This document shows positions 1-64,000 of a DNA stretch of 64,000 bases, piece by piece (positions within the stretch are counted from its first letter, which is position 1; every line of letters starts with the position of its first letter). The position numbers were made by a program, and so were the translations under genes. The notes beneath the pieces were generated by a model, which saw only the letters and a list, made by a program, of their open reading frames with translations, was not told the origin of the DNA and searched no databases. Source of the stretch: a virus. Where the stretch lies: IMG/VR virus record IMGVR_UViG_3300042887_005324, positions 1 through 64,000 of that record. The stretch is one strand, 5' to 3'.

Positions 1-1
1 A

Positions 2-502
2 TCACAACAAATTGATAAATTAATTGAAGAAGCTAGAAAACGTAAAGTTTCTGAAACTAACGATACACACTTCTTGAAATTCTTAAACAAGTCTCAAGTT
101 GATAGCTATTGGAGCTTGACAACTGAGGAACAAGAACAAGTAAAACTTTACATAAACGAAAGAAGTTATTTTACAAGTTCTGATGTGTTAAAGATGATCA
201 CAGAAGCTTTATCTGTTAAAAATGAATCTCTAGAAGAGAGATTGATTAGATTGATGCCTGAAAACATTAAGCCAATCTGGTCACAAATGAATGAGTCTTC
301 AAAGAAGTCTATCTTGTCTCAAGCTAGATTGTACCCAGACTTAACAACTGAAGCAAAGGTTGAACATTTCTGGTTAACAAGACCATTCAAGAAAAACGAA
401 TCTGTTACTAAGAAATTAGTTGAACATAACGCATTGATTCAAGAAGACAAAGTGTCTGAGAACGAAATGACTGCGATTATGGAAAGATTCAAAAATCTTT
501 AA
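2..502 (+). CDS. Prohead core/scaffold protein (T4 gp22-like), 3' part; frame is open to the left window edge
   Basis: Frame is open from base 2 and lies directly upstream of the major capsid gene. Protein is charged and helical, with several (I/K/M)NE-S/R putative prohead-protease sites. Confidence 0.65.
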   Translation, partial: SQQIDKLIEEARKRKVSETNDTHFLKFLNKSQVDSYWSLTTEEQEQVKLYINERSYFTSSDVLKMITEALSVKNESLEERLIRLMPENIKPIWSQMNESSKKSILSQARLYPDLTTEAKVEHFWLTRPFKKNESVTKKLVEHNALIQEDKVSENEMTAIMERFKNL

Positions 503-503
503 T

Positions 504-553
504 CTATAAAAAATCCACCCTTTGAAAAATAAAATTTTCCAGGATCATATATA
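504..553 (+). promoter_or_regulatory. Capsid-gene upstream element (CTATAAAAAATCCACCCTTTGAAAAAT...TCATATATA)
   Basis: A near-identical copy lies at 44985-45034; the element ends in the ATATATA core seen before many genes. Confidence 0.55.
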
Positions 554-588
554 GATATAAGATACACAAAAAAAAATAAAAAAAAATT

Positions 589-2349
589 ATGTCACACATT
601 AGAATAGACAAAAACAAAGCATTGAAGAAGTGGTCTCCAGTATTAGAGAACATGGGTGTTTCTGGTGAGGAAAGACTTGATTGGATGTCTGAGTACGCAG
701 AATTCCACTCTATCAATGAGAACGCTTATGTGAACGCAGCTAACGCTGGTATGGGTGCAGTTACTTCACCACAACCATCTGTATATGCTGGTTCTAACGC
801 TTATACTTCTACAAGTACAACTATCAATAACTTCGGTAACGCTGGTTCTGGAGATTTAGGACAAAACTTGTTACCAGTAGCTATGAAAATTGCTGCTCAA
901 ACAATCGGTCTTGATTTAGTTGCTGTAAAACCTTCTCCAGGTCCAAAATTAGATTTGTTGTATATCGACTTTCAATATGATGATGTTGATACTACACAAG
1001 GTCAGCCATTAGTATTCAAATATAGTGATGGTGCTGCTAATGATGCAAGTATTGCTGCTGCAATCAGAGCAATTTCTGGTTTTTCAACTAACATCACTGA
1101 AACAGTTGGTGGATATAGAGCTACAACTTCAGGTAACTTATCTTACAGAGTATGGGTTGCTTTGAATGCTGCTGGTGCAGCTTCAACCGGTCTTAATATT
1201 TCAACTGGTGTTGTTGGTACAAGTGTTAACCCAACTTCTTATGAGGGTGTTGCTGAATTCTTGGGATTCTCTCGTATCGATGGTCTTCCAATTTTCAGAG
1301 CTTACAGACAATCCAATGCTGTTGGTAACTACAATGGTTCTACACCATACGCTGCTCCTTATGTATTTACACAAGCTCAAAACACTTTCACTCCAACAGC
1401 TTCTGTTGCAGCTCAGTGTTCAGCTGTTGCTGGTGTTTCTACTGGTACTGATGGTACAGTTACTTTGATTTCAGCTTTAGAAGATCACCTTCCAGGTTTT
1501 TCTTCAAACTTCTCTACAAATTCTCAGAATGGTAGATACCCAATGAGTCGTGCTGAAGATGATCAATCATATGCTGGTGTAATCGGACCAAAAGTTTCTA
1601 CTAAGTCTATCGCAGTTGGTACTATCGAAGTATCTTCAGCTCTTAGAAGAACTGAAATCGAGGATATCAAAGCTAACACAGGTATGGATATCGTTCAAAA
1701 GATGGAGTCTATCCTTGTTAACGAATTGTCTCAAACAATTTCTAAGCAAATCGTTGCTAAGATCTTTGAAATGGGTGATTTGAACAGAGCATCTGCTCCA
1801 CTTGGTGGAACTGGTTCTATCACAAGTCAGACTATCTTCGACTTAGATACTGCTTATGTAAATGTTGGCCCAGGTGGTGAAACTACTCACGCTGTTCAAC
1901 GTAAGTTGATCACTAAGATGGTTCACGCTTCTAACTACATTGCTACTGAAGGTCGTGTAGGTCCAGCTCAATACGCTGTAACAAACGGAGGTTTAGCTGC
2001 AGCTATGATGGACATCGCTGGTTATACTATTAACCCAACTAAATCTAAAATCAACGGTTCTGGTCAATTGTATCCAGTTGGTCAAATCGGTGATATCCAA
2101 ATTTATGTTGATCCATATTTGAGATATAACGATAACCGTATCGTTTTAGGTAGAAAGAATAACCCAGATCAACCAGGTATCATTTTCGTACCTTATTTGA
2201 TGGCTCAATCTATCAGCATCATCTCTGAAGCAACTTTCGCTCCAAGAATGTTACTTCGTTCAAGATATGCAGTTGCTGAAGTTGGTTGGTTCCCACAAAA
2301 GCAATATATGACTATTGTTACTAAAGATGCTTCTGGTTATCTTAACTAA
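589..2349 (+). CDS. gp23: Major capsid protein, T4 gp23-like
   Basis: N-terminal KWSPVLE, DLVAVKP, ESILVNELS, YVDPY, PGIIFVPY and PRMLLRSRY motifs of the gp23 family; biased high-expression codon use; HSINE/N putative maturation site. Confidence 0.93.
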   Translation: MSHIRIDKNKALKKWSPVLENMGVSGEERLDWMSEYAEFHSINENAYVNAANAGMGAVTSPQPSVYAGSNAYTSTSTTINNFGNAGSGDLGQNLLPVAMKIAAQTIGLDLVAVKPSPGPKLDLLYIDFQYDDVDTTQGQPLVFKYSDGAANDASIAAAIRAISGFSTNITETVGGYRATTSGNLSYRVWVALNAAGAASTGLNISTGVVGTSVNPTSYEGVAEFLGFSRIDGLPIFRAYRQSNAVGNYNGSTPYAAPYVFTQAQNTFTPTASVAAQCSAVAGVSTGTDGTVTLISALEDHLPGFSSNFSTNSQNGRYPMSRAEDDQSYAGVIGPKVSTKSIAVGTIEVSSALRRTEIEDIKANTGMDIVQKMESILVNELSQTISKQIVAKIFEMGDLNRASAPLGGTGSITSQTIFDLDTAYVNVGPGGETTHAVQRKLITKMVHASNYIATEGRVGPAQYAVTNGGLAAAMMDIAGYTINPTKSKINGSGQLYPVGQIGDIQIYVDPYLRYNDNRIVLGRKNNPDQPGIIFVPYLMAQSISIISEATFAPRMLLRSRYAVAEVGWFPQKQYMTIVTKDASGYLN

Positions 2350-2366
2350 TAGTTAAAAAAACTAAC

Positions 2367-2394
2367 AAAAAAGTCTTCTTCGGAAGACTTTTTT
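2367..2394 (+). terminator. Rho-independent terminator with C(UUCG)G loop
   Basis: AAAAAAGTCTTC-TTCG-GAAGACTTTTTT directly after the capsid stop codon. Confidence 0.9.
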
Positions 2395-2490
2395 GTTTTA
2401 AATATGTGTTTTTTTAAGAATATTTAAAAAATGAAAAAAAGTGATTTTTTTAATTAATATATACTGTATATAAAAATAAAGAAAATAGAT

Positions 2491-3153
2491 ATGTCAAAAC
2501 CTTATTTCAAAATTAACTCAGTAACATATTCAAACAGTAATTTGACTGTAAGATATGATTTCGGTAGAACAAGAGGTTCAGTAGATGGTAATAATATTAT
2601 AGAGATCGATGGTTTTTCAGGTTCTCAGACATTTACTGAAAATAACAGATACGGATTTAATGAAGTCCAATCGATAACTATTGGTGCTCTTGGTACTTCA
2701 TCTACGGCTGGATATACTGATCCTAGTTCACTGACTTGGACTTTTGGTGGTACAGTTTCAAATCAAACTAACGCTAAACCAACACTTGGAACACATCAAT
2801 TGGTTTCCTACACAGCTTCGGCTGCACAGACTCTATCAGACTTTTTATCTGGATTGGCAACTTCAGTGAATACGAGTTCAGTGAATACTAAGGGTATAAT
2901 CGCATCGACCACATCAACAACAATCACTTTTGCGGCTTCAAACACTGGTAATTTATACAATAACACACAATTATTTATGAATCTTACTAGAGGTGGTACA
3001 AGTGTGATTGGTACTTCAAGTGTTGGAGTAACAAATAGTGCTACGTACTCAGGTGGTGTTACAACATATAATGTTGAAATATCTATACCTGCAGTTGGTG
3101 GATATGCTTCAAGATATTCGATTTCATCGAATACAGCATCTGTATTATTATAA
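2491..3153 (+). CDS. Probable virion structural protein (head decoration-like), Ser/Thr/Gly-rich
   Basis: Follows the capsid gene; TTAATATATA at 2454-2463; beta-rich composition. Confidence 0.5.
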   Translation: MSKPYFKINSVTYSNSNLTVRYDFGRTRGSVDGNNIIEIDGFSGSQTFTENNRYGFNEVQSITIGALGTSSTAGYTDPSSLTWTFGGTVSNQTNAKPTLGTHQLVSYTASAAQTLSDFLSGLATSVNTSSVNTKGIIASTTSTTITFAASNTGNLYNNTQLFMNLTRGGTSVIGTSSVGVTNSATYSGGVTTYNVEISIPAVGGYASRYSISSNTASVLL

Positions 3154-3172
3154 CTAATCTAAAAAAAATATT

Positions 3173-3199
3173 AAAACCCTCATTTAATGAGGGTTTTTT
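3173..3199. terminator. Bidirectional terminator
   Basis: AAAACCCTCAT-TTA-ATGAGGGTTTTTT between convergent genes. Confidence 0.8.
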
Positions 3200-3963
3200 A
3201 TTTTATACTTGTTTAGAATCCAGATGTTCCTATTGCCGAATTGTTGTTTGTGACAGTCTTTTTTATTACCATAGAATTTTAACCAGTTGTCAATATTACT
3301 TTTTTGAAATGGATTGACCCAATCTCTTAACTCACCTCCACCGAAAGAGTATGACTCTTCACAACAGGTTTTAATTAAAATGAGCAAACTTTCAACTTCT
3401 TTTTTACTTAGTGTATTGAATGATAAAAAAGGATTTAAATCAGATCTTCCAAGTATTTCTGCTGTTAAATATGCTCCTATTCCATTGAAGTACTTTTGAT
3501 TAAGCAAAACCTCACACAAGTTTTTTTTGAAAACTGGTTTGTCTATATTATCAAATATATTTTTTCTAAAAAGTTCATATTCTCTAACTGGGTCAGGTCC
3601 TCTTTTTGTTCCAGTAAATGGTTTATTCACTGAATATTTTGGACCCATATATCCACCATGTAATATTAAAGAATATCCTTGTGAATCATCAAGTCTCAGT
3701 CTAATATAATTGGTGTTATTCCATTCTGAAGTTGGTACATATTTCCAATTTCCATTCATTCCCATGAATACATAAATTTCATAATTATCAATGTGAATTT
3801 TCAATTCTTTTCCTCTTGATGATGAATTTATCGTGAATTCATGATCAATAAAAAGACTCGGTACATTCCCTTTTGCTACATGATAAGCTTTTATGAATTT
3901 TTTATTAGTAGATTTCTCATTTATAAAATCTGACATTATTCTAACTTCCGATAGTTCTGGCAT
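3184..3963 (-). CDS. Fpg/Nei-family DNA glycosylase/AP lyase, NEIL1-like, no zinc finger
   Basis: N-terminal MPELSEV (catalytic Pro2/Glu3), RGKEL, GMNG, H2TH LLNQKYFNGIGAYLTAEIL. Confidence 0.9.
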   Translation of the reverse strand: MPELSEVRIMSDFINEKSTNKKFIKAYHVAKGNVPSLFIDHEFTINSSSRGKELKIHIDNYEIYVFMGMNGNWKYVPTSEWNNTNYIRLRLDDSQGYSLILHGGYMGPKYSVNKPFTGTKRGPDPVREYELFRKNIFDNIDKPVFKKNLCEVLLNQKYFNGIGAYLTAEILGRSDLNPFLSFNTLSKKEVESLLILIKTCCEESYSFGGGELRDWVNPFQKSNIDNWLKFYGNKKDCHKQQFGNRNIWILNKYKIKNPH

Positions 3964-4002
3964 AAAAGATATTTTTCATGATATGGTGAATTTGATTTTT
4001 GT

Positions 4003-4521
4003 TTAGAAATTTAGTATTTCATGATATTCTATAGGTTTTCTTTCTTCACTGGATAAAAGATTAAAAAATTTACATTGTCTCAATATGTATTCAGAGTGTT
4101 CTATATTCTTTTCGTTTGCTTTGCCGAGAGTTAAGTGAAAAGAAAAATAGGGCTCTCTATTCAAACCACAAGTTTCTCTAATTATCTCAGCATCTGGACA
4201 GTATACTCTAAGCCACCAGTGATTGCCATTACTTCTTGGTTCGGTTTCTACATAGAAGTCAATTTCTTTACCATTAAAGATTAAAGAAACTTGATTGAAT
4301 ATATCACTATTCATCCTATCTGATATAAAACTAATGTGTGTTCCTCGAAGATTTTTATTTAGTTCAAGATTAAACCTTTTTTTCAGAAACCAAGCATAAT
4401 ATCTTGCAAGATCACAATCGGTTTTAATGATCGCTACTCTTTTCCAAGAAGATTGATTTTTATGTTTTCTAGTAACATCTTCTGGTTCAAAATCTAATAT
4501 GCCTCTTACTTTGATTAACAT
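4003..4521 (-). CDS. 2H phosphoesterase superfamily protein
   Basis: Two Hx(S/T) motifs, HISF and HLTLG, about 67 aa apart. Confidence 0.7.
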   Translation of the reverse strand: MLIKVRGILDFEPEDVTRKHKNQSSWKRVAIIKTDCDLARYYAWFLKKRFNLELNKNLRGTHISFISDRMNSDIFNQVSLIFNGKEIDFYVETEPRSNGNHWWLRVYCPDAEIIRETCGLNREPYFSFHLTLGKANEKNIEHSEYILRQCKFFNLLSSEERKPIEYHEILNF

Positions 4522-4525
4522 ATTA

Positions 4526-4533
4526 CAAATATA
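4526..4533 (-). promoter_or_regulatory. Bacteroidota-type -7 promoter element TAnnTTTG (TATATTTG)
   Basis: Lies 4 nt upstream of the 2H gene start; the same element occurs at 5859-5866(-), 58353-58360(-) and 14412-14419(+). Confidence 0.65.
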
Positions 4534-4586
4534 AGAAATATTTAGGTATAATTATGTATTAAATATATAAAGAAAAAATATTTTAT

Positions 4587-4760
4587 ATGAATAATTTGTT
4601 CAAATCTACTCCTGGTTTGTCTAAAAAAGATTTAAGATTACTTAGAGAAAAGTTTGTTAATCAATATATTAGAGAGAAAAATTGGAATAAAGATAAGCTA
4701 ACACCAAGTCAATTACTTGAGATAGTGGAGAATTCTTTATATAAAGATCCACAGCCTTAA
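4587..4760 (+). CDS. Small hypothetical protein, 57 aa (MNNLFKSTPGLSKKDLRLLREKFVNQY...), absent from the ORF track
   Basis: ATG at 4587 to TAA at 4758-4760; fills an intergenic gap; AATATATA motif upstream. Confidence 0.65.
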   Translation: MNNLFKSTPGLSKKDLRLLREKFVNQYIREKNWNKDKLTPSQLLEIVENSLYKDPQP

Positions 4761-5836
4761 AAAATATCTTCTGTAATATTCTCCTTTAGATGTGAATATG
4801 GAATATTTTCTAAACTTGGTAAAAAATTTATTAAGTCTGACCTAGTTCCAACGAAGGAATACTGACTATCACCTTCTTCTTGACAATAGCAGTTTCTACC
4901 ATCCCAATATACATATTCTGGGCAGTATCCTTTTTGTGAAAGAACTTCTTCGATCTCATATTGTTCTTTTTCTATCCAAGATTTCGAAATGAACATTTTT
5001 TTAGTATTATCATTCTCGATAATATTAGTGTAATAAGTCTCCTTAAAATCATCACTTTTTTTCTTTATTTCATCGTCGTCCTCATCATCCCACCCAGGAT
5101 AGTCTATATCATTATCTCCTGGAATTCTAACTACTGGTAATGTTTCCCAATCAATTTTAACACAAGCTTGACATAGTTTAGCCAGGTATTCAATGTCTTG
5201 AATTTCATCAGTTGTGTGTTCATTATAGTATCCAACAGATATATTTGTACATTCTGGCACAATATCTGTGAACTGAGCAGAGTCTGTCATAATACCTGTG
5301 TTATCTGGTGATAAATTGAGACCTAGTCCGGTTGAATTTAGCCTATAAGAAAGTAATTCAGCGAATTCATTTGAACAACATCTACCATATAATTGATGTG
5401 TAATAACAGAGGTTGTTCCTCTTCTATCAAATGAAATGACCTTTGTGATATTAGGCCAGTCAAATCCACTTGAAAGTTCGCTGCTACCAATACATCCAAC
5501 TTCTTCTCCTATAAAGAAGTAGTAAAGACCAGGTATATTTTTTTCAATCATATAAAGAAGAACTACTAGTCCAGCTTTATCATCTGCTCCAAGTATAGTT
5601 TTTCCGTCAGTACCAATTAAATTATTTTCATGTATATGAACAACATTTTTACGATATGAACAAGCCGTATCTAAATGACACGTGAACATAGTAGTGAAAC
5701 CATCACCAATAGTTAGGAAAAAGTTACCAAATTCATCCATTTGTGTTCCTTTAGGAAGAAACTTTATCATTCTATATTCATTTCCATAAGGAATTGTTTG
5801 TTTTGTAAGTTGTAGAAATTTTCTTCGTATTCTCAT
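4757..5836 (-). CDS. M28/M20-like zinc peptidase/amidohydrolase (paralogue 1)
   Basis: HLDT, LGADDKAG, GEEVG, SFDRR, TDSA and NISVGYYNEH metal-binding motifs. Confidence 0.85.
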   Translation of the reverse strand: MRIRRKFLQLTKQTIPYGNEYRMIKFLPKGTQMDEFGNFFLTIGDGFTTMFTCHLDTACSYRKNVVHIHENNLIGTDGKTILGADDKAGLVVLLYMIEKNIPGLYYFFIGEEVGCIGSSELSSGFDWPNITKVISFDRRGTTSVITHQLYGRCCSNEFAELLSYRLNSTGLGLNLSPDNTGIMTDSAQFTDIVPECTNISVGYYNEHTTDEIQDIEYLAKLCQACVKIDWETLPVVRIPGDNDIDYPGWDDEDDDEIKKKSDDFKETYYTNIIENDNTKKMFISKSWIEKEQYEIEEVLSQKGYCPEYVYWDGRNCYCQEEGDSQYSFVGTRSDLINFLPSLENIPYSHLKENITEDIF

Positions 5837-5858
5837 CGATTTTATTTATAGATTAATA

Positions 5859-5866
5859 CAAATATA
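5859..5866 (-). promoter_or_regulatory. Bacteroidota-type -7 element TATATTTG
   Basis: Upstream of peptidase paralogue 1. Confidence 0.6.
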
Positions 5867-5926
5867 AGAATAAAAAAACAAACAAACAAATAATTTTTAA
5901 TATAAAAATAAAAAGAAATTTACATC

Positions 5927-6676
5927 ATGCAAGCAAATTATACTCCACTATTCACATATATAATTCCTTTTAGATTTAGACCAGACAAGATGATTCCTTT
6001 AAGAAGAGTATTAGATTGGTTGTCGGGATTCCAAGGAGTCGAGATTTTAATTGTTGAACAAGATAAACACTCTAAAATTTCACATATGAATTTGAAGGCT
6101 AAACACATTTTTATTGAAAATGAAGGTGAGTTTAACAAGTCTTGGGCTTATAATGTTGGATTGAAGAGAAGTCAATCACCTGTGGTTATCTGTGGTGAAG
6201 CCGATTTTATTATGAATCCAAATGATTTGATTTTTTCTTTGAACACATTACAAAATTTTGACTGTGTTTTACCAATCAGTAAGGTCACAAACTTGAATCC
6301 CGGTGAATCTAATATGGATTTTAATTCTATTTTTAGTGTTAAAAACAACATGCCAACTTTTGTTTCAACAAATGGAATTTCATTATTTAAAAAAGATGCT
6401 TTGAATAGAATAGCCGGTTGGAATGAAGATTTTATTGGTTCGGTATATGAGAATAGATTTCAAGAGATGAAGGTAACAAAATTGTTAAATACCAAAAAAC
6501 TTGACCTAATTGGATATCACTTTTTTCATCAATCTTCAATGCCTAGTTTTCAGTTTGATCAAAGAAACAAACAAATATTTGAACATTATTCTGATGCTGA
6601 CGTAAATAAACTACAGAATCACATAAATATTGTTGCATCAAAAGTAGGACACGCCAATAAGTTCTGTGGAATTTAA
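5927..6676 (+). CDS. Glycosyltransferase GT-A fold (GT2/GT7-like) with degenerate motifs
   Basis: IIPFR, VEQD, FNKSWAYNVG; EAD in place of DxD; GWNEDFIG. Confidence 0.75.
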   Translation: MQANYTPLFTYIIPFRFRPDKMIPLRRVLDWLSGFQGVEILIVEQDKHSKISHMNLKAKHIFIENEGEFNKSWAYNVGLKRSQSPVVICGEADFIMNPNDLIFSLNTLQNFDCVLPISKVTNLNPGESNMDFNSIFSVKNNMPTFVSTNGISLFKKDALNRIAGWNEDFIGSVYENRFQEMKVTKLLNTKKLDLIGYHFFHQSSMPSFQFDQRNKQIFEHYSDADVNKLQNHINIVASKVGHANKFCGI

Positions 6677-7227
6677 CACTCCACTCTTATTTTCTCATAC
6701 TTGATTAACAACTTATACATTTTATCAAACTCAGAATCAATATTCTGAACTATTTTTGAATGCCACTTGTTGTTATTAAAGTATTCGATTATCATTCCCG
6801 ATTTAAAATCGTCTTTATTTTTTGGGAAAAAATATCTCTTTTTTTCTGTCAAAGTAAAGGAAATACCTTGGTAAATGTAGGTCTTTTTCTCTAATTGTGA
6901 GTCGTAGTTGGTAATTATTAAATTATTTTCAGTTCCATCACTCTTTACGACCTTCGGTTGTTCTTGACCTTTAACTTTAATTACAATTGATTGTAATTTG
7001 AATGTTTCTCTAATGAACATCGCATCAAATTCTAAGTCCGAATTATCATCATAAGACGAAATGGCAATGAACGCTTCAAAGAATTGGTTTTTATAAAAGG
7101 ATTTTATTGGTAAAATTGTGTAATCATGTGAGTATAGATAATCACATATTTTTTCATTAACTATAGAGTTTAGAGTATCATCAGATAATATGAGATATCT
7201 AAGATTAATATCAGATAGATTAAACAT
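6673..7227 (-). CDS. Hypothetical protein
   Basis: 184 aa ORF; TTAATATATA motif 4 nt upstream (7232-7241). Confidence 0.7.
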   Translation of the reverse strand: MFNLSDINLRYLILSDDTLNSIVNEKICDYLYSHDYTILPIKSFYKNQFFEAFIAISSYDDNSDLEFDAMFIRETFKLQSIVIKVKGQEQPKVVKSDGTENNLIITNYDSQLEKKTYIYQGISFTLTEKKRYFFPKNKDDFKSGMIIEYFNNNKWHSKIVQNIDSEFDKMYKLLIKYEKIRVEC

Positions 7228-7263
7228 AGATTATATATTAAATCTATCATTCCAAACTTGAAA

Positions 7264-7425
7264 TTACTTTTTAATTTCCGAAACTGAAAAGATAGATGTC
7301 AAAACTTTCGAATCTAATTTCTTTATTTCTGAGAAAATAGATATCGCATCCACAATATCGGTAGCTTCAACTTTGTTAATAATCTCATCCGGATTATTTT
7401 TAGTAAAAAGTGCAAAGGTTTTCAT
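7264..7425 (-). CDS. Small hypothetical protein, 53 aa (MKTFALFTKNNPDEIINKV...), absent from the ORF track
   Basis: ATG at 7425, TAA at 7266-7264; fills the gap in a minus-strand run. Confidence 0.6.
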   Translation of the reverse strand: MKTFALFTKNNPDEIINKVEATDIVDAISIFSEIKKLDSKVLTSIFSVSEIKK

Positions 7426-7433
7426 ATAATAAT

Positions 7434-8645
7434 TTATTTTTTGAATTCTTCGTATATATGTCTGTAAAAAATTTTTTCAACAATCTCCTTATACTTTTTT
7501 TGACAAACTATACTATCGTGAATAGTCACAAGTTTTATCTCAGGGTATATATACATAATTTCTTTTATTATTTTGTTGAAAATAAGACAAGATTCTAAAT
7601 TTTGAAGGTCATGTGATAAAACTTTATAGTTATTATGAAGAGTTTTATATTCTTTAATAAAGAGATAAATGGTTGGAAAAAGTTTTTTGAATAAACTATC
7701 ACCTTTGCTTCTAAAGTTTTTCCCGAATAAAACTTTATAAACCATTTCTTTAACTAATTTCTTTTGTTTAAATTCTGAATTATCCATTAAATACTGATAG
7801 AAATTGCCTGAAGATGTCAATATTCTAAACAACTGAAATTCTGATTCATCAACAATTGACATACCATCAGATTCAATCAATTTATTTAGAAATAAAGGTT
7901 GGCTGTTTTTAATATCGATCTCAGTTGTCTCTTCATTATCAATTAATAAACAATTTTTTCGGATGAAGGATTTTAGAATTGTAAAATTTGTATGCATTCT
8001 ACCATAGTTATCAAAGTGATAAAATATGTGTTTGTCATTAATACACTCTACACTATACTTATTTCGATTGTAAATGTCAATATCTTGTAGGGTAGAATCT
8101 AAAAAGAAAATAGCTTTATCAAATTGTATTGTGACATGAAATAAATCATCTACAAGTTTTTTTTTAACATCTGGTATGATAGAATTAGATTTTATGTCTT
8201 GACTTTCTATGAGAGATATTGCGTTTTTGTACTTTTTGAGTAAAACACTATCATCATTTTTGAATCTATTAATTTTACCTTTTATGACAAATTCATTTAG
8301 ACGATATATCCTGGCATTTTTTCCTTTTTGATGATTTCTAACTAATTTGAGTATATTTTGTTTGACTAAAAATTCTATGTAGTAATTATATCTAAATCCA
8401 TATTTTTCTTTTAGTACAACGGATGATAAATTAAAAATATTCTCTTTCTTAAAATAATATTTTAGTATTAGATTATGAACTATATCTATCAAATAACAAG
8501 TCTTTAACTTAACTTCTCTATGGTAAAATTGTTTACTTCGGGATATATCAAATAAAACCTCAGGTAAAAACTGAACACTATATTTCTTATCGTTCAGTTT
8601 TTTTCTGATGTTAAATTTTTTTGATTTGTATTCTTTTACAATCAT
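7434..8645 (-). CDS. Family A polymerase-related protein (palm domain, no exonuclease) with N-terminal HTH-like region
   Basis: GRMHT, motif A-like EIDIKNSQP, helix O-like KxxVYKVLFG, LQNLES, motif C-like TIHDS. Confidence 0.65.
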   Translation of the reverse strand: MIVKEYKSKKFNIRKKLNDKKYSVQFLPEVLFDISRSKQFYHREVKLKTCYLIDIVHNLILKYYFKKENIFNLSSVVLKEKYGFRYNYYIEFLVKQNILKLVRNHQKGKNARIYRLNEFVIKGKINRFKNDDSVLLKKYKNAISLIESQDIKSNSIIPDVKKKLVDDLFHVTIQFDKAIFFLDSTLQDIDIYNRNKYSVECINDKHIFYHFDNYGRMHTNFTILKSFIRKNCLLIDNEETTEIDIKNSQPLFLNKLIESDGMSIVDESEFQLFRILTSSGNFYQYLMDNSEFKQKKLVKEMVYKVLFGKNFRSKGDSLFKKLFPTIYLFIKEYKTLHNNYKVLSHDLQNLESCLIFNKIIKEIMYIYPEIKLVTIHDSIVCQKKYKEIVEKIFYRHIYEEFKK

Positions 8646-9085
8646 GACTTATCGTAATTAACAATAAAATCAGAGCAGACTCCAAGACATTGTGAGACAT
8701 CATCATTGAAGAGTTCTGGAAGAACGGCGATACTATTTGGTATAGGCTGTTTTCCAGGATATACCCAAATAAATTTTTTAGAAGTCAGAGCTAGTGTATC
8801 AGTTTGATGCCAGAAGTAATTTACCTCTTGATAATTATTATGAAAGAAAATTAAAGCATCAATGTTTTTACAGTGAACCCATAGTTTATCAGATCTTTCT
8901 ATGATCCAACTGATATCAATTTTGTACTGTGGAAAATCATGACCAAGCCACAGTACATTATTGATTTGCCAAACATCGATTTCAACCTCATATCCACTTG
9001 ATATTGATAAGTCAATATATGATGGTTTATTCTCTTCAGACTCAATCCGACCGTTAATATTTCCTCTATGTGAGATTAGTCTCAT
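8642..9085 (-). CDS. Short glycerophosphodiester phosphodiesterase (GDPD)-like protein
   Basis: ISHRG...EN...EIDV...LGHD...HCK motifs; starts 2 nt after the RuBisCO-like gene. Confidence 0.75.
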   Translation of the reverse strand: MRLISHRGNINGRIESEENKPSYIDLSISSGYEVEIDVWQINNVLWLGHDFPQYKIDISWIIERSDKLWVHCKNIDALIFFHNNYQEVNYFWHQTDTLALTSKKFIWVYPGKQPIPNSIAVLPELFNDDVSQCLGVCSDFIVNYDKS

Positions 9086-9087
9086 AA

Positions 9088-10317
9088 TTAAAAAATTCTA
9101 TATGCCAAATCACTTGAAAACTCTTTTGTTCCCCACTTCTCGATGGCCGCTAAATACTCTGGCTTATCAAATTCTTTATCTATAGCTTGTCTCATAGCTA
9201 GTCCACCAGAAAGAGTTCCCATAGGATGCCCATGCATCGCTCCTCCAACATTTGCCATCCAATCAAAAGACTCGAGAAGCCCATTGATATATTGAACTAA
9301 ACCAGGATGCATTCCACAACTAAGTGCTGGTACAATATTGTATTGCCACAAAACTTTCAATGCGTCTTTTAGTTCTTGATCATCTTGATTCATATATCCA
9401 CCAATCATGCCAGCATGAATAGAGTCAGAACCAGACCAACCAGCGATTTTACAAATAACAGGCCAGTAGATGTGAAATGGTGCTCTTCTATCAGTAAAGA
9501 ATTTGTCTCCACTTTTTTGAAAGTGAATCCAAAGATTTGGATTTTGTTTTCTGATTGCTCTGTAAGCTCCTAATCCACTCCAAACATTAATATGTATACC
9601 ATTTCCACCTTCATTAGCTACAAAATTAGCTCTTTCTAAAGCGTAAGGACTATCTCCATTAATACAAAATGTATAGATTACATTGGGTGCATTTTTTTGT
9701 AACCAATTTGTAATAAGAGGAACTCTTTTTTGTAAAGAACAGTGATCGGGGTTTCCTAGCAATTCATCTTCTTTGATAAAATTAACACCACCGTGTACCA
9801 TCTCCTTAACTGCCTCTAAAAGAACTTCTGGACTCATACCAACTTTTGGTTTGATTATACCACCGAAAAAAGGCTTATCATTCACACCATTGAATCTTCT
9901 AAATCCATCGATGCCATAAGCTGGTTTTAGTCTAAATTTATTTTCAACCTCTTCTGGAAGATTTATATCTAAAACATGACACTGTTCAATCTCGAGTATA
10001 TCAACTTGACCACCAGCGATGTGACAGAGTATTTGAGATACACCGTCTTCTTCAATATTAATATTTTCAAGTGGAAAAGCTATTTCAATGATTCCTTCTT
10101 TTACCGAAGATAGATAACTTTCATCCTCTAAGATGAAACAACTGTGGTCTTGAAACATTTGATCTGTTTCCCAGATACTTCTATTTTTAGGATTACCAAT
10201 ACTTTGTCCTATGGCAAGATTCCAAGCTGCCTCTCTCAATGATGTTCTTCCTTTAAGGAAATATTTTACTACAAAATATTTCTTATAATCAATGTCTTTT
10301 GTAAAAATGTTTACCAT
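9088..10317 (-). CDS. RuBisCO-like protein (form IV-type substitutions)
   Basis: GGIIKPKVG, FIKEDE (carbamylation Lys motif), SIHAG, LSCGMHP, NVGGAMHGHP; the E60, H294 and K334 equivalents appear replaced. Confidence 0.9.
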   Translation of the reverse strand: MVNIFTKDIDYKKYFVVKYFLKGRTSLREAAWNLAIGQSIGNPKNRSIWETDQMFQDHSCFILEDESYLSSVKEGIIEIAFPLENINIEEDGVSQILCHIAGGQVDILEIEQCHVLDINLPEEVENKFRLKPAYGIDGFRRFNGVNDKPFFGGIIKPKVGMSPEVLLEAVKEMVHGGVNFIKEDELLGNPDHCSLQKRVPLITNWLQKNAPNVIYTFCINGDSPYALERANFVANEGGNGIHINVWSGLGAYRAIRKQNPNLWIHFQKSGDKFFTDRRAPFHIYWPVICKIAGWSGSDSIHAGMIGGYMNQDDQELKDALKVLWQYNIVPALSCGMHPGLVQYINGLLESFDWMANVGGAMHGHPMGTLSGGLAMRQAIDKEFDKPEYLAAIEKWGTKEFSSDLAYRIF

Positions 10318-10343
10318 AACCTTTCAATATTATTTTATTTATT

Positions 10344-10373
10344 TTATTATAAATAAATATTTCAAGGAAGTTT
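10344..10373 (-). promoter_or_regulatory. Bipartite promoter AAACTT-N16-TATAATAA
   Basis: Same architecture occurs upstream of the Dam-like methylase, polB and both helicases. Confidence 0.5.
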
Positions 10374-10412
10374 ACAATTTGCTAATACTAAATATATAGA
10401 GTAAAATTTAGA

Positions 10413-11717
10413 TTATTTTTTAGAGATTTCCTTTATTCCTTTGAGGCCTTTTTTGTCTTTTTCTTTGCCTTTTTCTATTTCAGTATAAATATCTGGATAA
10501 ACTTGTTCTTCTGAATCAACATCATACTTGATATCGAAAAAATCCCCAAAATCTAACAGACCATTTCTAGTAAGTTCTATCTCACTTTTCTTGTTGAAAT
10601 ATAGGTCTATTTTATCTTGTATTTCTTGTACAAATAAATTGAATATTCTTATTGTATTTTCGGTGAAAATACCGATTGGTTTTTTTCTTTTCTTATTGAA
10701 CGAACCTAAAATTACCTTGAATATGTATTCAAATTTTTTATTTTCAGAAATAAACTGTTTGGTCATCTTATTTGGAATTAATTCGACATTAATTCTAAAT
10801 TTATCTTTATCAAAGAACTCAGGTACTATAAAATCAAAGTTCAACAAATCTTCTTTGACATCAGACAAATAAGAGTTGTAAAGTTTACAAATTAAGTAGA
10901 TATAAATTTCGTCTCTTTTGTTACCTTGTATTTTCAGTTGTTTCATATCAACAGACTGACAAAAGTTCAGGAAGTTAACTAAAATAAGTGTGTATATTTC
11001 GACAAAATCAGTTGAGTTTGTATCTGATATTCTTTTATATAAAGGATTTAGAATTTCGAATTTTGAGTCTTGTCCTTCAATTTTTAGAATTAATTTTTCT
11101 AAATTTTTTTGAAAGTCATCATCCATTAAGAAAGAGTTTTGTAACTGTGGATTCAAAATTTTATAGAAAAAGTAAGCAAATGACTTTTCACCAAAAACGA
11201 ACTCTAAATCTTTTTCACTTGTGTTCAAGAAGTATTTAATTGCTTCAACTTTTTGTTCACTTAACTTACCTTTGAATATAACAGGAATTACATCAACATC
11301 AAAAAGTCTTGCGTATTCCTCAAGTTCATCATTTGTATAATTGAATTTTCCATTTTTACAAATTGAAGTCAGAACTAAATTGTTTTTAGGAATTCGACTA
11401 TATTCGATATTAGCTGGTTGATTGTCAGGGAAGTATTCAAAACCAAAGTGCCAACTTTTATTCAGTAATCCTTTTACTCTATCATCGATAGAATTGAAAA
11501 AATAGATTGCATGATTATAGTAGTTCTGCATAGCCATATCAATTAGATTGATAGGATCGTTGGAGATAGATTTTACTCTAATTGTAAAGTCTTTACCATC
11601 CCAATTGACATAAATTTTACTACCTTGTATATCTTCAAAAACAATTATTTCATTGTTGAATAGATCATTTAAGAACTTTTCGTCTTGAATGTCATTTAGT
11701 TTCATGAGTCTTGACAT
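10413..11717 (-). CDS. Hypothetical protein with a degenerate RNA-ligase (Rnl2-like) fold
   Basis: FEDIQGSK resembles motif I EKxxGxN with the Lys replaced; FGFEYF, VIPVIF and LEKLIL follow in ligase motif order. Confidence 0.45.
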   Translation of the reverse strand: MSRLMKLNDIQDEKFLNDLFNNEIIVFEDIQGSKIYVNWDGKDFTIRVKSISNDPINLIDMAMQNYYNHAIYFFNSIDDRVKGLLNKSWHFGFEYFPDNQPANIEYSRIPKNNLVLTSICKNGKFNYTNDELEEYARLFDVDVIPVIFKGKLSEQKVEAIKYFLNTSEKDLEFVFGEKSFAYFFYKILNPQLQNSFLMDDDFQKNLEKLILKIEGQDSKFEILNPLYKRISDTNSTDFVEIYTLILVNFLNFCQSVDMKQLKIQGNKRDEIYIYLICKLYNSYLSDVKEDLLNFDFIVPEFFDKDKFRINVELIPNKMTKQFISENKKFEYIFKVILGSFNKKRKKPIGIFTENTIRIFNLFVQEIQDKIDLYFNKKSEIELTRNGLLDFGDFFDIKYDVDSEEQVYPDIYTEIEKGKEKDKKGLKGIKEISKK

Positions 11718-11790
11718 AATCTTTATAGTTGAAAGTTATTTTTTGTTTTTAATTAACTTTTATTGTCTTCCAATTTAATATATATAAAAT

Positions 11791-12129
11791 ATGAGTGACA
11801 CTAAAATCAAAAAATTCAAAGAATTATCACAGGATGTCGAAAAGAAAGAATTGGAAATTGAATTTTCAAGAGTCAAGTCCGGTGAGTTTGAGATTGAGTC
11901 TATAATTGATGTTTTTCACGATCCAAAGGATATTAAAGAAAACTTTATAGGTATGCAATCTGATCTAAGTAAGAAAGATCTTAAAAGAGGTGATGTTATT
12001 TACATAACCGCTATGATAAAGAAAGCTGGTCACTCTATGACATCACCTGCTACACAAGCAGTATTGAAACTAAGAATAGTTGATATTTATCAAGGTTTGT
12101 CTTATTTAAGTAAAGTAATAAACAATTAA
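11791..12129 (+). CDS. Hypothetical protein with a capsid-targeting-like leader
   Basis: TTAATATATA at 11775-11784; N-terminus KIKKFKEL. Confidence 0.65.
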   Translation: MSDTKIKKFKELSQDVEKKELEIEFSRVKSGEFEIESIIDVFHDPKDIKENFIGMQSDLSKKDLKRGDVIYITAMIKKAGHSMTSPATQAVLKLRIVDIYQGLSYLSKVINN

Positions 12130-12130
12130 T

Positions 12131-12523
12131 ATGAAATATATTAAATCATTTAACGAGTCTAATAAATCTAATAAACCAAACATTAAAAAATTAGATATAG
12201 ATGGATTTTTAGTTTTCATGGGTAGAGATGCTTTATCTAATGATTACTTGACTTTTGAAGTTGCTGATAATGAAGATTATTGGATGCATGCAAAAGGAGT
12301 ACCTGGTTCACATGTTGTGATCAGGGTAGATAGTAAGATACCCGGATTGGAAACAATTAAAAAGGCTGCAAAATTAGCAGCAAAGAACTCAAAATCTTCT
12401 GATGAGCAAGTTAATGTGGTTTATTGTAAAAGAAAGTTCGTGAAAAAAGAACCAGGAATGAATGTTGGTCAAGTTAAGGTAGATTATACAAATAGCTATG
12501 AAATAACTGTTTCTAAAAATTAA
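12131..12523 (+). CDS. Stand-alone NFACT-R (DUF814) RNA-binding domain protein
   Basis: GRDALSNDYLT...DYWMHAKGVPGSHVVI...AAKLAAKNSK...V.Y...KFVKK..G...GQV. Confidence 0.88.
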   Translation: MKYIKSFNESNKSNKPNIKKLDIDGFLVFMGRDALSNDYLTFEVADNEDYWMHAKGVPGSHVVIRVDSKIPGLETIKKAAKLAAKNSKSSDEQVNVVYCKRKFVKKEPGMNVGQVKVDYTNSYEITVSKN

Positions 12524-12535
12524 TATATAACTTTA

Positions 12536-13912
12536 ATGAAAAAGACTTATTTTACCCCTGGTGTTGTTGAGATTTTTAATAAATTAAAAAGTGCACCAGC
12601 ATTCAAAGAATTGATTCTGAAGTTAGAAGAAGCAACTAAATTACCTGGTGATAAAATTGAATTTTCCGTAAGTAAATATGACCTTTCAAAACCTATTATC
12701 AAGAATATTTTAGGACCAGACGCATTTAGTGATAGTTTGATAGATGAGTTTATGAGAACTTTCAAGTTCAAAGTAGATGACATTGATAGAGGATATAAAT
12801 CAACTACAACCTATACGTCATCAGCAACAACTGGAAGTGCACCTTTCAAGAAAACTGTTAGCCAACCAGCTAAACCTCAAAGAATTTTCAAAGAAGAAGA
12901 TTATATCACACCAAGAGAATTTAAATTTGAACCCAATAATATTAGAGAGACATTTATTTCACTAGTCACTGAAACTTATCCTATGGGACATGAGGATGAG
13001 GTTGTTAAATATATCACACCTGGTCTAAAAAAAGACCAACATGGAAATTACTATACTATTATTGGAGATTCCGACACATCTTTTACTTGTCATTTAGATA
13101 CTGCTTCTAGAACTAAAGAAAAGATTAAATTAGTTCAGTATAAAAAAGATGGACAAGATTTCATAATGAGTGATGGTACCACTATTTTAGGAGCTGATGA
13201 TAAATCCGGTGTTGCTATATTGATGTATATGATACATCATAATGTACCAGGTGTTTATTGGTTCTTCATGGGTGAAGAAAGAGGCGGTGTTGGTTCAGGA
13301 AAAGTTGCTAATGATATTGAAAGTTATCCTTTTATGTCAAAAATTAAGAAAATGGTTTCATTCGACAGAAGAAACTATTATTCAGTAATCACATCACAAT
13401 TTGGAACTGTTTGTTGTTCAAATGAATTTGGTGATTCTTTGTGTAAAGAACTAAATAAGAGTGGATTAAAATTAAATTTAGATCCAACTGGTGTTTTTAC
13501 GGATTCTGCTAACTTTATAGATATTATACCAGAGTGTACGAATGTTTCAGTTGGTTATTTTAATGAACACACTTCTGAAGAGCTACAAAATATTACATAT
13601 TTAGAGAGATTAGCAAAAGCATGTGTTGCATGTGACTGGGATAAACTAGCTATTAAAAGAAAAGTAGGATTTGATGAGGATATCAAAAGTAAATATTTTA
13701 GATTGATCAAACAATTCAATAGAACTGTATTCTTTAACAAAGACTCTATAAAAGGCGTTGACGGTAAATTATTAATCAATTTAGAAGTTGATAGTAGCGA
13801 TCCTGATCATTTATATGAAGATTTAACATCATTACAAAAACTATTTTCACAACATAGATTAGATCCAGATATTTTGTTTGAAGGTGATAAAATAAAAATT
13901 GAACTTACATAA
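12536..13912 (+). CDS. M28/M20-like zinc peptidase (paralogue 2) with N- and C-terminal extensions
   Basis: HLDT, LGADDKSG, GEERG, SFDRR, TDSA, NVSVGYFNEH; clear homology to 4757-5836. Confidence 0.85.
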   Translation: MKKTYFTPGVVEIFNKLKSAPAFKELILKLEEATKLPGDKIEFSVSKYDLSKPIIKNILGPDAFSDSLIDEFMRTFKFKVDDIDRGYKSTTTYTSSATTGSAPFKKTVSQPAKPQRIFKEEDYITPREFKFEPNNIRETFISLVTETYPMGHEDEVVKYITPGLKKDQHGNYYTIIGDSDTSFTCHLDTASRTKEKIKLVQYKKDGQDFIMSDGTTILGADDKSGVAILMYMIHHNVPGVYWFFMGEERGGVGSGKVANDIESYPFMSKIKKMVSFDRRNYYSVITSQFGTVCCSNEFGDSLCKELNKSGLKLNLDPTGVFTDSANFIDIIPECTNVSVGYFNEHTSEELQNITYLERLAKACVACDWDKLAIKRKVGFDEDIKSKYFRLIKQFNRTVFFNKDSIKGVDGKLLINLEVDSSDPDHLYEDLTSLQKLFSQHRLDPDILFEGDKIKIELT

Positions 13913-13913
13913 T

Positions 13914-14378
13914 ATGAACTTGAAGAGATTTAAACAACTATTACAAGAAGATCGAGAAGGTTTTGATGATATTTATGATGATGATTTTTATTATGGTGAT
14001 GAAGATGAAGAGTCTTTATATGATAAGGATGCCATGGATATGGACGATGATGATGAATATGTAGGTGATACTGAAGTTCTTGAAAATCTAGCTACATTAA
14101 TTAGAAAAATGATTCAAACTGCTGGGATTAGTGATTATTATGTAACAACGAATAATTATGATATTAGTATACAATTTGTTTTCAATAAAACAGAAAAACT
14201 AAGTAGAATATTGAAAGTCATGGGATTGTTAAAAAAATTATACACTGATACACTGATACAATTTGAAGCAGATCTGGATTTGTGGGAAACTAAAGATGGT
14301 CGACCATTATTAACTGTTGATTTTTATTACAGTGATTATGTGAAAGGTAAGTATAATAAAGAAGACGCTCCTTTTTAA
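13914..14378 (+). CDS. Acidic hypothetical protein with a capsid-targeting-like leader (start revised to ATG 13914)
   Basis: MNLKRFKQLLQED; ATG 1 nt after the previous stop codon. Confidence 0.65.
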   Translation: MNLKRFKQLLQEDREGFDDIYDDDFYYGDEDEESLYDKDAMDMDDDDEYVGDTEVLENLATLIRKMIQTAGISDYYVTTNNYDISIQFVFNKTEKLSRILKVMGLLKKLYTDTLIQFEADLDLWETKDGRPLLTVDFYYSDYVKGKYNKEDAPF

Positions 14379-14434
14379 TCTAAACTTTTTGTTTTTTTCA
14401 AATAATATATATATCTTTGTAAGATAATTAACAC

Positions 14435-14783
14435 GGGGGTGATTAGTATTGATTCGTAGGATAAAGTTAGTTATGCAGGCATCGGAAGATATCTAACCGA
14501 TTAAAATATGGTATCAAACGCTTAAATGGCAAAACAAACGAAGTAGCAAGCCGTGAAGAATTAGTAGCCGCTCTACGCAACAACATCTTAAAGGTAAACG
14601 AAGTAGCTGTAGCTTAATAGGTTTCCAAACAGTAAGAACTCTGTAAAAGTTCCGAGAAAGTTGAAATTTGAATCTCGTTAAAATAAAATATTCTATTTTG
14701 TAAGTTTAGAAAAACTTTCTAAGCCTGTGAATGAATAGTTATCATTAACTAAGGAAGACCCGGTTTCGTCACCGGCATCTCCA
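14435..14783 (+). ncRNA. ssrA: tmRNA
   Basis: 5' GGGGGTG pairs with 3' CATCTCC-A, including the G3:U Ala determinant. T-arm CCGGT-TTCGTC-ACCGG. Tag ORF 14528-14617 is GKTNEVASREELVAALRNNILKVNEVAVA*. CCA is not encoded. TATCTTTG promoter at 14412-14419. Confidence 0.92.
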
Positions 14784-14787
14784 CTAA

Positions 14788-14820
14788 CAAAAACTCAACC
14801 AAATGGTTGAGTTTTTTTTT
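14788..14820 (+). terminator. Terminator after tmRNA
   Basis: AAAAACTCAACCA-AA-TGGTTGAGTTTTTTTT. Confidence 0.85.
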
Positions 14821-14865
14821 TATTCAATTTAAATTTGATAGTTAATTAGATCAAACGAAAAAAAG

Positions 14866-14895
14866 AAACTTTTGATAGAGTAGCTTCTATAAATA
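14866..14895 (+). promoter_or_regulatory. Bipartite promoter AAACTT-N16-TATAAATA
   Basis: Identical hexamer, octamer and spacing at 36016-36045. Confidence 0.6.
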
Positions 14896-14922
14896 GGAAC
14901 TAAAATAAATATAGAAAATAAT

Positions 14923-15879
14923 ATGGCGTGTATTTCATACTTTGGAGGTAAATCCTCAAATGTTTTTCAAGAGTTTATTAATAAAAAAATACCAAAATCT
15001 GGTATAAAAACCTACTTAGAACCATTTAGTGGAAGTATGGGTACATATATGGATGATGATAGTCTTAAATTTGATACAGTTATTTATAATGATAAAAATC
15101 GTCACCAAGTGAATCTTTATAAATGTTGTTCTGAACCAGAGAAGTTCATTCCGTATTTAGAGTCATTAACTCAACTTGGTGGATTACTACACACATCTGA
15201 AACTGAACCACTAAAAAAGTGGGATTTCTATAAAGGAATCTATAAGCAATATCAAAAAAATGATTTTCTTGATAATATGAATTTTGAGATAGGTGATTTT
15301 GAAAAGGCTGCCATTTACGCATTTTTGATTACATCAGCTCACAATTCAGTCTATCCAAGAGGAGCGGGCTTCAATGGATATAAAAAAGATAAAGATCGAC
15401 TAAAATTGGAAGTCCTAATTTCTAAATTGAAGAAAAACACTTATACTGATAAGCTACAATCAATTACTGGATTCTATAACGAAGACTTCGAAGACTTGAT
15501 ATTAAAGTATGATTCAGAAGAAACATATTTATACTTAGATCCACCATACGCAAGATTTGATGAAGCAAAAGGTGATGATGATGCTAAGCGACTTTTTTGG
15601 TACGGTGCTGATCAAGATGGCGTATTTGGACCAGCATCACATAGAAGATTATTAGAAAGACTCAAAACTATCAAATCTCGTTGGTCACTTTCTTATTACT
15701 ACTTTCCACTATTAGAGGAATTATTACCAAGAAACGAGTATATTTGGACACAAAAAGAAGTCTTTAGAAGTTCCGCTCAAGGTGGTAATAACTCTGATGT
15801 AAAGAAAGAACAAGCTAAGGGAGTTGAGTTGTTGATTATGAATTATGATCCAATCACTGGTGAAAAATTAAACAAGTAA
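14923..15879 (+). CDS. DNA adenine methyltransferase, Dam/D12 class
   Basis: YFGGK, EPFSGS (motif I), YND, DPPY (motif IV), ELLIMNY. Confidence 0.9.
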   Translation: MACISYFGGKSSNVFQEFINKKIPKSGIKTYLEPFSGSMGTYMDDDSLKFDTVIYNDKNRHQVNLYKCCSEPEKFIPYLESLTQLGGLLHTSETEPLKKWDFYKGIYKQYQKNDFLDNMNFEIGDFEKAAIYAFLITSAHNSVYPRGAGFNGYKKDKDRLKLEVLISKLKKNTYTDKLQSITGFYNEDFEDLILKYDSEETYLYLDPPYARFDEAKGDDDAKRLFWYGADQDGVFGPASHRRLLERLKTIKSRWSLSYYYFPLLEELLPRNEYIWTQKEVFRSSAQGGNNSDVKKEQAKGVELLIMNYDPITGEKLNK

Positions 15880-16490
15880 TGAGTAATAAAAGAGGCCGAA
15901 AAGGTCCTAAATATACAACACACGAAGAAGATAAAAGACTTGTTCTTTTAGCAATAAGTGGAGATTATAATGCTTATAACATTTTACTTGAAAAGTATAA
16001 GCCAATACTCTACATAGCAGCTAAAAGAAGATTGTTTAATTATGATGAGGAAGACATAGAAGATATTGTTATGACAGTATTAGGTAATGCTTTTGTAAAA
16101 ATTAAACAATATGATCCAGAAAAAGCTAAATTTTTTTGGTGGATAGTTGCTTGCTTACACAATCATGTAAGTAATTTATACAAAAGAGATAAACTAATTA
16201 AGAGAGATAACTTTGTTTCACTAAGTAATTCTCCAATGATAGAAGTATATAGTGATGACTCTAATTTTTCTGAAGACTATGATAAAGAACAAACTTCTAA
16301 ATTAATAAGACTCTTAATAAGTAAATTACCAGAGGATCAATCTAAAGCAATAACTATGAGATATTTCAAAGATGCATCAAACGAAGAAATAGCTAAAGAG
16401 ATTGGATGTAAGCCTGATGAAGTATGGTATAGATTAAAAAAAGGAAGAGAGAAGTTAAAAAAATTGTCTATAAATGGTAAACTATTCTAA
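15879..16490 (+). CDS. ECF-type RNA polymerase sigma factor
   Basis: GD..AY..L...Y, EDIV, YDP..AKF..W (region 2); LPEDQ..AI.MRYF..S.EEIA.EIG (region 4). Confidence 0.88.
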   Translation: MSNKRGRKGPKYTTHEEDKRLVLLAISGDYNAYNILLEKYKPILYIAAKRRLFNYDEEDIEDIVMTVLGNAFVKIKQYDPEKAKFFWWIVACLHNHVSNLYKRDKLIKRDNFVSLSNSPMIEVYSDDSNFSEDYDKEQTSKLIRLLISKLPEDQSKAITMRYFKDASNEEIAKEIGCKPDEVWYRLKKGREKLKKLSINGKLF

Positions 16491-16491
16491 T

Positions 16492-16698
16492 ATGTATCCA
16501 CTACCTGGTCAAAAATATAAACATTATAAAGGTGGTACCTATGAGGTCATATCTATGGCTAATCATACAGAAACTAAAGAAGTTGTAGTTGTTTATAAGT
16601 CAATAAACTTTGGTTCTGTTTATGTTAGACCACTTGAAATTTGGAACTCAAAAACAGAAGATAATCAACAAAAATTTACATTAATTGATGGAAATTAA
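16492..16698 (+). CDS. DUF1653-family protein (start revised to ATG 16492)
   Basis: YKHYKGGTYEV...A.H.ET.E..VVY......YVRP...W. Confidence 0.8.
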   Translation: MYPLPGQKYKHYKGGTYEVISMANHTETKEVVVVYKSINFGSVYVRPLEIWNSKTEDNQQKFTLIDGN

Positions 16699-17362
16699 AT
16701 CAGAAATTTTTAATTTGGGTGTATTTAATAAAAATTTAAATCTTACACAAAATATAAAAGTCTCAATGGCTCTTCGAAAAGATGAGGTCAATGGGGAAAA
16801 AAATCATCTTAATTCTTTACTATCACAGGAAGCATCACAATTACTTCAAAAAAAGATTTTAGATGAAATGTCACAATCTAAAGAAGAATTTTTAGATGTT
16901 ATGAATTTATCAGAGTCAGATTCCATCAGTTTATTACATAATTACTTGTGTAGAAATGAATTTGAGTTTATTATAATGAGTAGTCAAATAGGTATGTTTG
17001 CTCAAGATAGTGTTCTTTTTACAACAAGTTCTATTGGTAATCAAAATAAATTAAATATTATAAATAGTAACACCTTTTATCATTTAGGGAAACTAGGTAA
17101 TATAGATTGTTATATTCATGCCTATAAAAAGTGTGATGATAAAGAATTAATCTGTGGAAAGAAGAACTGTTTCAATTATAATTATCGATTCGATGATATA
17201 AGGGAAGTCAACAAAACATCTATGGTTCCGAGAATATTAATCGAATTATATTATGATTTTATACTTGATACAAAAAAATTAGTTAATTTACACTTTGTAA
17301 ATGAAGATAATCCCAAATATAGACAATTTAATAGGGATAAAAAAATTGATGAATTATTATGA
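16688..17362 (+). CDS. Truncated, diverged paralogue of the major capsid protein C-terminal half
   Basis: Five collinear blocks align by eye with 589-2349, e.g. IKVSMALRKDE vs IEVSSALRRTE and FYHLGKLGNIDCYIHAY vs LYPVGQIGDIQIYVDPY. Confidence 0.65.
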   Translation: MEIKSEIFNLGVFNKNLNLTQNIKVSMALRKDEVNGEKNHLNSLLSQEASQLLQKKILDEMSQSKEEFLDVMNLSESDSISLLHNYLCRNEFEFIIMSSQIGMFAQDSVLFTTSSIGNQNKLNIINSNTFYHLGKLGNIDCYIHAYKKCDDKELICGKKNCFNYNYRFDDIREVNKTSMVPRILIELYYDFILDTKKLVNLHFVNEDNPKYRQFNRDKKIDELL

Positions 17363-17790
17363 TTGCAATTGGATCGGATCACGCTGGATTTGAAATGAAA
17401 ACAGCTATTATTAATTGGTTAGAAGAAAACGAATTAAATGTTACTGATTTCGGACCATATTCAACAGATAGTGTTGATTATCCAGACTACGCACATTCTG
17501 TTGTTGGTTCGATTTTAGATGAAGATAATGTTATTGGAATTCTGATTTGTGGTTCAGGTAATGGTATTTGTATGTCAGCTAATAAGTGGAGAGATATAAG
17601 AGCGGCTCTTTGTTGGAATAAAGAGATAGCTTCTTTATCTAGACAACATAATAATGCGAATGTTATTTGTTTACCGGCAAGATTTATATCTATTGAAGAG
17701 TCTATTGAAATTCTAGAAACTTTTTTAGAAACTGAATTTGAGGGTGGTCGCCATGAAAAAAGAGTTGATAAAATTAATCCTTCTTTTTAA
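17359..17790 (+). CDS. rpiB: Ribose-5-phosphate isomerase B
   Basis: IGSDHAG, DYPD, GILICGSGNG, SRQHNNANV, FEGGRH.RV. Confidence 0.96.
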   Translation: MIAIGSDHAGFEMKTAIINWLEENELNVTDFGPYSTDSVDYPDYAHSVVGSILDEDNVIGILICGSGNGICMSANKWRDIRAALCWNKEIASLSRQHNNANVICLPARFISIEESIEILETFLETEFEGGRHEKRVDKINPSF

Positions 17791-19187
17791 CAGTCTGGAC
17801 AATCTAATCGACATTCTCCATCACAAGTTGTACAATCGTTTTTGCCTCTTCCTCCGCACTCATCACATTTTTCTTCATTGCCTTCATCATTTTTGATTTT
17901 TCCCGTGCCATCACATTCGTCACACTCAAAATCTCCCAATCCATCACAATTCCAACACTCAACTCTTCCATCGCCTCCACATTGATCACACGCTGATTCG
18001 TATTCTTCATATCTACCGTCTGTGTCATTCAATGTGTAACAAAAACTACTGTCTGGTTGATCAACTGAAAGTCTACCAGTCTCAGGTTCATAATATTTAA
18101 GAGTATCTAAATAAGGAAAATATTCCTCACCTGCTTTTAAATGAACGACAAGATCTTGATATATTATCAATTCTCCCTTTGGATCAATGGTTTCAGAAGA
18201 TGCGAGATAATTGTTATTTGGTTTAGTGTGCCAACCCATTTTCTTGGCATATTCTCTAAACAGGTGAACATCAGAATCATTGTGAGTGTATATCCTATCC
18301 ATGAAAGTTATTTCAGGTTTATCTAACTTCCATAAAATAGCTCTACCTTTTATCTTATCACCACTATCACTTTTAAGAATGACCATTGATACTTTATCCG
18401 GATTTTTTGAGTAAATATTAAACCAAAAAACAGGTGCAGAGCACATACAAGAATTGCTTAAAGTTCCTTTTGATCTTTCAAGCTCATAGGTTCTCCAACT
18501 ATACCATTCTGGTATTTGATTGCCTTTAACTACTTCAAAAGATTTGAAAATATCATTCATTTTGTCCCACTCAGATTTGTATAAATTTACAAATTTTTCT
18601 ATTTCAGTATCGGTAAAATTAAGTTTAGCAGAATTTAAGATACCTCTTATTCCTCTTCCGACTCTTATTTGTTGTCTGTTGAGTTTAAATGGTAGTTCAG
18701 AAACATCTTCGATGTTAACATTTCTTTGATTGATAACAGAAATACCACCTGGAAATTGAATTTTCAGATAAGTTGTGCCGGATACCGGTGATACAACAGA
18801 CTTTAAAACCTCTCCTTTTTCTGAATTGTTCGGTGTGTATGCTCTTTGTCCTATTGGTTCATATTCTAGAAGAGCAAAAATATCTTTATTTGAATCTGTG
18901 TGTCTTAGAATTCCACCACCACTTCCAGAGTAGTAAACAGTCTGATTTTTTTCTGTATTTAATAATTCTTGAGCTTTTCTATCTGTAATAAAACTAATTT
19001 GTTCTTTATCATCAGATATATCAATATAATTATTTGTAATACTAAGATCTTTATTTTCTAATTCACCTAATGCTTTTGCCACAGGTGATTCAATTTTACT
19101 TATTAAGTCTTTGAATTTTTTCGAAAAAATCAAATTTGATTCAAGTATAAGTGACTCAAATAAAAAATCTTTGTAACTTGTAATCAT
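17787..19187 (-). CDS. SCM-motif family protein (paralogue A) with a capsid-targeting-like leader and C-terminal DnaJ-type zinc finger
   Basis: MITSYKDFLFES; GTLSNSCM, GRAILW, FMDRIY, FPYLDT; repeated CxxCxGxG. Confidence 0.7.
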   Translation of the reverse strand: MITSYKDFLFESLILESNLIFSKKFKDLISKIESPVAKALGELENKDLSITNNYIDISDDKEQISFITDRKAQELLNTEKNQTVYYSGSGGGILRHTDSNKDIFALLEYEPIGQRAYTPNNSEKGEVLKSVVSPVSGTTYLKIQFPGGISVINQRNVNIEDVSELPFKLNRQQIRVGRGIRGILNSAKLNFTDTEIEKFVNLYKSEWDKMNDIFKSFEVVKGNQIPEWYSWRTYELERSKGTLSNSCMCSAPVFWFNIYSKNPDKVSMVILKSDSGDKIKGRAILWKLDKPEITFMDRIYTHNDSDVHLFREYAKKMGWHTKPNNNYLASSETIDPKGELIIYQDLVVHLKAGEEYFPYLDTLKYYEPETGRLSVDQPDSSFCYTLNDTDGRYEEYESACDQCGGDGRVECWNCDGLGDFECDECDGTGKIKNDEGNEEKCDECGGRGKNDCTTCDGECRLDCPDC

Positions 19188-20137
19188 TATTCAGATATTG
19201 TTTTAAGAAATTCATAGACTTGTTGAACATCTTCTTTAGCTGCTGCAATATGATCTTCAGCCCAGTCATGTCCATTTTCTAACAATTCATCTATAAGTTC
19301 ATGGTCCATTTCTAATATAGAATGTGTCATTATTGAGATAGCTTCTAAATTAGCAAAAAACATATAATTCTCACCTCCACCATGTTCAACACCACTCACA
19401 GAGATATGTTCGTTAAGTCCTTTATTTGAAAGAAAGTTGTTTACTTGACTAACTAACTCTTTAGCTACAGATATGTGATCTTCTGCCCAATTATGACCAT
19501 CATTTAGATGACTATTCACTTCATTTTCGTTCATAGTTCTCATGTCTTCAACTTGTCTGTGTATAGTTTCAAGGTTTCCAAAGAACATGTAAGATTTAAG
19601 TTGACCTTTGTATTCAAATTCAACTTTATCATCTGAACAACCACAATCTGATACACCACAACATTCAGAATCTTTTACATTCTCTATTTCTTCTTCTTCA
19701 ACTTCACGATTAGAATCTAAAGTTCTATTGAACTTAGGAATTGACATATCGTCTATAAATGAAGTAGAAAATGCTTCAAATGATTTAAGAATCTTTGATT
19801 CAACTACTTCTGTATTGTTTTTGAAAAAATGATTAGGATTAACTTCATCATTTGAAAACTTATACTTGTGTTCTGGTTTCTTTTCAGTTTCTTTTTCAAT
19901 AGACTTTATTTGATCATCAACTTGATCCTGAGATAGATCATCCATTTTATTTGTAGTCAAATTATACTTCATTTTAGTAATGTTAGGCAAGTTATGAACT
20001 TGGTCTTCATTATCAGAAAATGATCTTTTGACCTTTTCTAACTCTTCTTTTTCAGATCTTACATTATTACTAAAATCCTTAAAATGTTGAATTCTAGTAT
20101 TTGCAGTTTGATAGTTTTGTGTATTGTCTTTTCTCAT
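19187..20137 (-). CDS. Hypothetical acidic protein with a duplicated YMFF.NLE...GH.WAEDHI..AKE module
   Basis: Internal tandem repeat of about 55 aa; TTAATATATA upstream (20163-20172). Confidence 0.7.
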   Translation of the reverse strand: MRKDNTQNYQTANTRIQHFKDFSNNVRSEKEELEKVKRSFSDNEDQVHNLPNITKMKYNLTTNKMDDLSQDQVDDQIKSIEKETEKKPEHKYKFSNDEVNPNHFFKNNTEVVESKILKSFEAFSTSFIDDMSIPKFNRTLDSNREVEEEEIENVKDSECCGVSDCGCSDDKVEFEYKGQLKSYMFFGNLETIHRQVEDMRTMNENEVNSHLNDGHNWAEDHISVAKELVSQVNNFLSNKGLNEHISVSGVEHGGGENYMFFANLEAISIMTHSILEMDHELIDELLENGHDWAEDHIAAAKEDVQQVYEFLKTISE

Positions 20138-20176
20138 AATTATAGAGTTTTTTATTATTCTTTATATATTAATATC

Positions 20177-20869
20177 TTACTTTAATTTTTCGTCCAGAAT
20201 TTTAGCAATGTTGCTACCAATAATAAAGTGAATATTATTAAGTGTGTCATTCTCAACAGTTGTATATTCATCTAAAAATCTAAATTGAAATTTATAAGTA
20301 TCAAAATCCTCGTCTTTAGTTCTTTCTTTTTTAGAGATTGATAAGTAAATCATGTAATTATTGTTGATATTGATATCAAAATCAAATGTGGTTTTATCAC
20401 AAGGTTGAGTTTTGAACTTTGGATCATAAATTACATCGAAAATCGAATACTCTGTAATTTTAGCTCTTTTCATATAATAATTCAAGAACATAGCTGGTGC
20501 TTCAATAAAATCTGAGAGAATTTTAATATCCTCACCAAAATCATTTGATTCAATTATATCTTCTATTTTCTTTTTCAAATCGATTACATTTTTGAATTCT
20601 TCTTTATGATAAACACAGTTGATATCATAAAGGTAAATAAATGAATTATCAGTTATGAATTTTTTATCTAAGTCAGTCTTAAAAATGAATTTTGTGTGGA
20701 TAATAACAGTATCTTCTACTGAGAGATTGTGTACGGAAATAACTAATTTGTAAAAATCTTCTTTCTCTGAGAGTTCATAGATAGTCTCAACAGAGTTAAC
20801 TCTACCTTGTTCTTCTTCAAAGATATCTTTGAATGTTTGTTCTATTTCTGCAATTCTGATACTAGACAT
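20177..20869 (-). CDS. Hypothetical protein
   Basis: 230 aa ORF in a minus-strand run. Confidence 0.7.
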   Translation of the reverse strand: MSSIRIAEIEQTFKDIFEEEQGRVNSVETIYELSEKEDFYKLVISVHNLSVEDTVIIHTKFIFKTDLDKKFITDNSFIYLYDINCVYHKEEFKNVIDLKKKIEDIIESNDFGEDIKILSDFIEAPAMFLNYYMKRAKITEYSIFDVIYDPKFKTQPCDKTTFDFDININNNYMIYLSISKKERTKDEDFDTYKFQFRFLDEYTTVENDTLNNIHFIIGSNIAKILDEKLK

Positions 20870-20871
20870 AA

Positions 20872-21636
20872 TTATTTAAATTGTTTATCATAAGATTTTT
20901 TTCGAACATCCATAATTCTTTCAATATATCCATTTCTTCTTAATAGTTTGAAAACTAAATTTTCGGTAGCATATTCACCTTCTTCTTCTAATCCTCTTTG
21001 TCTACCTTCTTTGATTTTTTTCCAAACTTTTTTGATTTTACTAATCAACTTATCATAACTTACTCCTTCATGAAATTGATCTTCAATTTCATTTACTTGT
21101 AACATAATATTTTCAGCTTTTTTTCTAATCAAGTCTTCATCTGGTACAAAATCTTCTCTAACGGGTTTTTTTATCCACTCATCTTTCATTAATGAGAAAA
21201 CACCACCCATTCGACCAGCTTTAATACTTGACATCAAGTCTTTTTCGTCTTGAATAGCAACCTCAACATCGTATCCAAGTAGTTGAATATCGTGTTCATT
21301 GTTCCAAAGTTTCTTAGCGTAGTCTACAAGTTTTTCTACTAATTCGTAGTTCTCATCGATATCTGAGAAATTAATAATGATATGTAGATCAAAGTCTGAA
21401 TACTTTTCTGACCAATTGTAATTACAAAGAGACCCACATAAAACAATATCGACAACTTCATTACCCAATTCTAATTTTTCATAAAAATCTTTACCAATTT
21501 GTATTAAATTCTCACGAATTTCTTGATCTAAATTAAAGTTTGTCCAAATTTTAGAATTCAAATCATCTTTCAATCTAAAAGAAGAAATAGGTTCAAATTG
21601 AGCTTGTACTAAATATTCGTTGAATTTTATAAGCAT
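20872..21636 (-). CDS. DNA polymerase beta-family nucleotidyltransferase
   Basis: LCGS.....W...SDFDLHII (GS...DxD) plus a third acidic residue in YDVEV. Confidence 0.8.
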   Translation of the reverse strand: MLIKFNEYLVQAQFEPISSFRLKDDLNSKIWTNFNLDQEIRENLIQIGKDFYEKLELGNEVVDIVLCGSLCNYNWSEKYSDFDLHIIINFSDIDENYELVEKLVDYAKKLWNNEHDIQLLGYDVEVAIQDEKDLMSSIKAGRMGGVFSLMKDEWIKKPVREDFVPDEDLIRKKAENIMLQVNEIEDQFHEGVSYDKLISKIKKVWKKIKEGRQRGLEEEGEYATENLVFKLLRRNGYIERIMDVRKKSYDKQFK

Positions 21637-21654
21637 AGTAATTCAGTATTATGA

Positions 21655-21674
21655 TTTTAATATATATATTAAAA
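21655..21674. promoter_or_regulatory. Palindromic bidirectional TTAATATATA promoter
   Basis: TTTTAATATATATATTAAAA is a perfect palindrome between divergent genes. Confidence 0.65.
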
Positions 21675-21689
21675 TAAAAACTACTTAAA

Positions 21690-22952
21690 GTGATTAAGTC
21701 ATACTATGATTTCTTATTAGAGTCAATTTTATTCGTATCAGATGAACTAGAAGATATACTATTAAGTCTTGATGATAAAGTTGCAAATGAGTTTGTTGGT
21801 TTAATAAATCAAGATATTGAAACTCAATATAATGGATTAAACTTGACCAAGTCAAATGATAAGGTTTCTTTTTTAACAGACAGACAATTTCAGAATAAAA
21901 TTAAAAAAGGTAGTGGAGTTTTAGACCTAATCAAAATTGATACAAATCAAACATCAGTTGGTAGAATTGTTAGACAGATATTAAAAGATAATAAAAAAGA
22001 ATTTAGTGATTCTGACATAGAAAAATTTGTAGATAAATTTAAGGCTGCTTGGACAACAAGAAAGCTCAAGCAAGAGGAAAAGTCACCACTTAGATTAGTA
22101 AGTGGAGAAGAAATTAAATTCTGGTATTCTAGAACAAATTATTGTGAAGAAACATCAAAAGGCAAAGGAACTCTTGGTAAATCTTGTATGAGATATAGTG
22201 AGTGTCAAGATTACTTTAGTATTTATATTCAAAATTCAGAAGTTTGTAAAATGTTGATACTGACAGAAACAACCAATTCTGAGGAGTTTCTACGAGCAAG
22301 AGCTTTAGTTTGGACAACTGATAAGGGGATTTATTTAGATAGAATCTATTACACTGACTCATCAGAAATAGAGATTCTAAAAAATTACGCTAAAGAAAAT
22401 CTAAACTGTCAAATTTTTCATGATTCAAATGTATCAGTACCGAGAATTCAAGTCAATTTAACTAGTCCTACTGATATGTATCAGAGTTATCCATACATGG
22501 ATACACTTTGTTATTACTACACTATAAAAAAGACCTTATTCAATTATGAGGTAGAAGTTGATAGTCCAGAAGATTTACTCTATATTCAAGATACAGAGGG
22601 TGGTTACGAAAGACAGGACACATTATACTCTGAATATTTGGATGAACCGTTACCAAGAAACTCTGCTATTTGGTCAGATTATCATCAATCATATTTACCA
22701 GATCATAGAGTGAGATGGAGTGAAGAGTTTTCTTCTGAGATATTTGATGATGAAAGTGTTTATTCTGATACACTTGGTGATTGGTTACCAAGAGAAGAAA
22801 GTTCTCTTGTAGTCATAGATAAAGATGGAGAAACGGACTGGTTTCCTGATAATTCTGAAGATTTTAAATATGATAAGATAACAAATAAGTATTATTTGAA
22901 AACTTTGATGATTCAAGATGAAAACGGAGATTGGTCTCTAAAAGAAGAATAA
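21690..22952 (+). CDS. SCM-motif family protein (paralogue B) with a capsid-targeting-like leader
   Basis: MIKSYYDFLLES; GTLGKSCMRY, ARALVW, YLDRIY, YPYMDT; C-terminal (Y/W)S(E/D) repeats. Confidence 0.7.
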   Translation: MIKSYYDFLLESILFVSDELEDILLSLDDKVANEFVGLINQDIETQYNGLNLTKSNDKVSFLTDRQFQNKIKKGSGVLDLIKIDTNQTSVGRIVRQILKDNKKEFSDSDIEKFVDKFKAAWTTRKLKQEEKSPLRLVSGEEIKFWYSRTNYCEETSKGKGTLGKSCMRYSECQDYFSIYIQNSEVCKMLILTETTNSEEFLRARALVWTTDKGIYLDRIYYTDSSEIEILKNYAKENLNCQIFHDSNVSVPRIQVNLTSPTDMYQSYPYMDTLCYYYTIKKTLFNYEVEVDSPEDLLYIQDTEGGYERQDTLYSEYLDEPLPRNSAIWSDYHQSYLPDHRVRWSEEFSSEIFDDESVYSDTLGDWLPREESSLVVIDKDGETDWFPDNSEDFKYDKITNKYYLKTLMIQDENGDWSLKEE

Positions 22953-23008
22953 TTTTAATCAAACAAATCAGTATAATAGATATATAATTCTAAAATTTAA
23001 TAAATTTT

Positions 23009-23539
23009 ATGAATACACCAAATCCATTTTCTGATAATTTTTTTGCAGATAGAAAAGAGTTAGTTAAACAGTCGTATAAAGAAAACATTGTTGAACAAAT
23101 TAAATCTATCGATTTAGAGAAAGTTGACTACTCTAATGTTGACTTTAAGCCAAGAAATCAAATCGTTGAAAAACAAAAAATCTATTTTTGGATTCGTATA
23201 TACTTACACGAAGAAATACAAATTCAACCAAACACTGATGTTACTATAAAATATCTTGTTTCAGGTGAATCCCTCACCACTAAGTTTATTTGTTATGCAA
23301 AACAAGGTGTTCAGAAAAACATGGATGAGAATGTAATTAATTATAATCCAGAAGAGGATAAAAGAATTTTATGTCTAATGGTCGACTCTGAAAGAGTTGA
23401 CAGCAATTCCAATGATATTCCTTTTATCAGAACTTTATTTAGAGTTAGTCGATGGTACTCACCTCAAATTTTGAAACTATCTGAATTAGAGATATCTTTT
23501 GATAACAATCCAATAGATTACTACGATATTGATTTTTAA
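23009..23539 (+). CDS. Hypothetical protein
   Basis: 176 aa ORF with an A-rich start context. Confidence 0.65.
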   Translation: MNTPNPFSDNFFADRKELVKQSYKENIVEQIKSIDLEKVDYSNVDFKPRNQIVEKQKIYFWIRIYLHEEIQIQPNTDVTIKYLVSGESLTTKFICYAKQGVQKNMDENVINYNPEEDKRILCLMVDSERVDSNSNDIPFIRTLFRVSRWYSPQILKLSELEISFDNNPIDYYDIDF

Positions 23540-23549
23540 TTAATTTAAT

Positions 23550-23918
23550 ATGATGAAAATATTTTTAATAGACATAGATGGAACTTGTTGTGAGGATATA
23601 ATGAACGAAGATTCTCACTTATACCCAACAGCAAAGGTGATCGAAGGTTCACTTGAGCAGATTAACAAATGGTATGATGAAGGTAATCATATTACTTTTT
23701 TTACCGCTCGTGAAGAAAAGGATAGAGAAGTCACAATAAAATGGCTGGATGATAACAAATTTAAGTATCACGGATTGGTCATGAATAAACCAAGATGTTT
23801 AAATCCTGAAGATGAGTATGTTTGGGTTGACAATAGAAAAGTCAGAGGTATCACATATAACTCAGTTTGGGGTGACCTCAAAGAAGTAAATAAAAAGATT
23901 CTAACTTTTGGCGACTAA
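23550..23918 (+). CDS. Capless HAD-superfamily phosphatase
   Basis: IDIDGT (motif I), FFTAR (II), KP (III), WVDN (IV). Confidence 0.85.
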   Translation: MMKIFLIDIDGTCCEDIMNEDSHLYPTAKVIEGSLEQINKWYDEGNHITFFTAREEKDREVTIKWLDDNKFKYHGLVMNKPRCLNPEDEYVWVDNRKVRGITYNSVWGDLKEVNKKILTFGD

Positions 23919-23963
23919 TGTAGTATAACAGATTAATATTTATAAACAAAGTAAAAATAAAAT

Positions 23964-24947
23964 ATGAAGATTTTAGCAAACGATGGGATTTCTGAAGAAG
24001 GAAAGTTGGCCTTAGAAAAAGCTGGATATACTGTAATAACTAATAAAGTTGAACAATCAGAACTAGCTAATAAAATAAATGAAGAGAACTATGAAATTGT
24101 ATTAGTTAGAAGTTCAACAACAGTTAGAAAAGAAATCATAGATCAATGTCCTAACTTGAAACTAATCGGAAGAGGTGGAGTAGGAATGGATAATATTGAT
24201 GTTGAGTATGCAAGACAAAAAGGTATAAAAGTAATTAATACTCCTGCATCATCATCACAATCAGTTGCTGAGTTGGTGATTGGTCAGATGTTTTCAATGT
24301 CTAGATTTTTAGGTCACTCTCAAAAGAATATGGAAAATGGTGACTTCAATAAGCTAAAAAAACAATATAGTTCTGGAGTTGAATTAAGAGGGAAAAAAAT
24401 TGGTATAATTGGTTTTGGTAGAATAGGACAATCTTTAGCACAATATGCAATTGGTATCGGAATGGATGTTATAGCTATTGATATCGAAGAAAGAACGGTT
24501 GAAATTCCTGTCGTGTTAAACTCAACAGTTCAAGAAATACAAAATGAATTGAAAATAAAAATTAAGACCAAGACTAACATAGACGAAGTTTTACCCTTGT
24601 GTGATTATATCTCACTTCATGTTCCAAAGCAAAGTAATCGTAACTCTGTGATAAATGAAAGAGAATTTAACTTGATGAAAGATGGAGTTAGAATTATAAA
24701 CGCCTCTCGAGGTGGTGTTATTAATGAATCTGACTTATTGAAAGCATTAGATTCTGGTAAAGTATCATTTGCAGCTTTAGATGTTTTTGAAGATGAACCA
24801 AATCCACTAAAAGAATTGTTATCACATCCAAGAATATTAGTAACACCACACATTGGTGCTTCAACATTGGAGGCTCAAGACAGGATTGGTTTGGAACTCT
24901 CTAATTTAATTATAGAGGAATTTAGTATTATAGAGAATTTACAATAA
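23964..24947 (+). CDS. serA: D-3-phosphoglycerate dehydrogenase (D-2-hydroxyacid dehydrogenase family, no ACT domain)
   Basis: MKILANDGIS, GVGMDNID, GIIGFGRIG, NASRGG, DVFEDEP, TPHIGAST.EAQ. Confidence 0.88.
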   Translation: MKILANDGISEEGKLALEKAGYTVITNKVEQSELANKINEENYEIVLVRSSTTVRKEIIDQCPNLKLIGRGGVGMDNIDVEYARQKGIKVINTPASSSQSVAELVIGQMFSMSRFLGHSQKNMENGDFNKLKKQYSSGVELRGKKIGIIGFGRIGQSLAQYAIGIGMDVIAIDIEERTVEIPVVLNSTVQEIQNELKIKIKTKTNIDEVLPLCDYISLHVPKQSNRNSVINEREFNLMKDGVRIINASRGGVINESDLLKALDSGKVSFAALDVFEDEPNPLKELLSHPRILVTPHIGASTLEAQDRIGLELSNLIIEEFSIIENLQ

Positions 24948-24969
24948 ATACTTTAATTTAAATCTGTTC

Positions 24970-24998
24970 TAACTTTTTTCTTATTAAGGATATAAATA
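24970..24998 (+). promoter_or_regulatory. Bipartite promoter TAACTT-N15-TATAAATA
   Basis: Upstream of the polymerase gene. Confidence 0.5.
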
Positions 24999-25013
24999 AA
25001 AAATCAAAAATCT

Positions 25014-26507
25014 GTGTTAGTTGACGTTCAATATTTAGGAAATAGTAAGAGATTAGTTGTTAGCTATGTCGATAAGACTGGTGATATCAAACTAAAATAC
25101 TTCGAATGGGAAAATCCAAAGAAATATGTTGTTTGTGATGATGATGATAAAGATCGTCATCCGACCTATAAATCTTGGGATAATAAAAGTGTTAAGCAAG
25201 AAGAAGTTAACACACCGGATAGATATGCAATCTACGAGTTTTTAGATGCTTTATCAGACGAGGAAAAAAATGAAATATTCGAATACAATTTACCAAAAAT
25301 ATATTTTGTAGATATTGAGACAGAAATCGTAGACGGATTTCCCGATGCTGAAACTGCTCCAACAAAAGTACTTTCCATATCAATTGTTTATGATGACAAA
25401 ATCATACTTCTTGGTTTAAGAGATATGCCAGAAGAAATGCAAGAAAGAATCAAAAACAACACAAATGAATATTTCAAAAAGTTTGGTTCTAATTATAAAT
25501 TGAAGTACATCAAATACGAAGACGAATTCGATATGATGTATGCTTTCTTTTATAAGATGATACCAAAAATGCCACTAATCACTGGATGGAACTTCATTAA
25601 CTATGACTGGGTTTACTTAGTCAACCGAGCCAGAAAATTAAAAAAGTATGTAAACGGAAAAGAATATGATATTAATCCAGCTGTTGCCTCTTTGACTAAA
25701 AGACTTAACAAAGTTTGGATGTCTAATGAAGAAATGCCAGCTCATAGAATGATTTTTGATTATATGCAGTTATATGAAATCTGTGATACTTCTATCAAAG
25801 TAAAAGAGTCTTCTTCATTAGATTTTGTGTCGAGTAAATTAGTTGGTGTTGAAAAGATTAAATATACCGGTTCTCTTCAAAGACTATATGAGGATGACTT
25901 TGAAACATTCATGTATTACAACGCAGTCGATTCTGTTCTTGTTCAAAAAATACACGAGGCTCGTAATTATATTTCTATCATATTTGCGATTTCATCATTG
26001 GCTCAAATTAAAATTGTTGATGTCATTTCACAAATGAATAATGCACTTGGTTCTTTGGCTATTACTGAAGGTGTTTTGAGAAATAGATTTCGTAATCAAG
26101 AAAATATAGTTTTATTCAGAGATAACAAAGAGTCTGGTGAGAATGTTGGAATCGCTGGTGGTTATGTTATGGATCCAAAAACCGGAATGAATCAGTGGAT
26201 CGTAACTTATGACTTCGCTTCACTTTATCCACACTGTCAGAAACAGTGGTATATAGCTCCTGAAAATTTCGTGGGTGTTCAAGATCCAAATAATAAGGAT
26301 TACTGTGATAATGGTGCAAAAATAGATTTAACAAAGCATGTTGTTTGTGTAAATGGAGTTGTTTTTCAGAAAAGAAACTCGCCAACTATTCAGATGTTGA
26401 ATGATGTATATTCTGATAGAAAAAAGAACAAAAAAATAATGATGCAGAAAAAAGATGAACTTAAAGCAGTACTTGATGAAATTAAAAAATTGGAATCAGA
26501 AATTTGA
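25014..26507 (+). CDS. Family B DNA polymerase N-terminal subunit (exonuclease, motif A and first fingers helix)
   Basis: ExoI DIET, ExoII GWN...YD, ExoIII YNAVD, GGYV, motif A DFASLYP. Ends in a coiled coil; motif B (KxxxNSxYG) and motif C (YGDTD) are absent. Confidence 0.9.
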   Translation: MLVDVQYLGNSKRLVVSYVDKTGDIKLKYFEWENPKKYVVCDDDDKDRHPTYKSWDNKSVKQEEVNTPDRYAIYEFLDALSDEEKNEIFEYNLPKIYFVDIETEIVDGFPDAETAPTKVLSISIVYDDKIILLGLRDMPEEMQERIKNNTNEYFKKFGSNYKLKYIKYEDEFDMMYAFFYKMIPKMPLITGWNFINYDWVYLVNRARKLKKYVNGKEYDINPAVASLTKRLNKVWMSNEEMPAHRMIFDYMQLYEICDTSIKVKESSSLDFVSSKLVGVEKIKYTGSLQRLYEDDFETFMYYNAVDSVLVQKIHEARNYISIIFAISSLAQIKIVDVISQMNNALGSLAITEGVLRNRFRNQENIVLFRDNKESGENVGIAGGYVMDPKTGMNQWIVTYDFASLYPHCQKQWYIAPENFVGVQDPNNKDYCDNGAKIDLTKHVVCVNGVVFQKRNSPTIQMLNDVYSDRKKNKKIMMQKKDELKAVLDEIKKLESEI

Positions 26508-26523
26508 AAACACAAAAATAGAT

Positions 26524-26682
26524 ATGAACGGATTAACTAATAGACAATTTGCACTTTTAATGGCTATCGAAGCTAGAAAGATAAAGTTTCAAGGTGGAAT
26601 TTATGACAATGCAGAGGATTTTTATAACTGGTTAGAAGAAGAAAAGAAAATCAAAAAAGAAAATCAAAATTCTAAGAATTAA
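26524..26682 (+). CDS. Small hypothetical protein (start revised to ATG 26524)
   Basis: MNGLTNRQFALLMAIEAR...AEDFYNWL; A-rich start context. Confidence 0.5.
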   Translation: MNGLTNRQFALLMAIEARKIKFQGGIYDNAEDFYNWLEEEKKIKKENQNSKN

Positions 26683-27343
26683 CTTTTATTCCTTCAAAAT
26701 CAATATCAGGGAGTTCTCTATTTACAATCTCTTTTACTTTATTCACCCATTTAGACTTGTCATCATAAAATTTAACTTTTGTGAAGTTTGTTGACTTTAT
26801 CAAATCTACAATAGTTTTTCCTTTCCATATAGCAACTCTATTACTTGAATCATTACCTAATGGGTAACAGAATAAACCAAAGTTAGGTTTTTCTAAATTA
26901 AGTTCATTTAGAGTATTAAGTATTTTGTCTTTGATTTTTACTGGTCTTCCAGTAACAATAGCTTTATTCTTGACTTCTCTATATAAGTTAGCTAAAACTA
27001 AAGTTTTCTTTGGTAGACTTATATCAGAAAAGTGAAACTCATTCGGTGTAATAAGATAAAGATGTTTATTCTTTTTTCTAACCCAATTTCCTTTTACTGG
27101 TAGAAGTTCATTAGGATCTTCGACATATAATCTACCGTTTTCAATCTTTAGATCGTCAATCGTTTTATCAACAAAGGATAATGATTTGTCTAGTAGATTT
27201 TTTAGTGTATTATCTTCTTTTATTAAATCAATAACCAAATCGATAAAACTAGGAGTGTCAACTAAGGTGTCATCAAAGTCAAAAATATAAAGAGTATCAT
27301 CTTCACTAGATTTGAACGAGTTATAATTATTTAGATATTTCAC
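26672..27343 (-). CDS. HAD-family phosphatase (RNA-repair/Pnkp 3'-phosphatase-like) with a capsid-targeting-like leader
   Basis: YIFDFDDTL, VTGR, K, FYDD; N-terminus MKYLNNYNSF. Confidence 0.75.
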   Translation of the reverse strand: MKYLNNYNSFKSSEDDTLYIFDFDDTLVDTPSFIDLVIDLIKEDNTLKNLLDKSLSFVDKTIDDLKIENGRLYVEDPNELLPVKGNWVRKKNKHLYLITPNEFHFSDISLPKKTLVLANLYREVKNKAIVTGRPVKIKDKILNTLNELNLEKPNFGLFCYPLGNDSSNRVAIWKGKTIVDLIKSTNFTKVKFYDDKSKWVNKVKEIVNRELPDIDFEGIKVNS

Positions 27344-27903
27344 GGTCTTTTAGTTCTTATTGTTGTGTTTGATGGTGTGTTACTTCTTGAAGGAGAGGTA
27401 TTAGTTGGTCTTGGTGTTGATTGCGGTCTTGAAACAGTCGTGGTTGGTTTAGAAACAATAATTTCTTTTGGTTTTCTATTGATGTGAGTTGGTGTAGATG
27501 ATGGTGTATAAGAACCTGAACTTGGTCTTGGTAGATTCGTTGTGTTGGATCCTTCTTGAGTGTTGTTTATTTGTTGATTTGAGTTATATTGATTATAGTA
27601 GTAGGGATATGTATTGTAATAGTTGTAATTATAAGGATATGTGTTGTAATAATAAGGATTTGTGTAGTAGTTATAATAAGGAATATTATAAGAATAAGGA
27701 TCGACTATTTTGTTTTCATCAAACTGGTTACCGCTATAATAATCATCCGATTTATTTACTGAGAATGATAATGGTTTACCAAAGCTTTCACCTGGTATCC
27801 AATAGGCTTCATCATATTCATATTCTGAAGACTTACACTTTTCTTCTAAATTACAAGAAGATAGCAATAAAGATGTTAGTAATATGTTGAAAAATGTTTT
27901 CAT
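27340..27903 (-). CDS. Predicted lipoprotein, Tyr/Asn-rich then Pro/Ser/Thr-rich
   Basis: Signal peptide II MKTFFNILLTSLLLSS-C; low-complexity tail. Confidence 0.7.
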   Translation of the reverse strand: MKTFFNILLTSLLLSSCNLEEKCKSSEYEYDEAYWIPGESFGKPLSFSVNKSDDYYSGNQFDENKIVDPYSYNIPYYNYYTNPYYYNTYPYNYNYYNTYPYYYNQYNSNQQINNTQEGSNTTNLPRPSSGSYTPSSTPTHINRKPKEIIVSKPTTTVSRPQSTPRPTNTSPSRSNTPSNTTIRTKRP

Positions 27904-27934
27904 AACTTTTTATACAATTGTATATATAAATTTC

Positions 27935-28768
27935 ATGTCTATAAAATCCGATATAAATAAATATACACCAAGAAAAGAACAGTCTGACTGTCTTGATTTC
28001 ATTATAAAAAGTAAAACTGATAATCCAGATACTAAGTTTTTCTTACTTAACATGCCCGTTGGTGTTGGTAAGAGTCACTTAGCTATGATGGTTACTGATT
28101 GGTATATAAACAAAATAGATAAAAATGCAAAGGTTGATATAATCACAGCTGGTAAAATATTACAGGATCAGTATGATGATACATATGAGTCAATAAACAA
28201 TTTGAAAGGTAAAGAAAATTATGAGTGTGTTCAATATGCTTGTTCGTGTGCTAACGGTAAAGAGTTCAATAGATTAAATAAGACTTCTTGTGACTTTTGT
28301 CCTTATGATGATGCAAAAGGATCTTATATTGGTGGTAAGGTCAGCTTGACTAATTTTTATCTTTATCTTATTTATGCTCTTTATAATAATGGTGTGATGG
28401 ATCAAAGAGGATCAAATGTTTTAATAGTGGATGAGTGTTTACATCCCGATACTGAAATTACTCTATTTGATGGTAGTAGAAAAAAAATAAAAGATATAAA
28501 AGAGGGAGAACTAGTATTAACTATTAATGAGCATACAAATAAAGTTGAAGTAAAACCAGTGGTCAAAGTACATCATAATCTTAATAAAGGAGTACAAATG
28601 TACGAATTAGAAATGGAGAACGGAGATATAATTAAAATTACAGGAAATCACAAGGTTAAATTAATTGATGGTACCTGGAAAAAAGTAGAAGAGTTAGATG
28701 TAAGTGATGAAATTTTATATATAAATGAAATCGAATCACATGAATATGACAATCGAAAAGAAAGATGA
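27935..28768 (+). CDS. DinG/XPD-like SF2 helicase, N-part fused to split-intein N-half (28436-28765, 110 aa); start revised to ATG 27935
   Basis: Q-motif PRKEQ, Walker A PVGVGKS, Fe-S-like cysteines, VDE|CLHPDT (block A), TGNH (block B). Confidence 0.9.
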   Translation: MSIKSDINKYTPRKEQSDCLDFIIKSKTDNPDTKFFLLNMPVGVGKSHLAMMVTDWYINKIDKNAKVDIITAGKILQDQYDDTYESINNLKGKENYECVQYACSCANGKEFNRLNKTSCDFCPYDDAKGSYIGGKVSLTNFYLYLIYALYNNGVMDQRGSNVLIVDECLHPDTEITLFDGSRKKIKDIKEGELVLTINEHTNKVEVKPVVKVHHNLNKGVQMYELEMENGDIIKITGNHKVKLIDGTWKKVEELDVSDEILYINEIESHEYDNRKER

Positions 28769-29603
28769 AATATACGACTTTATATCAGCTAACAAAAAAA
28801 AATTTATTTATAAAAAAAGAATTTCAGAACAAGTTGAACACATGAATTTATTGATATCGAATATATGTGATCTTAGATTCTCAAGTTTAAATGAGTGTTT
28901 TGAGTTTTTTTCAAGTCACTGGGATAAAAAGTGCAAAAATGATGAATGTGAAAATGAAAGAAAGCTATTAAGTCTTTTTCCTAAAAGAAGTGATTACTCA
29001 AATATTATTAGCAGATATGGAATCTATAAATTCTGTAGCAACTCAGAGTGTAACTATAAAAGTATTTCACAACGACAATCGGGTGAAAATAATACATGTC
29101 ACAGAATGTCTGAAGAAACATTTAAATCTATGTGTTTAAAAAACTCAATAAAAATGAAAAAGAACATCAAAGAAGGAAGATTCCTACCAAATATTACAAA
29201 TAGTTGGGCTAAATCTAGATGTGAAATACAATTCTACAGAAACAACGATTTAATACAGATTAAGACTAGATCTACTTGGGATGCTTACTTTCAAATATTC
29301 AACACGGATCTAATATATGAAAGTCTAATTATACAATACAAGTTCAATAGAATTGAACACAATTATATAGTGGATTTTGTTGATTACAACAATAAAATAA
29401 TTTACGAGATAAAACCGAGTTCAAATATAAGTGATAGAAAAAATCAGGCTAAAATAAGATACGCCAAAAAGTGGTGTAAATCGAATGGTTACACTTTTGT
29501 TCTAATAAAAGATAGTTGGTTTAAAAAAAACTATGATGAAAAAATTGTGATTGGACAACCTTGTGAAGAAAAAATGAAAAGAAATTTAAAGCAATTCAAA
29601 TGA
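28725..29603 (+). CDS. Free-standing homing endonuclease, PD-(D/E)xK TnsA-like
   Basis: RSTWD...YE...Y...YIVDF...YEIKP; Cys pairs; inserted between the intein halves. Confidence 0.75.
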   Translation: MKSNHMNMTIEKKDEIYDFISANKKKFIYKKRISEQVEHMNLLISNICDLRFSSLNECFEFFSSHWDKKCKNDECENERKLLSLFPKRSDYSNIISRYGIYKFCSNSECNYKSISQRQSGENNTCHRMSEETFKSMCLKNSIKMKKNIKEGRFLPNITNSWAKSRCEIQFYRNNDLIQIKTRSTWDAYFQIFNTDLIYESLIIQYKFNRIEHNYIVDFVDYNNKIIYEIKPSSNISDRKNQAKIRYAKKWCKSNGYTFVLIKDSWFKKNYDEKIVIGQPCEEKMKRNLKQFK

Positions 29604-30868
29604 AAATTAAAAGTATTAAAAAAATAGATTATATTGATGATGTCTACAATCTTCATATACAAGACAATCACAATTATTTCGCTAACAATCACTGTGTCAG
29701 TAACTGTCATGATTTTGATGATGTTATGAGTGATTTCATTTCAATTAAAATAACCGATACGATTGTAAAAAAGTTAAAGTTTACTAATGAAACTGATATT
29801 CTTAAAAAGTTAAAAAAAGTATCAACTATAACACAATATATTACATTCTTAGAGTTCTTACTTAGTGAGATAATGTCAACTGTTGATGAAATTGATAAAT
29901 CCATGCAAGGTGGTAGAGATGCTACTAAAGATAAAAGAGATTTAAAAATATCTAAGATAGTCGGTGGTGGAAATAAAGATGTAAAGATGATGCAAGTCAT
30001 AACTGACTTAAAACAGTATCAATTAAAGATAGACTTATTTCTAAAAGAATACAAGGCTAATCCACATAATTGGGTTTTAGAAACATATTATAATGAGAAA
30101 ACAAATCAAACTGAATTATCATTAGAGCCAATCTGGGCTTATGATTACTTAGATAAGTATGTTTGGAGTAAGTATGATATGGTAATTCTAATGTCAGGAA
30201 CAATTTTAGACAAAAGATTATTTTCAGATTTGAACGGACTAGATGTTGATAAAATGGCTTACTATTCAGTTCCGTCACCATTTCCAGTAGAAAATAGACC
30301 GATCTATTACATGCCTCTTGGTAAAATGTCTTATCAAAAGAAAGAAGAAACATTCAAGAATTATGTTCAATATCTACACAAAATTTTGAAAAAGTACGAG
30401 GGAAAAAAAGGTATAATTCACACTAATTCTTTTGAGTTATCAAATTGGATTCAAAGAGGAGTAGAAAACTCTAGATTGGTTTTTCATGATTCCACGAATA
30501 AAGATGAAATGTTAAGAAGACATTTTGAGACAAGTGAACCAACTGTATTTGTTAGTCCATCTGTTTCGACTGGTGTTTCATTTGATCATGATAAAAGTAG
30601 ATTTCAAGTAATTGCAAAGATTCCTTATCCGAGTTTGGCTTCTCAAAAGAATAAAATGCGTCAAAAAAATAATCCAGATTGGTATTCTTGGAAAACTGTC
30701 TGTTCTTTACTTCAAATGGCTGGTAGGTCGATTAGAAGTAAAACTGATTTTGCAGATACTATAATAATTGATAGTTCTTTTTCTGACATACTAAGATATA
30801 GTTCTGATTTAATTCCAGACTGGGTTCAAAGTTCCATAAAGAAAGTTGACATAAAATCAAAAGCTTAA
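29600..30868 (+). CDS. Split-intein C-half (29600-29704, 35 aa) plus DinG-like helicase C-part
   Basis: MKIKSIK...VYNL...HNYFAN...VSN|CHDF restores DECH; MSGT, TGVSF, KIPYP, QMAGRSIR. Confidence 0.9.
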   Translation: MKIKSIKKIDYIDDVYNLHIQDNHNYFANNHCVSNCHDFDDVMSDFISIKITDTIVKKLKFTNETDILKKLKKVSTITQYITFLEFLLSEIMSTVDEIDKSMQGGRDATKDKRDLKISKIVGGGNKDVKMMQVITDLKQYQLKIDLFLKEYKANPHNWVLETYYNEKTNQTELSLEPIWAYDYLDKYVWSKYDMVILMSGTILDKRLFSDLNGLDVDKMAYYSVPSPFPVENRPIYYMPLGKMSYQKKEETFKNYVQYLHKILKKYEGKKGIIHTNSFELSNWIQRGVENSRLVFHDSTNKDEMLRRHFETSEPTVFVSPSVSTGVSFDHDKSRFQVIAKIPYPSLASQKNKMRQKNNPDWYSWKTVCSLLQMAGRSIRSKTDFADTIIIDSSFSDILRYSSDLIPDWVQSSIKKVDIKSKA

Positions 30869-30972
30869 AAACTTTTTTTCCTTTTAATATATAAGATATA
30901 CTTTTTGGCCAAAAAGTGAGAATTTATTGATACGCTCTGATAGGTATCAAAGAAGAAATTAAACTTAAAATT

Positions 30973-31830
30973 ATGAAAACAAAAACATCTAATGTTTTAC
31001 CTGAACAGGTAGCAAAATCGTCAAGTGTCTTGACACCAATCTTCACTACAACCAACTACTCAATGTTTGGATATATCGGTGGAAACAGAAATGTAAATAC
31101 AACTAATCTTAAAAAAATCACTGAGTCTATTGCAAAAAAACACATTAAAACAAATGCTGTAATTTGTATATTGGATAATTCAGACTTACACAAACCTCTT
31201 AAAATTGTTGATGGTCAACACAGATTTGAAGCTTGTGAAAAACTTCAAATACCAGTATCCTATGTTATTGATGATAATTTAAATATGTCATCTATTCTTA
31301 ATGATATTACTTTGATGAACACTGCTTCAAAAGAGTGGGACGTGTCTGATTTTATGAATAGTGAAGCTCAAAAAGGAAATCAAAATTATATTTTATATAG
31401 AGATGTCTATACTAAATGGAATGAGAATTTTGATCACGAAGCTTTATTTTTTATTCTCAATAATGACTCGGGTAGACAAAATCCTAATATTGGATATCCT
31501 ATGTTTAAGCAAGGTAAACTTGAGTTTGATAAATCTGATTCAACATATCTGTCTAACAGACTAAATGAATTATCAAAATTCAACGGATTTTCTGATATAG
31601 GTGGTAAGAGATATTATCAAAAAGCACTAAATCTATTGTTTAATTGTAGGGGATTTGATTCTGAACATATGATGAATAAGCTTCAACAGAGAGTATCTGT
31701 TATTCAAAAGTGTTCAACTATTGAAGGAGCTCTTGATCAATTATCAACTATTTACAATCACAAGCAGCAATCTGGTAGAATAGCACTCACTAGAGTAGGA
31801 ACTAAGATTGTTAAGATTGAAATTATTTAA
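30973..31830 (+). CDS. ParB/Srx-like N-terminal domain protein
   Basis: GNRNVN...IVDGQHRFEAC. Confidence 0.7.
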   Translation: MKTKTSNVLPEQVAKSSSVLTPIFTTTNYSMFGYIGGNRNVNTTNLKKITESIAKKHIKTNAVICILDNSDLHKPLKIVDGQHRFEACEKLQIPVSYVIDDNLNMSSILNDITLMNTASKEWDVSDFMNSEAQKGNQNYILYRDVYTKWNENFDHEALFFILNNDSGRQNPNIGYPMFKQGKLEFDKSDSTYLSNRLNELSKFNGFSDIGGKRYYQKALNLLFNCRGFDSEHMMNKLQQRVSVIQKCSTIEGALDQLSTIYNHKQQSGRIALTRVGTKIVKIEII

Positions 31831-31845
31831 TTAAAAATAAAGAAT

Positions 31846-31875
31846 AAAAAACCCTCAAAATTTGAGGGTTTTTTT
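31846..31875. terminator. Bidirectional terminator
   Basis: AAAAAACCCTCAAA-A-TTTGAGGGTTTTTTT. Confidence 0.85.
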
Positions 31876-31877
31876 AT

Positions 31878-32369
31878 TTAGTCTCTTAGACCTTTAGCAA
31901 TTGCATCTCTAAGTGCTTTTGGTAGTTTTTTCTGTTTTGGAGTCAATCCCTTTTCTTTTCTTTTCTCGATTGAATCTTCGATGGCTTTTCCTCTTTTCTT
32001 CTCATATCTAGATATTTTCTTATCCTTATTCAAGTCTGCCTTTTCTGGATTTTTAAGACCTGATTTTTTATAAGAAGTATTTTTAGCTTCGAAACTCATA
32101 TCTTTACCAGTCATGTCTTTCTCTTTATCATTTTCATCTTCATCATTACAAGGAACACATTCTTCTTCCTCTTCTTCCATAGGCATTCTTCCTGCTACAA
32201 CTTTTCTTAATTCATCTGAATATTCATCTGATAATTCAGAAGGAGTATAATCAATTTCTGAATCTCTTTCTAATCCATCTGCTCTTCCAGCAACTATTGA
32301 TCTTAAATCATTTGAGTAATCATATTCTTGATCATCTCTAAAACTTTCAAACTTTTTTAAGTATTTCAT
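31878..32369 (-). CDS. Probable internal head protein: capsid-targeting-like leader, acidic half, basic half
   Basis: MKYLKKFESF; repeat YS(N/D)(D/E)LR..VAGR twice; ADLNKDKKISRYE EF-hand-like motif. Confidence 0.65.
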   Translation of the reverse strand: MKYLKKFESFRDDQEYDYSNDLRSIVAGRADGLERDSEIDYTPSELSDEYSDELRKVVAGRMPMEEEEEECVPCNDEDENDKEKDMTGKDMSFEAKNTSYKKSGLKNPEKADLNKDKKISRYEKKRGKAIEDSIEKRKEKGLTPKQKKLPKALRDAIAKGLRD

Positions 32370-32386
32370 ACTATTTACTTATTTTT

Positions 32387-32560
32387 TTATTTTAATATTC
32401 GATCACAAGATGGACAGTAAATAACTGGTTCACCATTTTTTATAAAGAATTTTCTATCACACATACCAATACATCTTTTAAGATCTTTTGGAGGCTTTGG
32501 CTTTTTCTCTGGTTTATCAGACTCAGTGATAAAGTTTGTAAATTTGTGTAAGTGATTCAT
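32387..32560 (-). CDS. Small zinc-finger protein, 57 aa, with a capsid-targeting-like leader; absent from the ORF track
   Basis: MNHLHKFTNFITES...CIGMC...CPSC; downstream of the palindromic promoter. Confidence 0.65.
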   Translation of the reverse strand: MNHLHKFTNFITESDKPEKKPKPPKDLKRCIGMCDRKFFIKNGEPVIYCPSCDRILK

Positions 32561-32580
32561 ATAAAAATATCAAACTATTT

Positions 32581-32594
32581 TTAATATATATTAA
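32581..32594. promoter_or_regulatory. Palindromic bidirectional promoter TTAATATATATTAA
   Basis: Lies between divergent small ORFs; an identical 14-mer is at 54334-54347. Confidence 0.65.
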
Positions 32595-32595
32595 T

Positions 32596-32745
32596 ATGAA
32601 ATTATATGAATTTTGCGATTTTATAGTTGAAAAAGAAGTTTTGAAGTTTCCAATTAAATTATCTGATAAATTACTAAGTGTTTTACAACAAATAGACAGT
32701 AAAATATCAAAAAAACTTATCGATGTAGTTACATACACAGAGTGA
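32596..32745 (+). CDS. 49 aa ORF resembling only the N-terminus of the SCM-motif family (possible remnant); absent from the ORF track
   Basis: MKLYEFCDFIVE...LSDKLLSVLQQIDSKISKKL vs FSKKFKDLISKIESPVAKAL and VSDELEDILLSLDDKVANEF. Confidence 0.55.
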   Translation: MKLYEFCDFIVEKEVLKFPIKLSDKLLSVLQQIDSKISKKLIDVVTYTE

Positions 32746-32772
32746 TTTTTATAAAAGAATATATAGAGATAT

Positions 32773-33693
32773 ATGAAAAGAATTTTGAAGTATAAAGATC
32801 ATCAAAAAAGTATTTTAATAGCTGAAGAATTAATTGAACTAATTTTGAATCCTCAACTTAATGAGTCTAAATTAGATGATAGTCATATAAAAAATATATT
32901 AAAGTCATTAGCTGGAGACTTGAAATTCAACTATAGTTTAATATTTACTTTTGGTGCTGGTATTGGAGCAATGATTCCTATTGTTTCGAACCTACTTAAA
33001 AATGCTAGTTTAAATGTTGAATTAACTGATGAAAACATTGTTTTATTGTGTATCACGGCACTTGCAATAACTTACTTAGAAGAACAAAAGAATAAAACAG
33101 GTGAACATGAAATTGAATGTCAAGATTGTAAAGGTCAAGGACATAATATAGATTGTGAACTTTGTGATGGAGAAGGGTGTGATGATTGTGAAAAAGACTG
33201 TGAAACTTGTAAAGGTAGTGGTTTAGTAAAAAGTTTAGTCACTAAAGAAGATGCTAAAACTTTATTAGAAGAATTAAAATTAAGAGGTATCGGTAATGGT
33301 ATTGTGAAAAAACTTGTTAACTGTTTCAAATCAATAGGTAATGTATTAAAAGTAATTTTCAGAAATACTCCGTATATAGTTACAGGATTTTTAGATATGT
33401 TCGGATATACATCATTGTTGTTACCAACTATGAATGCAATTTCAACTCTAATTGGCAAATATGATTTCAATTTAGATAATCTTCCGATTAATTTATTAAC
33501 AGTTGGTGTTGGTGTTACTTCATTGTTAGCAAAAAACAGTCTGAATTATTTAATAACAAGATTAAAAGATAAATTCAACTTAAAAGTTAATCCAGATTTA
33601 GATAAACCTACAGTTGTGAGACCTTATAGTGGAGAAATCAAAGATGGTGAAGAAAGAGATTTAGGTAAAAATCAATTAATTAAAGAACAGTAA
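32773..33693 (+). CDS. Membrane-associated protein with an inserted DnaJ-type zinc finger
   Basis: Several hydrophobic helices; CQDCKGQG, CELCDGEG, CETCKGSG; QLNES site. Confidence 0.65.
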   Translation: MKRILKYKDHQKSILIAEELIELILNPQLNESKLDDSHIKNILKSLAGDLKFNYSLIFTFGAGIGAMIPIVSNLLKNASLNVELTDENIVLLCITALAITYLEEQKNKTGEHEIECQDCKGQGHNIDCELCDGEGCDDCEKDCETCKGSGLVKSLVTKEDAKTLLEELKLRGIGNGIVKKLVNCFKSIGNVLKVIFRNTPYIVTGFLDMFGYTSLLLPTMNAISTLIGKYDFNLDNLPINLLTVGVGVTSLLAKNSLNYLITRLKDKFNLKVNPDLDKPTVVRPYSGEIKDGEERDLGKNQLIKEQ

Positions 33694-33694
33694 T

Positions 33695-35950
33695 ATGAGT
33701 TTGAGTAAAAAATACAGTGATTTTTTATTGATGAGATTATTTGAATCTGTCTTCGTTACAAGTAGAGAGTTCAAACAGATTATTAATGATATGCCAAATA
33801 CTGATAAAATTGCAGATATTTTGTATAGTATTATTGATGAAAGAACAGATATTAAAACTAATTATAATTTAGTTGATATTCAGAAAGACAAAAATGATGA
33901 AATTTCATTTTTGCCAGATACTCAGTATCAAAGATTCATCACTAAAGGTGAGGATGTATCTACTAAGACTAAGAGTAATTCAAAAATTGGTAGAATGATT
34001 GGGCAAATTTTGAGAGACAATGGTCACACTAAATTTACTGATTCGGATATTGAGAAATTCGTAAATTCATTCAAATCTCAGTGGAATAAGAAACATGGAA
34101 TTATTAACCGTAAAACTGAAGTAGTCAAAGGTGATCAAATTTTAAAGTGGTATAACAGTAAGAATTATAATTCCGATAAAGGAACCTTAGGTAGCTCTTG
34201 TATGAGATATGATAAAGTGAATCACTTTATGAATATCTATGCTAAAAATCCAGATAAAATATCTATGGTTATTATTACTGAAGAAGGTAAATTAGTAGCA
34301 AGAGCTTTATTCTGGGTACTAGATGAAACAACTGCTGGATCAAGTAAAAAGTTCTATTTAGATAGAATTTATACTGAACAGGATTCTGATTTTCAGTTTG
34401 TTTATGATTGGGTTGTTGAGAATCTATGTGCCAATGATCCAAAAATTCTAACGTCACATAAAAATGGTGATAATCAATATGAGATGAAAGTTTTCTTAAA
34501 AAACACTAAATTTGATCATTATCCTTATGCTGACACATTTAATTATTTATATGAAAGATTAAACAAAGATGGTCAAGTTACTGGAAGTGGATTTGTTTCT
34601 AACCTACATGATGAATCTATGGCTGAGCAGACAAAAGATGGTCAGAGTTTTCTTATTTCTGAAATAAGAAATCACAGTGAAGGTACTCCGAGTAATTTAA
34701 GTCATGTATATTCAGAATATTTTGATAGTTATATACTGAAAAGTGAGGCAGTGAAAGATCATAGATTAGGTTGGATTCCAAAATCCAAATGTAAAAGATG
34801 TGAGTTTGATGGTGAATGGATTTATGAAGAAAATGCTATCTGGTCTGATGCAATGCAAGATTGGATTCATAAAGATTTTGCACGCGATTCAGACTTTGGA
34901 GTTGTTCATAAAGATGCTGTGAAAAAAGTGGCGACCAAATATATTGGTAAATATACTAACCCTATAGATTTTATAAACGGATTAGGAAAAGGTGAAGAAT
35001 TGTTTGAGATCAAAGATATGATTAAGTCATCATCTTCAGAATTTGAGATACCAGAAAATCGATATGGAGGTCCTCGATATTATATAAAAGAATTACTAGT
35101 GAAAGATATTTGGGGTGATTACCAAGTAAAACAATCATCATTTGAATTACACGAATGTGATGATGTTGAATTAACAAAAAAAGTTGAGTTTTCAAATCTG
35201 ATTATAAGATCTAAGTATATGATGTTAGATGATGCAGTTTTATTTGATGTAAATTACACAGATACTACAATATGGATAGGTTTTAGTGATCTAAAGGATT
35301 TTTATGATCAAGCGTATTATACAAAATTCATGGAATTTTTAAAATCATCAAATATTGATGAATCTACTAAAAAGAGAATTAGTGAAGTCAAAACGAAGTT
35401 TCATGAATATTGGTTCGCTGAGTCTAGTGCTTATCGTACAGCCTTTAACTTACAGGAAAAAATGAAGAATGTCACTCCTGAAGAAGTTGTTTTAGAACTT
35501 TATGAGTCGGTTTGTTCAAAACTTGCAAAAAAAGGTTTTTTTGAAGAACGTGTTATAGAGGCTCTTGAAAATGAATATTATGACTATATGAGTATGAGTC
35601 CCGAAAATAAAGACGAAGTAATAAAATTTAGCTTAAAATTAATTGAGGTCATGATCCTACCATATCTTATCACAGAAGATAGTTACGATTCTAAAATTGA
35701 ACTACAAAAATGGTGTTCAAATAGTTCATCAATTCGAAGTGAAATGAGTAAGATTGCGTTAGATATCGCACAGCTCAAAGACCGTTACTTCAGTTATTTA
35801 AGATCTGTCTTTAGGGAATTTCTAAATGAAATTAGAATTGAAAAAAGACAAGGTCTTGAAGAATTGTTAAGAAATTATAGTCTGACTAGTCGTGAGTTAG
35901 AAATGTTTATTTCAAAAATCAATTTGGAAAAAATGAGTCCATTTAAATAA
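33695..35950 (+). CDS. SCM-motif family protein (paralogue C), long C-terminal extension
   Basis: MSLSKKYSDFLLMRLFES; GTLGSSCMRY, ARALFW, YLDRIY, YPYADT. Confidence 0.7.
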   Translation: MSLSKKYSDFLLMRLFESVFVTSREFKQIINDMPNTDKIADILYSIIDERTDIKTNYNLVDIQKDKNDEISFLPDTQYQRFITKGEDVSTKTKSNSKIGRMIGQILRDNGHTKFTDSDIEKFVNSFKSQWNKKHGIINRKTEVVKGDQILKWYNSKNYNSDKGTLGSSCMRYDKVNHFMNIYAKNPDKISMVIITEEGKLVARALFWVLDETTAGSSKKFYLDRIYTEQDSDFQFVYDWVVENLCANDPKILTSHKNGDNQYEMKVFLKNTKFDHYPYADTFNYLYERLNKDGQVTGSGFVSNLHDESMAEQTKDGQSFLISEIRNHSEGTPSNLSHVYSEYFDSYILKSEAVKDHRLGWIPKSKCKRCEFDGEWIYEENAIWSDAMQDWIHKDFARDSDFGVVHKDAVKKVATKYIGKYTNPIDFINGLGKGEELFEIKDMIKSSSSEFEIPENRYGGPRYYIKELLVKDIWGDYQVKQSSFELHECDDVELTKKVEFSNLIIRSKYMMLDDAVLFDVNYTDTTIWIGFSDLKDFYDQAYYTKFMEFLKSSNIDESTKKRISEVKTKFHEYWFAESSAYRTAFNLQEKMKNVTPEEVVLELYESVCSKLAKKGFFEERVIEALENEYYDYMSMSPENKDEVIKFSLKLIEVMILPYLITEDSYDSKIELQKWCSNSSSIRSEMSKIALDIAQLKDRYFSYLRSVFREFLNEIRIEKRQGLEELLRNYSLTSRELEMFISKINLEKMSPFK

Positions 35951-36015
35951 AAATTAACTCTATTCTAAAAATTAATGTTTTAAAATTATTAATAATTTAT
36001 AGAAGAATATATATT

Positions 36016-36045
36016 AAACTTAAATCTCTCCATTCACTATAAATA
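36016..36045 (+). promoter_or_regulatory. Bipartite promoter AAACTT-N16-TATAAATA
   Basis: Upstream of the replicative helicase. Confidence 0.6.
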
Positions 36046-36062
36046 AAAAATAATTTTGAAAA

Positions 36063-36782
36063 ATGACAATATCTTTAGAAAAGATATTTTTCGGATATAT
36101 TATTAAGAATAAAAGATACTTTGAAATTGTAGAACCCTTCTTCTTCAAAAATTCTGAAATTCAATTCGTGTATTCTATTATTAGAAGTTACATGATTAAG
36201 AATATTGAAGCAGAAGTACCTCATCCAAAACAAATTCTTGAAATGGTATCTCTCGAAGATCGAGATGGTGTTATTACCAAAGAAGTTCTTAAATCAATGT
36301 TGACCGTAAACTTTGGTGAATATGATGAAACAAATTTCATTATTCCTAAATTTAACGCTTGGATTCTTTCAAACAGATTAAAAAGTGGTACAGTAGATAT
36401 TATTGATGAAACAAGAAATCTAGACTCTGTTAATGATTTTGAAGAAGCTGTAATCGCAGCTAATAGAATCAAAAGCATCGTAGATCAAATGTCTAAAACA
36501 GATTTTGTTAATGATGATGATTTGGGTTCTGATTTTGATGATCCAGAACACCATGTGCAAGATTCTTCAAGATTCAAAATCAGATCAGGACTTGATACTG
36601 TTGATCATATGTTAGGTGGAGGATGGGATATTTCTACACTTAATGTAATAATGGCTCAAACTAATGGAGGTAAGTGTAGTTTTTCTGATACTTACATTGA
36701 AGTTCGTGATAAAAATACTAATGTTATTGAGAAGTTAAAATTAGTTGATTTTTTTATTCGTCATAGGGGTACTAACATTTAA
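36063..36782 (+). CDS. dnaB: Replicative helicase (T4 gp41/DnaB-like), N-part with a short split-intein N-half (36675-36779, 35 aa)
   Basis: SGLDTVD..LGGG, Walker A AQTNGGK|CSFSDTYI (intein block A), then stop. Confidence 0.88.
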   Translation: MTISLEKIFFGYIIKNKRYFEIVEPFFFKNSEIQFVYSIIRSYMIKNIEAEVPHPKQILEMVSLEDRDGVITKEVLKSMLTVNFGEYDETNFIIPKFNAWILSNRLKSGTVDIIDETRNLDSVNDFEEAVIAANRIKSIVDQMSKTDFVNDDDLGSDFDDPEHHVQDSSRFKIRSGLDTVDHMLGGGWDISTLNVIMAQTNGGKCSFSDTYIEVRDKNTNVIEKLKLVDFFIRHRGTNI

Positions 36783-36807
36783 TATATAATGAAAAATAGG
36801 TGTAGAA

Positions 36808-37989
36808 ATGAACGCTGACTCGAAAAGAAAATATAAAAATATAGATTTACCATTTATTTGTCCTTTGACAGGAAGAACATTTAATTCAGTCAAGGGATTA
36901 GCTATTTATATAACTAAAAGTTTAAAATTAGATCATAAGTATTACTATGATAATTATATAAATCACAGAAGTATTGAGTGTTATTTCTGTGGTGGTATAG
37001 GAGAGTTTATTAGTGTGGGTAAGGGGTATCGAAATCTTTGCAATAATAAATTATGTATAGAGAAATCATTTAAGTCGAATTCAATTGATGGTATCAGATA
37101 TAGAGAAAATTGCTCTATGGAAGAAGCTAATCTGATATTTAGAAACACAAACAAAAAAAATCTTGAGAAGAGGACTAAAACTATATCAAGAATAAAGAAG
37201 GATAACCCAAATTTCTATAAAGAAAATAGTAGAAATTGTAAAGAGTATTGGGTCAAAAGGGGTTACTCGGAAAAAGAATCTATTCAGAAAAGTATTGATG
37301 TTATGAATGAAATACATAAAAAAACATCAACTAAAAGAAAAGAAGATAAGGAGAAGTATAAACATAGTTACAATACCTGTATAGAATATTATATAAAAAG
37401 AGGATACTCAGAAGAAGAAGGAAAAAGATTGATATCCGAGAGACAAAAGACTTTTTCATTAGAAATATGTATAAATAAATATGGTTCAGATAAGGGTTTA
37501 GAAATTTGGACAAATAGACAAAGTAATTGGTTAAATAAATTGAATACAAAACCAAATTCCGAAAAAATAAAAATAAACAGAAAAAAAATATCTAATAAAA
37601 CTGGATATTCGAAATCTTCTCAAGTTCTTTTTTGGAAAATTTATGATTTATTTAGAGATAATAATATAGAATTCGGAGAGTTAAATTCAGAATTCATAAA
37701 ATATGACGAAATTAATAGTAGGTTTTATAAGTATGATTATGTTGACCATACACTTAAAAAAGTCATAGAATTTAATGGTGACTACTGGCATTGTAATCCA
37801 AATGAGTATAGTTATGATTATTTTCATCAAGTATTAGAGAAAACAGCTGAACAAGTGTGGATAGACGATAAGTTTAAAAATAAACTACTAATGAATGATG
37901 GATATGACATTTTCATCATATGGGAGAGTGACTTTATGAGTAATCCTAAACAAGCATTGGACGCATGTATAGAATTTATAAAAAAATAA
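36808..37989 (+). CDS. Free-standing homing endonuclease, Vsr/DUF559-like C-terminal nuclease
   Basis: YDY...VIEFNGDYWH...D..K......GY..FIIWESD; repeated Y(W/Y)(V/I)KRGYSE modules; N-terminal zinc-finger-like region. Confidence 0.8.
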   Translation: MNADSKRKYKNIDLPFICPLTGRTFNSVKGLAIYITKSLKLDHKYYYDNYINHRSIECYFCGGIGEFISVGKGYRNLCNNKLCIEKSFKSNSIDGIRYRENCSMEEANLIFRNTNKKNLEKRTKTISRIKKDNPNFYKENSRNCKEYWVKRGYSEKESIQKSIDVMNEIHKKTSTKRKEDKEKYKHSYNTCIEYYIKRGYSEEEGKRLISERQKTFSLEICINKYGSDKGLEIWTNRQSNWLNKLNTKPNSEKIKINRKKISNKTGYSKSSQVLFWKIYDLFRDNNIEFGELNSEFIKYDEINSRFYKYDYVDHTLKKVIEFNGDYWHCNPNEYSYDYFHQVLEKTAEQVWIDDKFKNKLLMNDGYDIFIIWESDFMSNPKQALDACIEFIKK

Positions 37990-37993
37990 AAGT

Positions 37994-39151
37994 ATGATAT
38001 TAGAATATGTAAATGGTGATTCCTTATTACAGGGCAAATATGATAGACCTTTGTATGATAAATTTATTGAAGCTTATGAGGTCGATCGATACGAAGTATT
38101 GACTTCAAATGGATTTGTAAATGTAGAGGGTATAGGAAAGACGATAGAATATGAAGAGTGGTACTTAGTTACTTCAGGTAAAAAAGATATAATATGTGCT
38201 GACAAACATATATTATATCGATGTGATAATATAGATTTTGATAATAAAAAGTGTGAATTAACAGAGATATACTGCTTTAATTTGCTAGTAGGTGATTGGA
38301 TTATGACAAAAGATGGACCTGAAAAAATAATACACTTAGGATTGACTGGAAAAATGTCTAATATGTATGATCTTCAATTATCTGATGGATCTAAAAAACA
38401 GTATTATACAAATGATATATTAAGTCATAATTCATTATGGATGCAAAATTTCGCAGTAAGATCTGCTGATATGGGATATAATGTGCTGTATATTACATTA
38501 GAAATGAGTGAGAGAAAAGTAATGAAGAGATTAGGTGCAATGAGGTTGAAAATTCCTATTAATGATTATGATAATGTTAGTAAGGATGTTGAATTAATCA
38601 AAAGAAAAATAAGTAATTTAAAAAATACTAATAATAGTGATTTGTTTGAGAAGAAAGTAGGAAAAATTATTACAAAATTCTGGGCAGCTGGTACGGCAAC
38701 AATTAATGATTTCGATAATTATATTCAGAAACTAAAAGAAAAGAAAAATATTAAAATTGATTTAGTGGTTGTTGATTACATAACACTAATTGCGCCAGTA
38801 AAAGGAATAGCAGGTGATAATTTATACACAAAAGGTAAATCTTTAGCAGAAGGACTAAGAGCAATTGGTGCCAAATTCAAAGTTCCAATTATTACTGGCG
38901 TTCAAGTTGCTAAAGATGCTTGGAATTCTAATGATATAACATTAGAACAAGTTCCAGAATCTAAAGCAATCGCGGAAACAGCAGACACTTTTTTTGCTAT
39001 AATAAGAACTGAAGAGATGAAAAGACAAAATATTTATCGATTCAAGTTGTTAAAACAAAGAGATGGTGATTTTTTGAAATCTCAAATAAAATTAAATCTA
39101 AATTCAACATATCTCACTTTAGAGAATGATGTATTTTTAGATTCAATTTAA
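37994..39151 (+). CDS. dnaB: Long split-intein C-half (37994-38431, 146 aa) plus gp41/DnaB helicase C-part
   Basis: CADKH (block B), MYDL, YYTNDILSHN|SLW restores GKS; YITLEM, VVDY, TGVQ, ETAD, KQRDG. Confidence 0.88.
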   Translation: MILEYVNGDSLLQGKYDRPLYDKFIEAYEVDRYEVLTSNGFVNVEGIGKTIEYEEWYLVTSGKKDIICADKHILYRCDNIDFDNKKCELTEIYCFNLLVGDWIMTKDGPEKIIHLGLTGKMSNMYDLQLSDGSKKQYYTNDILSHNSLWMQNFAVRSADMGYNVLYITLEMSERKVMKRLGAMRLKIPINDYDNVSKDVELIKRKISNLKNTNNSDLFEKKVGKIITKFWAAGTATINDFDNYIQKLKEKKNIKIDLVVVDYITLIAPVKGIAGDNLYTKGKSLAEGLRAIGAKFKVPIITGVQVAKDAWNSNDITLEQVPESKAIAETADTFFAIIRTEEMKRQNIYRFKLLKQRDGDFLKSQIKLNLNSTYLTLENDVFLDSI

Positions 39152-39168
39152 AAAATTAAATACATTCA

Positions 39169-40104
39169 ATGAGTGCTAAAAGAAAAAAAGACATTGATTT
39201 AGAAGTTGATGAAGATTATAATGAGGATTTAGTAACAGAAGAATCTAAAGATGTATCTGTTGAAGAAGAGTCAGAAGTCGAGGAAGAATCTATCGAAATT
39301 GATAGTGACGAATTCACAGATGATGTAATTGAAATTGATGAGGATGATCTAAGCTTAGAGGTTGAAGAAAAAACCGATGATGTTGTTTTATCTAAACATA
39401 AAATTCAAGGTAAACACAGTTTGAAGTATGATTCGATCTTCAAAGGTAAAAAAGAAGATCCTTTGAGTGAAGATTCATATGAAATGGGTACTAGTTTTAA
39501 TGATACATTTGAAGTAGATAAGTCCTCTCATTACTGGTTCGAATCAATTGATAACGAGAATTACATCAAAGATAAAAGAATCAAAGAAAGAGTCTATCAG
39601 GTTTTGTCAGAACATACTGATATAAACTTTTTGAATAATAGAAGAAAACCGTCTAGAGTGGATTTTAATCAATATTATTATTTATTAAAAACAAATCTTC
39701 AACAAGAAAGTTTCACAAATATTGAGCTTTTCAATGAATTAGCTGTCTATTTTTCTGATAACTTATTTAACATGTTTAAGTTATTAGATAATAAGTGGAG
39801 AAATCTAATAATCGTTGAACTACAAGATCATATTGGTAAACAAAATTATTCACACGAAATCAGAAATAGAAATATTTATGAAGGAACTGAAATAGAATTC
39901 TTAGCAGAAGATCCTAACTTAATGAACAAAGAACTAATTCATGTAACAGGAGTTGTTGTAGAAACTGATTATGAAAATTCTGTTTATATGGTCAATTCTT
40001 ACGAAAAAATATATGAAGTTGAGATTAATAAAATAACAAAAATATTAAATAATACGAAATTCAAGTATAACCTGAATAAACTAAATAACATAGATTTTCT
40101 ATAA
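39169..40104 (+). CDS. Hypothetical protein with a highly acidic N-terminus
   Basis: 311 aa ORF between the helicase and nrdA. Confidence 0.7.
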   Translation: MSAKRKKDIDLEVDEDYNEDLVTEESKDVSVEEESEVEEESIEIDSDEFTDDVIEIDEDDLSLEVEEKTDDVVLSKHKIQGKHSLKYDSIFKGKKEDPLSEDSYEMGTSFNDTFEVDKSSHYWFESIDNENYIKDKRIKERVYQVLSEHTDINFLNNRRKPSRVDFNQYYYLLKTNLQQESFTNIELFNELAVYFSDNLFNMFKLLDNKWRNLIIVELQDHIGKQNYSHEIRNRNIYEGTEIEFLAEDPNLMNKELIHVTGVVVETDYENSVYMVNSYEKIYEVEINKITKILNNTKFKYNLNKLNNIDFL

Positions 40105-40207
40105 AAAATAATTTTTTTAATAGAATAAAAAATCCAAAAAAAATTAAGATTAGAAATAAAAGTTGAAAATATAGGCGATATATATCAATACAAAAAAAAT
40201 TAAAAAG

Positions 40208-41830
40208 ATGATTAATATAAAAGTTACGAAAAGAAACGGTAAAAAAGAGCCAGTAATGTTAGACAAAGTTCTAGACAGAATTAACCAACAAACATATGGT
40301 CTTGACTCAAAATGGATACAACCCTTTGAAGTTGCTCAAAAAGTAATTGAAGGAATTACACCAGACATTGAAACAAGAATTCTCGACCAATTAGCAATGG
40401 AAACTGCTGCTAGTTTAACAACAAAACATCCAGATTATGCGACTTTAGCAGCTAGAATTGCTATTACTTCTTTGCACAAAGATACTAAGAAGAGTTTTAG
40501 TGAGACTGTTAAAGATCTTTATGATTATGTTGATCCAAATACTAGAAAACACTCACCAATTGTTTCTAAATCTTTTTATGATATCGTAATGAGAAATGCT
40601 GATGAATTAGATTCGGCGATTGTTCACTCTAAGGATCATAATTTTGATTACTTTGGATTTAAGGTTTTGGAAAGAAGTTACTTATTGAAACTAAATGGCA
40701 AAGTTGCTGAGAGACCTCAGTACATGTATATGAGAACAGCTATTCAAATTTGGGGTGAGAATCTACCAAAAGTTATTGAAACTTATAATCTTTTATCTGA
40801 AGGTTTTTACACACACGCCACGCCAACTCTTTTCAACTCTGGTACAACTCGTCCACAATTATCATCTTGTTTTTTATTAGATGTTGAAGATGATTCTATT
40901 GAAGGTATTTTCAATACTCTAAAAGAATCTGCACAAATATCTAAAAATGCAGGAGGTATTGGTATAGCTTTCAACAAAATTAGAGCTAAAGGTACTTATA
41001 TCGCTGGTACTAATGGTACATCAAATGGTATCATTCCTTTCTTGAAGATTTACAATGAAACAGCAAGAGCTGTAGACCAAGGTGGTGGAAAAAGAAAAGG
41101 ATCAATTGCTATTTATATGGAACCCTGGCACGCTGATATCTTTGATTTCTTGGATTTAAGGAAAAACCAAGGTAAAGAAGAATTAAGAGCTCGTGATTTA
41201 TTCTTAGCACTTTGGACTAATGACCTATTCATGGAAAGAGTAGACTTAGATGAAGATTGGACTTTGATGTGTCCTCATGAGTGTCCAGGTTTGACAGAAG
41301 CTTATGGTGATGATTTTAGAAAAATGTATATTGACTATGAAACAAAAGGGTATGGTAAGAAAACCGTTAAAGCTCGTGAATTATGGAATAAAGTTTTAGA
41401 ATCACAAGTTGAAACCGGTACTCCATACATTCTTTACAAAGATTCAATTAATGAAAAATCTAATCAGGCTAACATTGGTGTGATTAAGAGCTCTAATCTC
41501 TGTTTGGATGGTGATACAATTGTGAAATGTAGAATAGATGGAGTTGAGAAAGAATTCGACATGGTCACATTAGATGTTCTTTTTAAGAATGGTGAGAGAA
41601 TAGAGGTTTTAAGTAGAGATTTAGAATCTGGTATTGATGAATGGTGTTTAGTTGAGAATTCTGGGATGACAAATCATAATGCTGAAACAATAAAGATTAC
41701 TGATGAGAATGGAAACTATATAATATGTACAGAAGATCATCAAGTTTGGACACAAAATAGAGGTTATGTCAGAGCAGGTGATTTAGAAGAAAAGGATATT
41801 CTATTATTAAATGAAAAGGAACTTATATAA
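40208..41830 (+). CDS. nrdA: Class Ia ribonucleotide reductase alpha, N-part with ATP cone, plus split-intein N-half (41501-41827, 109 aa)
   Basis: VTKRNG, ERPQ, HATPTLFN, QLSSCF, DQGGGKRKG, ETGTPY, SSNL|CLDGDT, TEDH. Confidence 0.95.
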   Translation: MINIKVTKRNGKKEPVMLDKVLDRINQQTYGLDSKWIQPFEVAQKVIEGITPDIETRILDQLAMETAASLTTKHPDYATLAARIAITSLHKDTKKSFSETVKDLYDYVDPNTRKHSPIVSKSFYDIVMRNADELDSAIVHSKDHNFDYFGFKVLERSYLLKLNGKVAERPQYMYMRTAIQIWGENLPKVIETYNLLSEGFYTHATPTLFNSGTTRPQLSSCFLLDVEDDSIEGIFNTLKESAQISKNAGGIGIAFNKIRAKGTYIAGTNGTSNGIIPFLKIYNETARAVDQGGGKRKGSIAIYMEPWHADIFDFLDLRKNQGKEELRARDLFLALWTNDLFMERVDLDEDWTLMCPHECPGLTEAYGDDFRKMYIDYETKGYGKKTVKARELWNKVLESQVETGTPYILYKDSINEKSNQANIGVIKSSNLCLDGDTIVKCRIDGVEKEFDMVTLDVLFKNGERIEVLSRDLESGIDEWCLVENSGMTNHNAETIKITDENGNYIICTEDHQVWTQNRGYVRAGDLEEKDILLLNEKELI

Positions 41831-42707
41831 ATATATTGAATTTAGTCTAGAAAACATAGATAATAGTTCATTTGTCTATGTTTATCTAGATCCTAGAAAG
41901 AAAGGTGAGTATAATTACGGTGAGTATAGTTTTGATTATGAGCCTTTTTATGTTGGTGTTTCTAGTGGTAAAACAATACATGATAGAAAAGTTAGACATC
42001 TACAATATGCAAAAAAGGATAAGGATATCACAAATAATAACTATAAAAAAAATATAATTAAAAGTATATTATCCGATAACTTAGAACCCATCGTATTAAA
42101 ATATATTGATTTGATGAGTTTATCAGATGCTTTTTTAAAAGAAAAGGATATGATATCATGTATTGGCAATAGATATGATAGGTCAGGCCCACTAGTTAAT
42201 ATATCAAAAGGAGGAGATGGTGGTGATAACTTTACTAATAATCCAAGGAAAGAGGAAATAAGAGAAATACATAGAAAAAATGCTTTAGGATCAAATAATA
42301 ATATGTATGGACTCCCATTAGAACAATATCCTTCACATAAAGCAAAATTAAGAGGTGATCATTGGAATTTAGGAAGAACAGCATCCTCTTCTACTAGAGA
42401 TACTTTATCTAACCAAAGATCAGGTTCTGGTAACAGCAGAGCTAAAAAAACTTTACTTTTTGATAAAGATTTTAATTTAGTCAAAGAGTTTGACTATTGT
42501 TTTGATATCGCTAATTATTTGAACACATCAAATAGATCAGTTGCAAAAACTGCTAGAACCAATTCAACAAAGGATATACCTTATCATACAACTAAGAGTT
42601 ATTATATAATTTATAAAGATGATTGGGAAAATAAATTTAAAAATAAAGAAAATGAAATTAGAGAATTCCTAAAAACATTTAAGAAAAATAAAAATCAATT
42701 TTCATAA
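41811..42707 (+). CDS. Free-standing GIY-YIG homing endonuclease with NUMOD-like C-terminal modules
   Basis: FVYVYLDPR...PFYVG, E...I..IG, LVN...GGDGG; inserted between the intein halves. Confidence 0.8.
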   Translation: MKRNLYKYIEFSLENIDNSSFVYVYLDPRKKGEYNYGEYSFDYEPFYVGVSSGKTIHDRKVRHLQYAKKDKDITNNNYKKNIIKSILSDNLEPIVLKYIDLMSLSDAFLKEKDMISCIGNRYDRSGPLVNISKGGDGGDNFTNNPRKEEIREIHRKNALGSNNNMYGLPLEQYPSHKAKLRGDHWNLGRTASSSTRDTLSNQRSGSGNSRAKKTLLFDKDFNLVKEFDYCFDIANYLNTSNRSVAKTARTNSTKDIPYHTTKSYYIIYKDDWENKFKNKENEIREFLKTFKKNKNQFS

Positions 42708-42722
42708 AAAATAAAAAATACT

Positions 42723-44075
42723 ATGATTAAAATAGAAAAAGTAAAGAATAGACCGGTTTACGATATAACCGTTAATAAAAACCATAATTTCTATGCAAAT
42801 GACATATTAGTACATAATTGTGCTGAAATCGTAGAAGCAACTGGTGTTACAAAAATTCAAAAAGAATTACTTCAAAACAAAGAACTATTAGATTCTTTAT
42901 GTTTAAGTGACTTCTATGGTCAAGAATCGGTAAATGAAACAGCTGTTTGTAATTTGGCATCTTTGTCGTTGACAAAATTTGTTAACAAGAACAAAACTTA
43001 TAATTATAACAAATTATATGATGTAGCTTATCAAGCAACAATCAATTTGAATAATGTAATTGATGTAAATTACTATCCGTCAGATTCAGCAAGATTCTCA
43101 AATTTATTACATCGACCTATTGGTCTTGGCGTACAAGGATTGGCTGATGTTTTCTTTTTAATGAGTTTATCTTATGATTCACAAGAAGCTAGAAATGTTA
43201 ATAAGCAAATATTTGAAACTATTTATTTTGCATCTATGAGAGCATCTTGTGATTTGGCTAAAGAACACGGACATTATGCTTCATATCAAGGTTCTCCAGT
43301 TTCACAAGGTAAATTTCAATTTGATCTATGGGGAGCTACTACAACTGATAGATGGGATTGGAAAAAACTTAGAGAAGATATTGCAAAATGGGGAGTTAGA
43401 AATTCTTTGACTACTTGTATTATGCCAACTGCTTCAACTGCATCAATTTTAGGTAATGAAGCTTCATGTGAGGCACAAACATCTAACCTATATGTTAGAA
43501 GAGTTATTTCTGGTGAATTTATTATTGTTAATAAATATTTAGTTAAAGAACTTGTTAAACTTGGTATTTGGAATGAATCAGTCAAGAATAAAATTATTCA
43601 ACAGAATGGTTCTATTCAGAATGTACCAGAAATTCCAGTAAATATTAAAGAAGTGTTCAAAACAGTTTGGGAAATTAAGCAAAAAGATGTTATTGATTTG
43701 GCAGCCGATAGAGGAGCGTTCATTGATCAAACACAATCTATGAATGTGTTTATGGAGAATGTAAACTTTGGTAAGTTAACTGCAATGCATTTCTATGGTT
43801 GGGGTAGAAGATCATTCTTAAATGATTCTAATGGTCAGCCAATTATACCATCAAATGATGAAAACATTCAAGTTGTTTGTGATAAAGATGGTACTCCTAA
43901 GTTTTACAGAGATAAAAGAAGTAATCTTAAAACAGGTATGTATTATTTAAGAACAAAATCTGCAGCTGATGCTGTCAAGTTCACTGTTCAAGAACAAAAG
44001 AGTGTTGAAGATCAAATGGCTGAAATATCCTGCTCACTTGATGATCCGGATTCATGCATTGCATGTGGATCGTGA
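42723..44075 (+). CDS. nrdA: Split-intein C-half (42723-42818, 32 aa) plus NrdA C-part
   Basis: VYDITV..NHNFYANDILVHN|CAEI restores catalytic NLCAEI; VCNLAS, RPIGLG, MPTAST, DQTQS, LKTGMYYLR, C-terminal CIACGS. Confidence 0.95.
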   Translation: MIKIEKVKNRPVYDITVNKNHNFYANDILVHNCAEIVEATGVTKIQKELLQNKELLDSLCLSDFYGQESVNETAVCNLASLSLTKFVNKNKTYNYNKLYDVAYQATINLNNVIDVNYYPSDSARFSNLLHRPIGLGVQGLADVFFLMSLSYDSQEARNVNKQIFETIYFASMRASCDLAKEHGHYASYQGSPVSQGKFQFDLWGATTTDRWDWKKLREDIAKWGVRNSLTTCIMPTASTASILGNEASCEAQTSNLYVRRVISGEFIIVNKYLVKELVKLGIWNESVKNKIIQQNGSIQNVPEIPVNIKEVFKTVWEIKQKDVIDLAADRGAFIDQTQSMNVFMENVNFGKLTAMHFYGWGRRSFLNDSNGQPIIPSNDENIQVVCDKDGTPKFYRDKRSNLKTGMYYLRTKSAADAVKFTVQEQKSVEDQMAEISCSLDDPDSCIACGS

Positions 44076-44094
44076 TTTATCACCTTGAAAAAGT

Positions 44095-44123
44095 AAAACC
44101 TGTCTGAAAAGACAGGTTTTTTT
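44095..44123. terminator. Bidirectional terminator
   Basis: AAAACCTGTCT-GAAA-AGACAGGTTTTTTT. Confidence 0.85.
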
Positions 44124-44126
44124 ATT

Positions 44127-44945
44127 TTATAGAGATGCTAAAAACATCTTAGCTTCTTTTTGTCTCCTTGTCTCGAGACCAGGAAATTTTTTATTTAAGT
44201 TGTAGTCTTTGATTGAGTCACCTGCTAATTTCATATCACCTTTCTTGATGTGTTGAATTATATCAGATTGTCTTAAACTACTTATACCAGAATTGAATGC
44301 TAAAGAAACAAGTGCATCAAACATACTTTGATTAATATTTACATCTATTCCTTTTGCTTCCCACTCCTTGAATATCCTTCTAACACCATCAGCCGCTTCT
44401 TTAAGATCTTCTTTTAGATATTTATCAGCCTGTGCTTGCGTAATTTTCTGACCCTTTCTAAGTTTTGTTTTTCCAACATCCTCAGCGTGTCCATATCCGA
44501 CAGTTACTTTTCCATCACCTAGTGTATATGCAGTTAAAACACAAGACTCTTCTTGTTTAATATGATTCCATCCAGCGTCAGATAATCTAAATTCGTAACC
44601 TGGTTTGAAGTCGTCTGATTCAGATGTTATTTGTTTTTTTGTACCAGACTCATTTTCTTTTTCTTGAGTCATCTCAATTGCAATTTGTTTATCTTCAGGA
44701 GATGCATCTGAGGAATTGATAATCTGTACAACATTTGTTATTGTGTTGAAAGCTAAAAGAGCACCAATCGCATATTTGATGAGTTTTCTTCTACCTGATT
44801 CTGATAGTCCTTTAAGTTTCTTGACTATATTGTTCCAAATGGATTTATAGTCGGCTGATTCGTTGATTGAAAAATCAATATATTCAATTGCTTTTTGAAT
44901 TATTAATTCTTCATTGTAATTTGAATAATTAGACAAGTATTTCAT
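44127..44945 (-). CDS. GH24 (phage lysozyme) muramidase with a capsid-targeting-like leader and a hydrophobic segment
   Basis: EE...AY..GDGKVTVGYGH, ITQAQAD, FDALVSLAFNSG, GLETRR.KE; N-terminus MKYLSNYSNYNEE...INES. Confidence 0.88.
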   Translation of the reverse strand: MKYLSNYSNYNEELIIQKAIEYIDFSINESADYKSIWNNIVKKLKGLSESGRRKLIKYAIGALLAFNTITNVVQIINSSDASPEDKQIAIEMTQEKENESGTKKQITSESDDFKPGYEFRLSDAGWNHIKQEESCVLTAYTLGDGKVTVGYGHAEDVGKTKLRKGQKITQAQADKYLKEDLKEAADGVRRIFKEWEAKGIDVNINQSMFDALVSLAFNSGISSLRQSDIIQHIKKGDMKLAGDSIKDYNLNKKFPGLETRRQKEAKMFLASL

Positions 44946-44984
44946 AAATCTATATATTAATTTATTAATCGACTTTTTACCAGT

Positions 44985-45042
44985 CTATAAATAATCCACC
45001 CTTGAAAAATTGTAAATTTCCCATGTCATATATATCAATACA
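44985..45042 (+). promoter_or_regulatory. Copy of the capsid-gene upstream element, probably driving the Y RNA/Ro60 locus
   Basis: CTATAAATAATCCACCCTTGAAAAAT...TCATATATA matches 504-553; ATATATATCAATACA is also at 40178-40192 before nrdA. Confidence 0.55.
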
Positions 45043-45100
45043 TTATTTTATTTTAGAAAATTTAAAACTTTTAAGCCAACTAAAATAAAAGAATGACACT

Positions 45101-45168
45101 CCAGTAGTGAACAAATAAGTTACTTCGAAATTGCTTATGAAAAAACACTTATTTGTAATTTACTCTGG
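45101..45168 (+). ncRNA. Y RNA-like hairpin 1 (minimal)
   Basis: CCAG[T]AGTGAA/TTTACTCTGG stem with a 1-nt 5' bulge, a 3-nt 3' bulge, then CAAATAAGT/ACTTATTTG; loop begins TACTTCGAAA; upstream of TROVE. Confidence 0.6.
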
Positions 45169-45180
45169 TCGACATATATA

Positions 45181-45475
45181 TGAGGACATGGTCATAGGAT
45201 GAGATACTTCGAAAATTAACGATCAATTATCAATCTATGATTAAAAAACTGAATGGCTGGTCAAGCCTGATGTATCCACTTGTGGTTAAAAAGACCGGTT
45301 AGTTACCAAAAACTGTTCTGACCAAATGAACTAAAAGATTGGGGTTGAAACTAAAGACCTAAACAAAAGTTGGATGAAGATGGACACCCTAAAGAAAACA
45401 TCGACAAACTTTCAAAGTTAGTTAAGTACTAATAGAAAGCTCTTGTGACAGCTCAACTAGCTTTTCCTGTCCTCA
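45181..45475 (+). ncRNA. Y RNA-like RNA 2 (about 295 nt, multi-branched)
   Basis: TGAGGACA[T]GG/CCTGTCCTCA closing stem with a 1-nt bulge; second TACTTCGAAA at 45206; internal hairpins; no plus-strand ORF; followed by a terminator and TROVE. Confidence 0.55.
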
Positions 45476-45484
45476 AAAACTATG

Positions 45485-45518
45485 AAAGACCAGATTTACT
45501 TTGTGAATCTGGTTTTTT
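45485..45518 (+). terminator. Terminator/attenuator between the ncRNAs and TROVE
   Basis: AAAGACCAGATTTAC-TTT-GTGAATCTGGTTTTTT. Confidence 0.75.
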
Positions 45519-45555
45519 CATTTTTAAAAACGAAACTATAAATAAAGACAAAAAT

Positions 45556-55895: not shown

Positions 55896-55938
55896 AGAAA
55901 TATATATTAAAAATAATTTTTACTTTTTTATATATACA

Positions 55939-57030
55939 GTGATGAAAGAACTTTCTTTAATTAGCGAAGCATTAGGTGTTGCTAAGTCAACAACATTCTA
56001 TACAAAAAGGCTTACTAAAATGGTAATCGACGAATTCTATGATTTTGTTGATGATGCAAAGACACTTGGTAAAGGAGCAAGTGAGCCATATGTTGGTGAT
56101 AAAGCTTTAAGTTATTACCAAATTAAAAATTTAATACCATCAACAGATAGAGATGTTTATCTAGACTTTCCGGTAAGTGAAATTCTAGTATCAGTCATCA
56201 TTGAAAAGAAAGATAGAGAAGAAATGCTTGACTCAGATGGATTTGAAGTACCATATTTAATTGGTGGTTATGCTTCACCTTTTGCAAAAGGTAGAGAAAA
56301 ATATGCAACACGATTCAAACCATCAATAAGACAAAAAGTAGACCATAGCTTATCAATTCATTTGACTATAGAAATAAACTACGGTAATAAATTTAGAAAG
56401 ATATCAACATCTCACCCACAATTTGAGAACACACATTTATTTAAAAAAGTAGAAAGTGTTATTTTACACGAACTAAATCATTTATATGAATTCTATAAAA
56501 GGAGACTATCTGGATCATCATCAATAGGTACTTCACTTACCTGGGCTTCTATAGGTGAGGATATTTATAAAGACTTACCAAAAGATGTTATCAAATACTG
56601 GCAAGATGAGTTTACAACATATATTTATGCTGCTGAAAAACATGAGTTGAATGCTCAAGTTCAAGAGATGAAAGCTTACTCAGATAAGATGAATTTCGAT
56701 AAATTCAGAAGATTATTTCAGTACAAACAAGCGAAAGACATGCAGTCTTGGAATTATGAAGAATTCTTAAATGAAATGACTAATAGACTTGATAAACATA
56801 AATTAACTATCTCAATTGTTGATATTATGAAAGAACAGTTTATTCTTGAATATGAGAAAAATCTAAAAGAATTAGATGAAATACCAAAAATTGATCCAGT
56901 AAAACTAAGAAAAATGTCTACTGAAAAGTTTTTCAAATTCTTTGAAAAAATAATCAAAGAGGCTGGAGAAACTCTTATTAGAGGATACTGTAGATTATAC
57001 GCATTAAAAGAAATAAAAAAAGAGTACTAA
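55939..57030 (+). CDS. Putative zincin metallopeptidase
   Basis: VILHELNH (HExxH) with a downstream ELNA third-ligand helix. Confidence 0.6.
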   Translation: MMKELSLISEALGVAKSTTFYTKRLTKMVIDEFYDFVDDAKTLGKGASEPYVGDKALSYYQIKNLIPSTDRDVYLDFPVSEILVSVIIEKKDREEMLDSDGFEVPYLIGGYASPFAKGREKYATRFKPSIRQKVDHSLSIHLTIEINYGNKFRKISTSHPQFENTHLFKKVESVILHELNHLYEFYKRRLSGSSSIGTSLTWASIGEDIYKDLPKDVIKYWQDEFTTYIYAAEKHELNAQVQEMKAYSDKMNFDKFRRLFQYKQAKDMQSWNYEEFLNEMTNRLDKHKLTISIVDIMKEQFILEYEKNLKELDEIPKIDPVKLRKMSTEKFFKFFEKIIKEAGETLIRGYCRLYALKEIKKEY

Positions 57031-57045
57031 AAAGTACTCTTTTTT
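57014..57045. terminator. Terminator
   Basis: AAAAAAAGAGTACT-AAAA-AGTACTCTTTTTT. Confidence 0.8.
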
Positions 57046-57090
57046 ATTAGAAGGGATATTTGTTTATGTCAAAACCGTAAGGTACCCTTC

Positions 57091-57816
57091 TTAAAATTTC
57101 TTTAGAACTTCTCGATTATAGTAATCTTCGAATCCTTCAAGTTGTTTATCAATACTGTCAGACTTATCTAAACCAATAATCTCATCAATCAATCCAAATT
57201 CTAAAGCTTCATGTGAATTAAACCATTTATCTCTTCTTGAAGAATCTAACATTTCTTCAAATGTTTTTCCACAATTCTTTGCGAGAAGTTTGAAAAGAAT
57301 GTAGTTGTACTTTTCAGCTTCGATTTGATTAATTCTCGTATCTTCGATTACACCGCTAGTTCCGTGACTTACTTGGTGAGTCATAACTTTAGAGTAAATC
57401 AAAGAAGAACGCTTTCCTTTTGTTCCTGAAGAAAGTAAAACTGAACCCATACTTGCACACATTCCTAAATTGACAGTTGCTACATCAGATGAAATATAGT
57501 TCATCAAATCGACAATACCTAGTCCACACATAACTGATCCACCTGGTGAATTGATATAAAGAGTAATATCTTTCTTTTCTACTGAATCTAAAAATAACAA
57601 CTGTGCTTGAACAATATCTGACATGTGTTGATCTACTGGACCAGAAAGCCAAATGATTCGTTCTCTCATTAATCTTGAGAATACATCAATCTGTGTCATA
57701 TTCAGTTGTCTTTCCTCTAAGATGTATGGGGTTAGACCATTTTCAAATTGATCAAGAGAAGTTGAAGATATTCCTTGACTTTTTGCAAATTTTTTAAATT
57801 CTTTTCCTAAGTTCAT
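57091..57816 (-). CDS. clpP: ATP-dependent Clp protease proteolytic subunit
   Basis: DVFSRLMRERII, AQLLFL, YINSPGG, CASMG (Ser), MTHQ (His), RDKWF (Asp). Confidence 0.95.
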   Translation of the reverse strand: MNLGKEFKKFAKSQGISSTSLDQFENGLTPYILEERQLNMTQIDVFSRLMRERIIWLSGPVDQHMSDIVQAQLLFLDSVEKKDITLYINSPGGSVMCGLGIVDLMNYISSDVATVNLGMCASMGSVLLSSGTKGKRSSLIYSKVMTHQVSHGTSGVIEDTRINQIEAEKYNYILFKLLAKNCGKTFEEMLDSSRRDKWFNSHEALEFGLIDEIIGLDKSDSIDKQLEGFEDYYNREVLKKF

Positions 57817-57862
57817 AATTTTAATATTTAAGTAATTGTTGTATAAAAAAAAGTTATAAAGT

Positions 57863-58348
57863 TTACTTTACATAAGATAACCACTTATTGATTTGATGTT
57901 CAGTCATTTCAACGATTTGTTGTTTTGTGAATCCAAGTTGTATCATCATACCAAAGATCATGATCATAACATCACAAGATTCTAATAGAGCTTTCTGAAT
58001 AACTTCTTTTTCAGAGTCATTAGTGAATTTATATCCAGACATTTTAAGTATCTCAGCAGAAAGTTCACCAACTTCTTCTGTTAATTTCAAACATTTTTCT
58101 GGGAGTGTTACTCTTTTTTCTAACTCACATGCATTTTTTACTAAATTGTATAGATAATCAAATGAGTAGTCGGCTTCTTGTGGTAATTCTATAGGATAAT
58201 TCTTTCTTTCATAATCATCAATCAATATAGAAAGTATTTCAGCTTTGTCACCATCTTTTGAACCTAATTCAGCATGAAAAATTGATTCAAGTTCATGAAG
58301 AGCAGTTTGATAATCGTCTTCATTTCTTATAGGTTTTAAATTCATCAT
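57863..58348 (-). CDS. HigA-like N-terminal domain fused to a MazG-like NTP pyrophosphohydrolase (start revised to ATG 58348)
   Basis: KPIRNEDDYQTAL...EILSILIDDYE..YPI, then KLTEEVGEL...ESCD; TATATTTG at 58353-58360. Confidence 0.7.
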   Translation of the reverse strand: MMNLKPIRNEDDYQTALHELESIFHAELGSKDGDKAEILSILIDDYERKNYPIELPQEADYSFDYLYNLVKNACELEKRVTLPEKCLKLTEEVGELSAEILKMSGYKFTNDSEKEVIQKALLESCDVMIMIFGMMIQLGFTKQQIVEMTEHQINKWLSYVK

Positions 58349-58410
58349 ATTGCAAATATATGGAAATTGAGTTAAACAAATTAATATATACAGAAAAACA
58401 TACCTTTTAT

Positions 58411-58659
58411 ATGAAATTTGTAAAAAAGTTTGATTCATTTATAAAAGAATCCACTGAGACGAAAGAAAGTCCAGTAATTACTCCACCATTAACTGAACCA
58501 AAAAGACCAGTTGCGCCAGATAAAGAAAAGATTGAAAGACCAAGTGTAGATCCTGATCCAAAAGCAGAAAAAAAGGTTGATGAATTAGATGTTGTTAAGA
58601 GATTTATTGCTGAGGTAAATGCAAAAGGTGAATCAGTAAAAAAATATTTAAATAAATAA
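58411..58659 (+). CDS. Small Pro-rich protein with a capsid-targeting-like leader (start revised to ATG 58411)
   Basis: MKFVKKFDSFIKES; TTAATATATA at 58381-58390. Confidence 0.65.
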   Translation: MKFVKKFDSFIKESTETKESPVITPPLTEPKRPVAPDKEKIERPSVDPDPKAEKKVDELDVVKRFIAEVNAKGESVKKYLNK

Positions 58660-58660
58660 T

Positions 58661-60199
58661 ATGTCCATTAAAGATTTTGATAAATTCTTTGAAGAAGCTA
58701 CAGTAAAAGGTAATCCTGCTTTTCCGGGTGAAGGTGGTAAAAAAGAAGGAGAAAGTCAATATCTTTCGGATATTGAAAAAAGAGCTAAAGAAAGACTTGG
58801 TGTTAGACCTAGTGACATACGAACAGGTATGATGCCTACTCAGAAAGAAATGAGTTTAGGTAATAGACTTGGTAGTTTACTAGAAGAGTCATTAAAATAC
58901 ACTGAAGGAAAAGAAAAAGAATTATCAGATTTAGCAAATGTAGCTTTCATGAGTATCTATCAAGAACTAATCAACAGATATGATGTTGAAGTAGATATTA
59001 AGCTTGTTAAACCTGGTAAAGTAAAACAATTTATGGATGAGTGTGAAGATTGTCAAGATACACCACCTGCAAAATTTGCTAAGGTTGTTGAACAGGACAT
59101 TATTGATGAAGTACATAAAAGAAAATTTGCTAACCTAATTATTCAAGGTGAGGCAAAAAATACTAAGCACATACTACACAGTGATGAAGTAAAAGAAGGC
59201 TTAGAAAATATTTATGGAAAAGAAGATGCTGAAAAGATTTTCAAAATTTGGGATGAAATGACAAAAACTGCTGATCAATTAGATTGGGTTATGCCACCAC
59301 AAGTCAGAGCAGATATGATGAAAAAAATGCCAGACGGTTTAGCTGGTGCTTGTTTTGTTGACTGGAAAAAGAAAGAAAAGACAGAAGAAGAAAAAGTTGA
59401 AGAACCAGAACAAGAATATCAAGAATGGACTGGAGAAGAAGACGAAGAGTCTATGTATTCTGATATGCCAGAAGATGAACCAATGGAGGTGATAGAAAGT
59501 ACGCCAGTACTTAAAGCAAGAGGAATAGATTTTCCTATGTTGTTACATGAGTCTGTTAAAGGATTATTTGAGATTTTGTCTTTAGGTGGTATACCAGAAG
59601 ATAAAGAAATTGCTGATGTGGTTTTATCAAATACCGGTATTTCAGATGAACCTGAAGATTGGGCATATGGACCAGAAATCGCAGCTGATTTAAGAGACTT
59701 TGTTAATAAATCAACAAGAATTGATGACTTTCCTAATGTTAGAGAAGAACTATTCAAATTAATGATTGATAAAAAAACAATGCCAACTAGTGAATTCTTA
59801 GAACTTATGAGAGGTATTTTATCAAATACAAGTGAAGCTAGACTTAAAGTTGATAGTTTGGTATCAAAGATTTGTGATAAGCTAAGATCTAAAGAAGAAC
59901 AAAAAATTGCTTATCAGAAAGAATTAGAAGAATATGAGAGAAGAAAGAAAGAATGGGATGAATATCAAAAAAGAATGAGTGGTATTCAAATGTCGGAAGA
60001 AGAAGTTGAAAAAGAAGAAGAGATTGATTACTCAACATATTCAGAGAAAGAAATCATGGATGAGATTGATTCAGCTCTTGATTCTGGTGATTATTCAAGG
60101 GTAGAAATGTTATCAAAGTATCTAAAAAATGAGAGTTTGAACATAGTACTTAGAGAACTAAAGTTGATCAAAGAATCTGTAAATTTACATACAAAATAA
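58661..60199 (+). CDS. Acidic hypothetical protein, probable internal head protein; C-terminal IDEAL-like motif
   Basis: MSIKDFDKFFEE; EIDSALDSGDY; LKNES and IKES sites. Confidence 0.65.
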   Translation: MSIKDFDKFFEEATVKGNPAFPGEGGKKEGESQYLSDIEKRAKERLGVRPSDIRTGMMPTQKEMSLGNRLGSLLEESLKYTEGKEKELSDLANVAFMSIYQELINRYDVEVDIKLVKPGKVKQFMDECEDCQDTPPAKFAKVVEQDIIDEVHKRKFANLIIQGEAKNTKHILHSDEVKEGLENIYGKEDAEKIFKIWDEMTKTADQLDWVMPPQVRADMMKKMPDGLAGACFVDWKKKEKTEEEKVEEPEQEYQEWTGEEDEESMYSDMPEDEPMEVIESTPVLKARGIDFPMLLHESVKGLFEILSLGGIPEDKEIADVVLSNTGISDEPEDWAYGPEIAADLRDFVNKSTRIDDFPNVREELFKLMIDKKTMPTSEFLELMRGILSNTSEARLKVDSLVSKICDKLRSKEEQKIAYQKELEEYERRKKEWDEYQKRMSGIQMSEEEVEKEEEIDYSTYSEKEIMDEIDSALDSGDYSRVEMLSKYLKNESLNIVLRELKLIKESVNLHTK

Positions 60200-60209
60200 A
60201 TATTACCAA

Positions 60210-62012
60210 ATGATATCAAATTATATTGACTTTAAATTAAATTTGAATGAAAATATTCAACAAGCTAAGACATTTCTAAAAAATAAAGCTTTAAGAGATA
60301 AAAAGGCTAAGATGGCTGAAGAAGGCGTTGATGTTGAGAAAGAAAAAGTTGGCTTAACACCGAACGAAGTTAGAGATGCTGAAAATGATCCTTATTTTTT
60401 AGAAATAAAGAAAATTTTAGGAGATGCTAGTAACTACGCATATGTTTTTACTAAGTTCTTTTTTGAAGATTTATCAGAACTCGAACCAGATCAAAGAATC
60501 ACAGACCTAAAGAATTTATTTAACACTCTAAGAGAACTTAGACAATCATTATCTTTGTTACCAATGCCTGTTGATAGATATTGTTCAGCTGCTGCTAATG
60601 AAGAAGAAAAGAAAATTGCTCAAGAAGAAAACAGACAGTATCGTAGTCCTTATGAAAGACTTGTAGACGATTTGGAAAAATTGAAAGGTAGTAGACTAAC
60701 TAATAAGTGGATTAGTCAGTTACTCTCTTGGCAAAAATCTTGGTTTGATAAGTTAACACCAGTAATGAAAGAAAAAATTGATGGTATAGCCTCAGCTTTT
60801 GATGAATTTGGCAAAGATTTAGATGGTAGCAAAGATGTTAAGAAAAACAAAGATCTTCAAGATTTGTTCTTCTTGAAAGTAAAGAAATATAAAACATTAG
60901 GTGAACTAGTCTCAGGAGCTGAAAATTATATTAAATCAGCATCTAATGCTAGTGCATCTAAATTTCTTCAAGCACTTTCAAAGGTAAATCAAAGGTATGG
61001 TGAAATTAATGGTGCAGAAGAAGTCTACAATCAAGATAATATCTTAATATTAGAGGTTAGATCATTTGTAGCAAACAGGGACTTAAATTCGAATACATCA
61101 CACTGTATTGCTGGTTCTCAGGGATCTTGGGATCACTATGTAGGTGATAATAAGTTTACAAAACAATATTATATCTATAACTTTAATTTACCACCATCTG
61201 ATGTTAAATCAGTAATTGGTATTACAATTGGTGAAGGTGGTAGAGTAACAGCTTGTCATACAAAAAATGATGGTGGATTTTCAAGTAATATCGAATCTTA
61301 CATGAAAGGTCTTGGTATACCTATGTCAGTATTGGCACCAATGACTAAAGAAGAAATTGAGAAGAAGAAGAAAAGAATGATTGCTAATCAAGAAATTGTT
61401 AAGCCTAAGTTAAGTTTAGAAGAAGTTAAGAAATATTTTGAAGAAGGAGCTGATCCAAATGCTAAAGGTGGTCTTCCACTTCAAAATGCAGTTAAAGAAG
61501 ATGATTATGAGAGAACAAAATATTTATTAGAAATAGGTGCTTATCCGAATGTCGGAAATGCTATCAAGTATGCAAAAAATCTTAATATGATAAAATTATT
61601 AGTTGATTTTGGTTCTCAAATAAATAATGAAGTATTTAATAGTATTATGACCGATTATGACGCAGTTGAATATGTTCTGAAAGCGGGTGTTGATCCTAAC
61701 TTTGAAAAGGGTTATCCAATCAGAACAGCTGCTAAACTAGGTGATACTAATATGATTAACTTACTTATTAAGTATGGTGCAGACATTAAAGAAAGAAGAT
61801 ATATGGTAGTTAAATGGGCTGTTGAGCACGGTAAGCTTGATGTGATAAAATTCTTATTTGAAAAAATGAGACAATTAGATGACCCAGCAGTTAAAGATCC
61901 ATCTACTAAAGATAAGTTCTTAAACGATTGGATCCATTGGTGTCAGACATCAGATAAAATAAATGATAATCAGAAAAAAGATACAGTTGAACTATTAAGT
62001 TCATACAAGTAA
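60210..62012 (+). CDS. PcfJ-like domain plus ankyrin-repeat protein
   Basis: LEVRSF.A...SHCIA...W..Y...YYI; ankyrin repeats GADPN, LQNAV, IRTAA.LG...LLIKYGAD; leader ...LNE. Confidence 0.65.
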   Translation: MISNYIDFKLNLNENIQQAKTFLKNKALRDKKAKMAEEGVDVEKEKVGLTPNEVRDAENDPYFLEIKKILGDASNYAYVFTKFFFEDLSELEPDQRITDLKNLFNTLRELRQSLSLLPMPVDRYCSAAANEEEKKIAQEENRQYRSPYERLVDDLEKLKGSRLTNKWISQLLSWQKSWFDKLTPVMKEKIDGIASAFDEFGKDLDGSKDVKKNKDLQDLFFLKVKKYKTLGELVSGAENYIKSASNASASKFLQALSKVNQRYGEINGAEEVYNQDNILILEVRSFVANRDLNSNTSHCIAGSQGSWDHYVGDNKFTKQYYIYNFNLPPSDVKSVIGITIGEGGRVTACHTKNDGGFSSNIESYMKGLGIPMSVLAPMTKEEIEKKKKRMIANQEIVKPKLSLEEVKKYFEEGADPNAKGGLPLQNAVKEDDYERTKYLLEIGAYPNVGNAIKYAKNLNMIKLLVDFGSQINNEVFNSIMTDYDAVEYVLKAGVDPNFEKGYPIRTAAKLGDTNMINLLIKYGADIKERRYMVVKWAVEHGKLDVIKFLFEKMRQLDDPAVKDPSTKDKFLNDWIHWCQTSDKINDNQKKDTVELLSSYK

Positions 62013-62040
62013 CCCCTCTAAAAATAGTATTTTTAGACCG

Positions 62041-62073
62041 ACACTCTCAAGAAATTGAGAGTGTTTCTTTTTT
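62041..62073 (+). terminator. Terminator
   Basis: ACACTCTCAA-GAAA-TTGAGAGTGTTTCTTTTT. Confidence 0.75.
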
Positions 62074-62121
62074 AAAGAATATTCAATTTATTAATGTAAA
62101 TGAGAAAGAGTAATGTAGATT

Positions 62122-63519
62122 CTATAATTTGAAATCTGTTCCACCTAAAGCACCATAATTCTTATCAAGTTCATCTTGAAGCTTTTTAACATTGTCTTGC
62201 ATAGATTGAAAGTAATCTTTGTATCCGTGTTCAGGAGCTTCTTTTTCTTGTGGTTTTTCTTTATCGAGTTCCCACCAGTCAAAATCTGGATCATCGTAGT
62301 AACCAAGTGGTGTCCAAGTAATTGTACCTTTATCATCGGTTTTCATCAAACTTGGTTTAGTAATACTTAGTCTATCTTTTTTATTAGATCTTATAAATAC
62401 TAAAGCATCTTTAGTGTATTCACCACCTTTATCTGCCCAGAATCCAAGTAAATCGTACATATTATCTTTAATAGTATTCATGTCGGATTCAATTTCTCTA
62501 AATGCTCTGTTGAATAGTGATTGATGTTCGTTCCATATCTCTCTTAGGGTAATTCTTTTACCATTTGAACTAGCAATTTTTAATTGATTATGAGCAGAAT
62601 CTAACTTATCGCCCCAATATCCACCAAACATAACCTGATCAGATGAAAATTCTCTTGGCATTTGACCATATTCATCTCTACTTATATCATATAGTAGGTA
62701 TAAACGAGAACATTTATCTTCTGGTGGTAATTTCTTGAAAATAACAATATAGAGTAGATATCTTGGAAAGTCTTGAATAAGTTCTTTAGTTTGAACTTCT
62801 TTTTGCTTACCTGGTAAATTGAATAGTTTTTGCCACCAATTCTTTACTTCTCGAGTTGTTTTCTTAGTTCTATACCAATTATATCCACCATAATAAGATC
62901 CTTTAGTGATATATTTTTCAATCCAATCTAAATTCTTTTTAAGTGCCATCATCCAAGGCATATCAGATGAGTATTTTATTGCAGCTTTATATGTTTTAGG
63001 TTTAACAGCCATTATTTCATTATCGTCATAAATAACATCAAATTCAGACTTATCAACAATAACATCATCTTCAAATAGAATATCCCAACCACGAGTCTGA
63101 TCACCCATTGTGTTCAATTTTCTAACATTCTTTTCAACTTCTTTAATTTCTAATTTATTCCAATCTTCTTTTGTAAAAAAGATAACACTGCAATTTCTAT
63201 CAGTTTGATTTTTGTTAATTACAAGAAATTTTAGTCCTTCAACATTAGATCTGTGTCTGATATCAGATACTGCCTCATAAAAGTTATTTAATCCAATAAA
63301 TCCAACAATATAATATCTTAAATAATATTTCTTATCAGATTTATTATATTTAGTATATTCTTTTTCTGATAATATTTTTTTAGTATCAAAATTTGGTAAA
63401 ATCCATTTAGTTTCACATCCTCCAACTTGACCTGGTATATAGGCAGTAATATCTTCTACTTTTTGAATAGTCTCGAGAACTTTATCATTAAAATCTTCAA
63501 ATAGCTTAAGATATTTCAT
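62122..63519 (-). CDS. Hypothetical protein with a PcfJ-like segment and a capsid-targeting-like leader (start revised to ATG 63519)
   Basis: MKYLKLFEDFND; IYDDNEIMAVKPKTYKAAIKY...W; ATG overlaps the upstream stop (TAATG). Confidence 0.6.
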   Translation of the reverse strand: MKYLKLFEDFNDKVLETIQKVEDITAYIPGQVGGCETKWILPNFDTKKILSEKEYTKYNKSDKKYYLRYYIVGFIGLNNFYEAVSDIRHRSNVEGLKFLVINKNQTDRNCSVIFFTKEDWNKLEIKEVEKNVRKLNTMGDQTRGWDILFEDDVIVDKSEFDVIYDDNEIMAVKPKTYKAAIKYSSDMPWMMALKKNLDWIEKYITKGSYYGGYNWYRTKKTTREVKNWWQKLFNLPGKQKEVQTKELIQDFPRYLLYIVIFKKLPPEDKCSRLYLLYDISRDEYGQMPREFSSDQVMFGGYWGDKLDSAHNQLKIASSNGKRITLREIWNEHQSLFNRAFREIESDMNTIKDNMYDLLGFWADKGGEYTKDALVFIRSNKKDRLSITKPSLMKTDDKGTITWTPLGYYDDPDFDWWELDKEKPQEKEAPEHGYKDYFQSMQDNVKKLQDELDKNYGALGGTDFKL

Positions 63520-64000
63520 TACTTTAATTTGATGTTCAAATATAACCAAAAATCATTAGATGTCACACTTATTTGAACTTTATCTGACCACTTGAATTGA
63601 ATCAAAAAGTTTCTAAAATTAGATTTAACATTCTCAATTTCATTTTCGTCAATTTTACCGTTGTCCCATTTTCCAATTCCATAATAGCCAAATGTTATAA
63701 CATCTTTGTTTATCATTGTAGACTTTTTATTATCAGATGAACCAATTGAAAAACTTTTCATAGATTCCTTGATTTTAGAAATCAAGATTAATTTGTTTAT
63801 ATCAAAATTAACTAAATTCATTTTCATGTTAACAAGTGAAGGCGAAGATAAAGTTAGTAAATAATTTACAACTCCTTTTGTTATCTTAATTTGACCAAAA
63901 GGAATTACTTGAGTATCATTCATTATACCATATTGAAAATCTAATTTAGAAGTTATACCATAATATAATTGACATTCATTTTGTGTATAATCCAAACTTG
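63519..64000 (-). CDS. Hypothetical protein, 3' part (probably starts beyond the window edge)
   Basis: Open frame running to the right edge. Confidence 0.6.
   Translation of the reverse strand, partial: SLDYTQNECQLYYGITSKLDFQYGIMNDTQVIPFGQIKITKGVVNYLLTLSSPSLVNMKMNLVNFDINKLILISKIKESMKSFSIGSSDNKKSTMINKDVITFGYYGIGKWDNGKIDENEIENVKSNFRNFLIQFKWSDKVQISVTSNDFWLYLNIKLK

Follow-up and report, generated by a model that had tools for sequence, protein, structure and literature searches.

A recurrent N-terminal leader on unrelated proteins of a large freshwater phage, a probable capsid-targeting and cleavage signal of the T4 type

Background

Why do otherwise unrelated proteins of one phage begin with the same short peptide, and could that peptide be an address for the interior of the virus head? 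The question is raised by a 64-kb window (the whole stretch of DNA that was analysed), which forms the first part of a 174-kb fragment of an uncultured large freshwater phage of 30% GC. The contig has host-type promoters of Bacteroidota and a T4-type head module, and a tblastn search with one of the putative cargo proteins matched uncultured megaphage records only. In phage T4, the capsid-targeting sequence (CTS) MKTYQEFIAE is found on IPI, IPII, IPIII and Alt and is removed by gp21 (Mullaney and Black 1996, as cited in PMC8442874, PMC3012670 and PMC5694885); it is the sole common feature of the T4 internal proteins (PMC3012670, PMC8442874, PMC5694885). The literature searched yielded no published account of such leaders for the present lineage.

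The comparison included the contig itself (176 genes), a 98%-complete relative (G001, 543 genes) and 80 related contigs or loci (1306 N-termini), with Tenacibaculum phage pT24, which has 28.7% GC, the same head module and the same host class, as the negative control. On balance we consider the shared peptide to be, probably, a T4-style capsid-targeting and cleavage leader that has been greatly expanded, a reading that is based on its position-specific enrichment, its modularity, its conservation in orthologues, an invariant Glu, its link to late promoters and the T4-type head module.

Results and Discussion

The leader and the genes that carry it

The leader is an amphipathic N-terminal peptide of 8-13 residues, carried by 18-19 genes in the window and by 27 of the 176 genes of the contig (~15%). 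Its dominant form is M-K-[YH]-[LI]-K-x-[FY]-E-x-F and its minor form K-x-[FY]-x-x-F-[IL]-x-E-S, and its offset from the Met differs by 1-4 residues. The genes that we count as having a strong leader are the following (minus-strand genes start at the higher coordinate; PWM refers to position weight matrix scores).

11791..12129, + strand: leader protein of 112 aa, directly behind TAATATATA (refined PWM 12.8); its L003 orthologue keeps the motif
12131..12523, + strand: leader and NFACT-R RNA-binding domain, residues 24-117 (Pfam NFACT-R_1, 6.5e-15)
13914..14378, + strand: leader and highly acidic protein of 154 aa (PWM 16.0), with leader-bearing orthologues in many relatives; absent from the list of the sequence-only reading
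17787..19187, - strand: leader protein of 466 aa, paralogue of 21690 and 33695; G001 orthologue with motif
20872..21636, - strand: leader and probable nucleotidyltransferase (NTase) of 254 aa (PHROG 36119); orthologue leader conserved
21690..22952, + strand: leader protein of 420 aa with GTG start, T4-like subclass ending L-L-E-S (PWM, BLASTP family)
26672..27343, - strand: leader and HAD-like protein with GTG start; DxDxT-like motif directly after the leader
31878..32369, - strand: leader and acidic/basic bipartite protein of 163 aa, top match of the unsupervised PWM
32387..32560, - strand: leader and zinc-ribbon mini-protein of 57 aa (PWM)
32596..32745, + strand: 49-aa ORF, leader ending F-I-V-E, directly behind TAATATATA (32582-32590); it escapes length-based gene calling
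33695..35950, + strand: leader protein of 751 aa, paralogue of 17787 and 21690 (PWM, BLASTP)
44127..44945, - strand: leader, hydrophobic segment, then phage lysozyme domain, residues 130-264 (Pfam Phage_lysozyme, 2.6e-28)
49079..50023, - strand: leader protein of 314 aa, T4-like subclass (PWM)
55159..55656, - strand: moderate leader and Dps/ferritin-like domain (Pfam DUF5856, 2e-13; PHROG 858, 4e-17)
58411..58659, + strand: leader protein of 82 aa, Pro/Lys-rich, first in a five-gene cluster (PWM, BLASTP)
58661..60199, + strand: leader protein of 512 aa (refined PWM)
60210..62012, + strand: leader and ankyrin-repeat protein of 600 aa (Pfam Ank_2, 5e-12); G001 orthologue scores 11.9
62122..63519, - strand: leader protein of 465 aa, closest to the dominant consensus (refined and unsupervised PWM)
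63519..64000, - strand: 3' part of a strong leader gene of 320 aa, which starts at contig position 64481

The sequence-only reading had claimed that window proteins of unrelated folds share this leader. The sharing is real, as all of the starts that it listed exist, including the GTG starts at 21690 and 27343 and the 49-aa ORF at 32596; most of its examples are strong, whereas 54331(-), 54364 and 55895(-) are weak. Unrelatedness holds for most bearers but not for one paralogue family (17787-19187, 21690-22952, 33695-35950 and, further along the contig, 90082-91059), the only one found by all-vs-all BLASTP. The leader is modular in that known domains of the bearers begin downstream of it, and the five leader genes clustered at 58411-64481 are syntenic in G001 at 210-215 kb, with their leaders kept.

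Enrichment over composition

When a PWM made from 13 window leaders was applied to the unseen 110 kb, 11 of the 105 N-termini there scored beyond the 99th percentile for internal sequence, where about 1 was expected (p = 1e-8). With the refined PWM, 27 of the 176 N-termini in the contig matched, against 3.7 +/- 1.8 in shuffles that preserve N-terminal composition. Matches in G001 numbered 46 of 543 against 10.6 +/- 3.0, and those in the 80 related loci 83 of 1306 against 13.6 +/- 3.7. The same signal came out of unsupervised motif discovery on G001 alone, which returned K-[YH]-[LI]-K-x-F-E-x-F on ~15% of the proteins with a log-likelihood ratio (LLR) of 443 against 165-182 for shuffles, and this motif in turn recovered the earlier examples in the present contig. 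The top internal PWM matches in G001 fall outside the scaffold, which counts against a capsid leader.

Could the leader be a by-product of AT-rich codons and SD-less start constraints, or else a recognition leader for a modifying enzyme of the radical-SAM type? K, F, Y, N, I and E all have AT-rich codons and no SD sequences were seen. Nevertheless, the shuffles yield 4-13 matches where 27-83 are observed, pT24, of the same GC and host class, has 4 matches in 301 N-termini where 3-3.6 are expected, i.e. no enrichment, the Met offset varies by the mentioned 1-4 residues, and codon choice in the leaders is ordinary. The latter also indicates that selection acts on the protein and not on the RNA, because synonymous codon use in the leaders is the same as in the gene bodies. 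A search for radical-SAM genes (PF04055) gave no match in the contig or in G001, whereas matches were obtained for 14 of 14 control genomes. Both variants are thus largely refuted by the shuffles, the codon use, pT24 and the PF04055 search, and we find them hardly credible.

Conservation and the predicted cleavage site

Orthologues keep their leader state (99 reciprocal best hits, p = 1.4e-5) and alternate between the two leader forms; the G001 orthologue of the HAD-like protein, for instance, has a leader of the dominant form. Among 109 NFACT-R orthologues the Phe is near-invariant and the Glu is present in 109 of 109, followed by S, G or A. More generally, a Glu lies 1-3 residues past the second aromatic in 58% of 236 leaders, as compared with 19% of other N-termini, F, L or I predominate two positions before it, S is the commonest residue just after it, and the predicted leader length is 10-13 residues. 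At the level of sequence, the leader would therewith end in a site of the prohead-protease type, i.e. hydrophobic-x-Glu followed by a small residue. Two observations sit less well with this: 23% of the leaders have no Glu within 8 residues beyond the second aromatic, which speaks against a capsid leader, and in the dominant form the Glu often follows directly upon the Phe, with a non-hydrophobic residue two before it, which departs from the L/I-x-E of T4.

The head module

The start of the window encodes part of the head module.

2..502, + strand: C-terminal 166 aa of a prohead protease-scaffold fusion that is truncated at the contig end, with five x-N-E sites
589..2349, + strand: major capsid protein of the T4 gp23 family (Pfam Gp23, E 2.9e-24)

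The first ORF aligns with the C-terminus of an ORF of ~700 aa that precedes the capsid gene in relatives. Immediately before that gene, the relatives encode a head protease of the gp21 type as a fusion with a repeat scaffold. On the present contig no protease gene was found and only the tail of the fusion is kept; we infer a protease for this phage from its being encoded in the relatives, of which those with a 65-77% identical capsid protein carry protease, scaffold, portal and capsid protein (the portal of the lineage is of the Gp20 type, 1.9e-57). By tblastn, the protease domain is homologous to proteins that 776 phage records annotate as gp21 proteases. Against a capsid leader count the absence of the protease from the contig and, in the relatives, a Pfam S77 score below the cut-off, a fold model with a pLDDT of 44 and a PDB profile search that gave no match.

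The scaffold part in the relatives is made of 8-13 tandem 15-residue units, and the leader-type Glu site occurs 8-13 times per protein in these repeats; it is also found at the capsid propeptide and at the protease N-terminus. That N-E-type sites recur in the scaffold and at the capsid N-terminus, as had been noticed earlier, agrees with the counts: ORF 2-502 has 5 such sites where 0.68 are expected (p = 6e-4), and the propeptide, which is conserved over 54 relatives, has the candidate cleavage sites V-L-E|N and I-N-E|N.

These repeats also bear on the idea that the leader is a membrane-binding amphipathic helix, which would collect late proteins at assembly or lysis sites on the inner membrane without cleavage or packaging. 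The i, i+3/4 spacing of its Lys and aromatic residues resembles that of in-plane membrane anchors, the lysozyme bearer has a hydrophobic segment as well, and T4-type proheads do assemble on the membrane (PMC5694885). However, the leader is very short, has acidic or polar positions, among them the conserved Glu, within and just past the helix, resides on evidently soluble enzymes and recurs as a motif in the soluble scaffold repeats, which makes membrane binding highly improbable.

Association with late promoters

Most leader genes, as well as the giant structural genes, are headed by a recurrent motif.

11776..11784, + strand: TAATATATA site, presumed late promoter, one of 20 in the window

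Units headed by TAATATATA contain 16 of the 18 leader genes of the window, as compared with 14 of its 53 other genes (p = 4e-6), in line with the earlier remark that they follow the motif directly or within an operon. The main leader-gene cluster moreover includes a gene that suggests another reader of the tag.

57091..57816, - strand: ClpP homologue (Pfam CLP_protease, 8.7e-55, residues 41-214) with an N-terminal extension of 40 aa, weakly resembling a leader (PWM 6.4)

The tag might accordingly be read by a partner other than the core, either by the phage's own Clp machinery, for which it would be a degron or a docking site and set the time at which a regulon of late proteins is turned over, or by a phage chaperone. 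Recognition elements for Clp and Hsp70 are usually basic and hydrophobic N-terminal peptides. A related aquatic lineage is reported to have ClpA-type ATPases as well as DnaK/DnaJ commonly (PMC12619734). Such a partner would leave unexplained, however, why an invariant Glu is followed by a small residue, why the same site is present in the capsid propeptide, the protease N-terminus and the scaffold repeats, and why there is a link to the promoter of virion genes. Acidic residues within the motif, furthermore, disfavour Hsp70 binding. We judge this explanation to be quite unlikely.

Predicted cargo and a model for its delivery

The domain labels given to the bearers in the sequence-only reading were upheld for the NFACT-R, lysozyme, ankyrin and Dps/ferritin-like proteins. 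The nucleotidyltransferase (20872..21636) is a lead only, NTP_transf_2 being present in 22-85% of the members of its Atlas neighbours, and for the HAD label (26672..27343) there is a DxDxT-like motif only, Pfam and PDB searches giving no support. An Acb1-family protein (1.5e-10; anti-CBASS-like) and a NUDIX protein are also among the leader bearers. The Acb1-family, NUDIX, lysozyme and Dps-like proteins would fit a kit for takeover or anti-defence. On average the cargo is acidic (median pI 5.0), which counts against a T4-type reading.

If the leader is indeed a capsid-targeting one, the leader-bearing proteins would be made late from the TAATATATA promoters, and their amphipathic N-terminal helix would dock them onto a scaffold core that is built on the portal by the protease-scaffold fusion protein. 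After the capsid shell has closed round the core, the gp21-type protease would cut behind the conserved Glu, at hydrophobic-x(0-2)-Glu | Ser/Asn/Gly/Ala/Asp around residue 8-13, and would cut the scaffold repeats and the capsid propeptide likewise, such that the mature cargo would remain in the head and exit with the DNA. Docking, cleavage, retention in the head and injection are what we infer from the genes.

The leader could also carry proteins into the prohead merely as accessories of the core or of assembly, to be degraded there or to act within the head, and not to be injected. Putative roles would be DNA condensation and head stability, where Dps-like and acidic proteins could aid DNA packing; several bearers have extra internal hydrophobic-x-E sites, and in T4 the core proteins gp22, gp67, gp68 and gp21, which are destroyed, have leader-like N-termini (PMC5694885). 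The Acb1-family phosphodiesterase, NUDIX, NTase, lysozyme and ankyrin proteins, on the other hand, have no obvious role in a closed head and suit host-directed functions, like those of T4 Alt and IPI, and we therefore hold an accessory role to be unlikely.

A further-reaching version of the capsid-leader reading, which we put forward tentatively as a possibility, is that a lineage of large to huge freshwater phages (250-640 kb) that infect Bacteroidota may preload dozens of proteins, taking up ~15% of coding capacity and all addressed by one short tag. These could include the Acb1-type anti-CBASS, NUDIX, nucleotidyltransferase, phosphatase, muramidase, Dps-like, RNA-binding and ankyrin proteins, and the T4-like form of the tag could be a single copy of the phage's own scaffold tandem unit. 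Packaging of every bearer would make ~15% of all proteins head cargo, far beyond T4, which counts against the capsid-leader reading. If true, the tag would predict virion cargo of uncultivated phages from sequence alone.

Comparison with known systems

The leader had been called T4-like, which applies to a minority subclass only. A PWM from the window examples that had been picked with T4 in mind ranks T4 IPII and IPIII 1 and 2 among 274 T4 ORFs, whereas the T4 internal proteins are not singled out by the PWM that unsupervised discovery gave for the dominant form, and the strict T4-like core is found at 13 of 1781 N-termini, with 3.8 expected. In both systems, proteins that are otherwise unrelated begin with a peptide of 10-20 residues that has Lys2, aromatics and a terminal Glu followed by a small residue, in a lineage with T4-type portal, protease and capsid protein, and the T4 core [FY]-x-[DE]-F-[IL]-x-E is present in a minority of the leaders here. 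They differ in that Lys2 and Phe7 are all that the dominant form has in common with the T4 CTS, in that the leader is on ~15% of genes here and on a handful in T4, and in the cargo, which here is for the most part acidic, with large proteins of 300-750 aa among it, whereas the T4 internal proteins are basic. The protease is here fused to a tandem-unit scaffold, the host belongs to the Bacteroidota and the system is known from genes alone.

Head and ejection proteins with propeptides are also known from the giant phages phiKZ, 201phi2-1 and SPN3US (PMC5694885, PMC10052503). Their propeptides are mostly 80-160 residues long with an S/A/G-x-E site, no single short tag is common to dozens of unrelated proteins, and their capsid lineage and hosts are other than here; the likeness lies in a large head proteome (~50 proteins), in the many internal or ejection proteins that are cut after Glu by a gp21-related protease, and in the conserved extreme N-termini that are shared by paralogous cargo.

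A leader peptide common to otherwise unrelated proteins

The contig (174,041 bp in a single IMG/VR virus record, 30% GC, 68% complete according to CheckV), of which the window constitutes bases 1-64000, encodes many proteins that start with a similar short peptide, here called the leader. Its genes are devoid of Shine-Dalgarno sites. The starts listed in the sequence-only reading are all present in the sequence, and inspection of every N-terminus among the 176 called genes added cases beyond the window. The leader occurs in two overlapping forms, namely a dominant form, M-K-[YH]-[LI]-K-x-[FY]-E-x-F, and a second form, K-x-[FY]-x-x-F-[IL]-x-E-[SD], which begins 2-4 residues past the Met. All recognised domains of the bearers start downstream of the leader:

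gene at 12131: NFACT-R domain, with leader
32387-32560: zinc ribbon, with leader
44127-44945 (-): phage lysozyme domain (residues 130-264), with leader
55159-55656: DUF5856/Dps-like domain, with leader
gene at 60210: ankyrin, with leader
96600-97166 of the contig, outside the window: NUDIX protein, with leader
169428-169961 (+) of the contig (L136:9428-9961 in the fetched locus), outside the window: Acb1-family (anti-CBASS) 2H phosphoesterase, with leader (Pfam Acb1, E 1.5e-10, above the curated cut-off)

The bearers had been described as mutually unrelated, which holds in an all-vs-all BLASTP comparison apart from one paralogue family (17787-19187, 21690-22952, 33695-35950 and 90082-91059). 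Two of the functional labels given to them are weaker: the NTase label of 20872-21636 is a lead only and the HAD label is based on a DxDxT-like motif, PDB sequence searches having yielded no match for either protein. In the case of a 512-aa bearer, no usable match was obtained in the Atlas, and a database search returned two uncultured megaphage records only and no cultured model.

Several bearers and neighbouring genes have features of their own. In the lysozyme, a hydrophobic, transmembrane-like segment (around residues 55-77) separates the leader from the catalytic domain, a feature like that described for an ejection protein of SPN3US; no orthologue of this lysozyme was found in five larger relatives. 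Two other bearers, 13914-14378 (+) and 31878-32369 (-), have long Asp/Glu/Tyr-rich stretches immediately after the leader and could possibly be DNA mimics or scaffold-like acidic cores. In one relative a single 614-aa ORF (L064:12484-14328 (+)) corresponds to the 458-aa peptidase-like protein of window 12536-13912 together with the acidic leader protein, with the leader motif joining the two parts near residue 477; it arose either by natural fusion at a presumed site of cleavage or through misassembly. The peptidase-like protein is one of three paralogues (4757-5836 (-), 12536-13912 (+) and, on the contig, 91289-92407 (-)) that have a common core of about 250 residues (44-59% identity) containing a His/Asp-rich metallopeptidase-like motif; 4757-5836 and 12536-13912 had no Pfam match. 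A ClpP homologue (57091-57816 (-)) is situated amid a conserved group of leader genes, and its N-terminus is extended by 40 residues that bear a weak resemblance to the leader.

The leader is enriched over chance

A position weight matrix (PWM) was built from 13 leaders of the window, and applied to the unseen 110 kb of the contig it placed 11 of 105 genes above the 99th percentile of internal sequence, where about one is expected (p = 1e-8). With the refined PWM, 27 of the 176 contig genes pass, against 3.7 +/- 1.8 in shuffles that preserve the composition of each N-terminus. The same holds for 80 related contigs fetched via the capsid protein (65-77% identity), with 83 of 1306 unique N-termini passing (13.6 +/- 3.7 in shuffles), and for a 464.6-kb, 98%-complete relative (G001) taken as a whole (46 of 543; 10.6 +/- 3.0). 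Because the examples behind the first PWM had been selected by a reader with T4 in mind, unsupervised motif discovery was run on G001 alone, with the N-terminal composition as background. The motif it recovered, K-[YH]-[LI]-K-x-F-E-x-F, is carried by about 15% of the proteins (log-likelihood ratio 443, against 165-182 in shuffles), and the resulting PWM, applied to our contig, ranks the reader's examples on top. Two other unsupervised (EM) runs were discarded: the one on the 176 N-termini of the contig overfitted the general N-terminal composition (lambda 0.71) and gave a PWM that was uninformative on T4, and redundant orthologues of protease and capsid N-termini contaminated the one on the pooled relatives, for which reason a single genome was used instead.

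As a negative control we took the Tenacibaculum phage pT24, which infects a Flavobacteriia host, has a GC content of 28.7% and possesses a head module of the same type; leader enrichment was not seen there (4 of 301, with 3-3.6 expected). The shuffle, held-out, relative and control results together imply that the motif exceeds what K/F-rich N-termini of an AT-rich genome provide. Synonymous codon use is equal in leaders and gene bodies, and therefore the constraint acts on the peptide; that the leader is an artefact of composition or translation is unlikely.

Conservation of the leader and of its glutamate

Across 99 reciprocal best hits, the presence or absence of a leader is conserved between the contig and G001 (9/9/4/77, p = 1.4e-5), and in most of the formal 'losses' the pattern is still visible by eye. 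Orthologues swap one leader form for the other, which argues that both forms belong to one functional class. Synteny with G001 extends to a five-gene leader cluster (58411-64481), every leader of which is retained. For the NFACT-R protein, a database search yielded 672 close homologues; in the 109 that were aligned, the leader Phe position holds 102 F and 7 Y, the leader Glu is present in 109 of 109, which equals the conservation of the domain's glycines, and only S, G or A follows it.

The main rival explanation is that the tag is recognised by another partner, above all the phage Clp system, the ClpP gene being located inside the leader-gene cluster. Such recognition leaves the invariant Glu plus small residue unexplained, as it does the recurrence of Glu sites in the head proteins described below.

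Head module, protease and scaffold

The head genes relevant here are:

589-2349: major capsid protein, T4 gp23 family
2-502: last 166 residues of a prohead protease-scaffold fusion
L008:7804-9915 (a related locus): prohead protease-scaffold fusion, with its protease domain at 7804-8523, the same gene being present in 74 related loci

The closest public relatives of the capsid ORF are uncultured megaphage assemblies of 630-735 kb, followed at a larger distance by Lak phages and cyanophages. This picture fits an aquatic group of Flavobacteriia phages, kin to Lak and T4 phages and described recently, in whose description N-terminal tags are unmentioned (PMC12619734).

No match to Peptidase_S77 was found on the contig; the protease is missing because the contig begins inside the fusion gene. 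In the relatives, a T4-type portal (Pfam 1.9e-57) is followed by two small genes, an ORF of about 700 aa and the capsid gene. Residues 23-169 of this ORF resemble annotated gp21 prohead proteases (tblastn, 776 phage records; E to 1e-16 in cultured phages), with invariant His74 and Ser129/130 spaced 55-56 residues apart, at a Pfam protease score below the cut-off. A PDB profile search found no protease, and an AlphaFold model from 13 close sequences reached a pLDDT of 44. The remainder of the ORF is scaffold, consisting of 8-13 (median 11) tandem 15-residue units of the type NIAYSEYIAENLD, each with one I/L-A-E site; an acidic Glu/Met/Pro-rich stretch follows the repeats.

Sites consisting of a hydrophobic residue, any residue and Glu, followed by Asn or Ser, occur in the relatives at the protease N-terminus and in every scaffold unit. 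The strongly conserved capsid propeptide holds two, V-L-E|N and I-N-E|N, and ORF 2-502 contains five x-N-E (0.68 expected, p = 6e-4), which bears out the earlier remark that NE sites recur in the scaffold and the capsid N-terminus. The layout is the same in T4, where gp23, gp24, gp22, gp68 and gp21 each start with a short peptide that ends in L/I-x-E.

Probable promoters of the leader genes

The motif TAATATATA lies within 70 nt upstream of forty genes, including all giant structural genes (1000-2300 aa). Since it also heads these large virion genes, it is most likely a late promoter. The proposed association with leader genes is borne out in the window, where 16 of 18 leader genes (a list curated by N-terminal sequence) either follow TAATATATA immediately or belong to a unit that it heads, the figure for other genes being 14 of 53 (p = 4e-6); with PWM-called leaders on the whole contig the link is modest (16/27 vs 54/150, p = 0.02). 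About 20 genes, for instance 4003-4521 (-), 4757-5836 (-) and 36063-36782 (+), carry a Bacteroidota-type TAnnTTTG box 12-30 nt upstream and have neither TAATATATA nor a leader; these probably form an early, host-polymerase class.

Likeness to the T4 capsid targeting sequence

The internal proteins of T4 have only a capsid targeting sequence of about 10 residues in common, which brings them into the scaffold core and is removed by the prohead protease gp21; fusion to it leads to the packaging of foreign proteins (PMC3012670; PMC8442874; PMC5694885). Among 274 T4 ORFs, IPII takes the first place, IPIII the second and gp61.1 the third with the window-derived PWM, and IPI also ranks high with the refined PWM, whereas the internal proteins are not recovered with the unsupervised PWM of the dominant form; the close likeness to T4 is therefore limited to a minority subclass, which closely matches the T4 signal as well as the scaffold unit ([FY]-x-[DE]-[FY]-[IL]-x-E). 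The dominant form has only the general design in common with T4 (Lys2, aromatics along the same face of the helix, and a Glu with a small residue at positions 8-13). That every leader copies the scaffold repeat was rejected as a general rule, since with both PWMs the best internal matches in G001 lie outside the scaffold; only the strict [FYW]-x-[DE]-[FYW]-[ILVM]-x-E subclass conforms to it.

T4 gene 61.1 (NC_000866, 18966-19130 (-)) encodes a 54-aa hypothetical protein whose N-terminus, M-K-T-F-K-E-F-I-K-E, is a near-copy of the internal-protein leader and ranks first to third of all T4 ORFs by PWM; gp61.1 may be an unrecognised head-targeted protein.

The best-supported reading, to which we assign a moderately good probability, is that the leader would be a T4-style capsid-targeting and cleavage signal, greatly expanded in number. 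A Glu lies 1-3 residues past the second aromatic in 58% of 236 leaders, against 19% of other N-termini; F, L or I predominate two residues before it, and S is the commonest residue after it. Against this reading count the location of the protease off the contig and the failure of the PDB profile search to confirm its fold, the 23% of leaders that have no nearby Glu, the deviation of dominant-form sites from the T4 rule, the acidic rather than basic putative cargo (median pI 5.0 against 5.9) and the very large cargo diversity implied. In a variant of it, the leader proteins go into the head without being injected. That the leader forms a membrane helix is unlikely, as is its being the recognition leader for a radical-SAM enzyme, a gene absent from this contig and G001.

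Implications and relation to known systems

Host defences encounter the internal, injected proteins before any other phage product, and in T4 these proteins include a restriction-enzyme inhibitor and an ADP-ribosyltransferase. The leader-bearing Acb1-family protein is, by its sequence, a candidate for a pre-packaged counter-defence enzyme. If the tag marks head cargo, the T4 principle is enlarged more than tenfold in this lineage, candidate cargo can be read from sequence alone in phages without culture, and the question of huge-phage gene content becomes a testable list, with a packaged anti-CBASS enzyme among its entries. Such a tag could double as a packaging signal to load foreign proteins into such capsids, like the T4 signal. 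In the literature searched, we found no paper linking capsid targeting with huge or mega phages. The principle, however, is already known from textbook T4 biology, and long propeptides are known in giant phiKZ-like phages (PMC5694885); the finding is a variation on the T4 principle and not new in kind.

Follow-up and report, generated by a model that had tools for sequence, protein, structure and literature searches.

In the present study, we found that a huge freshwater phage carries, among genes for DNA and sugar metabolism and away from its head genes, a second and much smaller gene derived from its own major capsid protein (MCP). The mini gene arose by duplication of the capsid gene; the core formed by the P and A domains of the HK97 fold was kept, the lattice-forming arms and the insertion domain were lost, and a C-terminal helix with a short motif, called here the handle, was gained. 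With a probability of roughly 0.4, the mini protein is not part of the lattice but mimics the capsid core, and the handle delivers it to a partner that is common to many small phage proteins.

The window, that is the whole stretch of 64,000 nucleotides that was analysed, covers the first 64 kb of a viral record that is 174 kb long and has a G+C content of 29%. The MCP of the window scored 91 bits against Pfam Gp23 and was 65-72% identical to its counterparts in the uncultured phages LR745206 and LR756502 (634-642 kb) and ~30% identical to those of the Lak megaphages. LR745206, LR756502 and the Lak genomes were described as members of the 'Mahaphage' clade, with Bacteroidetes as predicted hosts (PMC7162821). 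Since the relatives of the MCP belong to Mahaphage genomes, we regard the record as a fragment of a huge phage, and the host is probably one of the Bacteroidota. At least 14 studies dated 2018-2025 contain near-identical DNA of the region around the mini gene in their lake and freshwater metagenomes. The features discussed below are collected in Table 1.

Table 1. Positions of the capsid-derived genes, their neighbours and ORFs with the handle (window positions unless a sequence is named), and structural matches of the mini protein model, with comparison values
Feature	Position	Strand	Details
Major capsid protein (MCP), parent paralogue	589..2349	+	586 aa; Pfam Gp23, E 1.2e-25
Dam-type methylase	14923-15879	+	Pfam
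ECF-type sigma factor	15879-16490	+	Pfam
DUF1653	16474..16698	+	Pfam PF07866, E 1e-17; probable start ATG 16492
Mini HK97-fold protein gene	16688..17362	+	224 aa; stop codon 17360-17362; intact ORF, close homologues
Returning E-loop strand and P-domain spine helix, residues ~20-67	16742..16885	+	First block common to MCP (~342-392)
Strongest MCP-like block, residues ~119-190	17039..17254	+	Equivalent to MCP 482-560; BLASTP E 3e-7, profile E 1.3e-8
C-terminal helix beyond the HK97 fold	17312..17359	+	Handle R-D-K-K-I-D-E-L-L at nt 17333-17359
RpiB (ribose-5-phosphate isomerase B)	17359..17790	+	Pfam LacAB_rpiB, E 1.5e-57
N-terminal capsid copy	LR745206.1 291407-291880	+	157 aa; MCP propeptide and N-arm
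Example handle site	LR745206.1 2-247	-	Motif scan
Example handle site	LR745206.1 1922-2254	-	Motif scan
Example handle site	LR745206.1 82176-82400	+	Motif scan
Example handle site	LR745206.1 571551-572561	-	Motif scan
Example handle site	LR745206.1 611540-612946	-	Motif scan
Further carrier in own record	G000 100511-100774	-	87 aa; without Pfam match; L118:1511-1774
Further carrier in own record	G000 102839-103258	-	139 aa; without Pfam match; L118:3839-4258
Structural match, T4 gp23, unexpanded head (7VRT)			14.2; 3.3; 200; model 5-207 to chain 105-521
Structural match, T4 gp24 (5VF3 chain a)			12.4; 4.1; 195
Structural match, T4 gp24 (1YUE)			11.7
Structural match, HK97 gp5			12.2; chain 124-383

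Descent and fold of the mini capsid protein

The mechanical start of the mini ORF is a TTG at 16685; because the homologues begin with MEIKSE or MQINSE, the ATG at 16688 was taken as the most likely start. The frame is unbroken in a 98%-identical lake-metagenome contig from another study, and a pseudogene or chance ORF was ruled out by conservation, constant length and dN/dS below 0.5. The first-pass annotation had proposed, on the basis of five quoted pairs of blocks, that this ORF is a paralogue of the MCP. All five pairs were present, with the MCP strings at nt 1624, 1702, 1969, 2068 and 2233 of the capsid ORF and a quoted block of the mini ORF at 16754, and the profile-profile alignment confirmed that the blocks are collinear. 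The similarity to the MCP of the window was well beyond chance by BLASTP, by profile search and by hhalign. In BLASTP, the mini protein matched its own MCP at E 3e-7 with 25% identity over 79 aa, and a profile of 21 homologues matched it at two collinear places (E 1.3e-8 and 2.3e-5). The hhalign comparison of 96 family members with 18 MCPs gave a probability of 99.6% and E 3.7e-24 over 171 columns, in which mini residues 20-194 were paired with MCP residues 342-563. When the 21-member profile was searched against 1.84 billion representatives, MCPs of 550-620 aa were matched at E ~1e-9. These alignments indicate that the mini protein shares descent with the gp23-type MCPs, a relationship that becomes visible at the level of profiles. 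In other searches, the mini protein had no PF07068 Gp23 match in Pfam even at E<=1, only a marginal match in PHROGs to the MCP's own family (E 0.019), no tblastn match among 50,697 phage records, and nothing usable in the feature search of the ESM Atlas; a profile search gave only chance matches among PDB sequences (Bcl-2-related protein A1, E ~0.2).

The strongest MCP-like block fits the gp23 signature Y-x-x-G-x-x-G...Y-[VI]-D-P...D-D...G-[RK]-K...P-R, and its Gly135 is kept in 98% of the members. In the first block, for which the model has a strand at residues 22-29 and a helix at 39-63, Glu49 is kept in 88% of 121 family members. The AF2 model of the mini protein (pLDDT 83, pTM 0.80) matched the structures of gp23 and gp24 given in Table 1, by which the HK97 fold that had been claimed was borne out, and the shape search of the ESM Atlas found a 632-aa Gp23-family cluster with a TM of 0.76 over 203 residues.

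It had also been stated that the whole N-terminal half of the capsid protein is missing. The propeptide, the N-arm, the first E-loop strand and the insertion domain are indeed gone, but the HK97 core is complete, since the model aligns to residues 105-521 of T4 gp23 and 124-383 of HK97 gp5. The P domain, with its long spine helix and long beta strands, and the A domain are both present in the model with HK97 topology. The returning E-loop strand, the spine helix, the A domain and the closing P-domain strands are kept up to the last strand of the fold; because these elements are retained through the final strand, the mini protein is not a random C-terminal fragment. The N-arm and the extended E-loop hairpin, by which subunits interlock, are missing, and according to the model and the alignment only ~20 residues with one 5-residue helix stand ahead of the returning E-loop strand. 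Compared with the MCP, the ~70-residue insertion that follows the spine helix is absent as well. At the other end, the helix of residues 210-224 lies outside every structural alignment, all of which stop at residue ~207. From the missing N-arm and E-loop we infer that the protein is assembly-incompetent, as the first-pass annotation had called it. A homo-oligomer prediction with four copies and alignment A1 gave a score of 0.00 (mark 0.42) and counts neither way on self-association. Overall, the mini protein was confirmed as an HK97-fold paralogue of the MCP without the lattice-forming arms.

Genomic setting and distribution of the family

The mini gene lies in a non-structural operon outside the head-gene module, 14 kb downstream of the MCP gene, and the neighbours named in the first-pass annotation (D12-class Dam methylase, ECF-type sigma factor and RpiB) were all found, together with DUF1653. 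The end of DUF1653 overlaps the start of the mini gene by 11 nt, and the start of RpiB overlaps its stop by 4 nt. The five genes from the methylase to RpiB overlap or abut, and there is no strong terminator within 14923-17790. A strong terminator, a 12-bp hairpin at 14789-14816, is located 3' of the phage tmRNA gene and sets the 5' boundary of the methylase-to-RpiB unit. Judging from this layout, the mini gene is probably co-transcribed with the methylase, sigma factor, DUF1653 and RpiB genes. A Bacteroidota-type TAnnTTTG box (TATCTTTG, 14414-14421) was seen 5' of the phage tmRNA.

Since the operon holds a sigma-factor gene, it can reasonably be inferred that the mini protein is made before the late genes. 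The T4-type late promoter TATAAATA, 35 nt before the methylase ATG, was rejected as evidence on timing, as it also precedes the helicase and Ro60-like genes. In one metatranscriptome library, short contigs covered the methylase gene and none covered the mini gene; these contigs were not counted as evidence. Nor was one contig of the same library that joined the methylase to DUF1653 in a relative without the sigma gene.

Among the related loci, the mini gene is immediately preceded by DUF1653 in L006-L013, L033 and L034 and immediately followed by RpiB in L006-L012, L033, L034 and L067. The triad of DUF1653, mini gene and RpiB still occurs in relatives whose mini protein has ~33% identity, whereas the methylase and sigma genes are present at some loci and missing from others; RpiB is not adjacent to the mini relatives in LR745206, LR756500, L013 and L014. 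The homologue in LR745206 (243 aa) comes immediately after the methylase and 5 kb downstream of the MCP gene, and the relative in LR756500, which has 313 aa and no tail motif, stands between a DNA polymerase and a RecA/UvsX-like gene, 21 kb from the MCP gene. Neither the 21-member nor the 96-member profile found a mini gene in LR756504 and Lak-B1, two complete genomes with an MCP of the same kind. Of five complete genomes checked, the handle-bearing mini gene was present only in the one genome that has handles.

The mini protein has 20 close homologues of 191-235 aa in lake metagenomes (38-96% identity). The profile search of the 1.84 billion representatives returned 263 clusters at E<=1e-3, and ~120 of the best 150 of these are 195-260 aa long. 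Pairwise dN/dS of the mini gene was 0.26-0.41 in the less saturated comparisons, hence the gene is under purifying selection. The flanking genes have dN/dS of 0.03-0.27 against these values; when the same pairs of genomes are compared, the mini gene has a dN 2.5-3 times as high as rpiB, DUF1653 and the methylase. Likewise, in comparison with IMGVR_UViG_3300009155_000048, the mini proteins are 50-54% identical and the MCPs 77%. In one lineage (L012:2511-3254 and 3247-3948), tandem mini copies lie between DUF1653 and RpiB, and both keep the handle (RDTKIDKLF and RDIKIDELL); the second copy matched the family by hhalign at E 4e-24. Three upstream ORFs (L067:6163-6858, L070:358-1041 and L014:2351-3148) were considered as further paralogues and rejected, as they have no similarity.

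Some other features of the window were also recorded. Directly 3' of the MCP gene, a 220-aa Ser/Thr/Gly-rich ORF without PHROG match (2491-3153, plus strand) could be a candidate capsid decoration protein. Two paralogues at 4757-5836 (minus strand) and 12536-13912 (plus strand) both match the PHROG 'peptidase' phrog_4191 (E 2e-71 and 2.5e-69). In the region 5' of the MCP gene (500-588), a conserved TAATCTATAAAAAATCCACC is followed by an (A)ATATATA(G/A) box, which lies ~30-45 nt ahead of the ATG, and by an A-rich leader; this upstream sequence was found in the same place in LR745206, G001, LR756504, LR756501 and LR756500. ATATATA is the most enriched 7-mer 5' of genes (42/80 intergenic gaps here and 175/365 in LR745206), and the box may represent a class of phage promoters.

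The C-terminal handle and other capsid-derived pieces

The mini protein ends in RDKKIDELL, as had been reported, and the consensus C-terminus of the family is Y-x-x-x-x-R-D-x-K-I-D-x-I-L. In the alignment of 96 diverse members, the handle Arg is the sole invariant column, and by this measure the handle is the most constrained part of the mini family. For the scans, the pattern R-[DE]-x-K-[ILV]-[DN]-x-[ILVMF]-[ILVMFT] was used, and proteins with it within 8 residues of the C-terminus were assigned to the handle-bearing set. Among the LR745206 ORFs of at least 40 aa, the pattern occurred 50 times, 38 of them within 8 residues of the stop, and the reversed motif did not occur; the other 12 of the 50 ORFs carry the handle internally, some at an apparent domain boundary. 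The 38 carriers make up ~4% of the ~890 genes of this phage. A strict pattern at the DNA level gave 15 matches in LR745206 versus 0 in the control, and 0 in LR756504, LR756501, LR756500 and Lak-B1. The codons of the handle Arg differ (AGA, AGG, CGT and CGA), therefore selection is on the peptide and not on the DNA.

The carriers of LR745206 are mostly soluble, with medians of 110 aa for length and 5.4 for pI (pI <6 in 26/38), and the mini capsid protein is the largest of them. Many belong to runs of small genes on one strand, located at 611-634 kb and 1-28 kb. A Pfam search of ten carriers gave one weak match to a poly(A)-polymerase head only. In the scan of the whole 174-kb record, three carriers were found, namely the mini gene, a 139-aa ORF that ends in the motif and an 87-aa ORF that has it 18 residues from the end; the RpiB of the window has no handle. 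Two close relatives have four carriers each, and the reversed motif was absent from every genome scanned. The handle genes tended to have host-type (TAnnTTTG) rather than MCP-type (ATATATA) motifs upstream, a trend that was not significant (5/12 versus 46/209, p 0.15). Two explanations of the handle were tried and dropped. As a prohead-protease site, its I-D-E fits the T4 L/I-x-E rule in this clade, but the Glu is not kept elsewhere; the likeness to the phage tmRNA tag (...LRNNILK...) was too weak. The mini core is a handle carrier that was traced across many lineages, and the handle-bearing proteins of Mahaphage-type phages are an undescribed set.

The N-terminal part of the capsid protein was found in a separate gene. 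The 157-aa gene of LR745206 (Table 1) matches MCP residues 8-46 and 92-123 at 61-66% identity, and these parts are followed by the internal handle NRDRKIDSI and a lysine/arginine-rich tail; it is a second, complementary capsid-derived gene. Smaller pieces were also observed; the E-values of such single-genome searches apply to that genome alone. A 68-aa ORF (L043:1202-1408, minus strand; L042:1516-1722, plus strand) is similar to the final P-domain strands of the MCP (E 1.5e-9 within the genome), with a 79-aa counterpart at LR745206 255082-255243, and it is overlapped by an unrelated 157-aa ORF that ends in LRDVKIDTLLK (L043:739-1212, minus strand; L042:1712-2185, plus strand). Two ORFs of 130 aa and 191 aa (LR745206.1 105010-105252 and LR756501.1 542578-542841, both plus strand; E 4e-8 and 6e-13) match the mini-family profile at its middle only (~positions 83-163).

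Searches with the MCP, Pfam Gp23 and the family profile found no gp24-like gene of ordinary size in four of the five complete relatives or in the 174-kb record, which is a fragment, so that genes counted absent there may sit in the missing part. The fifth genome, LR756501, has a second Gp23-like gene of 479 aa that is unique to it (LR756501.1 517255-518691, minus strand). A candidate at LR745206:222134 was discarded, as the weak Pfam match falls at the junction of unrelated ORFs of 440 and 418 aa. Short Gp23-family proteins from metagenomes (~285-345 aa), with which short annotated head vertex proteins such as that of Vibrio phage nt-1 (297 aa) were grouped, are gp23 relatives without the insertion domain, and the mini profile matches them at E 1e-11 to 1e-6. 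In contrast to the mini protein, they have Pfam Gp23 matches (E 1e-9 to 1e-23) and an MCP-type C-terminal segment without the handle; none of this type was found in the 174-kb record or its complete relatives.

Roles considered for the mini capsid protein

The HK97 fold is known from the proteins of capsid shells, from vertex proteins and from encapsulins. A gp23-type capsid gene was duplicated in the phage, and the copy lost the propeptide, the N-arm, the outgoing E-loop strand and the insertion domain and gained a C-terminal amphipathic helix with the handle R-D-x-K-I-[DN]-x-I-L. In the mechanism that we favour, its product would be a soluble look-alike of the capsid core, expressed from a non-structural operon, and not a subunit of the lattice. 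The handle would dock it to the same partner as dozens of small, mostly acidic phage proteins, and the capsid-like surface would engage a usual contact of the MCP, which may be the MCP or capsomer, a factor in its folding or assembly, or a host protein by which the MCP is recognised. As several capsid pieces carry one tag, mimicry or regulation fits better than a role at the vertex. Counting against an off-lattice function, the complete P and A domains could in principle permit capsomer-type contacts, the MCP gene is near in LR745206 (5 kb) and in the window (14 kb), and the trend towards host-type motifs upstream of handle genes is not significant. In addition, to our knowledge all HK97-fold paralogues of phage MCPs with known function, for example T4 gp24 (PMC3012670), are capsid components.

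The mini protein might instead be a vertex (penton) or minor shell protein, which would do the work of T4 gp24 with only the P and A domains and rely on the neighbouring hexamers for the arms. Such a role is plausible a priori, and there is no other paralogue that could fill it, but we consider it somewhat unlikely. T4 gp24 (1YUE; 5VF3 chain a) is a 427-aa protein that possesses the N-arm, the E-loop and the insertion domain, and its gene adjoins gene 23, whereas the mini protein of 224 aa is without all three, ends in a handle and is encoded with metabolic and regulatory genes between DUF1653 and RpiB. We know of no lattice-incorporated HK97 protein without N-arm and E-loop. A vertex role also leaves unexplained the handle on ~38 small unrelated proteins and the N-terminal-only capsid paralogue. 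The absence of the mini gene from LR756504 and Lak-B1 by two profiles speaks against it too, although it is not decisive, because the requirement for T4 gp24 can be bypassed (PMC3012670). Alternatively, the handle could be an uncleaved, C-terminal head-targeting signal, by which the mini protein is loaded in the prohead and delivered with the DNA. The precedent is the T4 capsid-targeting sequence, likewise one short peptide on many unrelated small proteins of a gp23-type phage, which differs in being N-terminal and cut by the prohead protease (PMC3012670), while the handle is helical and lies 0-8 residues from the C-terminal end. Two capsid-derived proteins carry the handle motif, which also favours targeting to the head. 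Binding of the coat protein by a C-terminal helix of the scaffolding protein is also known from other viruses of the HK97 lineage. The carriers are, however, mostly acidic, and in their own upstream regions host-type promoter motifs are at least as common as the MCP-type, both of which count weakly against delivery to the head; furthermore, there is no conserved protease site (Glu follows I-D in a minority of carriers) and the mini operon is unlike a late operon. We therefore judge head targeting to be improbable.

The first-pass annotation had suggested that the mini protein acts as a decoy that blunts a host defence of the CapRel or Lit type. This is a special case that was counted within the probability of our preferred off-lattice look-alike, and taken alone it has a rather small chance of being correct. 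The idea is based on capsid-triggered systems (CapRel SJ46, PMC9712102; Lit/Gol), which recognise parts of HK97-fold capsid proteins; none of them has been linked to this phage or host. The most conserved surface motifs of the capsid are retained, the mini protein is probably made before the late genes, and the gene is fast-evolving, sporadic and sometimes duplicated, as counter-defence genes often are. Yet no positive support was obtained: no defence sensor was identified in the (probably Bacteroidota) host, and the handle is left unexplained. Moreover, CapRel-type sensors are switched on by binding the capsid protein (PMC9712102), so that a mimic risks earlier triggering and an early look-alike would need to bind without activation. 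A scaffold or stabiliser for the neighbouring RpiB, similar to an encapsulin, seems the least credible role. The mini-RpiB pair with overlapping stop and start persists to ~33% mini identity, and the Family 4 'A-domain encapsulins' (DUF1884/PF08967, 2PK8) are cut-down HK97 folds beside enzymes, including sugar-phosphate enzymes, and were proposed as non-capsid partners of these (Andreas and Giessen 2021, PMC8346489). On the other hand, RpiB is not beside the relatives in LR745206, LR756500, L013 and L014, which means that this role fails outside one clade, and the handle is absent from the RpiB of the window. Family 4 proteins, which are known from hyperthermophilic archaea and a few Bacteroidetes, consist of the A domain alone (~100 aa); the mini protein, by contrast, has 224 aa with P and A domains, is phage-encoded, carries the handle and has no Pfam match. 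Encapsulins of Families 1-3 keep the E-loop and the N-terminal helix, form closed shells and bear the tag on the cargo and not on the shell protein, and they have no sequence relationship with the mini protein beyond the fold. It is also conceivable, with a similarly low likelihood to that of a decoy, that the handle is a phage-wide docking system in which the mini core forms a hub oligomer and gathers the carriers by helix-helix pairing into an intracellular scaffold or compartment.

The off-lattice look-alike with its docking handle thus remains our preferred reading, and a mini capsid copy with a docking tail is apparently undescribed. If the mini protein were a penton, no smaller lattice-forming HK97 protein would be known, and the N-arm and E-loop would be dispensable at vertices. 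If the docking system is true, ~4% of the proteome of LR745206, including two capsid pieces, would be brought to one hub, and if the hub itself is true, a scaffold or compartment would have been built from a retired capsid gene. A stand-alone core of P and A domains, encoded by a phage and long kept outside the head-gene module, would add a further use of the HK97 fold, and the common partner of the handle could explain a sizeable block of the 'dark' small genes in the largest known phages.
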